A stretch of 63,839 nt of DNA. It comes from Dicyema japonicum. Lineage: Eukaryota > Animalia > Dicyemida. Below the pieces are notes generated by a model that saw only the letters and a program-made list of their open reading frames with translations, did no database searches and was not told the DNA's origin. The stretch is from the NCBI GenBank assembly GCA_011109175.1, contig RDEW01000087.1, positions 62,162-126,000 of the forward strand, read 5' to 3'. The translations under genes and the position numbers were made by a program. Below, piece by piece: positions 1 through 63,839 of the stretch. Each line of letters starts with the position of its first letter. The first letter of the stretch is position 1.

Positions 1-743
1 AGAAATGGTTTCTCAGCGTAAATGTTAACAAAACTGAAATTACGGAAATCAAAAGAGAAGACGATAATACTCAAGAAAGATGGAGACGTACTAATAAGCT
101 CGGTTCTCTACTAGTAGACGCTGAAGATGTACTGAGGAGGAAAACACTGGCAAATGCGGCAATGGCTAAACTGAAGAAAGGATGGCTAAGGGCCAAAGGA
201 CTTTGAATTGACATCAGATGCAGGCTTTACAACGCTTTTGTGTAACCGATCCTACAGTATAACGCTGGGACATGGGGAAGTTCCTTCAACGAACTATTGA
301 AACTGGATTCGTTCCATAGAAGGCAACTAAGAAGCTTACTCGGAATGGAGTGGCCACGTAGAATATCAACCACTGGTATCTACAACAAGTGTATGTGTTC
401 TTACATCAGCAAGGATGTGATAGAACTGGATTCGTTCCATAGAAGGCAACTAAGAAGCTTACTCGGAATGGAGTGGCCACGTAGAATATCAACCACTGGT
501 ATCTACAACAAGTGTATGTGTTCTTACATCAGCAAGGATGTGATAGATGCCCGGTGGAGGCTATTTGGGAATGTACTAAGAATGAACCCGGACGCACCGG
601 CTAACAAAGCGATGGAAGATTACTTTGACAGAGGCGAAAAACCCTTCCGCGGACGACCTAAATCGACACTTCCGACAGCCCTAAACAAAGACTTAAATCG
701 TGTGAGAAAAAATTTAAAGACAGGAGACGACCTGACGAATTGA
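1..743 (+). mobile_element. RTE-like LINE, post-RT 3' region, degenerate
   Basis: Translates to KLGSLL..DVLRRK.LA..AM.KL..W / YNAGTWG / LDSFHRRQLRSLLG..WPRRIS / RWRLFGNVLR / RGRPKSTLP, the typical RTE-clade C-terminal tract; in-frame stops near 210 and 243. Confidence 0.85.
301..546. repeat. Exact 123-bp (41-codon) tandem duplication inside the LINE
   Basis: aactggattcgttccatag...ggatgtgatag at 301 and again at 424; visible as a duplicated peptide in ORF 297..743. Confidence 0.95.
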
Positions 744-860
744 GATCACTCGCATTCGAGAGAGGAAAGACTAACTATAAATATTGTTTCTTTGAGTGTT
801 GCACATGCGTGGCTATAATCATTTTGGCTTTCGTGAAAGTGCTTTAATAATAATAATAAA

Positions 861-1171
861 TCAATAAAATGAAACCAACACAATTCCATCCCCTCTAATA
901 AACAGCATGTTAATATCTTCGTTTGATCTATTAATACAACAAGCATATTACACGTGACATTTATTTCAGTGATTTATTGTCAATTTCTACTGAGATTACC
1001 TTTTCCTGTACATTATAATTACACCATATTGAACTGTTGGTCGTATGCCTGTAGTTTGCCTGATATTTCTCTGTTATATCTCATTTTTATTAGTATTCTC
1101 TCGTTTAAACTTAATTTTAATAAATCAAAAGGGTCTTCCATATTTGATATTTGCTCTAGTTTAACAGATAT
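861..1171 (-). pseudogene. LSM3: LSm3 (U6 snRNA-associated Sm-like protein) pseudogene with one 24-nt intron
   Basis: Minus strand reads (I)SVKLEQISNMEDPFDLLKLSLNERILIKMRYNREISGKLQAYDQQFNMV/NVQEKVISVEIDNKSLK*MSR|IKR/DINMLFIRGDGIVLVSFY*, matching LSm3 (EPLDLIRLSLDERIYVKMR..RELRGRLHAYDQHLNM...MLFVRGDGVVLV). Two frameshifts, one nonsense codon; GT-AG intron 928-951. Confidence 0.85.
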
Positions 1172-1289
1172 TGTTATTTTTAAATTATTAATTTTAATTT
1201 AATTAATTTATTGAATTAAATTTTTGCATAATGGTTGAGGTTGGTGACGCATCTCAAATTGCACTAATGTCTTTTCACTATTTTCAAAC

Positions 1290-1660
1290 TCTCTGTTCAC
1301 GTCGTCGATCAAAAAGAGGTCACTCTGCCAGGATCTGAAACGATACTGCAAGAGACAATAGTTAAAAAAGGACTTAACGCACAAATTGCTGACTACGACC
1401 TTATTTTGCTTCTTTGGACTGTCACTTCTACGGAATGGGCTTTGCGGTGGACATCAGACTCCGGGAATATACAAAAAGAATATAGAAAGTGAATGACAGA
1501 ATTTGCGTAATTCAATTGGAAACTGGATTTAACTATATGCATAAATGTATATGCACCTATATCTCCAAAAGTATCTATAAACCTTACGGAACTTTATGAC
1601 TTTTACAGTTTACTATCCACAATTCTTATGGAAATATCCTCGAGCTACCTACTTTACATA
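1290..1660 (+). mobile_element. RTE-like LINE APE endonuclease fragment
   Basis: QET.VKKGLN.QI...GMGFAVD..L......VNDRICVIQL...NVYAP motif series; copy of 28400-28763. Confidence 0.75.
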
Positions 1661-1669
1661 TATCAAACA

Positions 1670-1945
1670 ACACTGTGTACGAAAGAATCAATTGCTACGC
1701 AATTTTGATTAATTCACAAAAATATGGTGGAGACTCTTTGGACTTGTATTTATAATAAAACTGGAAGCTTAGATTAACGCGACGAGAGATTACTTTTTTC
1801 TTCATTGACCATTCTATAGTTGATCTTTGACAATGACCCCTAAAGTCGCCAAGATATAGGATTCGTACATGAAGATCAACAATCGTAATAACTTTATTGA
1901 CCCGTTACTGATGCCATACACAGCACATCTGATCTCATCAAAATT
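1670..1945 (+). mobile_element. Merlin/ISXO2-like transposase fragment (second copy about 33900-34170)
   Basis: The 34 kb copy reads YMTINNRYNFIDPSTDANTQNI*S, resembling the Merlin H.TVNH..NFVDP.TG.HTQ.IES motif; heavily decayed. Confidence 0.5.
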
Positions 1946-1969
1946 ATTAATGTGAGGTAGTGTTTATTT

Positions 1970-3480
1970 TTTTATTTATTTAACACCCAAGACCACGGTA
2001 AAACCAAAACTAACTTTCACGTGATCCCGATGCGTTCCGACAGAATCGTCGTTCTTTCCCGATGCTTCTCCCTCGTACCCACACAAGCTCGTACTGGGCG
2101 GCTGACTGTAATTGCAGGGCCACCTTCCCACATGCCGGAGTTTTGTTTAATAAGGGCCTCTAGAGTAGTCGATCCGGTTCTGTGTCTCCCACAAGATTAC
2201 CGCTCCGTCATTCTGAAATCCTTCTTTTAAACGTCCTCGATTTTCTTAGTGTTCGTCCATGATAATGAAGGTCTGCACGTCGCACACGCGTACGAGAAGC
2301 ATGGTTCGATGTATTGTTTGTAAATGTTCATCAAGACCGGGTGGGTATTTGTCTTCCATATTCCAGAAAAACATTTTAATACATTGATCCTCTTCTCGTA
2401 CTTCAGAACAATGTTTGACATGTGGTGACAAACATAAGTGCGTATCCAATGTCACCCCCAGGATCTTCTGACATTTGCTGAGGGGGATTTCAACGTTGTC
2501 CAATTTTAACTTGACAGTCATCTTCCCCAACCTTTTGTCCAACTAACATAGACGTGACCGACTTTCTGGAATTTATCGTGAGTTGAGTCTGTCCAGGTAA
2601 ATTTGTAATCTTTCTGTAGCATTTTGGATATCTCGATCACGCGAGGCCAAAACAATGTCGTCCGCATGAGAGTAGAACATCGTTATTTGATTTCGGTGTC
2701 GGGAAGTCGGCCAGCTATAAATTAAATAAGGTGGGGGATAAAGGAGATCTTTGGGGGACACCATTTGGGAAAAGACGCGAGACTGATTTCAGTCCGCATA
2801 CACGTCCTTTTCGTCCACTTAAGAATTTTGTTATCCAAAGTTTAAGCTTCCCATAGATCTTGGACTGGAAAATTTTCTTTAATAATATTTTTCTCAAAAT
2901 AGAATAAAAAGCCTTGTTAATATCAATGGAACATAAGATTGTTTTCAAATGCCTGGTTTGTTTGAAAATCCATCTCTAATAAAGTTAGTTAATTTCTGTA
3001 GATACGTTGATGTAGAACAATCTCTCTTGAATCCGTGTTGAATACTCAAAACCCCTTTATCCAATCCTCCAAGATACGGTCTTATTTGAAATATAATAGC
3101 GTTCCATGGCTATGTTTAATGAGAAAATCCATTCCAATTTCGAGTTTGACTTCAGTATTTCCCGGTTGGCATACAGCCATATTTCTTGAAATCGTAGTGA
3201 GTCAGACCGTCTTCTATCTCTGACAGTTCAAGTGGAAAGATTATAGCTTATCTGTTTTTTTCTTTTCGGACATTGTATTGAAATGTATCCTTAATGATAA
3301 ATCATCAGGCTGAATATATTGCGTCGTACTTCGAGTACATATTAACTGTCCGCGGAGAAATATCTAAATACCTGTGGATATGCCACCCAACTTGATATAA
3401 CTATCACACCTGGCGAAATCTCAAATGCAATTGTCAAACTTAAGAATGGTCTCTCTCCTGGACCGGATGGAATCAATTCA
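1970..3480 (-). mobile_element. I/Jockey-group LINE, RT plus 3' end, 5'-truncated (near-identical copy about 34195-35710)
   Basis: PGPGERP, SIDINKAF, GVPQRSPLSPTLFNL, HADDIVL, KILGVTLD, SYACA.WRP.LS.TN.KKIE motifs; ends in a (TAAA)-rich tail near 1970-1985. Confidence 0.85.
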
Positions 3481-4085
3481 GAAATTCTCAAATACGGACC
3501 ACCAACACTAGTAGACAGATAGGCAGAACTACTCAACTCTATGTTTATAAAAAATAGAATACTCGGTCTTGGATCCGGACTATTAATTTTAATACAAAAA
3601 CCAAACAAGCATGCTGGACCTGTTGAAAATCGGCGTACAATAATATTGCTAAACACCTTAAGGAAACTTCTGTCATTAATTACGCTGAATCGAAAAAAAG
3701 AACAAATGGAAAACTATATATCCCCTAGTCTCAGTGGATTCAGGACTGGAAGATCCACTGCGGATGTAGTATGGAGCTAACACGAAGCTCAAAGTACGGG
3801 TCTGTAAGACGTTATCGAGTTAATTTACGTTCAATGTTGGTACTCCCTATGGAGATTCCCTCTCGCCCCTGCTTTTTGTCATATATCTGGAGTCGGTACT
3901 ACGAGATCTACGGAAGTTATATGATGGCAACTTCGTCGAAATTGCACATAACGACGACGTCGACTTTGTGTCAGAAGACAAATCGGCCCTACTTCGACTC
4001 CTCGAGGTGGCAACTGCTGAGCTGAACCGATGGTTTTTTGGAATGAACACCGCCAAAACTGAAATTGTGAAAATCAGAAGAATAA
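3480..4085 (+). mobile_element. RTE-like RT fragment
   Basis: IQKPNKHAGPVENRRTIILLNTLRKLLSLI, SGFRTGRSTADVVWS, GDSLSP.LF.IYLE, DDVDFVSE. Confidence 0.8.
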
Positions 4086-4089
4086 AAAG

Positions 4090-4975
4090 CAGTATTTTCT
4101 CTTTTTCTTTAACATTGACTTTCATCTGTATAGAGTTTCCTCTTATAGACCATTATTGCACTCCTCTAACTCCACCTTTGCCCTTCAACTCTTTGAGGTC
4201 CGATTTGAAAACAGGGAGTTTACTAATTAGCCCCTTTACTATTGCCGGTGTTTTTCCTCTAACCCCTCTCGCCACACTACTTATGTGCCCCTCCAGTGCT
4301 TCCAGGTCTGTCTGTCCGTAAGCATTTTTTGCACAGATCTGCTCTCTCCATTTATTTGGTGGTTTGGGCTTGTCCGTCAATTCCTCATTGGTTATCTGTG
4401 CTGCATACAGTACTCGGAGATGTCAAACAATGACCCTACTGGCTTAGCCTCCACCGCATAAGCCACAGCCATATTGATGTAGTTTAACACATCACCGTTA
4501 ACATTACAATGGGGAATCTTGCGGATAAATCTACGGTCCTTATGTGGAAGATCTGCCACTGCAGCGAGATTCCGCGCGAAGATCTCATAAACATGTTTAC
4601 GCTGCAACGTATCAAGCTCTGGTGCTCGTGGTCTCTTTAACAGTTGTGGTCACCTTTTCCCCGGCCCTTTAGACCAGTACCCTCTTTGCCTTCAGCCATC
4701 TACTTGAGTTTACTCACAGATATAGCAGTACTGAATCTTCCACTGCAGAGCTCCACCAAGTATGGCCAACTATTCCATGGCATTCGAGATAGCCTGCTAC
4801 GTACCTGCAGGACTACCTGCCTCGCGCATTCTTTTGGGTCAGCTGCCACAACGCTCTCAGATATGGCAAGAATTATATTCATACGATCAGGTAACACAAG
4901 TGACCCTTCTCCTATATCCTTTCAACATTTTTACCAACTCGAGAGAGTTGTAACGCCCCCGAATCGAAAGCAGGT
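4090..4975 (-). other. Unassigned GC-richer, coding-like degraded tract, probably TE-derived
   Basis: Chain of broken minus-strand ORFs (4153-4380, 4392-4607, 4700-4897) with GC content clearly above the flanks; no motif recognised. Confidence 0.3.
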
Positions 4976-5001
4976 TGAATTTTTTTGTATGCCATAAAAG
5001 A

Positions 5002-5538
5002 ACTTCAAAAAGAGTTAAACCGATAACTTGGAGATTTAAAAACACTGCATTTTTAACTGCCAATATAATAGTAACATATATGAGGGATAATCTAGTTTGT
5101 ATTTTTCTTTAATATTAGACTATGAAATTTATTTTTTAATAAGGAAAATTCTTATTTACAAAGATATCGTGAATATGGCGAAATTATTCTAGAATTAAAA
5201 GCGATAAATATTAATATACTTGTACTGTTAATATTTGTCCCAGCGTCTAATGACAAAATTTACCTTGACAGGATATTACTTTATATTAGTTATCATAATA
5301 ATTCATTCTTAGATCGTTTTGGTGATATGATGATATTTGAAAAACAATTGATTGATAAACATTCTTTTTATTATTGTCAAATTATTTTTAAAAAGTTTAC
5401 TTCTCATATTTTTCTCGATATTTCTTGTTTAAGAATTAAAATATTCAATAGTGAAGAAAATATTAGATTTTTCCTCATTGGTTATTTATTTATATATTTT
5501 AGGGTCATTTTGCATAAATTTCACTAGTGAAACAACAT
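5002..5538 (+). pseudogene. Surface-protein family copy 1 (end of exon 1 to start of exon 3), truncated and frameshifted
   Basis: KPITWRFKNTAFLTANIIVTYMRDNL, 24-nt intron, exon 2 ...FYYCQIIFKKF..ISCL..., 22-nt intron, then G(V)ILHKF/FCINFTSETT; closely similar to 7205-8209. Confidence 0.8.
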
Positions 5539-5572
5539 TTTTTTCATATATTTTTAAAAATGCTTTACCCAT

Positions 5573-5785
5573 AGTTTTAATAATGCAGAAAATAGAAACC
5601 TGTCAATAAATGAAGACTGCTAATACATTAAAAAAAAACAAATTATAAGATGTAAATTAAATGAAATGAACAAAAACTAAAAAATAATTATAATAAATAT
5701 GTACTATTTTAGGACAATTTCATCTTTGAAATACGACAAATAAAACATTGTTCTATTTTTTGTCCTAAATAGGACAATTTCGCCC
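5573..5785. mobile_element. Right end of the MULE-like element seen complete at 37215-39328
   Basis: Matches about 38993-39328 and ends ...aggacaatttcgccc, followed by the same flank aactaatta. Confidence 0.6.
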
Positions 5786-6235
5786 AACTAATTAAACTTC
5801 CTCATCATTCAGCAGGTTTCAAATTTCATTTATTTTAATTACAATTTTTTGGCTGTTTGTCGTTACCTCAAATGAGGATAGAATATGATTGGTTAAATAT
5901 AATAGATTTAAAAGGAGTATTAAAAATATAATTAATCTAAGTTTTACTTTATGGAATATGTCTAATTATAATAATTTATATCCACATGCTTATTATTATT
6001 AAGCACTCTTACCCTCACATTGTAATGACAAAACATGTTCATATCGAAGAACTAGTTATCTTATTCCACGTTCATCTGTCATATGCAATCTCTCATTGTC
6101 TATCACATCCTCTCAGTATCTCAGGCTTTTCCCGATCATTGAAGGTAACCGTCAAAGGCTATTTGGAGGGTAATGCTCGGTCGATCATAAAATCGTGGTA
6201 CTTCAGGCGAAGTAATTAATGGTTGTCTGTATGTT
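5786..6235. repeat. Dispersed module B (also 21735-22185 and 39329-39630)
   Basis: cctcatcat.cagcaggtt...gtcgttacct...ctagttatcttattccacgttcatctgtcat is shared by three loci. Confidence 0.85.
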
Positions 6236-6339
6236 ATTATAATTTTATATTAATATTAGAAAATGAAGTTTATGTATAATAAGGAAAATTAATATTACTG
6301 TCATTGTGTTATGTATAGGTTATTGACTAACACTAATTA

Positions 6340-6830
6340 AGCAAAAACTGACATTGTGGAAATCAAAAGAATGAAAAGCAGATCGAGTGAAACATGGCGA
6401 AAACCAAACTTGGCTCTTTACTTGGAGACAGTCAAGATTTTGCCAGATGAAAAGCCTTCGCTTGGGTAACAATAAACAAGTTGAAGAAAGAGTGGATTGG
6501 CAAACGACGATCCTTATCATCACTTCGCTTGAGACTGTATGAAGTCTTTGTCAAGCCGATTCTAATTTACAATTCATCGACCTGGGGAACGTCCAAAACC
6601 GAATAACTTGGACTAGACACTTACCATCGAAGACAACTTAGATCCCTACTGGACTAAACTGGCCAGCAAGATTGAATAAAAGTAATCGCTGTACAAGAAA
6701 TGTTGCACGGGTCCACTGTGTCTCGAAATTTCTGATATGCGCTGGAGGCTATTTGGACATATCTTGCGTATAAACTTAAGTTCTCCAGCAAACATTGCAA
6801 TGGAGGATTACTTCATGTGACAGGACCGTG
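6340..6830 (+). mobile_element. RTE-like LINE 3' fragment
   Basis: Frameshifted LLGDSQDF..KAFA..TINKLKKEW and ...PANIAMEDYF motifs. Confidence 0.6.
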
Positions 6831-7204
6831 TTTTCAGGAAATTATAACTATTATAATTTTACCTTTTGCTTATAATAATAATGCTAAAGCATTTTAATTT
6901 AATCACAAATTTTTAAATAAATGGATTGCCGCATTTCCAATGAGTTTCTTTGCATAATATCGTTGATTTCCATGAAGACTTTTTATATCTCACTAGTTTT
7001 CTTCAAGAATGTTACTCATTCTTGTATTTAATTTACTACAATAAAGTGATTAATTACAAAAAATAATAAATTTTAGAAAATTTTAATTAAATTAAATTTT
7101 AATAATATTTATTAAATTATGTATTTATATAAATTATTTATCATTCATAAAATATATAAAAATAAATATAAATCCCATTGATGAACTTTATAATCACAAG
7201 TTTG

Positions 7205-8209
7205 TTATATTAAATTTTTAGCAATTGTGCTGTCCTTAAGTATTATAGCAGTTGTTAACACTTTTACTATTAAAATATCAAATGCGACCGTTCCAACGTG
7301 GAAAATAATTATACATGACAAGTTATCCCTGTTATTTTCCGGAATCATTAACTTGAGACTTTTAATTTCAGTTCTAGTAATATTTGGAGTTATCACTTGA
7401 GTTGACACAGTTTTAATTTTAGTTTTAGTAATATCTGGAAAAACTGTTGTTTCACTAGTGATTTAATTTCAGTTATAATAATATTTGGAGTTATCACTTG
7501 AGTTGACACAGTTTTAATTTTAGTTCTAGTAATATCTGGAAAAACTGTTGTTTCACTAGTGAAATTTATGCAAAATGAACCTAAAATATATAAATAAAGA
7601 ACCAATTGGGTAAAATCTAATATTTTTTTCACTATTGAATATTTTAATTCTTAAACAAGAAATATTGAGAAAAATATGAGAAGTAAACTTTTTAAAAATA
7701 AGTTGACAATAATAAAAAGAATGTTTATCAATCAATTGTTTATCAATTATCATCATATCATCAAAACGATCTAAGAATGAATTATTATGATAACCAATAT
7801 AAAGTAATATCCTGTCAAAGTAAATTTGGTCATTAGACGCTGGGACAAATATTAACTGTACAAATATATTAATATCTTTCGCTACTAATTCTACAACAAT
7901 ATCGCCATTTTCTCGAAATCTTTGTAAAAACGAATTTTCCTTATTAAAAATAAATTTCATAGTCTAATATAAAAGAAAAATACAAACTAGATTATCCCTC
8001 ATATATGTTACTATAATATTGGCAGTTAGAAATGCAGTGTTTTTATATCTCCAAGTTATCGGTTTAACTCTTTTTGAAGTTGTATGAGGGCATACATATC
8101 CATAATAGTTTGAATGCTCATGGTCGAAATTAGTATAAACCATTTGATCTAGAATTACAGGAGTTATTAAAATAATAAATAATTCATATGCACATATAAA
8201 TAGGGTCAT
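7205..8209 (-). CDS. Surface-protein family copy 2, the most complete: signal peptide, beta-rich ectodomain, Thr-rich stalk, hydrophobic C-terminus; frameshifted by a 101-nt duplication as assembled
   Basis: ATG 8209; introns 7964-7987 (24 nt) and 7581-7602 (22 nt) join MTLFICAYELFIILITPVILDQM...CPH...ITW...DNL|TMKFIFNKENS...FYYCQ...ISCL...PIG|SFCINFTSETTVFPDITRTKIKTVSTQVITPN in frame. A repeat with period 101 (7361/7462) shifts the frame; without it the ORF reaches the stop at 7205. Confidence 0.7.
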
Positions 8210-8644
8210 TTATAGGTCATTATTTATTTAAATTATTTTATAATTATTAAATTATTTTTAATTAAATCAAATTTATTAATAATATCTCAAATGATTGATT
8301 AATATGTCTGAATTTAGAGACACTTTATTAAACCAACCTAAAAAGTTACTATTTGAAATTAACAACCATCCTCGTCTATTGTTTAATTGACCCTTCTTCC
8401 TATCTACATGCTCTGTCTTTTATACTCCAATGTAATTCTTTCTAGTGTTCTTTTTAAAAAGTGAAGTGTAGGTATTCTCGGAGATTACATCTTGATTTTG
8501 ATCTTGTTGTTTTTCTAAAACAAATTGCACCTTAGAGTAACAATTTACTCGCAATTAAAGAAGTCTTACAAAATTACACTGTCCATATACGAATGTTATC
8601 AGTAAATTGCTGATTTGTCTCAGGCATAATAACGGACTTTTTTT

Positions 8645-9273
8645 AAAGACCAAAGGTTTCCCCTCTTCGAATGGGAAAATTGTGATCCCGTCGGGACGTT
8701 TTCCGTCTCCTCTGTCAACACCAACAGGTTCTAGTATGGCTGGGTATCCCGAGACTCCAGGGCTCGCTTGACAATTCCGTTGATCGCCTTGTGTCTTGGG
8801 AATCGTCCTGAACTCCTTCGACAAGAGAGGGCATGGAGTCCATAACAATCGACGGTTGCGCCACATCGGCATTTGTTGGTCCGGCAAATCTCCAGTCCAA
8901 GTCTGGTGGAGATGCCGATGCGGACAGTATTGTCGTCAAGATGGGTCCCGACACTGCCAACTGGGAGTGCATTGATCCATGCGCCACTCGATTCGCATCT
9001 TCCAGTGACTAGACATGCACGTCTGTGTTGGTTTGATTGGTTCAGACGTCTCTCATATTTATCCTCGCAGATGGTCCTGTAACGATCTTTTTGCTCAGGC
9101 ATCATCCCTTCAAATGCTCCATCTCTGTGATTTCAGATGATTCTTTTTGGAGTTAAAGAATCATCCTGACCAGCAGTCGGCTGGAGCCCAAAGAGGATAG
9201 ATAAGCAGGGCAAGCCAGATCTTTCGTTGAAGGGATTCCCAGTCCGCCCAGACTAACGGGTAGGGTCGCTTGG
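8645..9273 (-). mobile_element. CRE-like (RLE-type) non-LTR element, C-terminal zinc knuckle and restriction-like endonuclease
   Basis: QATLPVSLGGLGIPS, CRCGATVDCYGLHALSC..SSGRFPRH, LEPVGVDRGDGKRPDGITIFP..GKPLV. Confidence 0.85.
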
Positions 9274-10064
9274 TAGACATTCCTCACGTAATCGTCAAAA
9301 TTGACATTAAAAATGCCTTCAACTCGATACGACGTGATACAATTCTGGAGGATTGCTTCATATACTACCCATCAGTGTACAGCTATATTCATAGTTCGTA
9401 CGGAAAACCATCCAGTCTGGTACATGGCCTATATTACATTCCATCGTCTTCTGGAGTCCAACAAGGAGACCCACTGGGGCCCGGCTTGTTCAGCCTGGGA
9501 ATTGCCCGTATCACAGGATACTGCTCCACTCCTCTGAGAGTATGGTATTTGGATGATTGCACCATGGGCGGCCATCCGAAGGATGTACTAGATTGTTTAA
9601 AAAGTCTGATAGTACAATTGGAATCCCTATGCCTAACTCTAAACACCAATAAGTGAAGTAACCAATTTTGGATTTCCACAGTCTGAATGGGATTTGATCC
9701 TTGGTATGTTCAGAGAGATCATTCCGAAAGCCACAGAAACCAAATCAGAAGAACTGGAAATACTTGGATGCCCTCTTACTGATGCTGGAATCAGTAACAC
9801 TCTAAGAACAAAAGAACATCAACTAAAAACAACATTCAGACGTCTGGAGATGCTGGACTCACACACCTCCCTATTCCTCCTGAGAAACGCCTTATCAGCA
9901 CAGAAACCGAACTACGTTCTTCGGGGGGCACCCTGCTACTTGAAAATGCAACAGCTCGATGCTATCGATTCCCTCTTCCGGAGTACTATTGAACGTATCA
10001 CAAATGTGAAATTTGACGACCAAGGGTGGGACCAAGCGACCCTACCCGTTAGTCTGGGAGGACT
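9272..10064 (+). mobile_element. CRE-like RT, inverted relative to its own C-terminal part
   Basis: KIDIKNAFNSIRRD, GVQQGDPLGP.LF, VWYLDD, LFLLRN, QATLPVSLGGL. Confidence 0.85.
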
Positions 10065-10420
10065 TTTTGTTCTGCGGGCCAAATCAATAATTGAATTGGT
10101 TCGCGGGCCACAAATTTTTTTAAAGAAAATTAAACTTTATTAACTAAATTAATGTGAGCATTGAATCTGCTTTTCTTTACTATTCTTTAAAAAAAACACT
10201 CAGATTTGATGACGACGTACGTAAGAGTTGCATAAGATGTTCATCAGTTAATTGGTTGCGAAATTTAGTTTTATCCATGTGATCTGCTGAAACAGAGCTT
10301 CACAAACATACGTTGATCCAAAAACAGATGCATTTTCATACGCATTCATAACCAAATTTGAATATTTTAAATTTAAAATTCTACTCCAAAATTTTAATAG
10401 TTGACATTCTTAAATATTGC
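10065..10420 (-). mobile_element. hAT transposase C-terminal (dimerization) fragment and subterminal region
   Basis: FGSTYVCEALF/IKTKFRNQLTDEHLMQLLRT; gcgggcca subterminal motifs at 10071-10103. Confidence 0.7.
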
Positions 10421-10499
10421 GATGAGGTCTATACCCGACTTTAACACGTTTTTCAGAAATCACAAAAAATATTAATGATATTAATTGTGACCGTTGAGA

Positions 10500-10700
10500 A
10501 AATGTTTAGGCTGAGTAAAATCCGCAAAAATCGATTTTGCCATTGCAACGCTCTACTCACAGTACTTCGAACCATGCATTTCATATGCGTGTGCTTTATG
10601 GGGACCACTGGCCTCTTATACGAACATCCAGAAAATCTCCGCAACCCAGACAGGGCCTTCAAACTAACCGAGAGATAGTATACAGGGAATATATTAGACA
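10500..10700 (+). mobile_element. I/Jockey-group LINE fragment
   Basis: LYSQYFEPCISYACALWGPLASYTNIQKI, homologous to the 2.2-2.4 kb element. Confidence 0.6.
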
Positions 10701-10959
10701 ATAGGGGAATCCTATCCGTTCAAAAAAAGACGGTAATTGGCTATACAAAAGTCTCCCATTTGTTATGGACCAAATGTGGTGTTTCTTTGAAGCTTATTTA
10801 TTTAGAAGACAGTCTCCGTCGATGGAATTTCCACTTTGTTTAGACTTTGCACCCCCTTGATGAACTAGCCCCAGTACTTTTAGAAAAACACTCTCAACGA
10901 GTATAATACTTCTCACACGACTATTATAATATTATTTTCACTTCTTCTAACCACCCCTT

Positions 10960-12270
10960 TGTCCTCCTATACGACTATTCTACTCACGTGTATGTAATAT
11001 GTATTACGCGACCAATTACTCATCATGATATTTTCTCCATATCCCAACCCTCTAATTTATTTAGTCTATCAAGCAACAACTGGCTATTTGTCCTTTTTCT
11101 TCTCTCACAATTAGGAAGAGCCTTAAATCATTATTCAGCACAGCACTGACGTCGCTCTCTCCAGGAGACTCTCTGTTTTCAGTATTCAAAATTTCTCTTT
11201 ATTCTCTCAACCCTGAGATTATCCAAAGAGCCGTGATCTATTTCTTCGGAATCACTTTGTTTAGTTTTTGTCAGTTAACAGTGGTCTTTGTAATTAATTT
11301 AATTAATATAAGAAATTTTTATTTTTTGAATGGTTTAAATCTAATAATTTAAAAAAAACCAACACGCTATAATAATTTTTTTGTTAGTAAGAAGTTTGTT
11401 TTTTTGACGTTCGAGAGAAAGAAAGAAATTATTTTCTTGATGATGGTGTATATCTGACATTAAGAAGACATCGAATTTTACAAGTATGGAATTTTTGGAC
11501 GGATAATGAAGTTAAAAAAAGAAAGGTTTAATAAATTTAAGGCTGTGATTCAATCTTGCGGAGGAAGGATGTTAAGAAAGGTTGTGGAAAAATGATTTAA
11601 CAGTTTTCAAAGTTGTAGACAGGGTTGTCAGAAAAAAATGCCCTGGCACAATTATAAAAACTCGTAGAGATGCTCTGAATGAGCGCATGGATATATCTAT
11701 TATGTAGCAAGCCAAAGCTATTACCGAGCCACAGACGTTACCGTTGACAGCTGTCATCTACTGTTATTTTAATCAAAATTTATTCAATACTATAATTGTT
11801 TCTATTTTTATAAATTATTATATTCCGATACAAAGATTAATTCTACGATAATATTAATAATTATTATTAAATTATTTTATCAAAAATTTACTCAAATTTT
11901 AGTCTGGCTGACTATTAATTGAATATAAAATAATAATCCACGCTAAAAAATTTCGTTACATTGACCTGATGCCTATTACAAAGACTTTGTCCTCCTATAC
12001 GACTATTCTACTCACGTGCATGTAATATGTATTACGCGACCAATTACTCATCATGATATTTTCTCCATATCCCAACCCTCTAATCTATTTAGTCTATCAT
12101 GCAACAACTGGATATTTGTCCCTTTTCTTCTCCCTCAATTAGGAAGAGCCTTAAATCCATTATTCAGCACAGCACTGACGTCCCTTTCTCCAGGAGACTC
12201 TCTGCTACCAGTATTCAAAATTTCTCTTCATTCTCTCAACCCTGAAACCATCCAAAGAGCGTTCTCTCTC
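10960..12270. repeat. Dispersed pair of about 290-bp repeats (10960-11250 and 11987-12270)
   Basis: tttgtcctcctatacgactattctactcacgtg...ccaaagagc occurs twice with scattered substitutions; origin unassigned. Confidence 0.85.
11400..11710 (+). pseudogene. Possible BRCT-domain (MDC1/PAXIP1-like C-terminal) remnant
   Basis: With two frameshifts: FDVREKERNY...RRHRILQVWNFW...KFKAVIQSCGGRML, resembling the tandem-BRCT D.E.EKNF..RAR..LL.G+.+Y...+I..CGG..L pattern. Confidence 0.35.
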
Positions 12271-12344
12271 ATATATGTCTTGAGAGGGTTTGGAATGAGA
12301 AGACGTAAATTTATAGATACATGTGTTTAGCTGTACAAATAAGG

Positions 12345-12913
12345 CGGAGAAAGCATTCGTCTGTAAAGACGTATCGGGGACGGAATATCTGTGCTAGTTG
12401 ATGTCTTCTGAATTGAGGATGATTTCTTTCAAAGCGAAAATACCTTCGATTGGAAGGAGTTACTCATCATTCCCTGCTATGACGCTAGTTTTGTTAAAGG
12501 ACTCAATTCAACCTTGGTCGTTTTTCCAAATTAGTCATTTAAGCTTTTATGTTTTTTTATATTTCAAAATTGTGAAAGATTTTGTACTACATTGCTCGGT
12601 GTATTACATATTACTGTATAAAGTAATCNCGGAGAAAGCATTCGTCTGTAAAGACGTATCGGGGACGGAATATCTGTGCTAGTTGATGTCTTCTGAATTG
12701 AGGATGATTTCTTTCGAAGCGAAAATACCTTCGATTGGAAGGAGTTACTCATCATTCCCTGCTATGACGCTAGTTTTGTTAAAGGACTCAATTCAACCTT
12801 GGTCGTTTTTCCAAATTAGTCATTTAAGCTTTTATGTTTTTTTATATTTCAAAATTGTGAAAGATTTTGTACTACATTGCTCGGTGTATTACATATTACT
12901 GTATAAAGTAATC
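12345..12913. repeat. About 284-bp tandem duplicate joined by a single N (12629); probable scaffolding overlap
   Basis: Two near-identical copies flank the N and differ at about 2 positions. Confidence 0.9.
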
Positions 12914-12924
12914 ACTTATTCTTA

Positions 12925-13050
12925 TTATTATTTATTAACCCCGGATTCACCGAGAAAGAAGTTAAATTAACCAACTAATTAAGTGCATCCAGTTTCCACT
13001 TCTACAGGAACAGAGTCCATCCTGAATCAGCATAAAGGGTAAGACGTCCA
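12925..13050 (-). mobile_element. Isolated LINE/SINE 3' tail
   Basis: Homologous to the tail at 23005-23060 (..cacttaattag...ggggttaataaataata). Confidence 0.55.
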
Positions 13051-13299
13051 TTACATGCAGTTGTGGAAACCCCTCAAGTGGAGTGGGGAAAAGCCAGTGA
13101 TCCTTTTTCATGCCGGCCTGGCACTAGGCGTCACCTAGATAGGTGGATCACATGACGCCACTCTGATAGGAAGAGAGAGGAGGAACAGACAGCAAGCAGA
13201 AAAGTTAAACCAATTAAAAACGCAGCAACACATGGCGCCACGCGGCAAATCAATAAAGTAACTTCTAATAGAGTATGTCCACCACTATTGGAGGGATGA

Positions 13300-15800
13300 T
13301 CCTAGATTGGAGTTTGACTTTGCCTCCTATCACTTTCGTTGCTTGTGTGGTCATTCTAGAATTTATATGTATTGGAGTCTATTGAATACACTTACTTTTG
13401 TCCAACACCCCCAAATATGTACGAGTGGATCAGTTCTGCCTACTCTGGCGAAATTCTCCCTAAGTTAATCTACCTTGATGGGGTTTGTGAGAACACCAAA
13501 CTGGCAGTGCAAGTATGTGTGGAATATGATGAAACAGCTTGTCTCGGTTATAGCTGATAGGAGATTCTCTTCAGAGATGCACCTTCAAGTAAAATCTGTG
13601 TTTGGAAACCGCCTTCGATTTTGTTAGTTGAATTTGGTTAGCATAGCTGTGGAAGCTACAATGAAGAAGAAGGAAGATAAGGAACTCAATTTAATGGAGA
13701 GGGTAGTAGTGGCCATGCATAAACTGAGCATACAAAATTAAACAAAAAGATATAACTTCTGTTGACACTGAGACTCTTCCTCAATGTGTTTATATTCCCT
13801 GTCTTTATGCCATCAATGTGTTTATATTCGCTGTTTTCATGCCATTCTGTTGTTACTCACATAATCAAAAACTTATCTCCTGTCTTCTGATTACCAAATG
13901 TCATTGTTTCTATTATTTTATTATATACGTTCAAAAAAGCAAGTGACAAAAGTGAAGACCTTAGTCCGCCATTTCCATCTGACATCCGAATAATCGATTT
14001 GGCACAAATGTTGAGTAGCAATGACCAGGTTATTATGCTATCAATAGAACACAACGATGACTTGATGTAGATTATCTTTTCATTTAAGCAACTACGAGTC
14101 ATTAGAGGAGGATTTGGGGGAGATGTTAATTCGAATGTACGCAATTCTGTGACAAGGTTGAATTCATTTTAGAGCAATAATGAATTATCGGGACAGTCAA
14201 TTTTACCTGAGGATTTCAAAGAATTCAAAGTCTCGTCTTAATACTACTTTAAATTGATTTCGTACCACAGACTCGAAACAGGGAACGTTATTTCACTTTA
14301 GGGCAATAATGAATTATCGGGACAGTCAATTTTACCTGAGGATTTCAAAGAATTCAAAGTCTCGTCTTAATACTACTTTAAATTGATTTCGTACCACAGA
14401 CTCGAAACAGGGAACGTTATACCTGAATATTCAAGAATGTTGTTTGGATAAGTACTGAATGGACATTTCATGACATTACATCGAGATTATGGCATAACTA
14501 CCTTAGATTGTTAGTCATATATGTTACGCAGGGTAATACTCGATGTACTATGGCTGTGTTGCTTGGAATGTTTGCGAATAGGTTAATTGTCGATTATTTG
14601 TAGGTTTGGAACTGGTGATATGGCTGTACTTCCTTGTTGAATGTGCATAGTACAGCACTTTTTAGTGGGAGTAGTACGATTGAGTTTCCACTCACATTTC
14701 AATCAGCAGCATTTCTTAGCATTGTAATGTACACTTTAGAGCGTGTAATGCTTTCCTAGTACAGCACTCTTTAGTGGGAGTAGTACGATTGAGTTTCCAC
14801 TCACATTTCAATCAGCAGCATTTCTTAGCATTGTAATGTACACTTTAGAGCGTGTAATGCTTTCCTTTTGAATTCTCTACTTAATGGGATTGGTTATAAT
14901 GGGGGTTATTTTAGCTGTGTTTTCTTCCCCCCCATAAAATACTGTGGCTTTGGAGGCATACTCACTTTGCTGGACTCTCATTTGGAATGATCTCTATGAG
15001 AGTTGTTATTTATCTGATGAATATAGAAAGAGGATGACTGCAGTGATGAGGTTGCTTAAATAACCCAGATTTTGTTGTATTTGATGGAGGGTAGCAGAAA
15101 GTCCCGTATAGTTTGACTGATTTTGACAATTAGTACTCTCTGTGTGGAAGTGTTCAGAACAAACCCAGTCATATTCTCAGAGTTATTATTGTACTCATTT
15201 TAGGACGGTCGGAGAATAAACAGTGATGTCTCCTCATTTGCAGCAACAGTGGCCCTGGGACTTTTATATTTCAATACTTCTAATAGGTCTGGTTTTCTTT
15301 ACTACAGATTCATTATTGAGAGTCTTTCCTTACCGAATGGAATTTTGGGCTAGTCTGCTAATAAACCTGGGGATTCTCACTCTTAGAGTATTATTTTGGT
15401 TTACCAAGTCTATCCCTCTGTTTGGTTGACTGGGAACGATTGGACTGCACAGGGGACTGTTTGTTGTCCACTTTACCTTTATATGTAATTCATGAGGTAA
15501 TGCCTAATGTTTACTGGATGCCATAGAACACTTGATAGTATGCGTTTGGATAATTGGGAGTTGAGGTTGTTGAGTGGTTATATGACAGGGAGTGTTTTAT
15601 GGCTCATTTGGGGGATGGGCATTAGCAGTGGGCTTTAAACTGGTTAGCAGTAATGACCGTGATGCTATGGAATTTATTGTTTGCAGTTAACTCAGTTTAG
15701 TTGGGCTTTTTCTACAATTTTTTGGAATACAGTGAATCCCCCATCCAAGAGAATACATTTTGTGTCTCATTATGTCTGCTTCATTGGTAGATTTGATTAT
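13300..15800 (-). mobile_element. Very old degenerate LINE (APE-RT type), with two tandem duplications (periods about 128 and 108 nt)
   Basis: Only faint RT/post-RT motif traces; duplicates at 14174/14302 and 14649/14757 are directly visible. Confidence 0.3.
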
Positions 15801-16090
15801 TATATTTTAGATTATGTGTGAGAGTGGTTGTGTGACAGGCCTTGCAACTTCTCGTTATCTGAGAAGCAGGTTTGTGAGTGATGATAAGTACAAATATGTC
15901 AACTATGGTTCACATATGTCTGTGGCAAAGTACAATGATCTCCTCTTCTTGCGAATTCCCTGTAAAAGGACAGTAATTGTCGTATGTGATAGCGTCCGGG
16001 CTGTTGATACTGTCCGGGTTGATAAGACAAATTTATCACATGAAAACATTAACAACCACTAAGTTTTGTCTCAAGAGAAACAAAATAGAC

Positions 16091-16600
16091 AAAAAACAAA
16101 AAATTTTATTTTGAGTCAATAAAGCGATTAAGCAAGAAAAGGGTCGAAAATAGAAGAGGTCGAAGGATCGGTCTCTTGTTCACTCAAAAAACAAAAAATT
16201 TTATTTTGAGTCAATAAAGCGATTAAACATAAAGGGTCGAAAATAGAAGAGGACGAAGGATCGGTCCCTTGTTCATTCAAAAAACAAAAAAATTTATTTT
16301 GAGTCAATAAAGCGATTAAACAAAAAAGGGTCGAAAATAGAAGAGGTCGAAGGATCGGTCCCTTGTTCATTCAAAAAACAAAAAAATTTATTTTGAGTCA
16401 ATAAAGCGATTAAACTGGAAAGGGTCGAAAATAGAAGAGGTCGAAGGATCGGTCCCTTGTTCATTCAAAAAACAAAAAATTTTATTTTGAGTCAATAAAG
16501 CGATTAAACACAAAAGGGTCAAAAATAGAAGAGGTCGAAGGATCGGTCCCTTGTTCACTCAAAAAACAAAAAAATTTATTTTGAGTAAATAAAGCGATTA
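16091..16600. repeat. Tandem array of about 5.4 x 92-95-bp units next to the left TIR
   Basis: Unit aaaaaacaaaaaattttattttgagtcaataaagcgatta...gaaggatcggtcccttgttcattc. Confidence 0.95.
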
Positions 16601-16698
16601 GCGTGAAAATGGTTATTTGAGTGTTATATAATATTTTTTTTAATATTTTTAATTTCTTTTAAAAAATTTAAAATTTCACGCTTCATTTTAATTTTGTT

Positions 16699-17997
16699 AT
16701 GCTTTCTACATTCAGCATTAATACACCTGATGAATTAAAGAAAATTATGAATTATCTCGAATATAAACTGTATCCTGATGGATTTAATGAAAATCAAAAG
16801 CGGACATTACGCAAAAGATGTTAGAATTTAAAACTGTTAAATGGAGAATTATTTGTGGATTTAATGGAAATCTTCGTACTGTTATATGTTCATTTCAAGA
16901 AGCAAGAATTAATTTAATGTTTCGCTAAGGAACATTCTATTTGACATCCTGGTGTTTCCAAGATGTGCAAATTAATTTGCGAAAAGTACATTGGCATCAA
17001 TCAAAAAATTATTCGCCATTTTGTATCTACTTGTGATTCCTGTAACCATTTCAACAGTCTAAAGACTTGTGAAGATATTCAAATGATTACTGTTTCACAT
17101 AAATTCGAAAGATTTATGGCTGATTGTATAGATCTTCGTAGATATTCTTCTTATAATAAAGAATATAAATGGATTCTTAATATAATTGACTGTTACTCAA
17201 AATTCGCTTGGTCATTTTCTTTAATTAGTAAAACATCTCAAAATATTAAAAATTCTTTTGAAGACATGTTTTTATCAGTTGGGCCACCTGAAACATTGCA
17301 CACGGACAATGGAAAAAAGTTTTGTAACTCTGAAGTTTCAGCATTATTATGTGATTGGGGGATAACGGCGATTCATGGTAGACCAATACATCCTCAATCA
17401 CAAGGGCAGGTGGAACGCTATAATAAAACGCTAAAACGTTGGTTAGCGAAAACTCTATTTCAATCTGAATCTAATAATTGGATTGACATATTGAAAACTA
17501 CTGTTTATAAATATAACATTTCTATTCATCGTGCTACTGGAAAGTCACCTTTCAAGTTAGCTTTATGAATTTTATTTTTAGACTATTATTTGGTACTTCG
17601 GGATTCAATATTGTTTTTGGGTCTGATAATAAAGTGATCGAATTACCAGCCCAAAGAACTGAACATTTTTCAGATGATGAAATTCAAGAAAATTGTTCTC
17701 TTTCTGAAATCCAATTACATCACCAAACATCAGAACATTTTGAAAATTATAAAAGAAAAGTAAAAGAAAACGCAAATTAAAATTTTCAAACAAATCATGT
17801 CAAAATAGGCGATACTGTTTTCATTAAATCAGATTTAGATAACAACCAGAAAACAAAAAAAACATGCCTTGGACAGTTTTTTTGAAAGGGAACATTATGT
17901 TGTTATAGAGGAACTATTACATTTTGTTATCGTTAAGGGAGTTTCCACAGATGAAACAAAAAAAGTTTCAAAATCAAGAATTAAAAAAATTAAGTAG
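16699..17997 (+). pseudogene. Stand-alone DDE integrase (HHCC, D-D35-E, C-terminal SH3-like), disrupted
   Basis: EHSI*HPG..CDSC; MADCID; HTDNG; QSQGQVER with 35 residues between D and E; WID.L..TVYKYN..IHRATGKSPF; KIGDTVFIK. Frameshifts before 16963 and near 17565. Confidence 0.9.
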
Positions 17998-18099
17998 TCT
18001 TTAAATACAGTTTATTTGTATGATAGTAAAAAAGTTTTTGATTTTTTAATATCGTTTTTATATTAAAAGTTGTTAAATTTTTGTTATGATCATTCAATA

Positions 18100-18310
18100 A
18101 CGGTTCCATTTCGGGTCCATATAAAGGTTCCATTGATTCTGTTAGAGCCATTCTTATTCGTTAGCATACGTTCTTTCACTCATATTCAAAGATCTGGCAA
18201 ACTTCACGAATGTGTAGTCACTCGGCCATCCCAAGTGAGTACAATCAAGACAATCTTGAACTCTGCGTGGTGTATCAAACTCCAACTCTTTGGAAAGAAA
18301 CTTTTAGTTA
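18100..18310 (-). mobile_element. RLE-type (R4/NeSL-like) LINE 3' fragment nested in the Ginger-like element
   Basis: KIVLIVLTWDGRVTT...ERTYA, same family as 37500-38330. Confidence 0.55.
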
Positions 18311-20592
18311 GCAAAAGAAATGATTTCTACTTTTCATTTTTTTATTTATATTTTATTTCAATTTTATGGCTCATTAGTTTCAGTGAAAAAAAATGAGAAA
18401 AATAATGGTCCAGAGCAAGTGAATAGAATATAGAAACAGATACACCATTTTCAACAGGGTCCTGGGCCAATTGCTCATTGGGTACTTGTCGACGTCTTTG
18501 AATGTATAAGAGCTTCCTAACTCAGACTCTGTTATATCTTCATCGAATCATCGATATTTGATTTATTTGTAATTTTTATCACATATTTTAATCTTTTCTT
18601 TTTATATTTTAAATTTTATTCTAATTTGAATTACTTAATTCAACCTTATCAGTTTAATGTTATAAGATATAAATATCTCAATAATATGGCATTACCTAAA
18701 TATTTTCGGATTTGCTACAAAGTAACCTTATATCTCGGTACTTTTCCTTTGGATTTAACATCTCTACTTTACTCCGGGATTTTACTTTTCTATTTTCCTT
18801 GGGGATTTAACCTATCTCTATTTTGTTTCTCTTGAGACAAAACTTATGGTTGTTAATGTTTTCAAGTGATAAATTTGTCTCTTCAACCCGGACAGTATCA
18901 ACGCCCCGGGTTCTTATGAAATACGACAGTAATTATATAAGACATCGGCTGACATGTACTCCACGTGGTATTGTGGGTATGTTATGTGCTTTTACTATTA
19001 TTTTCCCTCAAGTGTCATTGGTAGTAGATACCATCACCAACCTATCAGGAATCTCTACACTGGCGTGTGATTGTAGTTCTCTATTGAGTGTTGTTATTGT
19101 TTGTTTTATTTTCAGCACTGCCGAGAACACATAAAAAAGCAAAAGTCAATTGTTGATAATGTAATTCTTATATATTAATTGCAGTCATCTATTAAGGATT
19201 TGTTTTGGCGGGAAATTAAATTTATTTGTTGTGGTGTTATTTTAGTATTGTTCTGTGTTGTCTCAGAGACAATTCACACCTAATTATCGTTTGCATCTAA
19301 ACAACTTTCGGTTGATCAAAGAGTTCTTTTTTTCATTCTCTTTGAATCCTCGTTTATTATCGACCAAATTTTACATAGACCACGTGTACAATGAGTTGAT
19401 GAAAAATATTGATATGATAATTAATAAGCTGTATAAGTTCAATGGTGATTATGTATGTAAATGTTAGATGTACAAACTCACAAATTGATGTGTTATTTGT
19501 TGGGACCCCGACTTGATGATTATGAAGTGATTAATATGGTTTGGAGTTGATTTAGATATGAAAAGACAGTGTGAACATCAAAAATTATTTCATTTAATAT
19601 AAATGTCCTCTAAATTTCCACTAATATCTGATGTAATGAAGACTATTCCCCAGACATCACTTGACTTTGCACGTTTTATATATTTAAGGTTCACTACTCA
19701 TTAATTTTAATAAATACTGGTTATTTGTAAGGAATTTGTAAGAATACCTTCATAGTCCTCTAAATTTGTGACTATGATCATGATAGTGACAAATAATTAA
19801 ATAATCCGTTATATTAAGTAGTAACAATATGGATTATAACAATAAACGTCAATCATCAATAATCATTTTATAACTTAATATAAGGACTTGTCTTTCTTAA
19901 AAATAGTTAGTGAATAAAAAATTAAAAACCCACGATGATATTAGTTAACTGTTAATTAAAGCTTTACACAAATTATAATGCTATCTTATTTTTGTATGTC
20001 TGTTCGATGCTATAATCGTTCATGTTTTGAAGGAAAATGTTCAATCTCAGAGACAGATTAATATAAATTATTGCAAAATGAATAATTGTTTAGGTACAAT
20101 TTTTCGATTAAAAACAATATTACTTATTTTTGTGACAGGGAGACAAAGAATCAATTTAGGATCTATAATTCATCCTTAGCTTATTTCCACCCATTTAAAA
20201 ATGATTCAAATTGTCTTAGGACTTTGTTATATAAGACTTCTCAAATTGCGAGTAATTTGTTCCTTTAATGCGCAATCGTTATTCGAGAACAACAGGCTCA
20301 GGATCAATGTAGACTTCCATGGATACCTAGACTTCAGTGTTTTAAAAGAACCCTAGAGAGTCTTACATTGAAGTATGAGAGAAATAGCCCGTAGATGGAA
20401 AAAAGGGTCAATTAGAAAATGGGCGGGGAAAGTTTTTAAATGTCAAATAGTAACTTTTTTGGTTGGTTTAATAGTGTCTCTAAATTCAGACATATTAATC
20501 CATCATTTGAGATTTTTTTAAGAAATTTTTATTAAATTAATAATAATTTAATAATTATAAAATAACCTAAATAAATAAATAATAACCTATAA

Positions 20593-21170
20593 ATGACCCT
20601 ATCTCTATGTGGATGTGAATTATTAATTATTTTAATAAGTCATGTAATTCTATATCAATTGGTTTATACTAATTTCGACAATGATCATTCAAACTATGTT
20701 GAAGATGTATGTCCTCATTCATATTCAAAAAAATTAAATCCGATTACTTGGAGAGTACAAAACAAAACATAGTATTTTTTTGTTTAAAAACCAAATTAAC
20801 CAATAGTGAAGGATATTTTGCATATTCCCAAGCAGTTTTTTATTTATATATTTTAGTAACAAGTTGCAGGAATAACACTATTGAAACAACAGTCTCTCCA
20901 CATATTACTAGAACTGAAATTAAAAATGAGTCAACTCAAATGATAACTACAAATATTACTACAACTGAAATTAATTCCAAGTCAATTCCAAAAATGATAA
21001 TTCTAAATAATAATACTCCAATTAAAAGTAAGTCACCTAATCGAACAGTGATAATCGTCAGTATTATTATAATATTTATTATTATCATTGCTATTGCCAT
21101 TGCTTATTACTACAAGAGGTTTAGGAACAGACCTGTCGAAATTAGTAGATCAATATTACTTAAATTTTAA
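20593..21170 (+). pseudogene. Surface-protein family copy 3, internal deletion of most of exon 2; three stalk units, TM and tail
   Basis: MTLSLCGCELLIILISHVILYQLVYTNFD..CPH..PITW..* then TTVSPHITRTEIKNESTQMITTNITTTEIN...TVIIVSIIIIFIIIIAIAIAYYYKRFRNRPVEISRSILLKF*. Confidence 0.8.
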
Positions 21171-21405
21171 TTTTAAAACTTTTCACGGACTCTATTTTGT
21201 TTTTCTCTTTGTTGGTTAGCTTATAACAATTATATTCACTATTAAACCAGTGATTTGAGGCAATAAAAACAATAAGTAAAGGTCGACAAAACCAGTCACT
21301 CAATTATGTAAGAAAAGCAGGCGCTAAATTAATTATTCACATGCAAATCACAATGACACGATGATAGATAGTACCTAAAACTTCGATAAATGGTCATGTA
21401 TAAAG

Positions 21406-21657
21406 TTAACATTCTGTCACATTGGAAATTTTTGATTTTAAGAACGAGACCGTCTTGGGCCCTAAGACTTTTGTTGTCTTGAAACCACCGAACTCCACGA
21501 GGAATGTCTTCATCACGTTGGGGAATTTGCTATCGTTCCATATGAGACCAGTCCAAAATGCAGTGGTGGCAAACGAAAGTGCATTTATAAACCTCAATTT
21601 GAGAGAGGAATGTCTTGGAAACCCGCACTCATCTACTCGACAGTAAATGATAGCCAT
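21406..21657 (-). other. Module A ORF (83 aa), weak C-type-lectin-like motif; paralogs at 36902-37135 and about 50880-51010
   Basis: AIIYC...FINALSFATTAFWTGLIWND. The frame is kept in the 36.9-kb copy through a 6-nt deletion and several synonymous changes. Confidence 0.35.
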
Positions 21658-22189
21658 ATAAATTGATCAAATGTCCAAAACATAATTATGGCTCATTACT
21701 TAATATAAGAGCAAGAAAGAGCTATAAGACTAACCACACTACCTCATCATCAGCAGGTTGCTAATTTCATTTATTTTAAATACAATTTTTTTGGCTGTTC
21801 GTCGTTACCTCAAAGGAGGATAGAATATGAACAGTCAAATATAATATATTCAAAAGGAGTATTGAGAATATAATTAATCCAAGTTTTACTTTATGGAATA
21901 TGTTTAATTATTATGGTTTATATTCGACTAAATGCTTATTATTATTAAGCACTTTCACATTGTAATGACAAAACATGTGCATATTGAAAAACTAGTTATC
22001 TTATTCCACGTTCATCTGTCATAAGCAATCTCTCATAGTCTATCACATCCTCTCATTATATCCGGCTTTTTCCGATCTTTTGAAGGTACCGTCAAGGCTA
22101 TCTGGAGGGTGATGCTCGGTCGTTCAATGAATCGGGGTGCGTCAGGCGAACTTTTCCATGGTTGTCTGCATGTTATTCAACATATTTAA

Positions 22190-22335
22190 AATTTATAAAA
22201 CCAATTATTTTAAGTGTACATAACAAAGCACTTTTAACTGCCAATATAACAGTATCATTTATGAAGGATTATAAAGTTTGTAATTTTCTATTAACATTAG
22301 AATATGAAGTTTATGTTTAATAAGGAAAATTACAA
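22190..22335 (+). pseudogene. Surface-protein family fragment (exon 1/intron 1/exon 2 junction; a shorter trace at about 6240-6295)
   Basis: LLTANITVSFMKDYK|gtttgtaattttctattaacattag (25 nt)|NMKFMFNKEN. Confidence 0.7.
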
Positions 22336-22399
22336 TCACAGTCATTGTGTTATGTCACAGAAGAGGCAAATATAGGTTATTCACTAACACTAATTAATT

Positions 22400-23000
22400 G
22401 TATTAATATGGGGGTTTGGTTTATTTGATATTAATGATAATAAGTCTATTAAATAATGTGATTAACCATTATTGATTAAAAAAAGTTCAATAATTTCATT
22501 TTTGAGTTAACACGTTAAATAAATTATTCTACTGGATGCAAGTTTTAGAGAATTTTTATTTTGGTTAAGCAGATTTAATAAGAATTGACTTGGCATTGAT
22601 TGCATGATTGCTAATTCGAGTTTTTTGTGTTTTAATGACATATATAGTTGACCTATTATAAATATGTGATTTTGATCAGTAAAATTCTACCAACTACTAA
22701 CTGTTTAGAACACGTGGAATTATAATCTACAAATCACCTTATAGGAGATTTTTTGGCGAAAAGCGATAGCCCGACCATAGCTTATTAACTGTACATTGTA
22801 TACTATTGAATTTGCACTTAACAAAGATTGTGTCCATCTTCGAAGAAGACAATGTCAATTTCTTATTATGTTAGAGAATTGTTTGGTTCATCAATTCTAC
22901 AAGCAAAAACTAACGAGAAATCATATTTTGTTAAAATTAAATAATTTAAAAGACATGATTTATCTTAATGGATACTCCATGTAGGATTTTTATTTTATTA
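22400..23000. repeat. Dispersed AT-rich module C (also 51013-51620 and, partially, 49620-49960)
   Basis: Near-identical blocks, including the ORF MYTIEFALNKDCVHLRRR at 22796 and 51422. Confidence 0.9.
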
Positions 23001-25300
23001 ACCCCAAAATCACGAGAAAGATAATAAAATTTATCGTCTAATTAAGTGATCCAGGTATCCATCTTAGTCCTTTTCATCCAGTCCTTTTCATGCGGTTTAT
23101 CTACACAATGAGGAAGGTTTCTCTCATATCTTGGGCAGGCGTCCATATATAGTCTGATGTCCGGCCCGAAAGGATTTTCAAGGGACTTTGCCATCTTAAG
23201 GAAGTTCTTATAACATTCCGTAAGGTATTCCATGATTGGGGGGATGTTTAGTATTCTCCGTAGCAACAAAGTGGACATCTTTTTCGACGATATTGAAGTA
23301 TTCTGAGACATCGGTTTGTAAAACCTCCAGCTTGTTCTGTGCCGATAATGATAAGCACAGGCATACTCGATACTAGGTAGAACAAATTGTTTGTATAGAA
23401 GCTCTAACGATGGGCGGCAAGATACTCGAGAGTGAGTGAAAGCCAAAGACCCATCAGGTTTAGTAGATCTTGCATGGACCGTGTCGCCTTTTCGATTCTT
23501 CAATGTTTCACTGCGACCACAAGATCATTCGCATACGATAAAGAATTGTGTTTTTGGTGTTTGGGGATGGGAGGTCACTGAGGTTTTTCATCACATGGCC
23601 CATTCGATGTTGAAGTTAGCCAACAATAACTTGAATTTAGAATGGATCGACGTCGAAAAATTTTTGCAGTAAGGCTCTTCCGGGATACAGAGTCAAAAGC
23701 CTGTTCTACATTCACTGAGACCAAGCACGGTCTCTCTTGTGGATTTGGGGTATTCAGGCTGTCCGAATTGAATTGAACCATGAGTTGTTGTTGAGTCTCG
23801 CGGAATCCGTGTAGAAAAAATGCTAGAGTTATGAAAGGACGGATCTTGAGAAGGACCAGATTTATAACACTCCTGATAAGTCGCAGATGATGGATACCAG
23901 GCGGTAGGAGGACAGGCAGTTTGGTGGTTTGTTTTTCTTCAGGATAGGGTGTATCAAAGATTTCTTCCATATTGACGGATCTTGTTCCCGTTAATTGAAA
24001 GGTTGAAAATTTATGTTATTGAGGCTGTCGCAAAAGGACCCAGGTGTTTCAGTTCGAGAATGGAGAAGTCATCTGAACCGCGGGACGAAGAGTTATTCAT
24101 TTTCCTAATTACTAGTGCACCATTGAAGGGTCGAAGAAAGTCATGTTGGGGCATATATTCCGTCGACCATGACCTGAACGAACATCCAGGTCTTTTGAAT
24201 ATGGGTACTTCAAAATGTCACTAAAATTTGGACATGGCTCTCGATGTCCAATTAAATGCGGAGAGTTTCCTTATCGATTTCCATATTACAGTGGGGAAGC
24301 ATTGTTCGTAACTTTTCAGAGAAAAGCTTTCCAACGTTCTTTGTTGTGTTTTGTGATGTTCCATGTTACTTCTTAATTCAGTATTGATATCTATTCAGTT
24401 ACGTTCACTGATTGTCTTCCGAAATTCTTTAGCTTATTTCTCGTTTGGATTAGATCTCGCGTTTCAGCATCAATTGGGTGTATGGACATTGAGGACGACC
24501 CATCAGAATGCATCTTTTGCGAGCTCGGAGTATAATTTCGTTGAGGTATTTAACAACAGCGTCGATAGATCCGAAGTTATATCCGAAAGGCCTGAAGGTG
24601 TAGTTCGATAAAAAATAAAAGTTCACATTGGTTCTCGAAGTGTTCATTAATTTATGTTTTTGTGGGATCCTCATGAAGATCTGGTTATGGTCGGTATGTA
24701 AGTCGTATATAACATTCCATGAAATGATAGCCACAAGAGAAAGGGAGGCAAAAAATGTCGGGTGAAGTAGGGGTCCCTCCGTAACTTCTAGAATCCAGTA
24801 GTAGTCATTTTAGTGAATTAGTGCAAAGGATGTAGTCAATCTGGTTGAATATTGTTATAGACTGCCCATTAATCCCTTATCGTTAGTCCACCCAAGTCGT
24901 CTTTTGTTTAGGGGATGTTCAAAATTCGTATTAAACAGATATAGGTTAGTTGCTCTTCAGAAATCAACAATGGAGTCACGCAAAGATTTTTAAATCCCCT
25001 TCCATGAAATCTAAAGATCCTCACCATTCCTTTGTACCCCAGCCTTCGATTAAATCACCACATATGATTGTTAGAGTAGAATGTCGCAGGTACAACATAT
25101 ATGCTCGGGATATATTCATATAAAATTTCTACAGTTCCGCAATGTTTAGTGATATTCTGCTAGTTTTGGGGCATGAACATTGATTATTGTCATCAATGAT
25201 TTCTAGCTGGACGGGGATATCCGAATTTGGATTACAGCGATGAGGTCATTGATGCTCCATACTTTTTGTAGACGAGCAGCCAAAAGTATACTGATTCCAA
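23000..25300 (-). mobile_element. I/Jockey-group LINE (part of APE, RT, 3' tail), decayed; 3' part duplicated at 51620-52335
   Basis: PDI..SL..ISWNVIYDLHTDHNQI (end of APE); VNVEQAFDSV; LYKQFVLPSIEYAC; A-rich tail at about 23005. Confidence 0.8.
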
Positions 25301-26011
25301 AACCAAGTCACAGTGCTCTACTTCAACCAATTAGTCTTAATAAAATCTTTGGAATGTGTGGTTTTGTTAGAATTAAAAGATAAAAATAGTGGACACATTG
25401 GTTATCGGAGAAAGAGATTAAGTTCTCTAAGAAAAAAATGATTTTTATATGTTGATTAACTACAATAATGATTATTATGATTTATTTAATTGAAATAAAA
25501 TTATTTTATTAATGAAATACATTTCCTATACCAATTCTCATTTATTCTTTAAGGATTTCCCTGACTGAGTAGTTGTCAATGTGAGGCTCGACATGGAAAG
25601 CTAATGACACAAGTGGTGTCACAACCCAGCTATTTCCTATCCTTCGCATTTTGTTTTTGTTCAAATTTGTTTTTAACCCTGTTCCATGCTGCTCAGTTGG
25701 AAATTCAGATAATGTGTCTATGTTGATCTAATTACAGTTTGATAGCCCTAATGGTATTGCCATAAGGTTCATGTGTGTCCTAATTTCACAGCGAATATCT
25801 CGGGAAGATCTTCCTGCGATCCGTGCGGGTAGTGTAAATCTGGCAAATGAGACCATTACCTGCGTTCAAAATAAAGACATGACACGCTATATAAATCATT
25901 TTAAAGGGGAAGTATTTGATTAATATTTAAAATGATTTATGAAAACACACTCAAATTAATTAATTTTTAAGACCAAATCACCATTAAACCAAACTTAAAT
26001 TATAACAAATG

Positions 26012-26497
26012 TTAATCCCTATTCTTTACTTTAAATCTGAAAGAAACACAAAAAATTATCCTCCCTTTAGACTTTAATTTAATTTTAAATTCGATCACTA
26101 CTCTCTAAAATATAAAAATATAATAACCCTCTCTGAAAGTATTACATATTCATCTCGAAAAGTAAACGAATAATATTTTCCAGATCTCAGTGTGCATCCA
26201 AAACACTCAATTTCTCTATTCCAATTCAAATGTTCATGATTGATAAATGTAACTCCATATGTTCCTCTAAACCAATTGACGTTAAAATCTAATATGTATA
26301 TCAAATTACTAGATTTGATCTTTAAATTCATGAAAAATTTATGTAGTGAATTATTCGCTAATTTTTGAATGAAATAGACAGTCATTGTGCTATTACTACG
26401 TCCTAATATTGCTTAATTTTTAAGTACCACAATTGTTAAACCGAATTTTTCTTGAATCGACAATAAAGAATAAAATCCATGAAATTACAACATACAT
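26012..26497 (-). CDS. Intact secreted ML-domain (NPC2/MD-2-related lipid-recognition) protein, 145 aa, two tiny introns
   Basis: ATG 26497; introns 26403-26427 (25 nt) and 26105-26127 (23 nt); TAA 26012. MYVVISWILFFIVDSRKIRFNNCG|RSNSTMTV...EIECFGCTLRSGKYYSFTFRDEYVILSER|RVVIEFKIKLKSKGRIIFCVSFRFKVKNRD. Signal peptide, +.F.NCG start, C..C..G..Y and terminal FC+ match the ML pattern and size. The gene model is firmer than the domain call. Confidence 0.65.
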
Positions 26498-27409
26498 TTA
26501 ATTTAAATTTTATTATAATTTATGTAAAATTTGGTTTGCCAATAAAAAATAGAAATAGAATAAAACAACATATCAAAAAAATAGGAAGTTAGAAATTGTC
26601 TCCTGAACTGAAAAGTTCCAGGATGTTATAATTTCTTCTTTAAGATGTTTAAATCTTTCCATGATGTAATTTTCAATGAAATGGTGAAAGTTTTGAATAT
26701 GGAATCTACTCCGGGGATCACCTACCTTGATCCGAAATTTAGTAATCCGGATTCTCCTAAAGATCTATGCCGATAAGATGTATTCTATCGCTCTAAAACT
26801 GATGACAAATTGTATTAATCAAAAACTTGTTAGTATATGGGCGAATTTAATCAACTCAGTGAAACTCAATTGGCACAAGAAAGATGCCTAAGGAATAATC
26901 TCTCATTATTAAATCACTCAATATAGTAAATGAGAGTGGATTGTTTACCGCATGGGTGGATGTCAAAATCCGAAATCTGACGTAAATCTTCCTTTTTTGA
27001 ATCCGGTATGTATAAAAAATATACTTTAGTTATCTCATCGATTTTATGTATAATTATTTTCGCTAACACTTTCTGGAATTTTTTCATTAAAATAACTAAT
27101 AATTTTTCAGTCTTTGTTTTGGCTTCAATTTGTTCTTTTATTAATAAGCGTATGTTATTTTATAGCGGCTTATGATGTTTGATGTCGGTCGTGAAGATAA
27201 TACCGGATACTCTTGTAGTGTGATGCAAAAGTTCGCACAGTATGAATTGCATCTTCACAACCTCCGGAATGCCAATCAAAATCTGGGGTGGTTGCAGGTG
27301 TTAGATAAGCCAGAGAAGAACTGTACTGCACTCTAGTTACAACGCTAAGCGACGGAAAACGAAATCCACTGCAATGGCTCGGACTCCTCCTTTCTTTACG
27401 AAAGCCAGT

Positions 27410-27560
27410 AGTTTATTATTATTACTCCAGGATCACTTGGTCAAAGAGAAAGAAATAAAAGTTCTCAGCTAAGTGATCCCAGACTGACAAGGGAGAGGAC
27501 AAGTCCAGCGGGGTCCAGAGTCCTGTGCTCCTTCTCTCATCGGACATGGAGTCAGCTCAA
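27410..27560 (-). mobile_element. Isolated LINE/SINE 3' tail with 9-bp stem
   Basis: ggatcactt ... aagtgatcc inverted pair next to a (TAA)n tail. Confidence 0.55.
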
Positions 27561-28155
27561 TTTTTATATGTTTATAGATATTTTGTTAGTATATTAAACA
27601 GAGGGCAGCTCGGTAAAGTGATATGTGACTCACCTCTCTTGTGATGATATTTTGAAAAAAGGAGTTTCCCCTTCCTTATCTTGACGAGAGGAAAGACTAA
27701 AAGGACTTTTTACTCCGTTTGGGGATATTCCTGGTCAGCTCAAACTCAAGCCAGTAATTGGGCAGATTTAACTAAATTTAAATTTATTGAACAAGAAAAA
27801 CAACGTCATGAAAAAATTCAAGTGGTCTAGGCCTCTTTCAACAGTCGCATGCTTGGACTTTCATCTGACATCTTGATTGCACGTTTGTGTTCAATCGCCT
27901 TTCCATAGTTTTCTTTTCAAAACGATAATTGTATATATAGTTGTTTCCTCTATATTTTATCCATATTGAAGCAGTCAGAGACAACTGCTCTTAGGTTGAA
28001 TAATCTTCACTTGAGAGTCGTTAATGCTGTTAATTACTAGATTAATTTGTTGTCAAGAATCACTCCCCAAATATCCTTGGATAAACCTCCTGGTTAAAAA
28101 GGATGACCTATACAAAGACGAACTGTAAGAGACTATACATATTAGACCTTGGCAT

Positions 28156-28272
28156 TTTGCCTGATATTTCTCTGTTATATCTCATTTTTATTAGTATTCT
28201 CTCGTTTAAACTTAATTTTAATAAATCAAATGGGTCTTCCATATTTGATATTTGCTCCAGTTTAACAGATAT
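28156..28272 (-). pseudogene. LSM3: Second, 3'-truncated LSm3 fragment
   Basis: ISVKLEQISNMEDPFDLLKLSLNERILIKMRYNREISGK; copy of 1055-1171. Confidence 0.85.
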
Positions 28273-28399
28273 TGTTATTTTTAAATTATTAATTTTAATT
28301 TAATTAATTTATTGAATTAAATTTTTGCATAATGGTTGAGGTTGGTGACGCATCTCAAATTGCACTAATGTCTTTTCACTATTTTCAAACTCTCTGTTC

Positions 28400-29840
28400 A
28401 CGTCGTCGATCAAAAAGAGGTCACTCTGCAAGGATCTGAAACGATACTGCAAGAGACGAAAGTTAAAGAAGGACTTAACGAACAAATTGCTGACCACGAC
28501 CTTATCTTGCTTCTTTGGACTGTCACTACTACGGAATGGGCTTTGCGGTGGATATCAGACTCCGGGAATATACAAAAAGAATATGGAAAGTGAATGCCAG
28601 AATTTGCGTAATTCAATTGGAAACTGGATTTAACTCTACAATTATAAATGTATATGCACCTACATCTCCAAAAGTATCTGAAAACCCTACGGAACTGTAT
28701 GACTTTTACAGTTCACTATACACAACCCTTATGGAAATATCCACGAGCTACCAACTTTACATAAGTGGAGATGGAACGCGAAGGTCGAAAAAGGAGCCCG
28801 AGAACTGAGCTTCATAGGTACCCATGTGAGAGATCGGAGGAACATGTCTGGAGCAACTATGGCCAACTTCGCGATTAATAAACAATTATTCAATTTCAAC
28901 ACGCTGTAAGCCATACCACGACCTGGACTGGAGAACGCCGAGACTCAGATATACATGTAATCAAAATATATAACCAAATTGACTACATTCTGTGTCGACG
29001 ATCACAGAAATCCCTATTCTCAGATGCCCGAACATATGGAGAAACGCTAACATCGAGTGACCATAAACTATTGGTAATCAAACTTCTAAAAAAAAAGATT
29101 TTGGATTAACACAGTCAAAAACAGACACGGAGAAGTTAGATATGCAGTCGAACTCTTAGGAAGCAATCTTTTCCACAGAAATAACTATTCAGTAAAAATG
29201 TCACAAACCATAGAACCGATCAATCTCAATCTACCTGCTGAAAGTTTATGGAATAAACTCGTAAGCAAAATAAAATCAGTGGCTAATCACACGATTGGGA
29301 CAATTCCCAAAACCTTCAAAGGAATACACGACCCACATATAGATCACCTCTCCCATTTAAAAAAGGATCTACGTATCAAATGCATGAACACTCCAACAAA
29401 GTGAGAGCAGCTGAGTTCAAAATACAAAGAAACAAAATTATGCGAGAAATCATGAACAAATGTCAGATAAACCACGAAACAGAGCTACAAAATCTTGCAA
29501 ATGACGTAGAAAAGTACAAACACGAAGCGCAAATGTATGCATCTGTAGTAAAGATGCTAGTGCGAAAGAAGAAATCTAACAGTTCATGATGAACTCGGAA
29601 GAACCATTTACAACAACCAGGAACGCACAGACAGCATACCTGATCACTTCGAAAAATTTTTCAATTTTAAAAATGAAGAAACGCTTTATCTGTTTGATGG
29701 AGTCCCCAGAAAGCTATCACCAGAAATAACTTTAACAGAAGTTAAAAAGGCTGTGACCAGACTAAACAACACAAAAGTTCCAAGCCCAGATAATGTTAAT
29801 GCAGAGCTTATAAAATACGCTCCTGAAGAGTTACAAAAAC
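28400..29840 (+). mobile_element. RTE-like LINE, APE to start of RT, decayed
   Basis: NVYAPTSP, NQIDYILCR, LTSSDHKLL, KVPSPDNVNAELIKYAP. Confidence 0.85.
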
Positions 29841-29959
29841 TGGTACTTTTGCAATACATGCTTCACGAAATAAGGCTCTAAATAAATTAATGAAAACATT
29901 AAAAATATTGAACAATGCAGAATTTGTAAATATTATTATAAATTTTTTTAAATAAAATG

Positions 29960-30050
29960 CGAGAAGGGTTATGGCTAAGACAAAAGATTGGAATGGCCAT
30001 ACTCCGAGAGAACTCGTTCGCGATCCACGCAGCAGGCATCCTTAACTGAC
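29960..30050 (+). mobile_element. CRE-like element extreme 3' end
   Basis: WLRQKIGMAILRENSFAI resembles the CRE-type L.QR+S+A+QRGNA terminus. Confidence 0.45.
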
Positions 30051-30479
30051 ATTTGTTTAATTGTTAAAAAAATTATTTTGTTAAAAAAAAATTGCTAAAT
30101 CTTTACGACTTACTGGTGATAAAACGATACCGACAAAGTCAAAGCTGAGCCATTAACAACCCCCTACCTAAAAAGAAACCGTAATGAGCTTCATATAGAT
30201 AATCATTCCATTAACGAAAAAAGTTATTATTACAAAAATAAGTCACTTGTTTCTACGCAGCGTGATGTTCAGGACAATATCTAACGATCGCATCTATTAA
30301 TTCATCGAATGAGTTTTCCAAATGGCTCACTTGCCTTCTCCACAAAAATTCTACAAAATAACTCATAGTATTTAATACCTGCAAAATATAAACCCATGAA
30401 GTGAAGCGCGGTACTTCTTTGTCTTTTATTGCGGCATTTTGCGCTTCCCCACAATCTAAATTTTCCTATTTAATTTTTA

Positions 30480-30800
30480 TGTGAACCTCTCAACAGTCTG
30501 CGTGTGTGCACCTGTCCTCGGGTATATAAAAGTTGATAAATCGTGCGGTTGCTCCATTCCATTGACGCCGACACCATAAATTGTTTGTCTGTCGAAGCTC
30601 CAGATATATATGAAACAAATACAGGTTTGTATCGAAACTGTCGTGCCTTCAAGCCACGTACCTAAAAATAAAGTACTCTCTTATTATACCGTTTCTGACA
30701 GATCCATAAGTTCGGCACCCGCTTTTATCGCACATCCATGTTGTATTCTCCCGCTGATGGAGAAAGGTCTTCAAATGTCTTTTAAGGCATTTCTTTTATT
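30480..30800 (-). mobile_element. Merlin/ISXO2-like transposase fragment
   Basis: TFIYPRTGAHTQTVE. Confidence 0.55.
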
Positions 30801-31033
30801 TCAGGAAGATTCCAACCTCCTGAAGGAAGGCAACTGACTTTATTTCAGAATGTGGTAGTTCGTAGTCCTTCAGTTTTGAGAATTTTCGAATAACAACTAT
30901 ATCACTCATCTTCACAAGCCGGTAAAAAATTTAAAATTTTATTTTAAAAAATTTATAATAATATTTACAAATTCGGCATTGTTCATTTTTTTATTTTCTA
31001 ATATTCAAAAAAATTTCATTAATTAATTTAGAA

Positions 31034-31990
31034 CAGAGGTTGTCAAACGGTGTACCGCGGCACACTAAGTGTGCCGCAAGACAATTTCTTGTATGCCGCC
31101 TGCCAAATACGAATTTGAATAAATTTATATACATTTTTGACCTAATTAATTTAAAAAAATAAACGAATTAAAATAATTACTAAAATTAAAATAATCATTT
31201 TTTTATTATACATTAAATGACATTTACATTGGTTAACCATTATTAATTAATTTTTTAATAACGTGCGTATTAACGTGCTTATGGGTAAATCAGTTCGTCG
31301 TTTTTATAAAGATTCTTATTTGTCATTTGGATTTATATGCAAAGACAAAACTAAACTACCTCAATGTCTAATTTGCATGGATTTTTGGAAAATGATGCTA
31401 TGGTTTCTTGCAAACTAAAAAGACATTTTACTTCCAAGCATCCGGACTATTCCGAAAAATCTGTGGATTATTTAATCCATTTGAAAAAAACAACTTAAGT
31501 ATTATTTGGTTTTTACTATGAATCGTAGATCTAGTCAAATGATGTTCAGTGAAACTTTTTTAAACACAAAGGAATCATTGAAATGTTCATACCTGATCTC
31601 AGAAGTGATAGCAAAACAACTAAAACCTCACACTATTGGCGAAAACTTGATAATCCCTGCTTGTCGTATTATTGCTCGGACTATGTTTGGTCATAAATAT
31701 TAACAAAAAATAATAAAGATACCTTTGTCAGATAACACTGTTTCTTGTCGGATTTGTGCTGAAATGCGAGTGCCTTTGTTAACCATTCGACCTGATATTG
31801 ATGATATATGCAAAAACAATAATAATTAAGAATTCATTTTTTTATTAATAAAAATTTGGGCATTAAATTACCAATTTTTGTACTTAGTTTTACACATCTT
31901 AAAAAATTAATTTTTTTATTTTTTAATGTGTGCCGTGGATTATTTTTTTACGATTAGTGTGCCGCGAGAATTATTTTTTGAAAAGCTCTG
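31034..31990 (+). mobile_element. hAT Buster-type internal-deletion derivative (957 bp) with TIRs and 8-bp TSD
   Basis: TIRs cagaggttgtcaaa / (rc) cagagcttttcaaa; TSD ATTTAGAA on both sides with central TA; BED finger PQCLIC...KLKRHFTSKHP; KPHTIGENLIIPAC; IPLSDNTV. Confidence 0.92.
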
Positions 31991-32019
31991 ATTTAGAACC
32001 TTAATTCGTGAAGCATGTA

Positions 32020-32800
32020 TTGAAAAAGAATCAGTTGGTAAGTCACCCTTCTGAAGATCGCAGAAAGGTAAGGAAAGTCAAACGGTTCTCTTCCATGCAG
32101 AACTTGCACTGAGAGCCACCACAACAACAGGTAACCGCTTGACGCCACGTTATTTTTTTATTCACTACGGACAGTAGGTTTATAGGTGGACTCGTGATAT
32201 TTATCGGAAACACTCCCATCCCTTCTACGCGGACCTAGAAAATCCTTGGTGTAGTTTTCGATTCTCTGTTGACGTTCTCGAGTCACTGGAGGAGGTGCTC
32301 GCCATGGGTCTTCGGAAATGGAACATTCTGAATGCGATGATAAAGAAGAGCCCTTTCTTTTCGGCCGACTGCATCAGCAAGATCTATCAACAAGTAATCA
32401 TACCGACCATTGAATATGCCTGCTCCGCCTGGAGGTTTTCGATTCCCCTTTCGAGAGTGGACCGTTTGAACTCCCTCAGGCGGAGAATTGTGCACCGCAT
32501 GGACATCCCCATTGGCAACCATGAGGCAACGTTGAAAAATGGCCAGGGTTTCCTACGTTTCTGAAGGAACTGGGAATCCCATTAAAGGAAAAGGTGAGAG
32601 GAATTTCGGTCGGTAATAAAAAAGTGCACGCCGATCGAATTCTTTTGCAGAAGCAAAATAAGACGCTTCCGGAGTGCGGTTGGATCATCAAGAGACCAAT
32701 TGAAGAGAGTCCGGATGTTGCTGGAAGCTGGGATTACCTAATTGTTAGTTTTGACCTATCTTTCCTGGTAGTCTTGGGGTTAAATAAATAAATAAAAAGA
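32020..32800 (+). mobile_element. I/Jockey-group LINE 3' end
   Basis: KIYQQVIIPTIEYACSAW; hairpin followed by (TAAA)n at about 32780. Confidence 0.75.
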
Positions 32801-32829
32801 ACCAAAAACTCATTACTCACATTCTGAAC

Positions 32830-33880
32830 AAAACTTTTGAGGAACACTCCAGAATTAACATCGGAATCGGAAAATTAATCTTTTTACAAAAAACGGAGAT
32901 TGAAATAGTTAAGCTAAGACCAATCATACTACTCAAAATTCTATCGCTAATCGCTCTGGACAGAATTAATGCCCCACTACGTGGATTTATCGGAGCTAGC
33001 CAAAGTGGGTTTGTCTTTGGAAGATCAAATTCCGATGCCGTTTGGAGCCACTAATGGATGTGCTAAGGCATTTGACTGAATCAGCGAGTCAAGATGATAC
33101 AATATTAACACCACTACTCGAAGAAGATTGCATCAGAATAATTCGTTATCTTCCTCCATTCAACTATTTATCCAGCTCAGAAATCAAAAATCCAGTGTAT
33201 TCGGAACAAACAAGGGCGTTGTTTTGCGGTGTATTTATTAATAGTAATGAAAATATTAGTATTTTGGAGACAAAATATCTTTTTAGTCACTAATTTTCTT
33301 GGGATTTTGTCAGGACGATTCAGAAATCTTGGCTCGTCCGGTGATTTCCAGGGCCTTTGAGCGTACCCACTGTTTTCCTTGAAAAATAACCATGCAATCC
33401 GGAGCTATATAAATTTCCCGATCAAAGCTTCACAAGCCCAAAACAAGGATCGAAAAATTAAGACCAATTATTTTAATGAACACAATCCACAAAGTAGCAT
33501 AGTTCAATATGGAATCAAAAGAATACTGAAGTGTATTTACCAACACACTATATAGGATTCTGAAAAAAATTTGCGTTGGATGCTGTATAGAATTATAAAT
33601 AGAGATACTCGACTGTAAAAAAAAGATTCAAATCGGCCGCAAAATTCAAAGTATTGATATATCAAGAGCCTTTGTTTATATTAATCACTGAAACTCATTA
33701 AGTGATTGAAAATTCCTATACTTTTCCATACCCAAGTGATTAGATTTTTCCTATCAGATTCGGTACGAAGAACTTGCTCTCATACAGTGCTCTCATAGAG
33801 TCTACGATTTGGAATTTAAGGAAACGGACTCAGAAATTGGGCTTTTTTCACTTCACACGACAGAGACATTTTCATACAGA
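32830..33880 (+). mobile_element. RTE-like RT fragments (about 32830-33060 and 33430-33880)
   Basis: KLRPIILL..LSLIALDRI..SQSGFV.GRS.SDAVWSH; EKLRPIILMNTI. Confidence 0.6.
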
Positions 33881-33887
33881 TACTGAA

Positions 33888-36135
33888 TATCAAACAAAAC
33901 TGTATACGAAAGGATCAGTTGCTACGCAATTTTGATTAATTCACAAAAATATGGTGGAGACTCTCTGGACATGTATTTATAATAGAACTGGAAGGTTCAA
34001 CTAACGCTACCATAGATGACTTTTTTCTTCATTGGCCATTCTACAATTGATCCTTGACCATGACCCCTAAAGTCTCCAAGATATAGGTTTCGTACATGAC
34101 GATCAACAATCGTTATAACTTTATTGACCCGAGTACTGATGCCAATACACAGAACATCTGATCTCATCAAAATTATTAATGTGGGTAGTGTTTATTTTTT
34201 TATTTATTTAACACCCAAGACCACGGTAAAACCAAAACTAACTATCACGTGATCCCGATGCTTCCCGCAAAAATCCTCATTCATTCCCGTGCTCTTCCGT
34301 CGTAATCACACAAGCTCGTACTGGGCGGCTGACTGTAATTGCAGGGCCACCTTCCCACATGCCGGAGTTTTGTTTAATAAGGGCCTCTAGAGTAGTCAGT
34401 CCGGTTCTGTGTCTCCCACAAGATTACCGCTCCGTCATTCAGAAATCCTTCTTTTAAACGTCCTCGATTTTCTTAGTGTTCGTCCATGATAATGAAGGTC
34501 TCCAAGAAGCACACGCGTACGAGAAGCTTGGTTCGATGTATTGTTTGTAAATGTTCATCAAGACCGGGTGGGTATTTGTCTTCCATATTCCAGATAAACA
34601 TTTTAATACATTGATTCTCTTCTCGTACTTCAGAACAATGTTTGCCACGTGTGGTGACAAACATAAGTGCGTATCCAATGTCACCCCCAGGATCTTCTGA
34701 CATTTGCTGAGGGGGATTTCAACGTTGTCCAATTTTAACTTGACAGTCATCTTCCCCAACCTTTTGTCCAACTAACATAGACGTGACCGACTTTCTGGAA
34801 TTTATCGTGAGTTGAGTCTGTCCAGGTAAATTTGTAATCTTTCTGTAGCATTTTGGATATCTCGATCACGCGAGGCCAAAACAATGTCGTCCGCATGAGA
34901 GTAGAACATCGTTATTTGATTTCGGTGTCGGGAAGTCGGCCAGGTATAAATTAAATAAGGTGGGGGATAAAGGAGATCTTTGGGGGACACCATTTGGGAA
35001 AAGACGCGAGACTGATTTCAGTCCGCATACACGTCCTTTTCGTCCACTTAAGAATTTTGTTATCCAAAGTTTAAGCTTCCCCTAGATCTTGGACTGGAAA
35101 ATTTTCTTTAATAATATTTTTCTCAAAATAGAATAAAAAGCCTTGTTAATATCAATGGAACACAAGATTGTTTTCAAATGCCTGGTTTGTTTGAAAATCC
35201 ATCTCTAATAAAGTTAGTTAATTTCTGTAGATACGTTGATGTAGAACAATCTCTCTTGAATCCTTGTTAAATACTCAAAACCACTTTATCCAATCCTCCA
35301 AGATACGGTCTTATTTGAAATATAATAGCGTTCCATGGCTATGTTTAATGAGAAAATCCATTCCAATTTCGAGTTTGACTTCAGTATTTCCCGGTTGGCA
35401 TACAGCCATATTTCTTGAAATCGTAGTGAGTCAGACCGTCTTCTATCTCTGACAGTTCAAGTGGAAAGATTATAGCTTATCTGTTTTTTTCTTTTCGGAC
35501 ATTGTATTGAAATGTATCCTTAATGATAAATCATCAGGCTGAATATATTGCGTCGTACTTCGAGTACATATTAACTGTCCGCGGAGAAATATCTAAATAC
35601 CTGTGGATATGCCACCCAACTTGATATAGCTATCACACCTGGCGAAATCTCAAATGCAATTGTCAAACTTAAGAATGGTCTCTCTCCTGGACCGGATGGA
35701 ATCAATTCAGAAATTCTCAAATACGGACCACCAACACTAGCAGACAGACTGGCAGAACTACTCAACTCTATGTTTATAAAAATTGAATACTCGGTTTTGG
35801 ATCCGGAATATTCATTTTAATACAAAAACCTAACAAGTATGCTGGACTATTAATTTTAATACAAAAACCTAACAAGCATGCTGGACCTGTTGAAAATCAA
35901 GTCCAATAATATTGCTAAACACCTTACGGAAACTTCTGGCATTAATTACGCTGAATCGAATAGGAGAACAAATGTAAAACTATATATCCCCTAGTCTCAG
36001 TGGATTCAGGACTGGAAGATCCACTGCGGATGTAGTATGTGCTAACACGAAACTCAGAGTACGGGTCTGTAAAAAGTTATCGAGTTAATTTACGTTCAAT
36101 GTTGGTACTCCCTATGGAGATTCCCTCTCGCCCCT
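33888..36135. repeat. Segmental duplicate of 1661-3870 (Merlin fragment, I/Jockey LINE, RTE fragment)
   Basis: Collinear and highly similar across about 2.2 kb, including the junctions between unrelated TEs. Confidence 0.95.
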
Positions 36136-36743
36136 AATAATTCATTCTTTGATCTTTTTGATGATATTATGATAATTGATAAACAATTGATTAATAAACA
36201 TTCTTTTTATTATTGTCAAATTATTTTTTCTCATATTTTTCTCAATATTTCTTGTTTAAGAATTAAAATATTTAATAGTGAAGAAAATATTGGATTTTTC
36301 ATAATTGGTTATTTATTTATATATTTTAGGGTCATTTTGCATTAATTCCACTAGTGAAACAACAGTTTTTCCAGATATTACTAGAACTAAAATTAAAACT
36401 GTCAACTCAAGTGATAACTCCAAATATTATTAGAACTGAAATTAAAAATGAGTCAACTCAAGTGATAACTCCAAATATTATTATAACTGAAATTAAAACT
36501 GTGTCAACTCAATTGATAACTCCAAATATTATTATAACTGAAATTAATACCAAGTCAACTCCAAAAATGATAACTCCATATAATAATACTCTATTTAAAA
36601 GTAAGTCATCTATTCGAACAGTGATAATCGTCAGTATTATTATAATACTTATTATAATCATTGCCATTGCCATTGCTTATTACTACATGAGGTTGAGAAA
36701 CAGACCTGTCGAGAGTAGTAGATCAATATTACTTAACTTTTAA
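36136..36743 (+). pseudogene. Surface-protein family copy, 3' half; four stalk units, TM and tail; frameshifted
   Basis: FYYCQII..ISCL, 22-nt intron gttatttatttatatattttag, STQVITPNIIRTEIKNE repeats, TVIIVSIIIILIIIIAIAIAYYY; 2-nt deletion after the first stalk unit. Confidence 0.8.
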
Positions 36744-37214
36744 TTTTAAAACTTTTCACGGATTCTATATTTTGTCTTTCTCTTTGTTGGTTAGTTTATA
36801 ACAATTATATTCACTATTAAACCAGTAATTTGTGGCAATACAAACAATAAGAAAAGTAACAAAACCAGTCTCTTAATTATGTAAGAAAAGCAGGCGCTAA
36901 ATTAATTTTTCAATTGTAAATCACAGCGACACGATGATAGATAGTACCTAAAACTTTGAGAAATGGTCTTGGGCTCTAAGACGAAGAATGTTTTCATCTC
37001 CTTGTGGAATTTGCAATCGTTCCATATGAGACCAGTCCAAAATGGAGTGTTGGTAAACGATAGTTCATTTATCAACCTCAAATTGAGAGAGCTTGGAAAC
37101 CCCCATTTATCGAGTCGACAGTGGATAATAGCCATATAAATTGATCAAACGTCCAAAACATGATTATCGCTCACCATCCACTATACGAACAAGATAGAGC
37201 TGGAAAACTAATCA

Positions 37215-39328
37215 CTAGGGGTGAAATATTAGATCATTTTTTAGGACATTTTAAAAACAAAATGGTACAATTAGGACATCTTGATAAAAAAATAAAAAAA
37301 ATAATTTAAAGACAATAAACATGGAAATTACGAAAAATGTGTTTTGTTAGAGATTATTATAATTAACTAAATCAAAAAAATCAATTGTAATTAAGTAACA
37401 CTATTCAAGCTGAATTCTTTTCCTCATTGGGCATTGTCCCTTTGTATCACCCTCACTGTTCTCCTCGTATACCACTTCTAAAAGCAAATCACTAGACAAG
37501 ACCAGCTGTTCTCTTGGTTCCTTTTCTACGTCACCTCCGAGTTCAGAGCCTCATGAGAAAAGATGATTAGTCACTCTTGCAACCTCATCATCATAGTTAT
37601 CAACTTTCAGCTCATGTCTATGCTCGATTGTCATGCTCTCTAAAGTTTTTTTATTCGTCAATGATTGGATGTACGCTTTTGTGAAGACATCCACGATGAG
37701 TCTTTCCATATAGGACTTGTGTACTTTGTTATACTCCATCTTCTGTCAAAACAATCGGAATTATTGTCACCTTGACCTTGTTGATTTGTGTTAGTTCTCC
37801 TGCCAGAAGGTCGTATTTGTGAAGTTTTTCCACTTAAACATGTTTTATCAATTCTTGGAATGTGATCCCTACTTTTATTAGTATTATTTCGTTTTTGAAT
37901 TTATTGTGTACGAAATTATCAGATTTGTTATTTTTCACTTGTGTATCTTTCTGTAGTGTTATCTCGACTAGTATTTTAACTTTACTGTTCGAAATAATCA
38001 ATTGTACTGTATGCGTCCTTACCATCTTGGTTCTTTTAATTCCAAATTGACGATAGGTGTATACTTCTTACAACTTCGTTATGTCGCCGCATGTACGCAC
38101 CGCTAAGCATCTTGGTACACCGTGTAGTAAAGTTATTTAGACTTTTTTGGCCATACCACAATGACTGCAATTTGCTTTCATCTTTTCAAAGAACAGATTC
38201 CGGTCCTGTATCATGGAGTACATTACTTCCGACCTTGGACTATTGTTTGCCTCAGTAAGCCATTCTGTTGATATATTGACATAGACATTCGTAATGTCAA
38301 AACACTGAATGAAGCAATTTCTGATTAGTCTTTTCCAAATAATTCTTCTTTTGATATTCCTTTATGATATCAGTGTTCAAATTAAATCATCCACAGGGTT
38401 TTTGAGTGCAAAAAATCTGTATTCATTTGTTTTAAGACCCGCAAGATTTATGTCCTTCAAAGACACATGGAAAATCAATTTTTACATGATTTCACAATGT
38501 ACAAAGTATCTGTTTTACGAATTTTCCCGACAATTAAATTTAAAATCATTTTACCGTTAATGTTGCATTCATCTATAATTGTTTGTTAAAAAGTATTTTC
38601 TGTAGTTTTATAATATGAAGATCATGGTTTATGATTATTATTTTCGGATTGTTGTAACAGACGGGATATTATTATTTAGTTTAAGAAATATCTTTTTTAT
38701 ATAACTATTCCCTTATTTTTGAAGTGCAATATCGACATTTAAAAATGCTTTAACCAAAAGGATATTGGTTTTCTTCGTTATCTTAAGTAAGAAAATGTTA
38801 AATGGTCTCTACATTTAGTAATTAATCTGATGTCTTTTTTTATTAAGATGAAGTTCAGTGTAGTATTGTTAAATGATTTTACTATTTTTGAATATTTTTT
38901 GCGAAATAAATCTCCTATAGGTGTTCTTGTGAATATGTTTGAGTTTTTGAAATTGCTTTTGAAATTCGTCCCTTATTTTTTGTTGAGTTCTAATAGTTTT
39001 AATAATGCAGAAAATGGAAACCTGTAAATAAATGAAGACTGATAATACATAAAAAACAAATTATAAGATGTAAATTAAATGAAATGGACAAAAACTAAAA
39101 AATAATTATAATAAATATGTACTATTTTAGGACAATTTCATCTTTGAAATACGACATAAATGAAGACTGCAAATACATAAAAAACAAATTATAAGATGTA
39201 AATTAAATGAAATGGACAAAAACTAAAAAATAATTATAATAATTATGTTCTATTTTAGGACAATTTTATCTTTGAAATACGACAAATAAAACATTGTCCT
39301 ATTTTTTTCTAATAGGACAATTTCGCCC
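37215..39328. mobile_element. MULE-like non-autonomous insertion (about 2.1 kb) with 9-bp TSD
   Basis: AACTAATCA flanks both sides (37206-37214, 39329-39337); imperfect TIR GGGYGAAAT with aggaca repeats; empty paralogous site at about 21725-21745. Confidence 0.6.
37500..38330 (-). mobile_element. R4/NeSL-like (RLE) LINE C-terminal region nested in the MULE-like insertion
   Basis: CSHCG....NNFTTRCTKML..AYMRRHNEVVRSIH; THTVQ.IISN..V.I.V..T.Q.DTQVKNNKSD.FV..K.KNEI.LI.VGIT; KAYIQS...KKTLESM. Confidence 0.8.
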
Positions 39329-39639
39329 AACTAATCAAACTGCCTCATCATCCAGCAGGTTGCTAATTTCATTTATTTTAATTACAATTTTTTTGACTGT
39401 TCGTCGTTACCTAAAAGGAGGATAGGATATGATCGTTCAAATATAATAGATTTAAAAAGAGTATTAAGAATATAATTAATCCAAGTTTTACTTTATGGAA
39501 TATGTCTAATTGTCATAATTTATATGCACATGCTTATTATTAAGCACTCTTACTCTCACATTTTAATGACAAAACATGTTCATATCGTAGAACTAGTTAT
39601 CTTATTTCACGTTATTCTGTCATTAGCAATCTCCCAATG

Positions 39640-41100
39640 AACACTCAAGAAACACTGAATGCAATTAAAAAAGTGAAAGATGAAAGATCGACTGTACCAT
39701 AGAATATCATAGCCGAACTTATAAAGTATCCCCCAATGAAGTTGGTAACAATCATTACCAATATACTTAACGAAATATTTGAAGAAAAAACTACGTTAGA
39801 CATTGACAAGGGTTGGTTAATTCCACTGCAAAAACAGGGAAAACCCAAAGGTTTCCGTTCCAACCTATAACCAATCATCCTACTAACTACGCTGCGAATA
39901 ATCTTGTCAATCATTACATTGGAAAAAATAAAAAACAAATTAATGTATTTTCTGTCACCAGGACAAAGTGGTTTCTGGTCAGGCAGATCCACTGCCGATG
40001 TCATTTAAACAGACAGATGGTCAAGTGCTCTATGCCAAAAATATAAAAAGTGCATAGATGTTTCCATAAACATGTTTAGAGCGTTTGATTCAGTTCATAG
40101 ATGCAAACTTCTCGAAGTACTCACAAGTATCCTAGCAACGGATGATGTAAAAATTATACAAAAACTACTGCGAATACGCAAATAATAACCAAACTCGAAA
40201 TAACTACTTTAGAATTCTTTTATACTTAACAAGGAATTCCGCAAGGAAAATCTTTGTCATCAGTTCTATTCATAGTCTATCTGGAGGCTGCACTGAGAGA
40301 TTTCAGGGCTTTAATTGAGAACAACAAAATAATCGAGTTAATATATGCAGACGATCTTGACTTTGTTTCTGAAGATGTTGAGATTCTTCATCACGTTCTC
40401 AAGAACTTACCAAATGCCTTTTCTAAATGGTTCTTAGTTGTCAACCAAAACAAAACTGAATATACAAAACTTTTACGAGTTATACGCACTTACGATGAAT
40501 CGTGGAGAAGGCATAAAAAAGTTACTTCACTACTTGTAGACTCAGAAGATACTACCCACAGAAAAATCCTTTACACTGCTGCTTATAAAAAATTCTTAAC
40601 TATCTGGCGTTCTAAGAAGAGCATAACTACGAATACAAAGCTAAACTGTATAAAACATTAGTGGTTCCAGTCCTGACATACAACTGTGGGACATGGGGGA
40701 CTACGAAAAGGAAAATGGACAATCTCGATCAATTTCAGAGAAATCAACTAAGAAACATCTTGAGAATACATTCCCCGAAAAAGATATCAAATTCAGAACT
40801 GTACAAAAGATGTGGCTTAAGGCCATTATCAGAGGAGATTCTCAAGGCTAGGACGAGACTTTTTGGTCACATCTTACGAATGGATATGGTGATTCCACCT
40901 AACATAACAATGGAGAAGTATTTCGCACAACTGAAGGGATCATTCCATGGCAGGCCTAGAGTGACGTTGCCTTCAGTACTAAATAAATGACCTAATCCGA
41001 ATTAACAAAACTCTACGAAATGGTAGATCTTGACTCACTACGTGCAATGGCCCGGAACAGGGTTCATGGAAGAGGATGTGTGGGAGGATATTGACGTGGC
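39640..41100 (+). mobile_element. RTE-like LINE RT and C-terminal region, decayed
   Basis: SPGQSGFWSGRSTADV, SSVLFIVYLEAALRD, YADDLDF, VLTYNCGTWG, RLFGHILR, GRPRVTLP. Confidence 0.88.
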
Positions 41101-41259
41101 ACATGGGAACTTAATTAATCTAATTAATTTTTGATTTCCCGGGAATGCTTAAAAAAAGGAAAAAAAAGACTTGAATTCTCCTATTATAAAAGGATGAATA
41201 ATAAGATGGAACTGCATCGATCGTAATATGAATTTAACATTGGAGATAGCGTATTCAAT

Positions 41260-41419
41260 TTATAATTACTTAAAAGGTTCGTATTCAGAAGGACTATGAA
41301 CTAATCATTCACTTATAATTACTTAAAAGTTTTGTATTCAGAAGGACTATGAACTAATCATTCACTTATTATTACTTAAAAGGTTCGTATTCAGAAGGAC
41401 TATGGAACTAATCATTCAC
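41260..41419. repeat. 3 x 53-bp tandem repeat
   Basis: Unit ttataattacttaaaaggttcgtattcagaaggactatgaactaatcattcac. Confidence 0.95.
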
Positions 41420-42654
41420 AAGGTTTGAGTATCCCTATGGAGATGCTGTCACTATTGTTGCAAAATTGTCCAAAAATTTTGTCAATGTTAAAGATAGTGA
41501 GGGAATAGTGAAGAAGGTACATTCTAAACGCCTTAAAAATAAAATTATCAATAATTAGTTATTGTTTGATTTGAAATAATTGATTATTTACTTTTTTGAC
41601 AATGATTGACATTGATTTGAGCTGTCAAAGGTAACGTCTGTGGCTCGTGACATATTACGTTAGAAAAATCTTTCCCACTGAGATGTTAATATGTGAATGA
41701 GAAGATGGAACTATTATTAAAAAAATAGAAGAGACTTGGTTAATTTAGATACAAAATAAATGATTTTTTATAAAAGACAATTATTTAATAAAGAAACGAA
41801 TAATTCCGTATGTATTAAATTTCATTAAACATACTCAAATAGCAAAGTTTGATGAGTTGTACCTTTTTAGAAGATTCTATATGGATTTGATCCGTCTTAT
41901 TTTAAAAAATTAAGACAGATAATTCTTGGACATTACCTTCTTTATATCTGACAAATAATACATATTACTATAAGCTATCAAACATGATGAACCAATTAAA
42001 TATAATCACACATAAACTAATAGACAGATGATTCTTGGACATTTCCTTCTTTATATCTGACAAATAATAGATATTACTATAGGCTATAAAACATGGTGAA
42101 CCAATTAACTACAATCATACATAAACTAATCTTATTACTGGACTTCAATATCACCATTCGGCATGAGAGATCAGATTTTTTAGTCAGCATTTCACTTCAA
42201 TTTTTAATAATCCGGATATGTCTAAATTATGTAGTTCCCACGGTCGGAGTGGGACGCGTACTTATTCAGCATCCCATCTAATCATATCCGCCATTGTGAC
42301 AACCCCTTAACTAAGATGGAAGATGCGAGTATGTCAGGTACTATGAATTTTCTTGAGTTTAATAAGTTCCATGACACTTCCCCTAACCTTTAGTTTATCG
42401 ATTCTTATTAGTTCTTAATAGAGTTAAGAAGTTATGATAATTTACAATGTGTTATCACATCAACAATTGACCTGATTAGTAACATAACTCTAAATCATAA
42501 GAAATATTATATTTTGTGAATTCAATTAAAGTCTTTTAAAATTAGAAGTATCATCATTGCAATAAATAATGATGTTACAAAATAACACACGTTGTTCTCT
42601 AATTTGATTTTTTCATCAAAAGTAAGGTAACTATAGATTCCATGAGTAGCATTC

Positions 42655-43190
42655 TTTTATTTAACAACCCAAGACCACTGAAAACCAAATAATTATCACG
42701 TAATTACGATACATTTTAACAGCGACCTATCTTTGCCCGGTGTTCTTCCTTCGTGCTCGCGCATGAATGTACATAACTGATTGATTTTTCAGGGCCAACT
42801 ACCCGTGATTTCGAGTCTAGTCTAATAGGCTCCTCCAGAGGGTGTCGGCCCGGATCGGTGATCTCCACAAATCCGACGCTCTGTTACTATGAAGCACTCT
42901 TTTGCATTTCCTCGATTTTCCTCATAATTGTTCTAGATATGGAGGTCTCACGAGGCGCATACATATGAGAAACATGTCTTTATGTACTGTGTGTACAAGT
43001 TCATCAAGATCGGATGAGAACCACTTCTCAATATTTCCAATAAACTTTTCAATATGTTCAGTTTATTCTCGCATTTCAAACGGATACTTTCTACGTGTAG
43101 TGTCAGACAAAAAAGGCACTTCAAGTGTCACACCCACGATCAATTGTCATCTGTTGAAAAAAATGTCGACCTTGTTTAACTAAAAGACAT
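42655..43190 (-). mobile_element. Diverged I/Jockey-group LINE 3' end
   Basis: Homologous to 1980-2520, including the cccaagaccac tail. Confidence 0.7.
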
Positions 43191-43409
43191 AAATCATTGA
43201 AAGACGTACCAATAAAATATTATTTTTTCCAATTTGTTTAAAAACTAAATTAAAAATAATGGCCAAGTAATAATTGAATAGGATTTTTTTAGAAAATTTA
43301 AAAAAAAGTGGACAATTTAAAGATATGCCATTGCGAGGGTTTACTGTTTACGGTTATTTTAACATTACTTACCCAATTTTAATCACAAGATAAAAAATTA
43401 AAAATAAAA

Positions 43410-44085
43410 TATTAAAAATTAAGTAATATTGATCTACTGAGTTTGACAGGTAAACAATGGCAATGATTATAATAAATATTATAATAATACTGAGATTGTT
43501 TGATTATGTGATTTACTTTTGATTGGAAAGACAATATTATAAGACGAATTTGAACAAAATCCCACTAAAATAAATAAAAACTGTTACGGAATTTATTGGT
43601 TCCTTAACCATAGATTATTATGGTTTTTAAACAAGAAATATTGAGGGAAACATCAAAAGAAAACCTTTTAAAAATTATTTGACTAGTATAATCATTTAAA
43701 TAATGAATCAATTGTCTATTAAAAGTAATCGTATAATTAATATTATCTACGAATAAATAATTATAATTACAAATAGATAGTTCTATCTTTTCAAGGTAAT
43801 ATTGCCTACCAGACAACAAACAAAATGTGAAATACACATTACACTCTTGTGATGACAAAACAAGGACAATTTTATGTTTTAATGAAATTCTACTCAATTT
43901 TGCATTTTCATTATTCAATATATAATTCATTATCTAATAATTAAAATTAAGATACGACTTTATCCTTTTTTTATAATTTACAATTATATTCGAAAATAAA
44001 AATGATTTATAATTAGCATAACTTGCAATGCAGTAAAACCTCATTAATAAAAACAAAACCAATATCGATGCCTTTTGGATTTTGA
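43410..44085 (-). pseudogene. Divergent surface-protein family copy without stalk repeats
   Basis: FLFSNIIVNY/KDK|25-nt intron|IMNYILNNEN...QYYLEKIELSI.NYN..FVD...QIIFKRF..LNISCL, then GFCSNSS..FPIKSKS and the TM-coding cagtattattataatatttattataatcattgccattg. Confidence 0.7.
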
Positions 44086-44299
44086 AGGGAATAAAAATAC
44101 TAAATTCATTTTAATTTATTTTTATTTATTCATATATCAGAATAATAATAATAATAAAGTAGCACCACATAACGCCACGCGGCGATTTTAGAAAGATTTT
44201 AAATTTATAATGTAAATCCGTTTAAAAGTAGAATAAACACAAAATAAATAAATCTGAAATTTTTAATTTTTCGTCATGTGGTACACTGTTTGGTGACGT

Positions 44300-45640
44300 A
44301 AATTGTGGAGTATATATTCCAGACAAAAGAACAATGCACTACGTTAAATCCAAAAGGAATATCTTTTTTGGTCGGTCGTCCCACTGGCCTTTTTCTTGTC
44401 TTGATGGATGTCCACCTAATGCTTTACCGGCTATGTAAACCCTAATCCTGGACCTCCAAAACCCATTATTTTGATTCAAATAAACATGAATGGAGTTAAA
44501 GGGAAAATGCTCGAACTTAAAACTTCTTAAAAATTATAATACTGACATTTACCTACTCCAAGAAACAAGAAAAACTACGTTTTCTTCCACTTCCGTCTCC
44601 AGGCGTGACAGTTCAGCTGACCGGGGTGATGGACTGCTTACCCTTATCAAAAAGAAGAAATTCCGTACGCAAACGAAACTTTTGTCAATCTCATGTCTCC
44701 CGTAGAATATATTGGTATTTCAGTCAGGACAAGTATCGGAAACATAAACATTTTGAATGTGCATGTACCTAACTCATGCCCCAAGGAATTCAGTTTCTCC
44801 ACTTAAGACAAATCAAAAAATATGTTACTTTGTGGAGACCTAAACGCAAACCATTCGACATGGTTCAAGAACCAACCATGCGATGTCAGAGGAATCTGGA
44901 TGACCAGTAATATTAACAACCCTATTTTAAATCAAGGACTCCCTGAAGAGCGAATGACAAGACATCGTCCCCCCCCCCCGATCTTACTCTTGCCTCACCA
45001 AACATCGCAACATTAACAAAATGGACAGTGCTATACGAGACCAGCAGTGACCATAATCCCGTTTGATTACGTTTGAAGGAAGAGTGTCAATTGTAAAGAA
45101 ACCTGTTTTATTTACCGACTACAAAAATGTCGACTGGGAATAGTTATCAAATTTTGTCGACTATTATGTACTTGACTTTCATTTATCCAATTTCAACATC
45201 GATAAAGCACTACGTTTTTTAATAGAGTGGTACGCGAGGGAATGAAAATTTGTATTAAAAGAAGGCCACTGACCCCAAGAAAGATGCCTTCTTCCAGAGC
45301 CGATCCACTCATAAAAGAAAGAAATTACCTAAAAAGTCTCCAAAAACAATTCTGGGAAACAAGATTGAGAATTCGTAAATTAGAAAGAGAGATCAGGAAC
45401 AATGCAAAGAAAAAACAAGAGAAAGTTTGGAAAAACTTCATTTCCAATCTAAACAAGCAGAACTCCCTTACAAAAGTGTGGAAAACACTTAGAAGCTTTA
45501 TTAACGGTGACAACCCGGCCGCACGTGAAGAAATGGAAACAAGATCTTCCTAAATAAACTTATTAAGTACTACTCCTCCACGAGTTTCATCCACACAAGA
45601 AATTCGAAGGTCCATCCATCCTAGCACTCAAACCTAAAAG
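44300..45640 (+). mobile_element. I-group LINE ORF2 N-terminus (2A-like motif, APE, linker), decayed
   Basis: GYVNPNPGP directly before ILIQINMNGVKGK..ELK; YLLQET; LLCGDLNANHSTW; PDLTLAS; SSDHNPV. Confidence 0.8.
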
Positions 45641-45689
45641 AGCCACCTCCCTGATGATCATCTCTGTAGAGAACTTGTAGAAAATAGTT

Positions 45690-46670
45690 AATGGTCAAAA
45701 GTCGACTTATTTTTGCGGTCCGGAAGGAATCCTACCAAAGAAATTGCTCCAACCACTGAGTCGGTGAAACGTATTGTAAAAGATGGAAAAATACTTCGTG
45801 TTGTGAAGATGAGCATAAAGTCAAGAGCAAAAGCTACGTCCTCGATACCCATGGGTCTTGTCATTGGGTGGATGAAATCGATTGTGAATGGGCCAGAAGA
45901 CCACCCCCCAGGTGCTTTAATTGTCAGTATTTCGGACACGATACAACGCAAAGAGATGTTTCTTCTGTGGAGGACCACACAGTTCCCCGGAATGGCTGGA
46001 ACCGAACAATAGATCTTGTATCACCTGCAGGTCCGGTGATCACGAAACGGGTTATGGTAACTGTCTGATGGCTAGAAAAGCCATGGCCTCTATAGGAAGA
46101 GAAACTAAATGTCATGGGTTAAATGTGAAGGAGAAGAGAAAATCCCCCTTCACCACGTTGCCTAGATTCGAAGTCTAGAGAAAACAAGCAGGATGTAATA
46201 ATCAAAAATTCTACCTCTAAACTATGATATTATGAATCCAACACAGAAAAGGCCAATTGTGGATAAAGACACCTGGAGCATAAGCTAAAAAGGTCCTGCT
46301 GGGAACCTATTCAGTAGGCATTTGTAAGAAAGGAACTTACATAAATGATTAACTGTCTGAACTAAGTGTGTGACAAGGTAAATTAATATTTCATAAGGAT
46401 CATGTTCGTGGATGCCTAAAGAGATCAGACCTCCAAGACCAGTGATCCAAAACATAAGGAACATGTTTGTGAATGCCCGATCAATCATGAGGAGACATCA
46501 CGAGGATGTTCCCTCGCGAATGCCGAGGAAGATGATATAATACGAAGATGAAGTCAGATGAGAATACGGTAATCCCGGGATTCTAATCTATATCTTTATA
46601 CTGGCAAGAAGGGGCTATACCAGCAACTGGTACATCAATTTTTATCGGTGTCATCTTAAGACAAGGAATC
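45690..46670 (+). mobile_element. LINE ORF1 (three CCHC knuckles) and start of APE
   Basis: RCFNCQYFGH, RCFFCGGPH, CITCRSGDH...NC; later VNARSI. Confidence 0.75.
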
Positions 46671-48767
46671 CGAGAATTGTCGCATTAGTTTTGTTATGAG
46701 TTTGTTGGCCCTGTTCTCATGTTATACGACAATTATTAACCAATTCTATTAATCAATGATACACAATCATTATCCATGTTTCTAAAGCTAACGAAGATTC
46801 TATAATTAATTTCATATGTCTTTACTTTCATAGAACAAACTATTACAACTTTTATCAATATTTTAAGAAATGGATCAAAAACCTATTTGGTAGTGCAATA
46901 TGAAAAACAATTGTTTTTGTGTCATTACTGTTGGGTTCAAAACTCAAATACTATTTCTCCCNCTTTTAACAAATGGATCAAAAACCTATTTAGTAATGCA
47001 ATATGAAAAACAATTGTATCTGTGTCTTTACTGTTCGGTTCAAAACTCAAATACTATTTCTCCCCAATTTGCAACTTCTAGCTGAACTTTGACACGTCAC
47101 TCAATTTTCGAGAAAAAATTACAATTAAAATCTCAGTTTTAAGGAATATAATAAATTTAATCCAATTGATAATAGAATTGGAAAACAAAGATGATGTTTT
47201 TTAGAGATCACTTATGAATACATAACCTACTGTATCTTTAACAATTTACCCAAGAAATCTTACCTTTCCACTTCTTAAAATAAAAAATTGCAATCACACT
47301 AAACTATCTCTTCAGAAAATACGGAAAAGGCTTAAAGGAAGAAATACAGTGCTAATAAACAGTTCACGTACGAAAAGTGGAAAGATAAATAAAAAGTTTT
47401 TGTTATTTTCGGATCGTTGATGATGGTGTCATTTGTAAATCCCATGAACATTTAGATGCATGAAATCTTAAACAGGAATTGACAGAACAAGATTCCAACT
47501 ATGAATATTCAGGATTTGGAATTGTTCATTTTAATAATATCAACCTCTTTTACATACATTGATTGTTAACTCTAAATGAGTGAGTTCTTCAGAATATTTC
47601 AACACTTTTTTATGCTTATTTCGTAAAAAAACAGACATGATTAAAGTTACTCTTGGATGTTTAATTTAATTAATTAAATTTGTGACAAGTAAATTTACTC
47701 TTACTAGACGATATTTTAACCAAGAGTGTATTTGACATTTTTGCATTACGGAACTTTGTATATCGAATGTCTTACAAAATTTATCATTTCTGTTACGTAG
47801 ATGAAAAGAATAGAAACGATGAGTTCCATCAATCTTTAAGAAATTAAAATATCGGAGGTACGTTTCCGCATCAACTTTTGACAACTAACAAAATACATCA
47901 ACTTGCCAAAATAAAACTAATACTAATTTTGGTAGTGGAAAGTTAAACCAAAGTTAATAAATCGAGTAATAATAGTAAATTTAAATCCAGTCAGAAATAA
48001 ATACTAATAAACATTATTTTAAAATAAAACGACTTAAAGGAAGACTCAGAACAAATTTTGACAGTCTCTCTTGTATTTTGATCACCTTGAGATTTTCCTT
48101 CCCGAAAGGACAAAATAAATTAATTTCTTCCTGCGACCTTTCCAGTCCCTCTGGCAATTTTCAGAGATACATAATTGATTTGCAAATAAATAATCTACAT
48201 GCTCTTGTAAGTGCCCGAAAGTTCAGCTGTTAATACATTCCGTTCATTTCGATTCCCTTCTGGTCGGTATTTTGACTTCATTAGTTATATCAACATTTGG
48301 GTACCGCTCCCAGAGAAGAATTTTTCTTTCTAAAAAACTCTCCCACACTTCGATCAGTCACGGCATTTTTACTTTTAGTAATCTTCTTTGTAGGATCTCT
48401 TTTTACAACACGTTTAACAACACCACAACCACGCTTATTAACGGGAATTCTTAAAATAGACCCATCTTGCATTTCTGCAGTTTACAAGTCAGCTTCGAAT
48501 AATTTCCAGTTGTTAGACAACTAGATATAATTAAATTATTAATTTTTAAGGTAAAAAAATTAATTAACAATAAAATATTATTGATTAACTATGTCAGCGG
48601 CTGATGACTTTACAGAATAAGCGTTTCCGCGACAACTGCGATCCCAATTCGTTCCTCAGCGAGACCGCTTCCCGCAAAAAAATAATTTATATTGTTTTAT
48701 ATATTTTTACTAAAATATATTATAATGTTTTATAAAATAACCTAAATAAATAAATAATAACCTATAA

Positions 48768-49575
48768 ATGACCCTATCTCTTTGTGGACATGAATTATTA
48801 ATTTTTTTAATAAGTACTGTAATTTTATATCAAATGGTTTATACAAATTTGGACTTTGATCATTTAAACTATTATCCATTTGTATCTCATAATGCAAATT
48901 CAAAATTTATAAACCGATTACTTGGAATATTCATAACAAACCACTTTTAACTTCCAATATAACAGTAACATTTATGAAAGATTATAAAGTCTGTAATTTT
49001 CTATTAATATTGGAATATGAAGTTTATGTTTAATAAGGAAAATTCCAAATTAATTATAATTTCATCAAAAGAAAAAAAATTGTTCTATTTTCATCAGCGA
49101 GAGATATCAATTTAAATTTAACAGTTCGCTTAGCGCCTGATGGCCAATATTAACTTGACAAGATAGAACTTTTTTTGTAATTATAATTTTTTTTTTTTAA
49201 TTTAATTATTCATTTTAGATAATAATAAATATATGATTACAATTGATTGATAATAATCATTTTTATTATTGTCAAATTACTTTTTTTAAAGTTTTCTCGT
49301 ACAATTTCTCTTAATATTTCTTGTTTAGGAACCAAAATAATCAATAATGAAAAAACTATTAAATTTATCCCAATTGGTTAATATTTATATATTTTAGTGC
49401 AATCTTGCATAAATTCCACTAGTAAAACACTTTTTCCAAATATTAATAGAACCAAAATGAATGATAAACCGTCTACTCAAAAAGTGATAACTCGTTATAT
49501 TAAACCATCATATAAACCAGAATGCCATAATATCAGTATTTTGCTTTGTCATTGATATCATTGCTTTGATATTAA
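48768..49575 (+). pseudogene. Surface-protein family copy, divergent, multiple frameshifts
   Basis: MTLSLCGHELLIFLISTVILYQMVYTNLD; MKFMFNKENS; QY*LDKIE; FYYCQ; both tiny introns at the conserved positions. Confidence 0.75.
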
Positions 49576-50334
49576 TAATCACAGTCATTGTGTTATGTTA
49601 CAGAAGAGGCAAATATAGGTTATTCACTAAGACTAATTAATTGTATTTATATGGGGGTTTGTTTTATTTGATATTAATGATTATAAGTATTCTCTAATAA
49701 ATAATGTGATTAACCATTATTGATTAAGAAAAATTAATAATTTCATTTTTTGAGTTAACACGTTAAATAAATTATTCTACTGGATGCAAGTTTTAGAGAA
49801 TTTTTATTTTGGTTAAGCAGATTTAATAAGAATTCGAGTTTTTTGGGTTTAATGATATATAGTTGACCTCATTATAAATATAAGTGATTTTGAGTAATTT
49901 ATCAATAAGTTTCTACCAACTACTAACTGTTTAGAACTCGAGGAATAATAATCCACAAATCAATCCATGCTGCACAGGCGTGCTCGATACTAAGTAGAAC
50001 AAATTGTTTGTATAGAAGCTCTAACGATAAGCGATAAGATACTCGAGAGTGAGTGAAAACCAAAGACCCATTAGGTATAATAGAACTTGGATCGTGTCGC
50101 ATCCTCGATTCGAAGATGTTTCACTGTGACTACGAGATCATCCGCATACGATAAAGAATTGTGTTTTTGGTGTTTGAGGATGGGAGGTCACTGAAGACCA
50201 TGTTGAAGAGCATTGTTGATAACTGTGATCCTTGTGGAAGTCCATTTGGAAGGATTTCTACTCTACATCCATTGATACCAAGAACCGTCTCTCGTTTGAT
50301 TTTCGGTTATTCAGGAGGAGGACAGACCTATCGT

Positions 50335-52335
50335 ACTTAGTAGATCAATATTACTTAAATTTTAATTTTAAAACTTTTCACGGAGTCTATTTTGTTTTTC
50401 TCTTTGTTGGTAAGCTTATAACAATTATATTCACTATTAAACCAGTGATTTGAGGCAATAAAAACAATAAGTAAAGGTCGACAAATTAGTCACTCAATTA
50501 TGTAAGAAAAGCAGGCGCTAAATTAATTATACACATGCAAATCACAATGACACAAAAATGGATAGTACCTAGGACTTTGAGAAATGCACATGAAAAAGGT
50601 TAGGAGGATATTAAAAATATGGGATTATTGAACATATCCTTTTCATAATAAATAGTGCTGAATTTCATNACAATAAGTAAAGGTCTACAAAACCAGTCTC
50701 TTAATTATGTAAGAAAAGCAAGTGCTAAATTAATTTTTCACATGTAAATCACAGTGACACGATGATAGATAGTACCTAAAACATCGAGAAATGGTCATGT
50801 ATAAAGTTAGGAGGCTATTAAAAATATGGGATTATTGAACATATCTTTTTCACAATAAATAGTGCTGTATTTCATTCTGTCACTTTGGAAATTCTCGATT
50901 TCAAGAACAAGACCGTCTTGGGCCCTAAGACTCTTGTTGTCTTGAAACCACCGAACTGCTCGAGGAATGTTTTTATTCCGTTGGGGAATTTGCTATCGTT
51001 CCATATGAGACACACTAATTAATTCGATTTATATGAGGGTTTGGTTTATTTGATATTAATGATTATAAGTCTATTAAATAATGTGATTAACCATTATTGA
51101 TTAAAAAAAGTTCAATAATTTCATTTTTGAGTTAACACGTTAAATAAATTATTCTACTGGATGCAAGTTTTAGAGAATTTTTATTTTGGTTAAGCAGATT
51201 TAATAAGAATTGACTTGGCATTGATTGCATGATTGCTAATTCGAGTTTTTTTGTGTTTTAATGACATATATAGTTGACCTATTATAAATATGTGATTTTG
51301 ATCAGTCAAATTCTACCAACTACTAACTGTTTAGAACACGTGGAATTATAATCTACAAATCACCTTATATAAAATTTTTTGGCGAAAAGCGAGTGTCCGA
51401 CCATAGCTTATTAACTGTACATTGTATACTATTGAATTTGCACTTAACAAAGATTGTGTCCATCTTCGAAGAAGACTATGTCAATTTCGTATTATGTTAG
51501 AGAATTGTTTGGTTCATCAATTAAACAAACCAAAACTAACGAGAAATCATATTTTGTTAAAATTAAATAATTTAAAAGACATGATTAATCTTTATGGATA
51601 CTCCATGTAGGATTTTTATTTTATTAACCCCGAAATCACGAGAAAGATAATAAAATTTATCGTCTAATTAAGTGATCCCGGTATCCATCACAGTCCTTTT
51701 CATCCAGTCCTTTTCATGCGGTTTATCTACACAATGGGGAAGGTTTCTTCTCATATCTTGGGCAGGCGTCCATATATAGTCTGTTGTCCGGCCCGAGGGG
51801 ATTTTCAAGGGACTTTGCCATCTTAAGGAAGTTCTTATGACATTCCGTAAGGTATTCCATTATTGGGGGGATGTTTAGTATTCTCCGTAGCAACAAAGTG
51901 GACATCTTTTTCGACTATATAGAAGTATTCTGAGACATCGGTTTTGTAAAACTTCCAGCTTGTTCTGTGCCGATAGTGATAAGCACAGGCATACTCGATA
52001 CTAGGTAGAACAAATTGTTTGTATAGAAGCTCTAACGATGGGCGGGAAGATACTCGAGAGTGAGTGAAAGCCAAAGACCCATCAGGTTTAGTAGATCTTG
52101 CATGGACCGTGTCGCCTCTTCGATTCTTCAATGTTTCACTGCGACCACGAGATCATCCGCATACGATAAAGAATTGTGTTTTTAATGTTTGGGGATGGGA
52201 GGTCAATGAGGAACATGTTGAAGAGCATTGTTGATAACGGTGATCTTTATGTACTCCATTTAGAAGGTATCGCGGTTTTGATTTTTGATTGTTTACCATC
52301 ACTTGGCCCATTCGATGTTGAAGTTAGCCAACAAT
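50335..52335. repeat. Paralog of 21140-23660 (family 3' UTR, module A, module C, LINE 3' end), lacking module B
   Basis: Collinear blocks; single N at 50669 with a local duplication. Confidence 0.85.
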
Positions 52336-52349
52336 AACTTGAATTTANT

Positions 52350-52900
52350 TAAATTATCTTTATATTTTACATTTGGCTTAGCGTCTGATGACCAATATCA
52401 CCTTGACAAAATAGATTTTTTTATTCGTAATTATAATTATTCATTTTTAGATAATGATAATTATACGATTACAATTGATAGACATTTGATTGATAATCAT
52501 CATTTTTATTATTGTCAAATTATTTTTAAAAAGTTTCCTCGCAATATTACTTTCAATATTTCTTGTTTAACAACCAAATTATTCATTCATAAATAAAACA
52601 ACTTGTAAATTTATCCAAATGGGTTTTTTATTTATATATTTTAGGACAATCTTGCAAAAATACCACTATTAAAACAACAGTCTTTCCAGACATTACTAAA
52701 ACTAAAACTGTCAACTAAAATAATAACTCCAAATATTATTAGAACTGAAATTATAAATGTGTCAACTAAAGTGCTTACTCCAAATATTACTAGAACTAAA
52801 TTTAAAACCAATTTAACTCCAAAACTGAAAATTAGTAAATCAGCTAATAGAACAGTCATAATCGTCAGTATTAATATTAATTTTAAAACTTTTAATGGGT
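52350..52900 (+). pseudogene. Surface-protein family copy (exon 2 to stalk), begins at the N join 52348
   Basis: ASDDQYHLDKIDFFIRNYNYSFLDNDNYTITIDRHLIDNHHFYYCQIIFKKF..FNISCL; stalk TPNIIRTEI. Confidence 0.75.
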
Positions 52901-53539
52901 TATTCCGTAGTTGACTGATGTTCATTGTGTGAATTTAAAAAAGGCAAATATTGTCTAATAGATAGGAAAACGGCATATTTAATGTATGAAAACACTGATA
53001 GTGGTAATCTTTGTTAAAACCTGTCAAGAATTTATCACAAACATTAATTAAATAACTGAATAGTTGAATTTATATTATGATGATTCATTTAAAACATTGA
53101 TAATACTTGTTTTTTAAATGACTGATAGAAATTCCAAAATATAAAATTAAGCATGATTTTGAATTTTTTCATTAAAGATGATCTTGAATTCGTTTTTCAC
53201 TTTAGTCGAGTAATATTATGTCGATAAAAGATGCAGCAGAAAAAAAGGATGGAAAACTTTTTAAAAAGAGATACCATCATTGACTCGTATGTTGCAGAAT
53301 AAACGATTGGAGAGGTCTGAAAGCGCAGAAAAGAGTCCAAGCGTTTGCAGGACTTGATACCAACTGCTCCCTCTTTAATTTTCTTTGCTAATAAAGTTGT
53401 TATTGGAGAGGTCTGAAAGCGCAGAAAAGAGTCCAAGCGTTTGCAGGACTTGATACCAACTGCTCCCTCTTTAGTTTTCTTTGCTAATAAAGTTGTTAAA
53501 GTTAATAGTAATATAAATAATTAATAAGATTGTACAAGA

Positions 53540-54540
53540 AATGCTGGTCGCCTTTATACTGAGGTTTAATCAAAGTCTCACAGTTTCTCCAATCTGAACA
53601 AATCAGATCATTTCTTATTCACTTTGCCTATCATCTCTTTTTGACGACCAGAATACCTCTTCTCTTATCCGAGTCCGTCTCCAAGTTCTGACAGCACCAA
53701 ATACACATTTTGGATCTCTGGGTCGTCCGGTCTTTGTTGTAAGTTCTTGTTAGCCATCGGTTTCCTTCACTCGATGGTACTGAGTGTAAATAAATAGACT
53801 TAGGACAACTACATTTTTCAAACGGAGATTATAGAATGGTTGATTTCTTTACAACTGGCAGATAAATCCTCTGGAACAGCCAATGCATTTCCCGAAGACC
53901 CTATCGGTCTCAATAATGAGACTATAGACTTAGGACAACTATATTTTTCAAACGGAGATTATAGAATGGTTGATTTCTTTACAACTGGCAGATAAATCTT
54001 CTGGAACAGCCAATGCATTTCCCGAAGACCCTATCGGTCTCAATAATGATACTCGAGGATGAAGATTCCTGTCGTCGTAACGACAACCAGATGCAAATAA
54101 ATCTGAAGAAAGGATGGGGTGTTTTCTTATTTCAAAGTTTTCGATCCTCGTGCTGCTTGTCAGCTTTCTATTCAGAATCAGAACAACTTCGAATGGGCAA
54201 AGGTATCTGTGCATTGCATATCCCAGATCATTTGTCTTTCCCAGAGAGAAGATGAAAACCTTGATGTGTCGGGGTGGATTATCTCCATGGTGTAGGTTCA
54301 CCGGTTCCAGAGTCCACGGGAATCTCTCCTCTTCAAAATACCATCTTATGACATCGTTAATGACAAAATGTTTCGATTGTCTACGAGAAAAGGGGAGGAC
54401 CTCTTTGAGGTTAAAACCAAATCCACATCGGCAAGGATAAGGCTAGCATAGCTGAGTACGAGACAGGCCGATTTGAAGGGCATCCAGTATGAATTCAATT
54501 GACAAAGAAGGGAGTGCATTCAGTCATGCACTAATGTAAA
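53540..54540 (-). mobile_element. RTE-like LINE 3' fragments with a 130-bp tandem duplicate (53795/53925)
   Basis: Frameshifted RTE-type tracts; the duplicate is directly visible. Confidence 0.5.
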
Positions 54541-55140
54541 GGAAGAGGTGGACAAAATGCATTTCGGATTATGTAAATTGATTTTTCCAAAAAGATGTTG
54601 AGTGATCTTTTAATTTACGGCAGCCCAGTTTTTTTAATTTTTGTGAATCAGAGAAGGTATTCTTAGACTAACACCTCAACTCTATAGCCATTTTATAAAT
54701 CAGAGCAGTAATCTAGAAGAATAGTCTGGAGAGAATCTTGTAATAAGCATGTTGAAAGTTTCCAGGCTTTCGGTATAGAAGTAACAAGGAAATCTTAAAA
54801 ACATCGGATGGAACGGGTAATTTTTAATGAGAAAGAGGCAGTATGACATCAAACGTGTGCAGCTTAGCAGTGGCTCTACAATCTCTGATAGTTTCTTATC
54901 CAGAATATGATAAATAATCCTTGTGTAAATTAGTGAGCTCAATATCAAAAGGTGTTCATCAGTAATAGCAGCATTTTGGGAAAAAGACATGATCTTGAAA
55001 CGCGAATTAAAGAAATCATCTAGCTAGAGTATTAGATTACTTATCATAAAGACAATACGAAAAAAAATTGTGATAGAGGATGGGAACACTGTGATATTTC
55101 ATTTGATGGAATGACGCCAAAACAGTCTCCATCAGGCCTA

Positions 55141-56600
55141 CACCACATCCCAAGTCACAGGTCGTGTTGAGCACTTTTGGTACAGTGCCTCATTGTTGAT
55201 CGTTGTCGGCCATTGTACCCTGCACAGTATTCGTAATTGCCTTCGGTGAAAGGAGTTAAGATTTTTGGTTTCCACCACATCCCAAGTCACAGGTCGTGTT
55301 GAGCACTTTTGGTACAGTGCCTCATTGTTGATCGTTGTCGGCCATTGTACCCTGCACAGTATTCGTAATTGCCTTCGGTGAAAGGAGTTAAGATTTTTGG
55401 TTTCTGAGACCGAGGTCCCCCAGCAGGAAAAGTTATATAGCAGGACGGCTTCACGAAAGCATTAAAAAGCGCAAACGAAGCGCAATCGTTACCGGTCTGT
55501 TAACCAACAATCCGTCTTCATCAGTGCGGCCGTCAATAGTACTTTCCTCCGGGTTATGTCCTCACTGTCCCTGAAGGAGGGAGCCGAACTTTCTGGAACG
55601 TCTCCATCCCTCTTCCAATCTTGATCCCATGCATACGAATTCCACAATTTCAGTTTTAGTTGTATTCATCGTAAGAAACCATTTCCCAAGCTCTGCAGGG
55701 ACAACGTTAAGTAACCTCAAGGCTGCTTTATCTTTAGATACGAAATCCACATCATCAGCGTATATAATTTAGGTGATTTNCATCAGTGCGGCCGTCAATA
55801 GTACTTTCCTCCGGGTTATGTCCTCACTGTCCCTGAAGGAGGGAGCCGAACTTTCTGGAACGTCTCCATCCCTCTTCCAATCTTGATCCCATGCATACGA
55901 ATTCCACAATTTCAGTTTTAGTTGTATTCATCGTAAGAAACCATTTCCCAAGCTCTGCAGGGACAACGTTAAGTAACCTCAAGGCTGCTTTATCTTTAGA
56001 TACGAAATCCACATCATCAGCGTATATAATTTAGGTGATTTGGCCATTATAAAAACTTCTAAGACCACCTCCAGATATACCACGAACACCAAAGGGGAAA
56101 GGTAGTCCCCTGGGAGTACCCACAGTCATCGAAAAATTTCTGGACGACGTATTCCCAACTTGTATCATCAGTTCTGTGTTCGACAATAAAACTTCTATCA
56201 TCCTGACAGAATTCCTATTAAGGAATCCCCGCAGAGCATCAATAAGCTTTTTTCGGCGAATTGTGTCGAAAGCTCTCGACATGTCGATCCCCAATATTGT
56301 AGTTAAATCTTTGGTAAGTGGCACAACTCCACATATGCCCCCAGACCACATCAGCAGTAGATGTCTGTCCTGAATCCACTGTGGCTCGATGACAGGAATT
56401 CATTCACAGGCTCTTGTACACGATCCAGCACCACCAGAGCAAGGACCTTTCTTAGCGTATTAATTAGGATGACTGGCCGCAGGTTTTCAACAAGGCCCGC
56501 CCTCTTATTCGGTTTTTGAATCGGCACCAGAATTCCTTTCCCAATAAAGAAGGTCGTTAGTTGCTTACTTTCCAAAGTGTTCCTGACCAGGTATTGAATA
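55141..56600 (-). mobile_element. RTE-like LINE RT and post-RT region with 132-bp and 261-bp duplicates
   Basis: LRPVILINTLRKVLALVVL, GIDMSRAFDTIRR, ADDVDFVS, NSFHRRQLR.L.RVQWP; duplicates 55141/55273 and 55519/55781 (N at 55780). Confidence 0.88.
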
Positions 56601-56664
56601 CGTTCTTTCAGTGATGTTCAATCCACAAATGTGAAATTACAAATCCAACCTTTCGCATGATATA

Positions 56665-57067
56665 TCACAGCTTTTCGTGTAGTTCGACTTTTATTAAAGC
56701 AATATATATATTTCTCCATAGAACAGGGATGTCAATCACTTCAAGTCACAGCTTTTCGTGTAGTTCGACTTTTATTAAAGCAATATATATATTTCTCCAT
56801 AGAACAGGGATGTCAATCATTTCAAGTCACAGCTTTTCGTGTAACAGGGATGTCAATCACTTCAAGTCTCAGCTTTTCGTGTAGTTCGACTTTTATTAAA
56901 GCAATATATATATTTCTCCATAGAACAGGGATGTCAATCATTTCAAGTCACAGCTTTTCGTGTAGTTCGACTTTTATTAAAGCAATATATATATTTCTCC
57001 ATAGAACAGGGATGTCAATCATTTCAAGTCACAGCTTTTCGTGTAGTTCGACTTTTATTAAAGCAAT
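56665..57067. repeat. 81-bp tandem (mini)satellite running into the gap
   Basis: Unit tcacagcttttcgtgtagttcgacttttattaaagcaatatatatatttctccatagaacagggatgtcaatcatttcaag; four full units, one about 40-bp variant and one partial unit. Confidence 0.95.
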
Positions 57068-57641
57068 NNNNNNNNNNNNNNNNNNNNNNNNNNNNNNNNN
57101 NNNNNNNNNNNNNNNNNNNNNNNNNNNNNNNNNNNNNNNNNNNNNNNNNNNNNNNNNNNNNNNNNNNNNNNNNNNNNNNNNNNNNNNNNNNNNNNNNNNN
57201 NNNNNNNNNNNNNNNNNNNNNNNNNNNNNNNNNNNNNNNNNNNNNNNNNNNNNNNNNNNNNNNNNNNNNNNNNNNNNNNNNNNNNNNNNNNNNNNNNNNN
57301 NNNNNNNNNNNNNNNNNNNNNNNNNNNNNNNNNNNNNNNNNNNNNNNNNNNNNNNNNNNNNNNNNNNNNNNNNNNNNNNNNNNNNNNNNNNNNNNNNNNN
57401 NNNNNNNNNNNNNNNNNNNNNNNNNNNNNNNNNNNNNNNNNNNNNNNNNNNNNNNNNNNNNNNNNNNNNNNNNNNNNNNNNNNNNNNNNNNNNNNNNNNN
57501 NNNNNNNNNNNNNNNNNNNNNNNNNNNNNNNNNNNNNNNNNNNNNNNNNNNNNNNNNNNNNNNNNNNNNNNNNNNNNNNNNNNNNNNNNNNNNNNNNNNN
57601 NNNNNNNNNNNNNNNNNNNNNNNNNNNNNNNNNNNNNNNNN
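57068..57641. other. Assembly gap (574 N)
   Basis: Run of N. Confidence 1.
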
Positions 57642-57900
57642 CGGATGTCCTACTTGCGAACACTGAATGAAATCGGTTCAGAGCGATCCCGTAAATTTGA
57701 GAAACATATTGGCACTTCTAAAGGAGCCATTACTATTTGTTATCTATCTGGTAGCTGCCCTTCGGGATTTAGGAGCCAAAAGTATACCGACTTTAATCAC
57801 AGAACTAATTTACGCTTATGACGTAGACTTTGTTTCTGAGTACATAAAGGAGATCAGAGCTGCTCTAAATCATGCTCCATGAGCATTCTTTGGATGGTTT
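57642..57900 (+). mobile_element. RTE-like RT fragment
   Basis: PLLFVIYLVAALRDL...ELIYAYDVDFVSE. Confidence 0.7.
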
Positions 57901-58399
57901 CTGAAAATTGGCGTCAATGGATTAACTTTCTTGTTGCGAATGTGCATGTAATAATCTTTTGTGGTGTGGTGCATATCTGTTTCTGACGAATTTAATGAAA
58001 CATATTCTCTTCCTGCTTAAATGGAAATTGAAAATACAGTTTAAGTGAGATGTCTGCTTCAGGGACTGTCCTGAAGATTGAATTGTGTCCGACTAACACG
58101 CTATGCTACAAGCTTCGAAAGTCATGCTGGATGGTGTGATTCACTCTTACAAAGTATAGTAGGCGAGCTCAAATCCAGAGTAATGGATTGTCTGTCATCA
58201 CAGAGTCGTTCAATGAAAATTTCAGAACTGCTGAGTCTATCTCGGATGTTAAAAAACTAAGTCCACGATCGGGGGCCTGCTTTGAGATTCTTACCAAGAA
58301 TAATCCTTGTAATGTACAGTACTATAAACTGTTAAGAAGTTACCTGAATTAAACTTTAAAATTAGAGAATACAATCCTCCAACTACAAAGAAGATTCCT

Positions 58400-59200
58400 C
58401 TGTCTAAATTTTGGATAGCAAACTACTTTTTGTAATGAACAATGCAATTAAGGAGTATTCAAAGACATCCAACCTTGGATAACTGAATTCTTGAAGAACT
58501 ATTTCCAGAATGAAGTAGACAAACTCAATGATCGTTCGATTTGGGATGTCTCTATTATTTAAGCACTTACGCATAGAGTAGCAAATTTACAGTTGGTCAC
58601 TCAAGTATTTTAAGGTTACGAACACGTAATACGGACTTGCTTATGGCTTTCCACGTTATGAATAGGGTCTGGTAGTATTTATTACCCAGACTTGTTATAT
58701 CACAAAAGTTAAAAGCCAGGAAAATTACATTGTTCACCCTATGAAATAGAGGGGGATAACCCTAAAAGTGTAGTTAAATGATTACCCATTTTTAATTAAG
58801 TCAATATCAGACTTTTCTCTTGTATTATTCGCTCATCAAATAGACAAGGTCGAAGATTTAAACGAATAAGGCAATACTGAAGGCTTTTCTGTATCTTCGA
58901 TACCAACCAAGTAAGAGAAATTGGAAGGGAAGGAAAAATCCTTGTTGTTTTTGAGTACGTGGATAATTATTGATTTCTCCCATAACATAGGGATAAAACA
59001 TGGAGAATTCATAAATGTCCTTGAGAGCTTGGAGTCCCTTAGGTCTGAAGTGTCCAAGTGTAGAATACTTAATGGCCTTTGACAGGAGAGATCGCGCATT
59101 TTGGATAAAGTGATGGATTATAGAATGCCTGGTGGTTGGATATCTCAGATTGGAATGTGAGAATAATGATTTTATTATAAAGAAATGAGAAACAAAGTAT
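58400..59200 (-). mobile_element. Degenerate I/Jockey-like RT fragment
   Basis: IPMLWEKSIIIHVLKNNKDFSFPSNF resembles IP..WK.S.I+.+LK..K....P.N+RPI. Confidence 0.5.
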
Positions 59201-59284
59201 TAGTATTAAAAAGATGGGCCATAATAAGCAATTTGTATGGCTGCTGCTTTCTTGAGTTCCTCCACACTACATATATATATAATA

Positions 59285-62200
59285 CTACCTCTTTAGGACT
59301 ATAGGTTTCTTTACGACAGACTGGAATGCATTCTCTACCAAGTCAATTATTGAATCTCTCAAAATGATAAAGTTCCTCGACAACTCCCTCTGGTACTCAC
59401 GCTGATTGGAATCAATGAGGAAAGGATTAACATTCACGGCCACATAAGCTCTAAAGTAACAAAAATGATTACGATGTGATCATCTGATTTAGGAGATCTA
59501 CCAATTGGTAGTGATAAATGGTTGGTTTCTCTTTCCCCTCAATCAAAGGTTTGAGGAATAAAGCAGCCATTTCTCTAAGTCCCTAATATTAGAGGTCATA
59601 TCAACCAGATTAACGACTGTCTCCACTATTGACTGAACATTTAGCTGGATAAGAGTAGAGTTGGGGGTCTTTGATGCCATGTAGTAATTAAGATCGTTGA
59701 CTTTACGAGTCAAATCGTCGATGGCGACTTGAATGGGGGACAAAATAATCTTTGTTGTTAAATGCGTTAACCTCATGAATTTTGATGATTCTGCTGTAAA
59801 CTCTAATGTATGGTAGCCACTCATTTGTGGTAAAGACATATCTACGGATATGTTGGCCTAATATTCCATCTTCCTTTTTTCCTTGGAAGAATGGAATAGA
59901 TGTGCAAAATGTATCTAATATTAAATAAGAGGTGACTTGATGCCAAAGGAGTGTTGTCTGAGGGATAAATCTCAACTGGCCCTACAATAATCATATTCTG
60001 TGTTAATCAAATATATTACATCTTCATTGGATATCTTTTTGAAGTCCCCTGTTGTATCGATTTTAACAATAATTTGATGTTCTCCGTAAATTAGATCCAT
60101 ACATTTCTCACATATTTACCTCTACTACCTGAATACGAACACATATTGCATTCCCACCCTCACCCTCCTTTCCCAGGTAAATGTAATCCCTTCCCCCAAA
60201 CTCTTTGAATATCTTTCCAATATAGTGACATCGGTAAAAGCTGTGTTTTTCAAAGTTCTGCAATAATTACAAAAATAACAGATGTGGAAATGATTTCATA
60301 AAACTCCCGTAGGTTTCCATGAATTTGTGTCAACTTAGGAAAGTTTCTCTCCATGTAATGAAAGGGGATCGACAGTTTGAGTAGTTTCTCGGCCTGATCG
60401 TATAGTTTAGCCTACGTCAGCTTTAAGACTACCAATTTGAAAAAGACGACTGTCAACTCAAGAATATCAGTAAATCCAGAAATAGTGAAATTTCTAATGT
60501 AATCCAATATAGTGAAAGCTGGAATAATGCTCTCTTCGGCAACATTTGGGGATATTGCCTAAATTACACTGACAAATACAGAAAGGTCAATGTTAGCAAG
60601 ATCAGGGGAATGTGAGAAACCCTTCCTAATATAGTCATATGAGAGAGCTGTGGCTTGGAGAAGACAATAGGCTGCCTCAATTTGGTTGCCATACTGATAT
60701 TACGACTAAAACAACCTCACTGTGTTTTCTAGCTATTTTCTGAAGCCATTCCAACCGAATCTCTGAATCAGGCCTGTAGCTGTTGGCAATGCTGATCATC
60801 AGGTCTATCACTGTTTCAGGGTCATTGGATTCCTGCAGAGTTAAGTAATTGTTTATTATCGAACGGGCTATCTCTATTGGCTCAGTCACCTACCTTCACT
60901 AACAAACACACCTTGAATTTATTATTTATCAAAAAATCCTCTTTTTGCATACAATTATAGTTTTCCACGTATTTTACCCCAATCATTGTGTTTTTCAACA
61001 CATTTACACGATCAGACAATATTAGCTTACTCAATGACTTTAGAATAGCCACGAGGATGTACCGGGATTTCTACGGTAACTAGAATGTGTACATTTGAGT
61101 CCTCAGAGTATTTAAGGAGAAAGAAATAAACCATAAAACTGGCCTGGCATTGCAAAACTGGAATGGTGGAGGACAACAAACTAAAACTCGTGAAGACCAA
61201 AGCTTCACAAGCCCAACAATCCCAAAATTGTTTAAACTAAACTCACATGAAATCAATACTTGGTAAGCAAGTCTCCGAATTAAGTGGAAAGTTTGTATTT
61301 TGACATCACTGGAGTTCTCCAACTGTAGAATAACAGAGTACAACAGCATTATGCAGTTTATAATGTCTTGTGAGATATTTGTACGACTTTGAACCACAAA
61401 CTAACAAATATTAAATAATGCTACTGAAATGTACTTTTCACAAGTATTCATAACCATCGCTGACACTTCTATGTTAAAGTGGGCTGAAAGAGTTGCCTCC
61501 ACCTCCACGTCAATGTTACTCCTCTCAGAACCCCCGGAGATGTTGTGAAGTCCTGGCTTTACTTTATAGCGCAGGCCTAAGGAGGAAGAAACTCCTTTGG
61601 CTGGATCTGTTCCTCTGTTCAGAACCATCTTCATGTATTCGTGCCTGGCTCCACCAGTCCCCATCAGACTTTCTTCCAGTTTGAACTTTACAGATTTGGT
61701 TTTTCTGAGAACATTGACAGAATACTGTTGGTGGTACTTTTTTCCCTAAAATAAGTGGTTGGGTAACCTTGTATTCGAAAGTGTAGAGACAACTCCTCAT
61801 AATGCACAGAACTCTGCGAATATGACTATTTGTAGAAAATTCAAATATGCTTTTCATACTTTCATGACTTAAATTCTCCAAAATGTATTTGAAACAAAAT
61901 AATAAGTTGTTTTTGCTCACATTATTGACTCTCCCGGGAATCATTGAATTTTCCTTAGTTGGGTTAGTTTCTGTTATTTTTTGATTATTAAACAAATCTG
62001 ACAAATATTCCCTTTCCAAATTCTCTGATAAACCGTAAAATTCAGAGATTATGAAAATAAGTGGAATAAACATATCCACAATGTTTGCCTTTGTCTCCTG
62101 ATCGTCAAACCGAGGATCGCAGTCAACGTAAATAAGCAAATTTTTGAACAACCGAGAGGATCGATTTTGTAGGGAAGGATTACTGAGTGTTAATAAAAAA

Positions 62201-63839
62201 TACCCCATTTTAATGAAATATATCAAATCCATCATTATGAGGCCCAAAAGAAAGTTTGTGCCAAAATATTCCTCGGTTATGCCAAACAAGTCAAGTCTAA
62301 AAATGTACGATCTTCTCATGTATTTGTTGGATTTTAAAAATTCTGCGAATTTGACAGGAGTTTTGTTGTCGGTAGTGAGAAAGAGTTGGTAGAAGTACTC
62401 GAATGAGCAGAGGATATCGTAGAAATCAAACTTTAGCATGAAAATGTTGACTTTGTCTTTGGAATCGAAGGCAGCCGAACTTATCTAAAGTAAGGCAAGT
62501 CAAAACCAGTGAGCAATATAACATAATAATCTTGTACACGTGTTTTGCACCAATTATGTAAAATAGCTGAGTCACAAAATATGCAAATTCCTTGTTAATG
62601 CTTACACTCAGGGATTTGTCCTATATTATACAACCCACGTGACTATTTCATGGAGACTCAGCATATCCTTCACAAATACACGGCACAGGTTTTCAAGTTT
62701 GGATATTTCAGATAACGTGGGGATATTGGTTTTCACTTTGTTGTTAAACAGTGACTTGCCCTTACTGTTATTAAACTGAAAACTATTAAGTTTATAAAAA
62801 AGGGGGAAATTTCAATCATCCCCGTTCTCTCAGTCTCCGCCTCAATCCAAACGTCAATCAGTCTTACAAATATCTGTAATAACTAAACAGATAACCTTCT
62901 TGTTGTGTAACTTTTCAAATTGGTCGAAAGCTACGATGAACTAATCATCAAACCAGGATCAGACAGAAATATTGTGTCCGTGTAGAGAGACAGTGTTATG
63001 TCTCTGATTCCGTAATCACAAGAGGAACCCACTCCCTTGGCCAGAAATATTAAGGTCGATAATATAGTTTCCTTTATTTTCCCAGAATATTCAGTTTCTA
63101 TGAGTGAGTACACGTAACACTTTCATTTGAAAACAGTTCATTTCCGAAAATTAGTACAAAAATAAGTTTATCAAATAACTGGTAGACCATAGGGAAGTAC
63201 TCCTCCACCTTCACTGTATTTAGTTCCTTTATGACGAGGATGAATTGATCGACAGATGTTTTCCCAGTCCCAACATTCAGTAGCATTGTTAAAGCATTTT
63301 TGATTTTAAAATTCTAAGAATGAGTATTACCTGACCATGGGGTACACAGTCGTCATTGGAGTGAGGGAGAACGAAAACAAGGGCCTTTGACCTTCAATCC
63401 ACCTCAAAGAGTTCCCTTCAGCGAAAGAGTTGATCTCATAGTAGTTATTGGGCTTATCAATGCAAATTGGTAAATCAAAGTTTCCGTAAACAATGCAGCC
63501 ATCCTTCTCAATGGGAAGCCACTGGTTTAATACATAATAAACTGAGTAGCCGATTATGGTCTGCTTCTTATCCAGTTTTTCTAGTTTGGGGACACTGTAG
63601 TATGTCAACAGTAGATGAGACGTTGTTGAGAGAGTGTTTGGGAGTAACATCTTTATTTCTTCGCTATAAGTCACCAATTTGTTTTTGTAGCTCAAATGGA
63701 GGAGAATGTCATTTTGGTATTCTGGACAGTTCGAATGACCAAAAATGAGCTATTTATTATGAAAACACAAACCTGAGCCTTCCCATAACTGATTAGTTGG
63801 ACTTTTACGGAAATTGACTTTACTGAAGAAATTCTGAAG
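59285..63839 (-). CDS. DOCK-C family (DOCK6/7/8-like, zizimin-related) Rho GEF, 3' part (DHR1/C2 to DHR2); 5' end outside window; many tiny introns
   Basis: IFGHSNC..; EEIKMLLP..L....HLLLTYY; GYS|WLP; FEYK|GKK...KLEESLMGTGGARHE; DPETVIDLMISIANSY...RLEWLQKIARKH; LSPIQVAIDD; VVNL|GLREMA.LFL; NQREYQRELSRNF; stop at 59285. Introns checked: 63750-63772, 63522-63542, 63314-63335, 63098-63120, 61746-61767, 61401-61424, 59583-59605, 59451-59472. Confidence 0.92.

Follow-up and report, generated by a model that had tools for sequence, protein, structure and literature searches.

The window analyzed here is a 63,839-nucleotide stretch of DNA from Dicyema japonicum, a parasite of octopus (contig RDEW01000087.1, positions 62,162 to 126,000 of the forward strand). 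Between 5.0 and 52.9 kb, we found eight copies and two traces of one three-exon gene, in both orientations. The identical set of copies in the window was returned by self-BLAST, by tblastn with the exon peptides of copy 2, by an nhmmer profile and by a MAFFT alignment, and the BLAST E-values of copy pairs (1e-9 to 0.0) far exceed chance. Splicing and aligning all copies with MAFFT gave one shared gene structure; the dispersed family of common architecture claimed by the preliminary description is borne out by all four methods. Its statement that all copies are truncated or frameshifted as assembled also holds. No copy is undamaged: each one is truncated, internally deleted, frameshifted or interrupted by stops.

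The most complete copy is copy 2 (8209-7205, minus strand), with exon 1 at 8209-7988, intron 1 at 7987-7964 (24 nt), exon 2 at 7963-7603, intron 2 at 7602-7581 (22 nt) and exon 3 at 7580-7205. Its start is the ATG at 8209 (MTLFIC...), which replaces the nearer ATG at 8187. Exons 1 and 2 hold 194 open codons, and the sole lesion is a 101-nt tandem duplicate in exon 3 (7361-7562, minus strand; 2.0 copies, 97% identical), which shifts the frame; with one of the two units removed, whichever it is, the frame is open for 285 codons. This duplicate may be an assembly artefact. The 3' end of copy 2 (7355-7205) has no kinship to the ends of the other copies, yet it is open and hydrophobic. Scaffolding artefacts account for several tandem duplicates of this kind in the same assembly.

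Throughout the family, the two introns have GT..AG borders and lengths of 24-25 nt (intron 1) and 21-22 nt (intron 2); their positions are identical wherever a copy retains them, and removing them restores the frame, as expected from the two short conserved introns described earlier. Contigs of four sequencing runs cross both introns gaplessly, so those runs look like DNA, and splicing of both introns we infer from the sequence. We found that open frames of the lengths seen have a low chance of arising by composition alone: ~2e-8 for exons 1 and 2 of copy 2 (194 codons), ~3e-5 for exon 2 of copy 6 (108 codons) and 1e-4 for exon 3 of copy 3 (104 codons). Hence, the family codes for protein.

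A signal peptide opens the encoded protein; next come an all-beta ectodomain of ~175 aa and a stalk rich in Thr and Ile, and a TM helix with a short basic tail closes it. Hydropathy peaks of the signal peptide and TM (2.3-3.7), six N-x-S/T sequons in copy 2 and the motifs CPH-x10-W, MKFIFNKENS, D-x3-FYYCQ and NISCL, all of which were found, corroborate the layout first proposed. The stalk consists of 17-aa (51-nt) repeats that vary in number from 2 to ~4 units. The single aliphatic TM of the preliminary description, IIVSIIIIFIIIIAIAIA, is present in copies 3 and 5, but the copies differ here and show at least two TM/tail types, named A (...KRFRNRPVEISRSILLKF) and B (...RRGKYRLFTKTN), and the end of copy 2 is an odd, unrelated third. 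The protein would be a type I membrane glycoprotein of ~285-300 aa with one ~175-aa beta-rich luminal or extracellular domain, a stalk predicted to be N-glycosylated and probably O-glycosylated, and a putative YxxPhi-type motif in the short basic tail. A real, dispersed family of genes for predicted type I membrane glycoproteins is supported, in which the ectodomain varies and the anchor is conserved.

The remaining copies are more heavily damaged in various ways. Copy 1 (4984-5571, plus strand) is 93% identical to copy 2 in inverted orientation; its exon 1 is 5'-truncated at the edge of a high-copy TE, intron 1 (5095-5118), exon 2 (5119-5480) and intron 2 (5481-5502) follow, a 1-nt insertion lies within the MKFIF codons, and another repeat cuts early exon 3 at ~5571. 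Copy 3 (20593-21170, plus strand) has a premature stop in exon 1, and a deletion (junction ~20770) removed the remaining exon 1, intron 1 and most of exon 2; after intron 2 (20835-20856), its intact exon 3 encodes stalk repeats, a type A TM (peak at product residues 59-89) and a type A tail, with the stop at 21168-21170. Copy 5 (36136-36743, plus strand) has lost its 5' part up to mid-exon 2, exactly where a 2.2-kb repeated element ends, and carries a 12-nt deletion, intron 2 (36308-36329) and a frameshift in early exon 3, beyond which the frame is open through ~four 51-nt stalk repeats, the type A TM and the tail.

Copy 6 (44047-43375, minus strand) is the most divergent, with 34% amino acid identity to copy 2 in exon 2, of which 108 codons remain open; it has no stalk repeats, and its TM/tail is a shortened type A. 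Copy 7 (48768-49640, plus strand) is a full-length type B copy with several stops and frameshifts, a mutated intron 1 acceptor (AG to GG), a stalk without the 51-nt repeats, a TM ending ..IIALILIITVIVLCY and the tail RRGKYRLFTKTN. Copy 8 (52345-52840, plus strand) is 5'-truncated beside an N at 52348 and has intron 2 at 52623-52644, stops near the end of exon 2, preserved stalk repeats and a deletion that joins the TM start to the 3' UTR. Copy 4 (22168-22400, plus strand), of type B, keeps a 25-nt intron 1 (22276-22300) between the last part of exon 1 and the first part of exon 2; an internal deletion fuses the latter to the TM end and tail (..RRGKYRLFTNTN). In the trace at 6.2 kb (6241-6310, plus strand), the start of exon 2 (MKFMYNKEN) likewise runs straight into the end of a type B TM/tail. 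Since copy 4 and this trace carry one identical internal deletion, both stem by duplication from a copy that was already dead. The trace at 50.3 kb (50269-50440, plus strand) holds only the final codons of a type A tail (..SRSILLKF, stop) and a shared downstream flank.

That flank, downstream of copy 3 (21171-21737, plus strand), is common to copy 5 (36744-37215, ~88-90%) and the 50.3-kb trace (50319-51011). Hence, the duplicated unit is the gene plus its flanks, at least 2 kb. Similarly, the upstream flank of copy 2 (8210-8599, minus strand), which a retroelement cuts at ~8600, matches the upstream flank of copy 3 (20209-20592) at 82%. The family has grown as segments of gene plus flanks were duplicated in both orientations, and the local copies were mostly wrecked afterwards by TE insertion, deletion and frameshift.

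Debris of RT, integrase and LINE surrounds the copies, some of which end at repeat edges (4984, 5571, 36135), and copy 4 and the 6.2-kb trace move with a neighbouring repeat (5787-6238 matches 21729-22177). All this would suit a mobile-element passenger, or a TE-encoded envelope-like membrane protein spread as part of a transposon or retroelement. We consider this very improbable, given that word depth is ~200 over the gene body vs 3,000-20,000 over neighbouring TE pieces, that boundaries vary between copies, that self-comparison gave no terminal or inverted repeats flanking the unit, that a Pfam profile search found no TE domains in the family, and that its introns (21-25 nt) are of host type and similar in size to those of the nearby DOCK gene. 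By its depth and domain content, the unit does not map to a high-copy TE.

Divergence peaks in the first half of exon 2 (dN 0.45-0.46 vs 0.19-0.32 in the other segments), which agrees with the heavily differing mid-ectodomain noted earlier. Divergence of copy 6 is uneven along the gene: identity to copies 3 and 5 is 55-63% in exons 1-2 and 81-83% in the TM/tail/3' UTR (P = 4e-6 and 8e-4). For most pairs, NG86 omega is 1.4-2.2 in the true frame vs 0.5-1.0 in wrong frames; since GC at the third position (0.17) is lower than at positions 1 and 2 (0.27-0.31), omega above 1 is partly a composition effect. When flank rates are used to correct for composition, the rate of change relative to the flanks is 0.84-0.86 at positions 1 and 2 and 0.55 at position 3. 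A dN/dS near 1 is not found everywhere: the ectodomain including the signal peptide is at ~1 or more, but the TM/tail is constrained (omega 0.35 between copies 3 and 6, over 33 codons).

These rates bear on whether the family is simply dead, that is, a former functional orphan gene spread by segmental duplication and TE-mediated rearrangement and now in neutral decay, with the "hypervariability" being that decay. Every copy has defects as assembled, the signal peptide shares the high omega of the ectodomain, coding divergence between copies 3 and 5 (dN 0.098, dS 0.100) matches the downstream non-coding value (0.12), and positions 1 and 2 change near the flank rate. We regard decay as unlikely, though the strongest of the alternatives, since long frames remain open at 25-40% nucleotide divergence (108 codons in exon 2 of copy 6; 194 in copy 2), the third-position deficit is frame-specific, the TM/tail is constrained, the divergence of copy 6 is uneven, and copy 2, should its 101-nt duplicate prove an artefact, may be intact. 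In a living family, the ectodomain of live copies would have diverged near or above the neutral rate with its frame kept open, under a constrained TM/tail. Such divergence would fit an exposed domain that is prone to interactions and sits on a conserved anchor.

Searches of Pfam, of 5.8 G by words and of 1.84 G HMMER representatives found no sequence relative, in line with the earlier remark that no known family was recognised; sub-threshold Pfam matches of exon 3 to RIFIN, ETRAMP and CD34 (E 0.09-0.5) reflect only the TM and low complexity. Two AlphaFold models were made of exon 2 only, from one common five-sequence alignment, and both are of low confidence (copy 2, pLDDT 50.5; copy 6 first, pLDDT 57, its target 34% identical). 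With the copy 2 model, the top three Foldseek matches in the PDB were LAMP-3 and LAMP-1, the best AFDB-cluster match was a "LAMP-2-like luminal domain" (probability 0.99, TM 0.51, 116 aligned), the best 11 Swiss-Prot matches were all LAMP-1/2/3 or CD68, and the best ESM Atlas match was Ac45/VAS1_LD (TM 0.61). A Foldseek-independent search of 48,161 chains corroborated this, as 6/6 chains with Z>=5 are LAMP-1/2/3 or Ac45. The copy 6-first model matched LAMP-3 (E 9e-3, probability 1.0), two PF01299 clusters as the best in the Atlas (TM 0.62) and LAMP domains as the best four of a wide search (Z 6.3-7.2); Z scores of 5.5-7.2 lie in a range which, as the tool warns, may stem from a common arrangement. 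Luminal domains of LAMP-1/2/3, CD68 and V-ATPase Ac45 were at or near the top in every fold library tried, for both models. The register is constant, with exon 2 on LAMP-3 residues 258-369; room is left on either side, N-terminally for exon 1 and C-terminally for the exon-3 Cys. Judged from these low-confidence exon-2 models, the ectodomain most resembles the LAMP/Ac45 beta-prism fold.

The preliminary description had proposed an Ig-like fold from the spacing of Cys/Trp and FYYC. The motifs C-x12-W and D-x3-FYYC are present, the prediction is all-beta, and the LAMP domain has general features in common with Ig domains (PMC3409847). An Ig-superfamily receptor is nevertheless extremely unlikely: Cys40 and Cys160 are 120 residues apart, Pfam gave no Ig, V-set or I-set match even at E<=10, and no Ig structure is among the matches listed in any fold search. 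Since LAMP/Ac45 domains are at or near the top of every fold library in one register, the modelling of copy 2 that had been suggested does not support the Ig reading.

The closest known system is the LAMP family (LAMP-1, LAMP-2, LAMP-3/DC-LAMP, CD68, LAMP5/UNC-46; PF01299 Lamp2-like_luminal). Both have type I topology and share a signal peptide, an all-beta luminal domain of ~150-200 aa, a single TM and a short, basic tail that bears a Tyr motif; in the PDB, AlphaFold DB and ESM Atlas, LAMPs are the best structural match of both models in one register, except in the Atlas search with the copy 2 model (Ac45 top). The Cys pair at the C-end of the domain (Cys160-Cys198, spaced 38) agrees with the second LAMP disulfide, which extends to the C-end of the LAMP domain (PMC3409847), and a mucin-like segment is shared with LAMP-3 and CD68. 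In contrast to LAMPs, the dicyemid family has no sequence similarity detectable by Pfam, word search or HMMER representatives, no counterpart of the first, fully conserved LAMP disulfide, no conserved Pro and Gly in the TM and no Tyr motif at the extreme C-terminus. Its mucin-like stalk does not precede the domain but separates it from the membrane, so that domain and TM are not neighbours. The family is also clustered, present in multiple copies and quick to evolve; LAMPs, by contrast, tend to be few and conserved. Hence, with several LAMP-defining features missing, it is at most a divergent LAMP variant. The Ac45 luminal domain also has a LAMP-like beta-prism, and its sequence likewise shows no similarity to LAMPs (PMC11660900). 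Ac45/ATP6AP1 (PF05827 VAS1_LD) shares type I topology and a short tail (Z 5.1-5.4 in wide searches), but it scores under LAMPs in most fold searches, and this conserved, single-copy subunit of the V-ATPase lacks a repeat stalk and has a second luminal domain at its N-terminus.

We lean, with modest confidence, towards a birth-and-death cluster of lineage-specific three-exon LAMP-like membrane glycoprotein genes with two ultra-short introns. Another use of such a cluster would be a variant-surface-antigen repertoire, in which gene conversion from silent, partly defective copies would diversify one or a few genes expressed at the parasite surface. Multi-copy clusters, many pseudogenes, a variable ectodomain on a conserved anchor or tail and repeat-rich DNA are shared with VSG, var/PfEMP1, RIFIN and Giardia VSP; here, copies and pseudogenes cluster in both orientations in TE-rich DNA, copy 6 resembles a mosaic (its ectodomain is divergent, its type A anchor 81-83% identical to copies 3 and 5), and tail types A and B are not coupled to given exon-2 subtypes. 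Unequal selective constraint along the gene explains copy 6 equally well, only about ten copies are seen in the window, copy number per subfamily is low by depth, and copies 3 and 5, as well as copy 4 and the 6.2-kb trace, are plain duplicates of already dead copies. Moreover, VSG, var, RIFIN and VSP have unrelated folds, belong to protist parasites of vertebrates with adaptive immunity and number tens to thousands of genes with demonstrated switching, whereas the dicyemid family is known from the DNA of one window. To our knowledge, cephalopods, the host group, have no antibody-based immunity, which removes the usual driver of VSG-type switching. We judge such a repertoire quite improbable.

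By analogy, the likeliest role of the LAMP-like proteins would be as a glycocalyx or coat protein on endolysosomal membranes and/or the outer surface of endocytic peripheral cells, and the family would then be no switchable antigen archive. Dicyemid peripheral cells endocytose host urine as food (PMC6736024). The stalk differs from transmembrane mucins and sialomucins of the CD34/podocalyxin type in being short (~35-90 aa) and subordinate to a folded N-terminal domain, and the family has no significant Pfam match; like theirs, it is Thr-rich and sequon-rich, adjoins a single TM and varies in repeat number.

Self-BLAST, tblastn with the exon peptides of c2 (the most complete copy), an nhmmer profile and multiple alignment agreed on eight copies (c1 to c8) of one three-exon membrane-glycoprotein gene in the window, plus two traces. 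On the forward strand are c1 (4984-5571), c3 (20593-21170), c4 (22168-22400), c5 (36136-36743), c7 (48768-49640), c8 (52345-52840) and the traces at 6.2 kb (6241-6310) and 50.3 kb (50269-50440); c2 (8209-7205) and c6 (44047-43375) are on the reverse strand. The preliminary description had proposed a dispersed family with a shared architecture and conserved intron positions, and the four methods recovered the same set of copies. It had also reported every copy as truncated or frameshifted as assembled, and we found defects in all copies in the window.

The start-codon context and the predicted introns 1 (24-25 nt) and 2 (21-22 nt) keep constant positions in every copy containing them, and removing both introns restores the reading frame. 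Both are spanned unspliced by contigs of four DNA-like sequencing runs (one sample, 2019). Among animals, introns of such tiny size have been reported only in myxobolid myxozoans and Dicyema japonicum (PMC13644364).

The predicted product begins with a signal peptide (MTLFIC.., hydropathy 2.3), followed by an ectodomain (the head) with cysteines at positions 40, 160, 177 and 198 and with the motifs already named in the preliminary description (CPH-x10-W, MKF.FNKENS, D-x3-FYYCQ and NISCL). A Thr/Ile-rich stalk, built of two to about four repeats of 17 aa (51 nt) in which N-x-S/T sequons occur, leads to a transmembrane (TM) helix (hydropathy 3.7) and a short basic tail. Two kinds of TM and tail occur: type A, with the TM IIVSIIIIFIIIIAIAIA, in c3, c5, c6, c8 and the 50.3-kb trace, and type B, with the TM IIALILIITVIVLCY, in c4, c7 and the 6.2-kb trace. 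The 3' end of c2 (7208-7355, minus strand) resembles no other copy; it is open for 49 codons (chance ~0.01), is higher in GC and encodes a hydrophobic stretch with a 10-aa tail. A captured exon or a third kind of anchor could account for this end.

The frames of these copies are far too open for chance. In DNA of 25% GC, the chance of such open frames is ~2e-8 for exons 1 and 2 of c2, 3e-5 for exon 2 of c6 and 1e-4 to 1e-5 for exon 3 of c3 and c5.

The only lesion of c2 is a tandem duplicate of 101 nt at 7361-7562, whose two copies are 97% identical and which takes in non-repeat sequence as well; with one copy of it removed, c2 is open for 285 codons. More than 12 tandem duplicates of 2.0 copies, exact or near-exact, with units of 96-285 nt, are present in the window (among them 301-547, 12331-12913, 14163-14420, 14648-14866, 39028-39284, 41913-42130, 46861-47065, 50464-50875, 53306-53498, 53794-54053, 55141-55404 and 55517-56041), and in four of them the two copies meet precisely at a lone N (12629, 46962, 50669 and 55780), one of these four being only 92-93% identical. 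The D. japonicum assembly was scaffolded from short reads (PMC6736024), and the duplicates look like scaffolding or gap-closing artefacts in which overlapping contig ends were left unmerged, so frameshifts falling in such duplicates of this assembly are suspect. Since c2 is open once its duplicate is dropped, and given the duplicates with an N at the junction and the short-read scaffolding, the absence of an intact copy from the window may be partly an assembly artefact. At the c2 duplicate, Logan unitigs are too short, and 51-nt repeats from all copies pile up there.

Besides the gene, duplication carried along no less than 360 nt of upstream sequence (c2/c3, 82%) and no less than 570 nt of downstream sequence (c3/c5/50.3-kb trace, 88-92%), and the overall pattern points to ordinary segmental duplication of the gene with its flanks. 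The same internal deletion is present in c4 and in the 6.2-kb trace, so both are copies of a dead copy. The preliminary description had allowed that the unit might map to a known transposable element. We consider this very unlikely: word depth in the genomic runs is ~200 over the gene body vs 3,000-20,000 over adjoining transposable-element (TE) pieces, Pfam found no TE-protein domains in the family, self-comparison of the window found no direct or inverted repeats flanking the unit, and the ends of the copies vary from copy to copy. The adjoining pieces are a repeat just left of c1 (4600-4980, depth ~5,000-20,000, c1 starting at 4984) and what reads as the C-terminal part of a non-LTR (LINE-like) reverse transcriptase at ~6.3-6.8 kb (6340-6800, depth 3,000-6,700); both belong to the most abundant repeats of the genome, in which unique DNA has a depth of ~200. 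By self-BLAST, the breakpoints at 4984, 5571 and 36135 are edges of other repeats. As a mark of host genes, CACGTG was uninformative (0 sites seen, ~0.2 expected at 24% GC).

Sequence searches gave no relatives, in keeping with the statement in the preliminary description that no known family was recognised. There was no match in a word-index protein search with the exon-2 open reading frame (ORF), and an exon-2 HMMER profile had 0 matches among 1.84 G representatives. Since the protein collections searched do not include the window's own ORF, these blanks carry no information on paralogues encoded by the same genome. Pfam, at both E<=0.01 and E<=10, matched nothing in the ectodomain and gave only TM or low-complexity noise in exon 3; PF01299 and PF21222 were not matched at E<=10 with exons 1, 2 and 3 searched as separate pieces, which lowers sensitivity. 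A sequence-profile search of the PDB returned only noise (S100, ZBTB38), and a feature search of the ESM Atlas scored 0.83, the level of shuffled sequences. The D. japonicum genome paper mentions neither this gene family nor LAMPs (PMC6736024).

To explore the fold of the head, we modelled exon 2 alone (120 of ~175 ectodomain residues) by AF2 from a five-copy alignment. For c2, the result was an all-beta but weak model (pLDDT 50.5); with c6, 34% identical to c2, as the target, pLDDT reached 57.4. With the c2 model, Foldseek placed LAMP-3 and LAMP-1 in the top three positions in the PDB, a 'LAMP-2-like luminal domain' first among AFDB clusters (probability 0.99, TM 0.51/0.50) with three further LAMPs within the top 20, and LAMP-1/2/3 or CD68 in all of the top 11 positions in Swiss-Prot, while the best ESM Atlas match was Ac45/VAS1_LD (TM 0.61). 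VIA-align gave Z 6.3 for LAMP-3 and 5.5 for LAMP-1, and of 48,161 chains compared by a method independent of Foldseek, just six reached Z>=5, all of them from LAMP-2, LAMP-3, LAMP-1 (both domains) and V-ATPase Ac45. Corroborating these results, the c6 model matched LAMP-3 at E 9e-3 (probability 1.0), its top two ESM Atlas matches were PF01299 clusters (TM 0.62), and its top four chains in the wide search were LAMP domains (Z 6.3-7.2), the next chain, an unrelated one, scoring 5.7. For both models, then, LAMP-1/2/3, CD68 or Ac45 was top or near-top in five libraries (Z 5.5-7.2, TM up to 0.62). The register was constant across searches, exon 2 (model 1-114) corresponding to LAMP-3 residues 258-369; hence, the N-terminal strands fall to exon 1 and the C-terminal cysteine to exon 3. 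Ac45 is an accepted instance of the LAMP fold without sequence similarity (PMC11660900). Based on the concordant matches, the fixed register and this precedent, the models indicate that the head is probably a LAMP-type beta-prism.

The preliminary description had instead favoured an immunoglobulin (Ig)-like fold. Ig domains are beta sandwiches of 70-110 aa in which two paired Cys lie ~55-75 residues apart, and they match an Ig or V-set profile. Here Cys40 and Cys160 are 120 residues apart, Pfam gave no Ig match, and fold searches of the exon-2 models led to LAMPs and Ac45 with no Ig structure among the matches listed. Hence, we rejected the Ig superfamily.

We compared the gene family with the features that define LAMPs (PMC3409847): a luminal beta-prism of 150-200 aa that lies directly next to the TM and has two disulfides conserved throughout, one Pro and two Gly within the TM, and a short tail for targeting. 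The beta-prism is matched by the models at low model confidence and for exon 2 only. The first conserved disulfide, which joins the two sheets (Cys274-Cys311 in DC-LAMP), has no counterpart: the equivalent positions are about residues 91 and 128 of c2, and no copy has a conserved Cys there. The second disulfide ties the front sheet to the C-terminus of the domain, and Cys160 (FYYCQ) and Cys198 (SFCINF, at the start of exon 3 and so outside the modelled piece) are 38 residues apart and placed as expected; hence, a LAMP-type Cys160-Cys198 disulfide is plausible from the sequence. Cys40 and Cys177 are specific to this gene family. Whereas the LAMP domain abuts the TM, ~50-90 residues of Thr/Ile-rich repeats lie here between Cys198 and the TM, and whereas the LAMP helix has one Pro and two Gly, types A and B have neither residue and the odd end of c2 has one Gly. 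The lysosomal targeting motif is G-Y-x-x-hydrophobic at the C-terminus. Type B has GKYRLF 4-9 residues past the TM, followed by TKTN, and type A has YKRF or YMRL at the edge of the membrane and ends in a conserved SRSILL(K/N)F; the YxxPhi-like motifs of both types are similar in kind to the LAMP motif but not canonical. Since the first disulfide is missing, the domain is separated from the membrane by a stalk and the TM lacks Pro and Gly, the family cannot be filed as a LAMP member. By analogy, it would resemble a LAMP-type coat glycoprotein in its working and would be at most a divergent LAMP variant.

Next to the conserved anchor, the head has diverged strongly. Most pairs have an NG86 omega of 1.4-2.2 when read in the true frame vs 0.5-1.0 in the two wrong frames, the pairs being non-independent and the copies damaged; pairs c7-c8 and c6-c7 show no such effect. 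Differences are about half as common at third positions as at the other two (0.35, 0.33 and 0.19 at positions 1, 2 and 3 for c1-c7, P = 5e-4), and GC is 0.17 at position 3 vs 0.27-0.31 at positions 1 and 2. After correction for composition with per-base rates from the shared upstream flank, the rates relative to the flank are 0.86, 0.84 and 0.55 for positions 1, 2 and 3; the frame effect is smaller yet persists. The mid-ectodomain, described from the outset as heavily variable, has its divergence peak in the first half of exon 2 (dN 0.45-0.46, omega 2.3-4.3). In contrast to the high values in the head, omega is 0.35 over the 33 codons of the c3-c6 TM and tail. Recent pairs show neutral divergence, as in c3-c5, where omega is 0.98 and equals the flank. 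Diversifying selection on the head is suggested by these comparisons.

Exon 2 of c6 is still open after ~40% nucleotide divergence; hence, most of the divergence arose in a living gene. We read the sequences as those of a head that evolves fast while its anchor stays constrained, the copies turning over by birth and death. Identity of c6 to c3/c5 is 55-63% in exons 1-2 and 81-83% in the TM, tail and 3'UTR, a pattern that could also be a conversion mosaic. This unequal divergence along c6 is the one hint of mosaicism for a 'silent archive' of variants of the VSG, var or VSP type. Antigens of such repertoires lie at the surface, are expressed exclusively or by switching, and diversify as silent copies convert them, and the usual selective driver of such an archive is absent in a cephalopod host; we consider this explanation unlikely.

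LAMPs and related proteins make up the glycoprotein coat on endolysosomal membranes; they also reach the cell surface. The peripheral cells of dicyemids are surrounded by the urine of the host and feed on it by endocytosis (PMC6736024), and a LAMP-like head on a mucin stalk could provide a protective or interactive coat for the membranes of these cells. A more far-reaching proposal, which we regard as unlikely, is that the genes are a clustered, diversifying LAMP-fold surface repertoire (variable beta-prism head, mucin stalk and conserved anchor) at the cephalopod-kidney interface, serving adhesion, uptake or evasion of innate recognition, with variants arising by duplication of and exchange between paralogues. 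If true, an animal parasite would have turned the fold of the lysosomal coat into a family of variable surface proteins. Few animals are as reduced as dicyemids, whose surface molecules are almost uncharted, and a multi-copy, fast-evolving, lineage-specific glycoprotein whose head is of the LAMP type would offer a concrete candidate for the parasite glycocalyx or host interface. It would also add, like V-ATPase Ac45, a case of the LAMP beta-prism outlasting sequence recognition. Such genes escape ordinary annotation through the combination of 21-25-nt introns, TE damage and scaffolding artefacts.

The surrounding DNA is AT-rich (34% GC) and crowded with TE debris, including reverse-transcriptase fragments (9270-9656 and 40254-40661) and an ORF with an integrase core (rve, E 2e-14; 16963-17568) adjoining a 94-nt tandem repeat (16090-16600, 5.4 copies, 94% identical). 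An element of ~2.8 kb, four scanned ORFs of which matched no Pfam family, occurs twice at 95-96% identity, at 1055-3870 and, broken by ~5.1 kb (28763-33887), at 28156-28763 and 33887-36135; the end of the second copy cuts c5 at 36135. A gap of 574 N (57068-57641) lies within an 81-nt tandem-repeat array (56665-57067). At the right end is a DOCK-family gene identified by Pfam (59300-63839, minus strand, running past the window end), with DOCK-C2 (63327-63695, E 6e-14) and DHR-2 lobe A (60677-60889, E 8e-6) domains; its coding sequence falls into short ORFs, which could be connected across candidate GT..AG introns of 21-24 nt.
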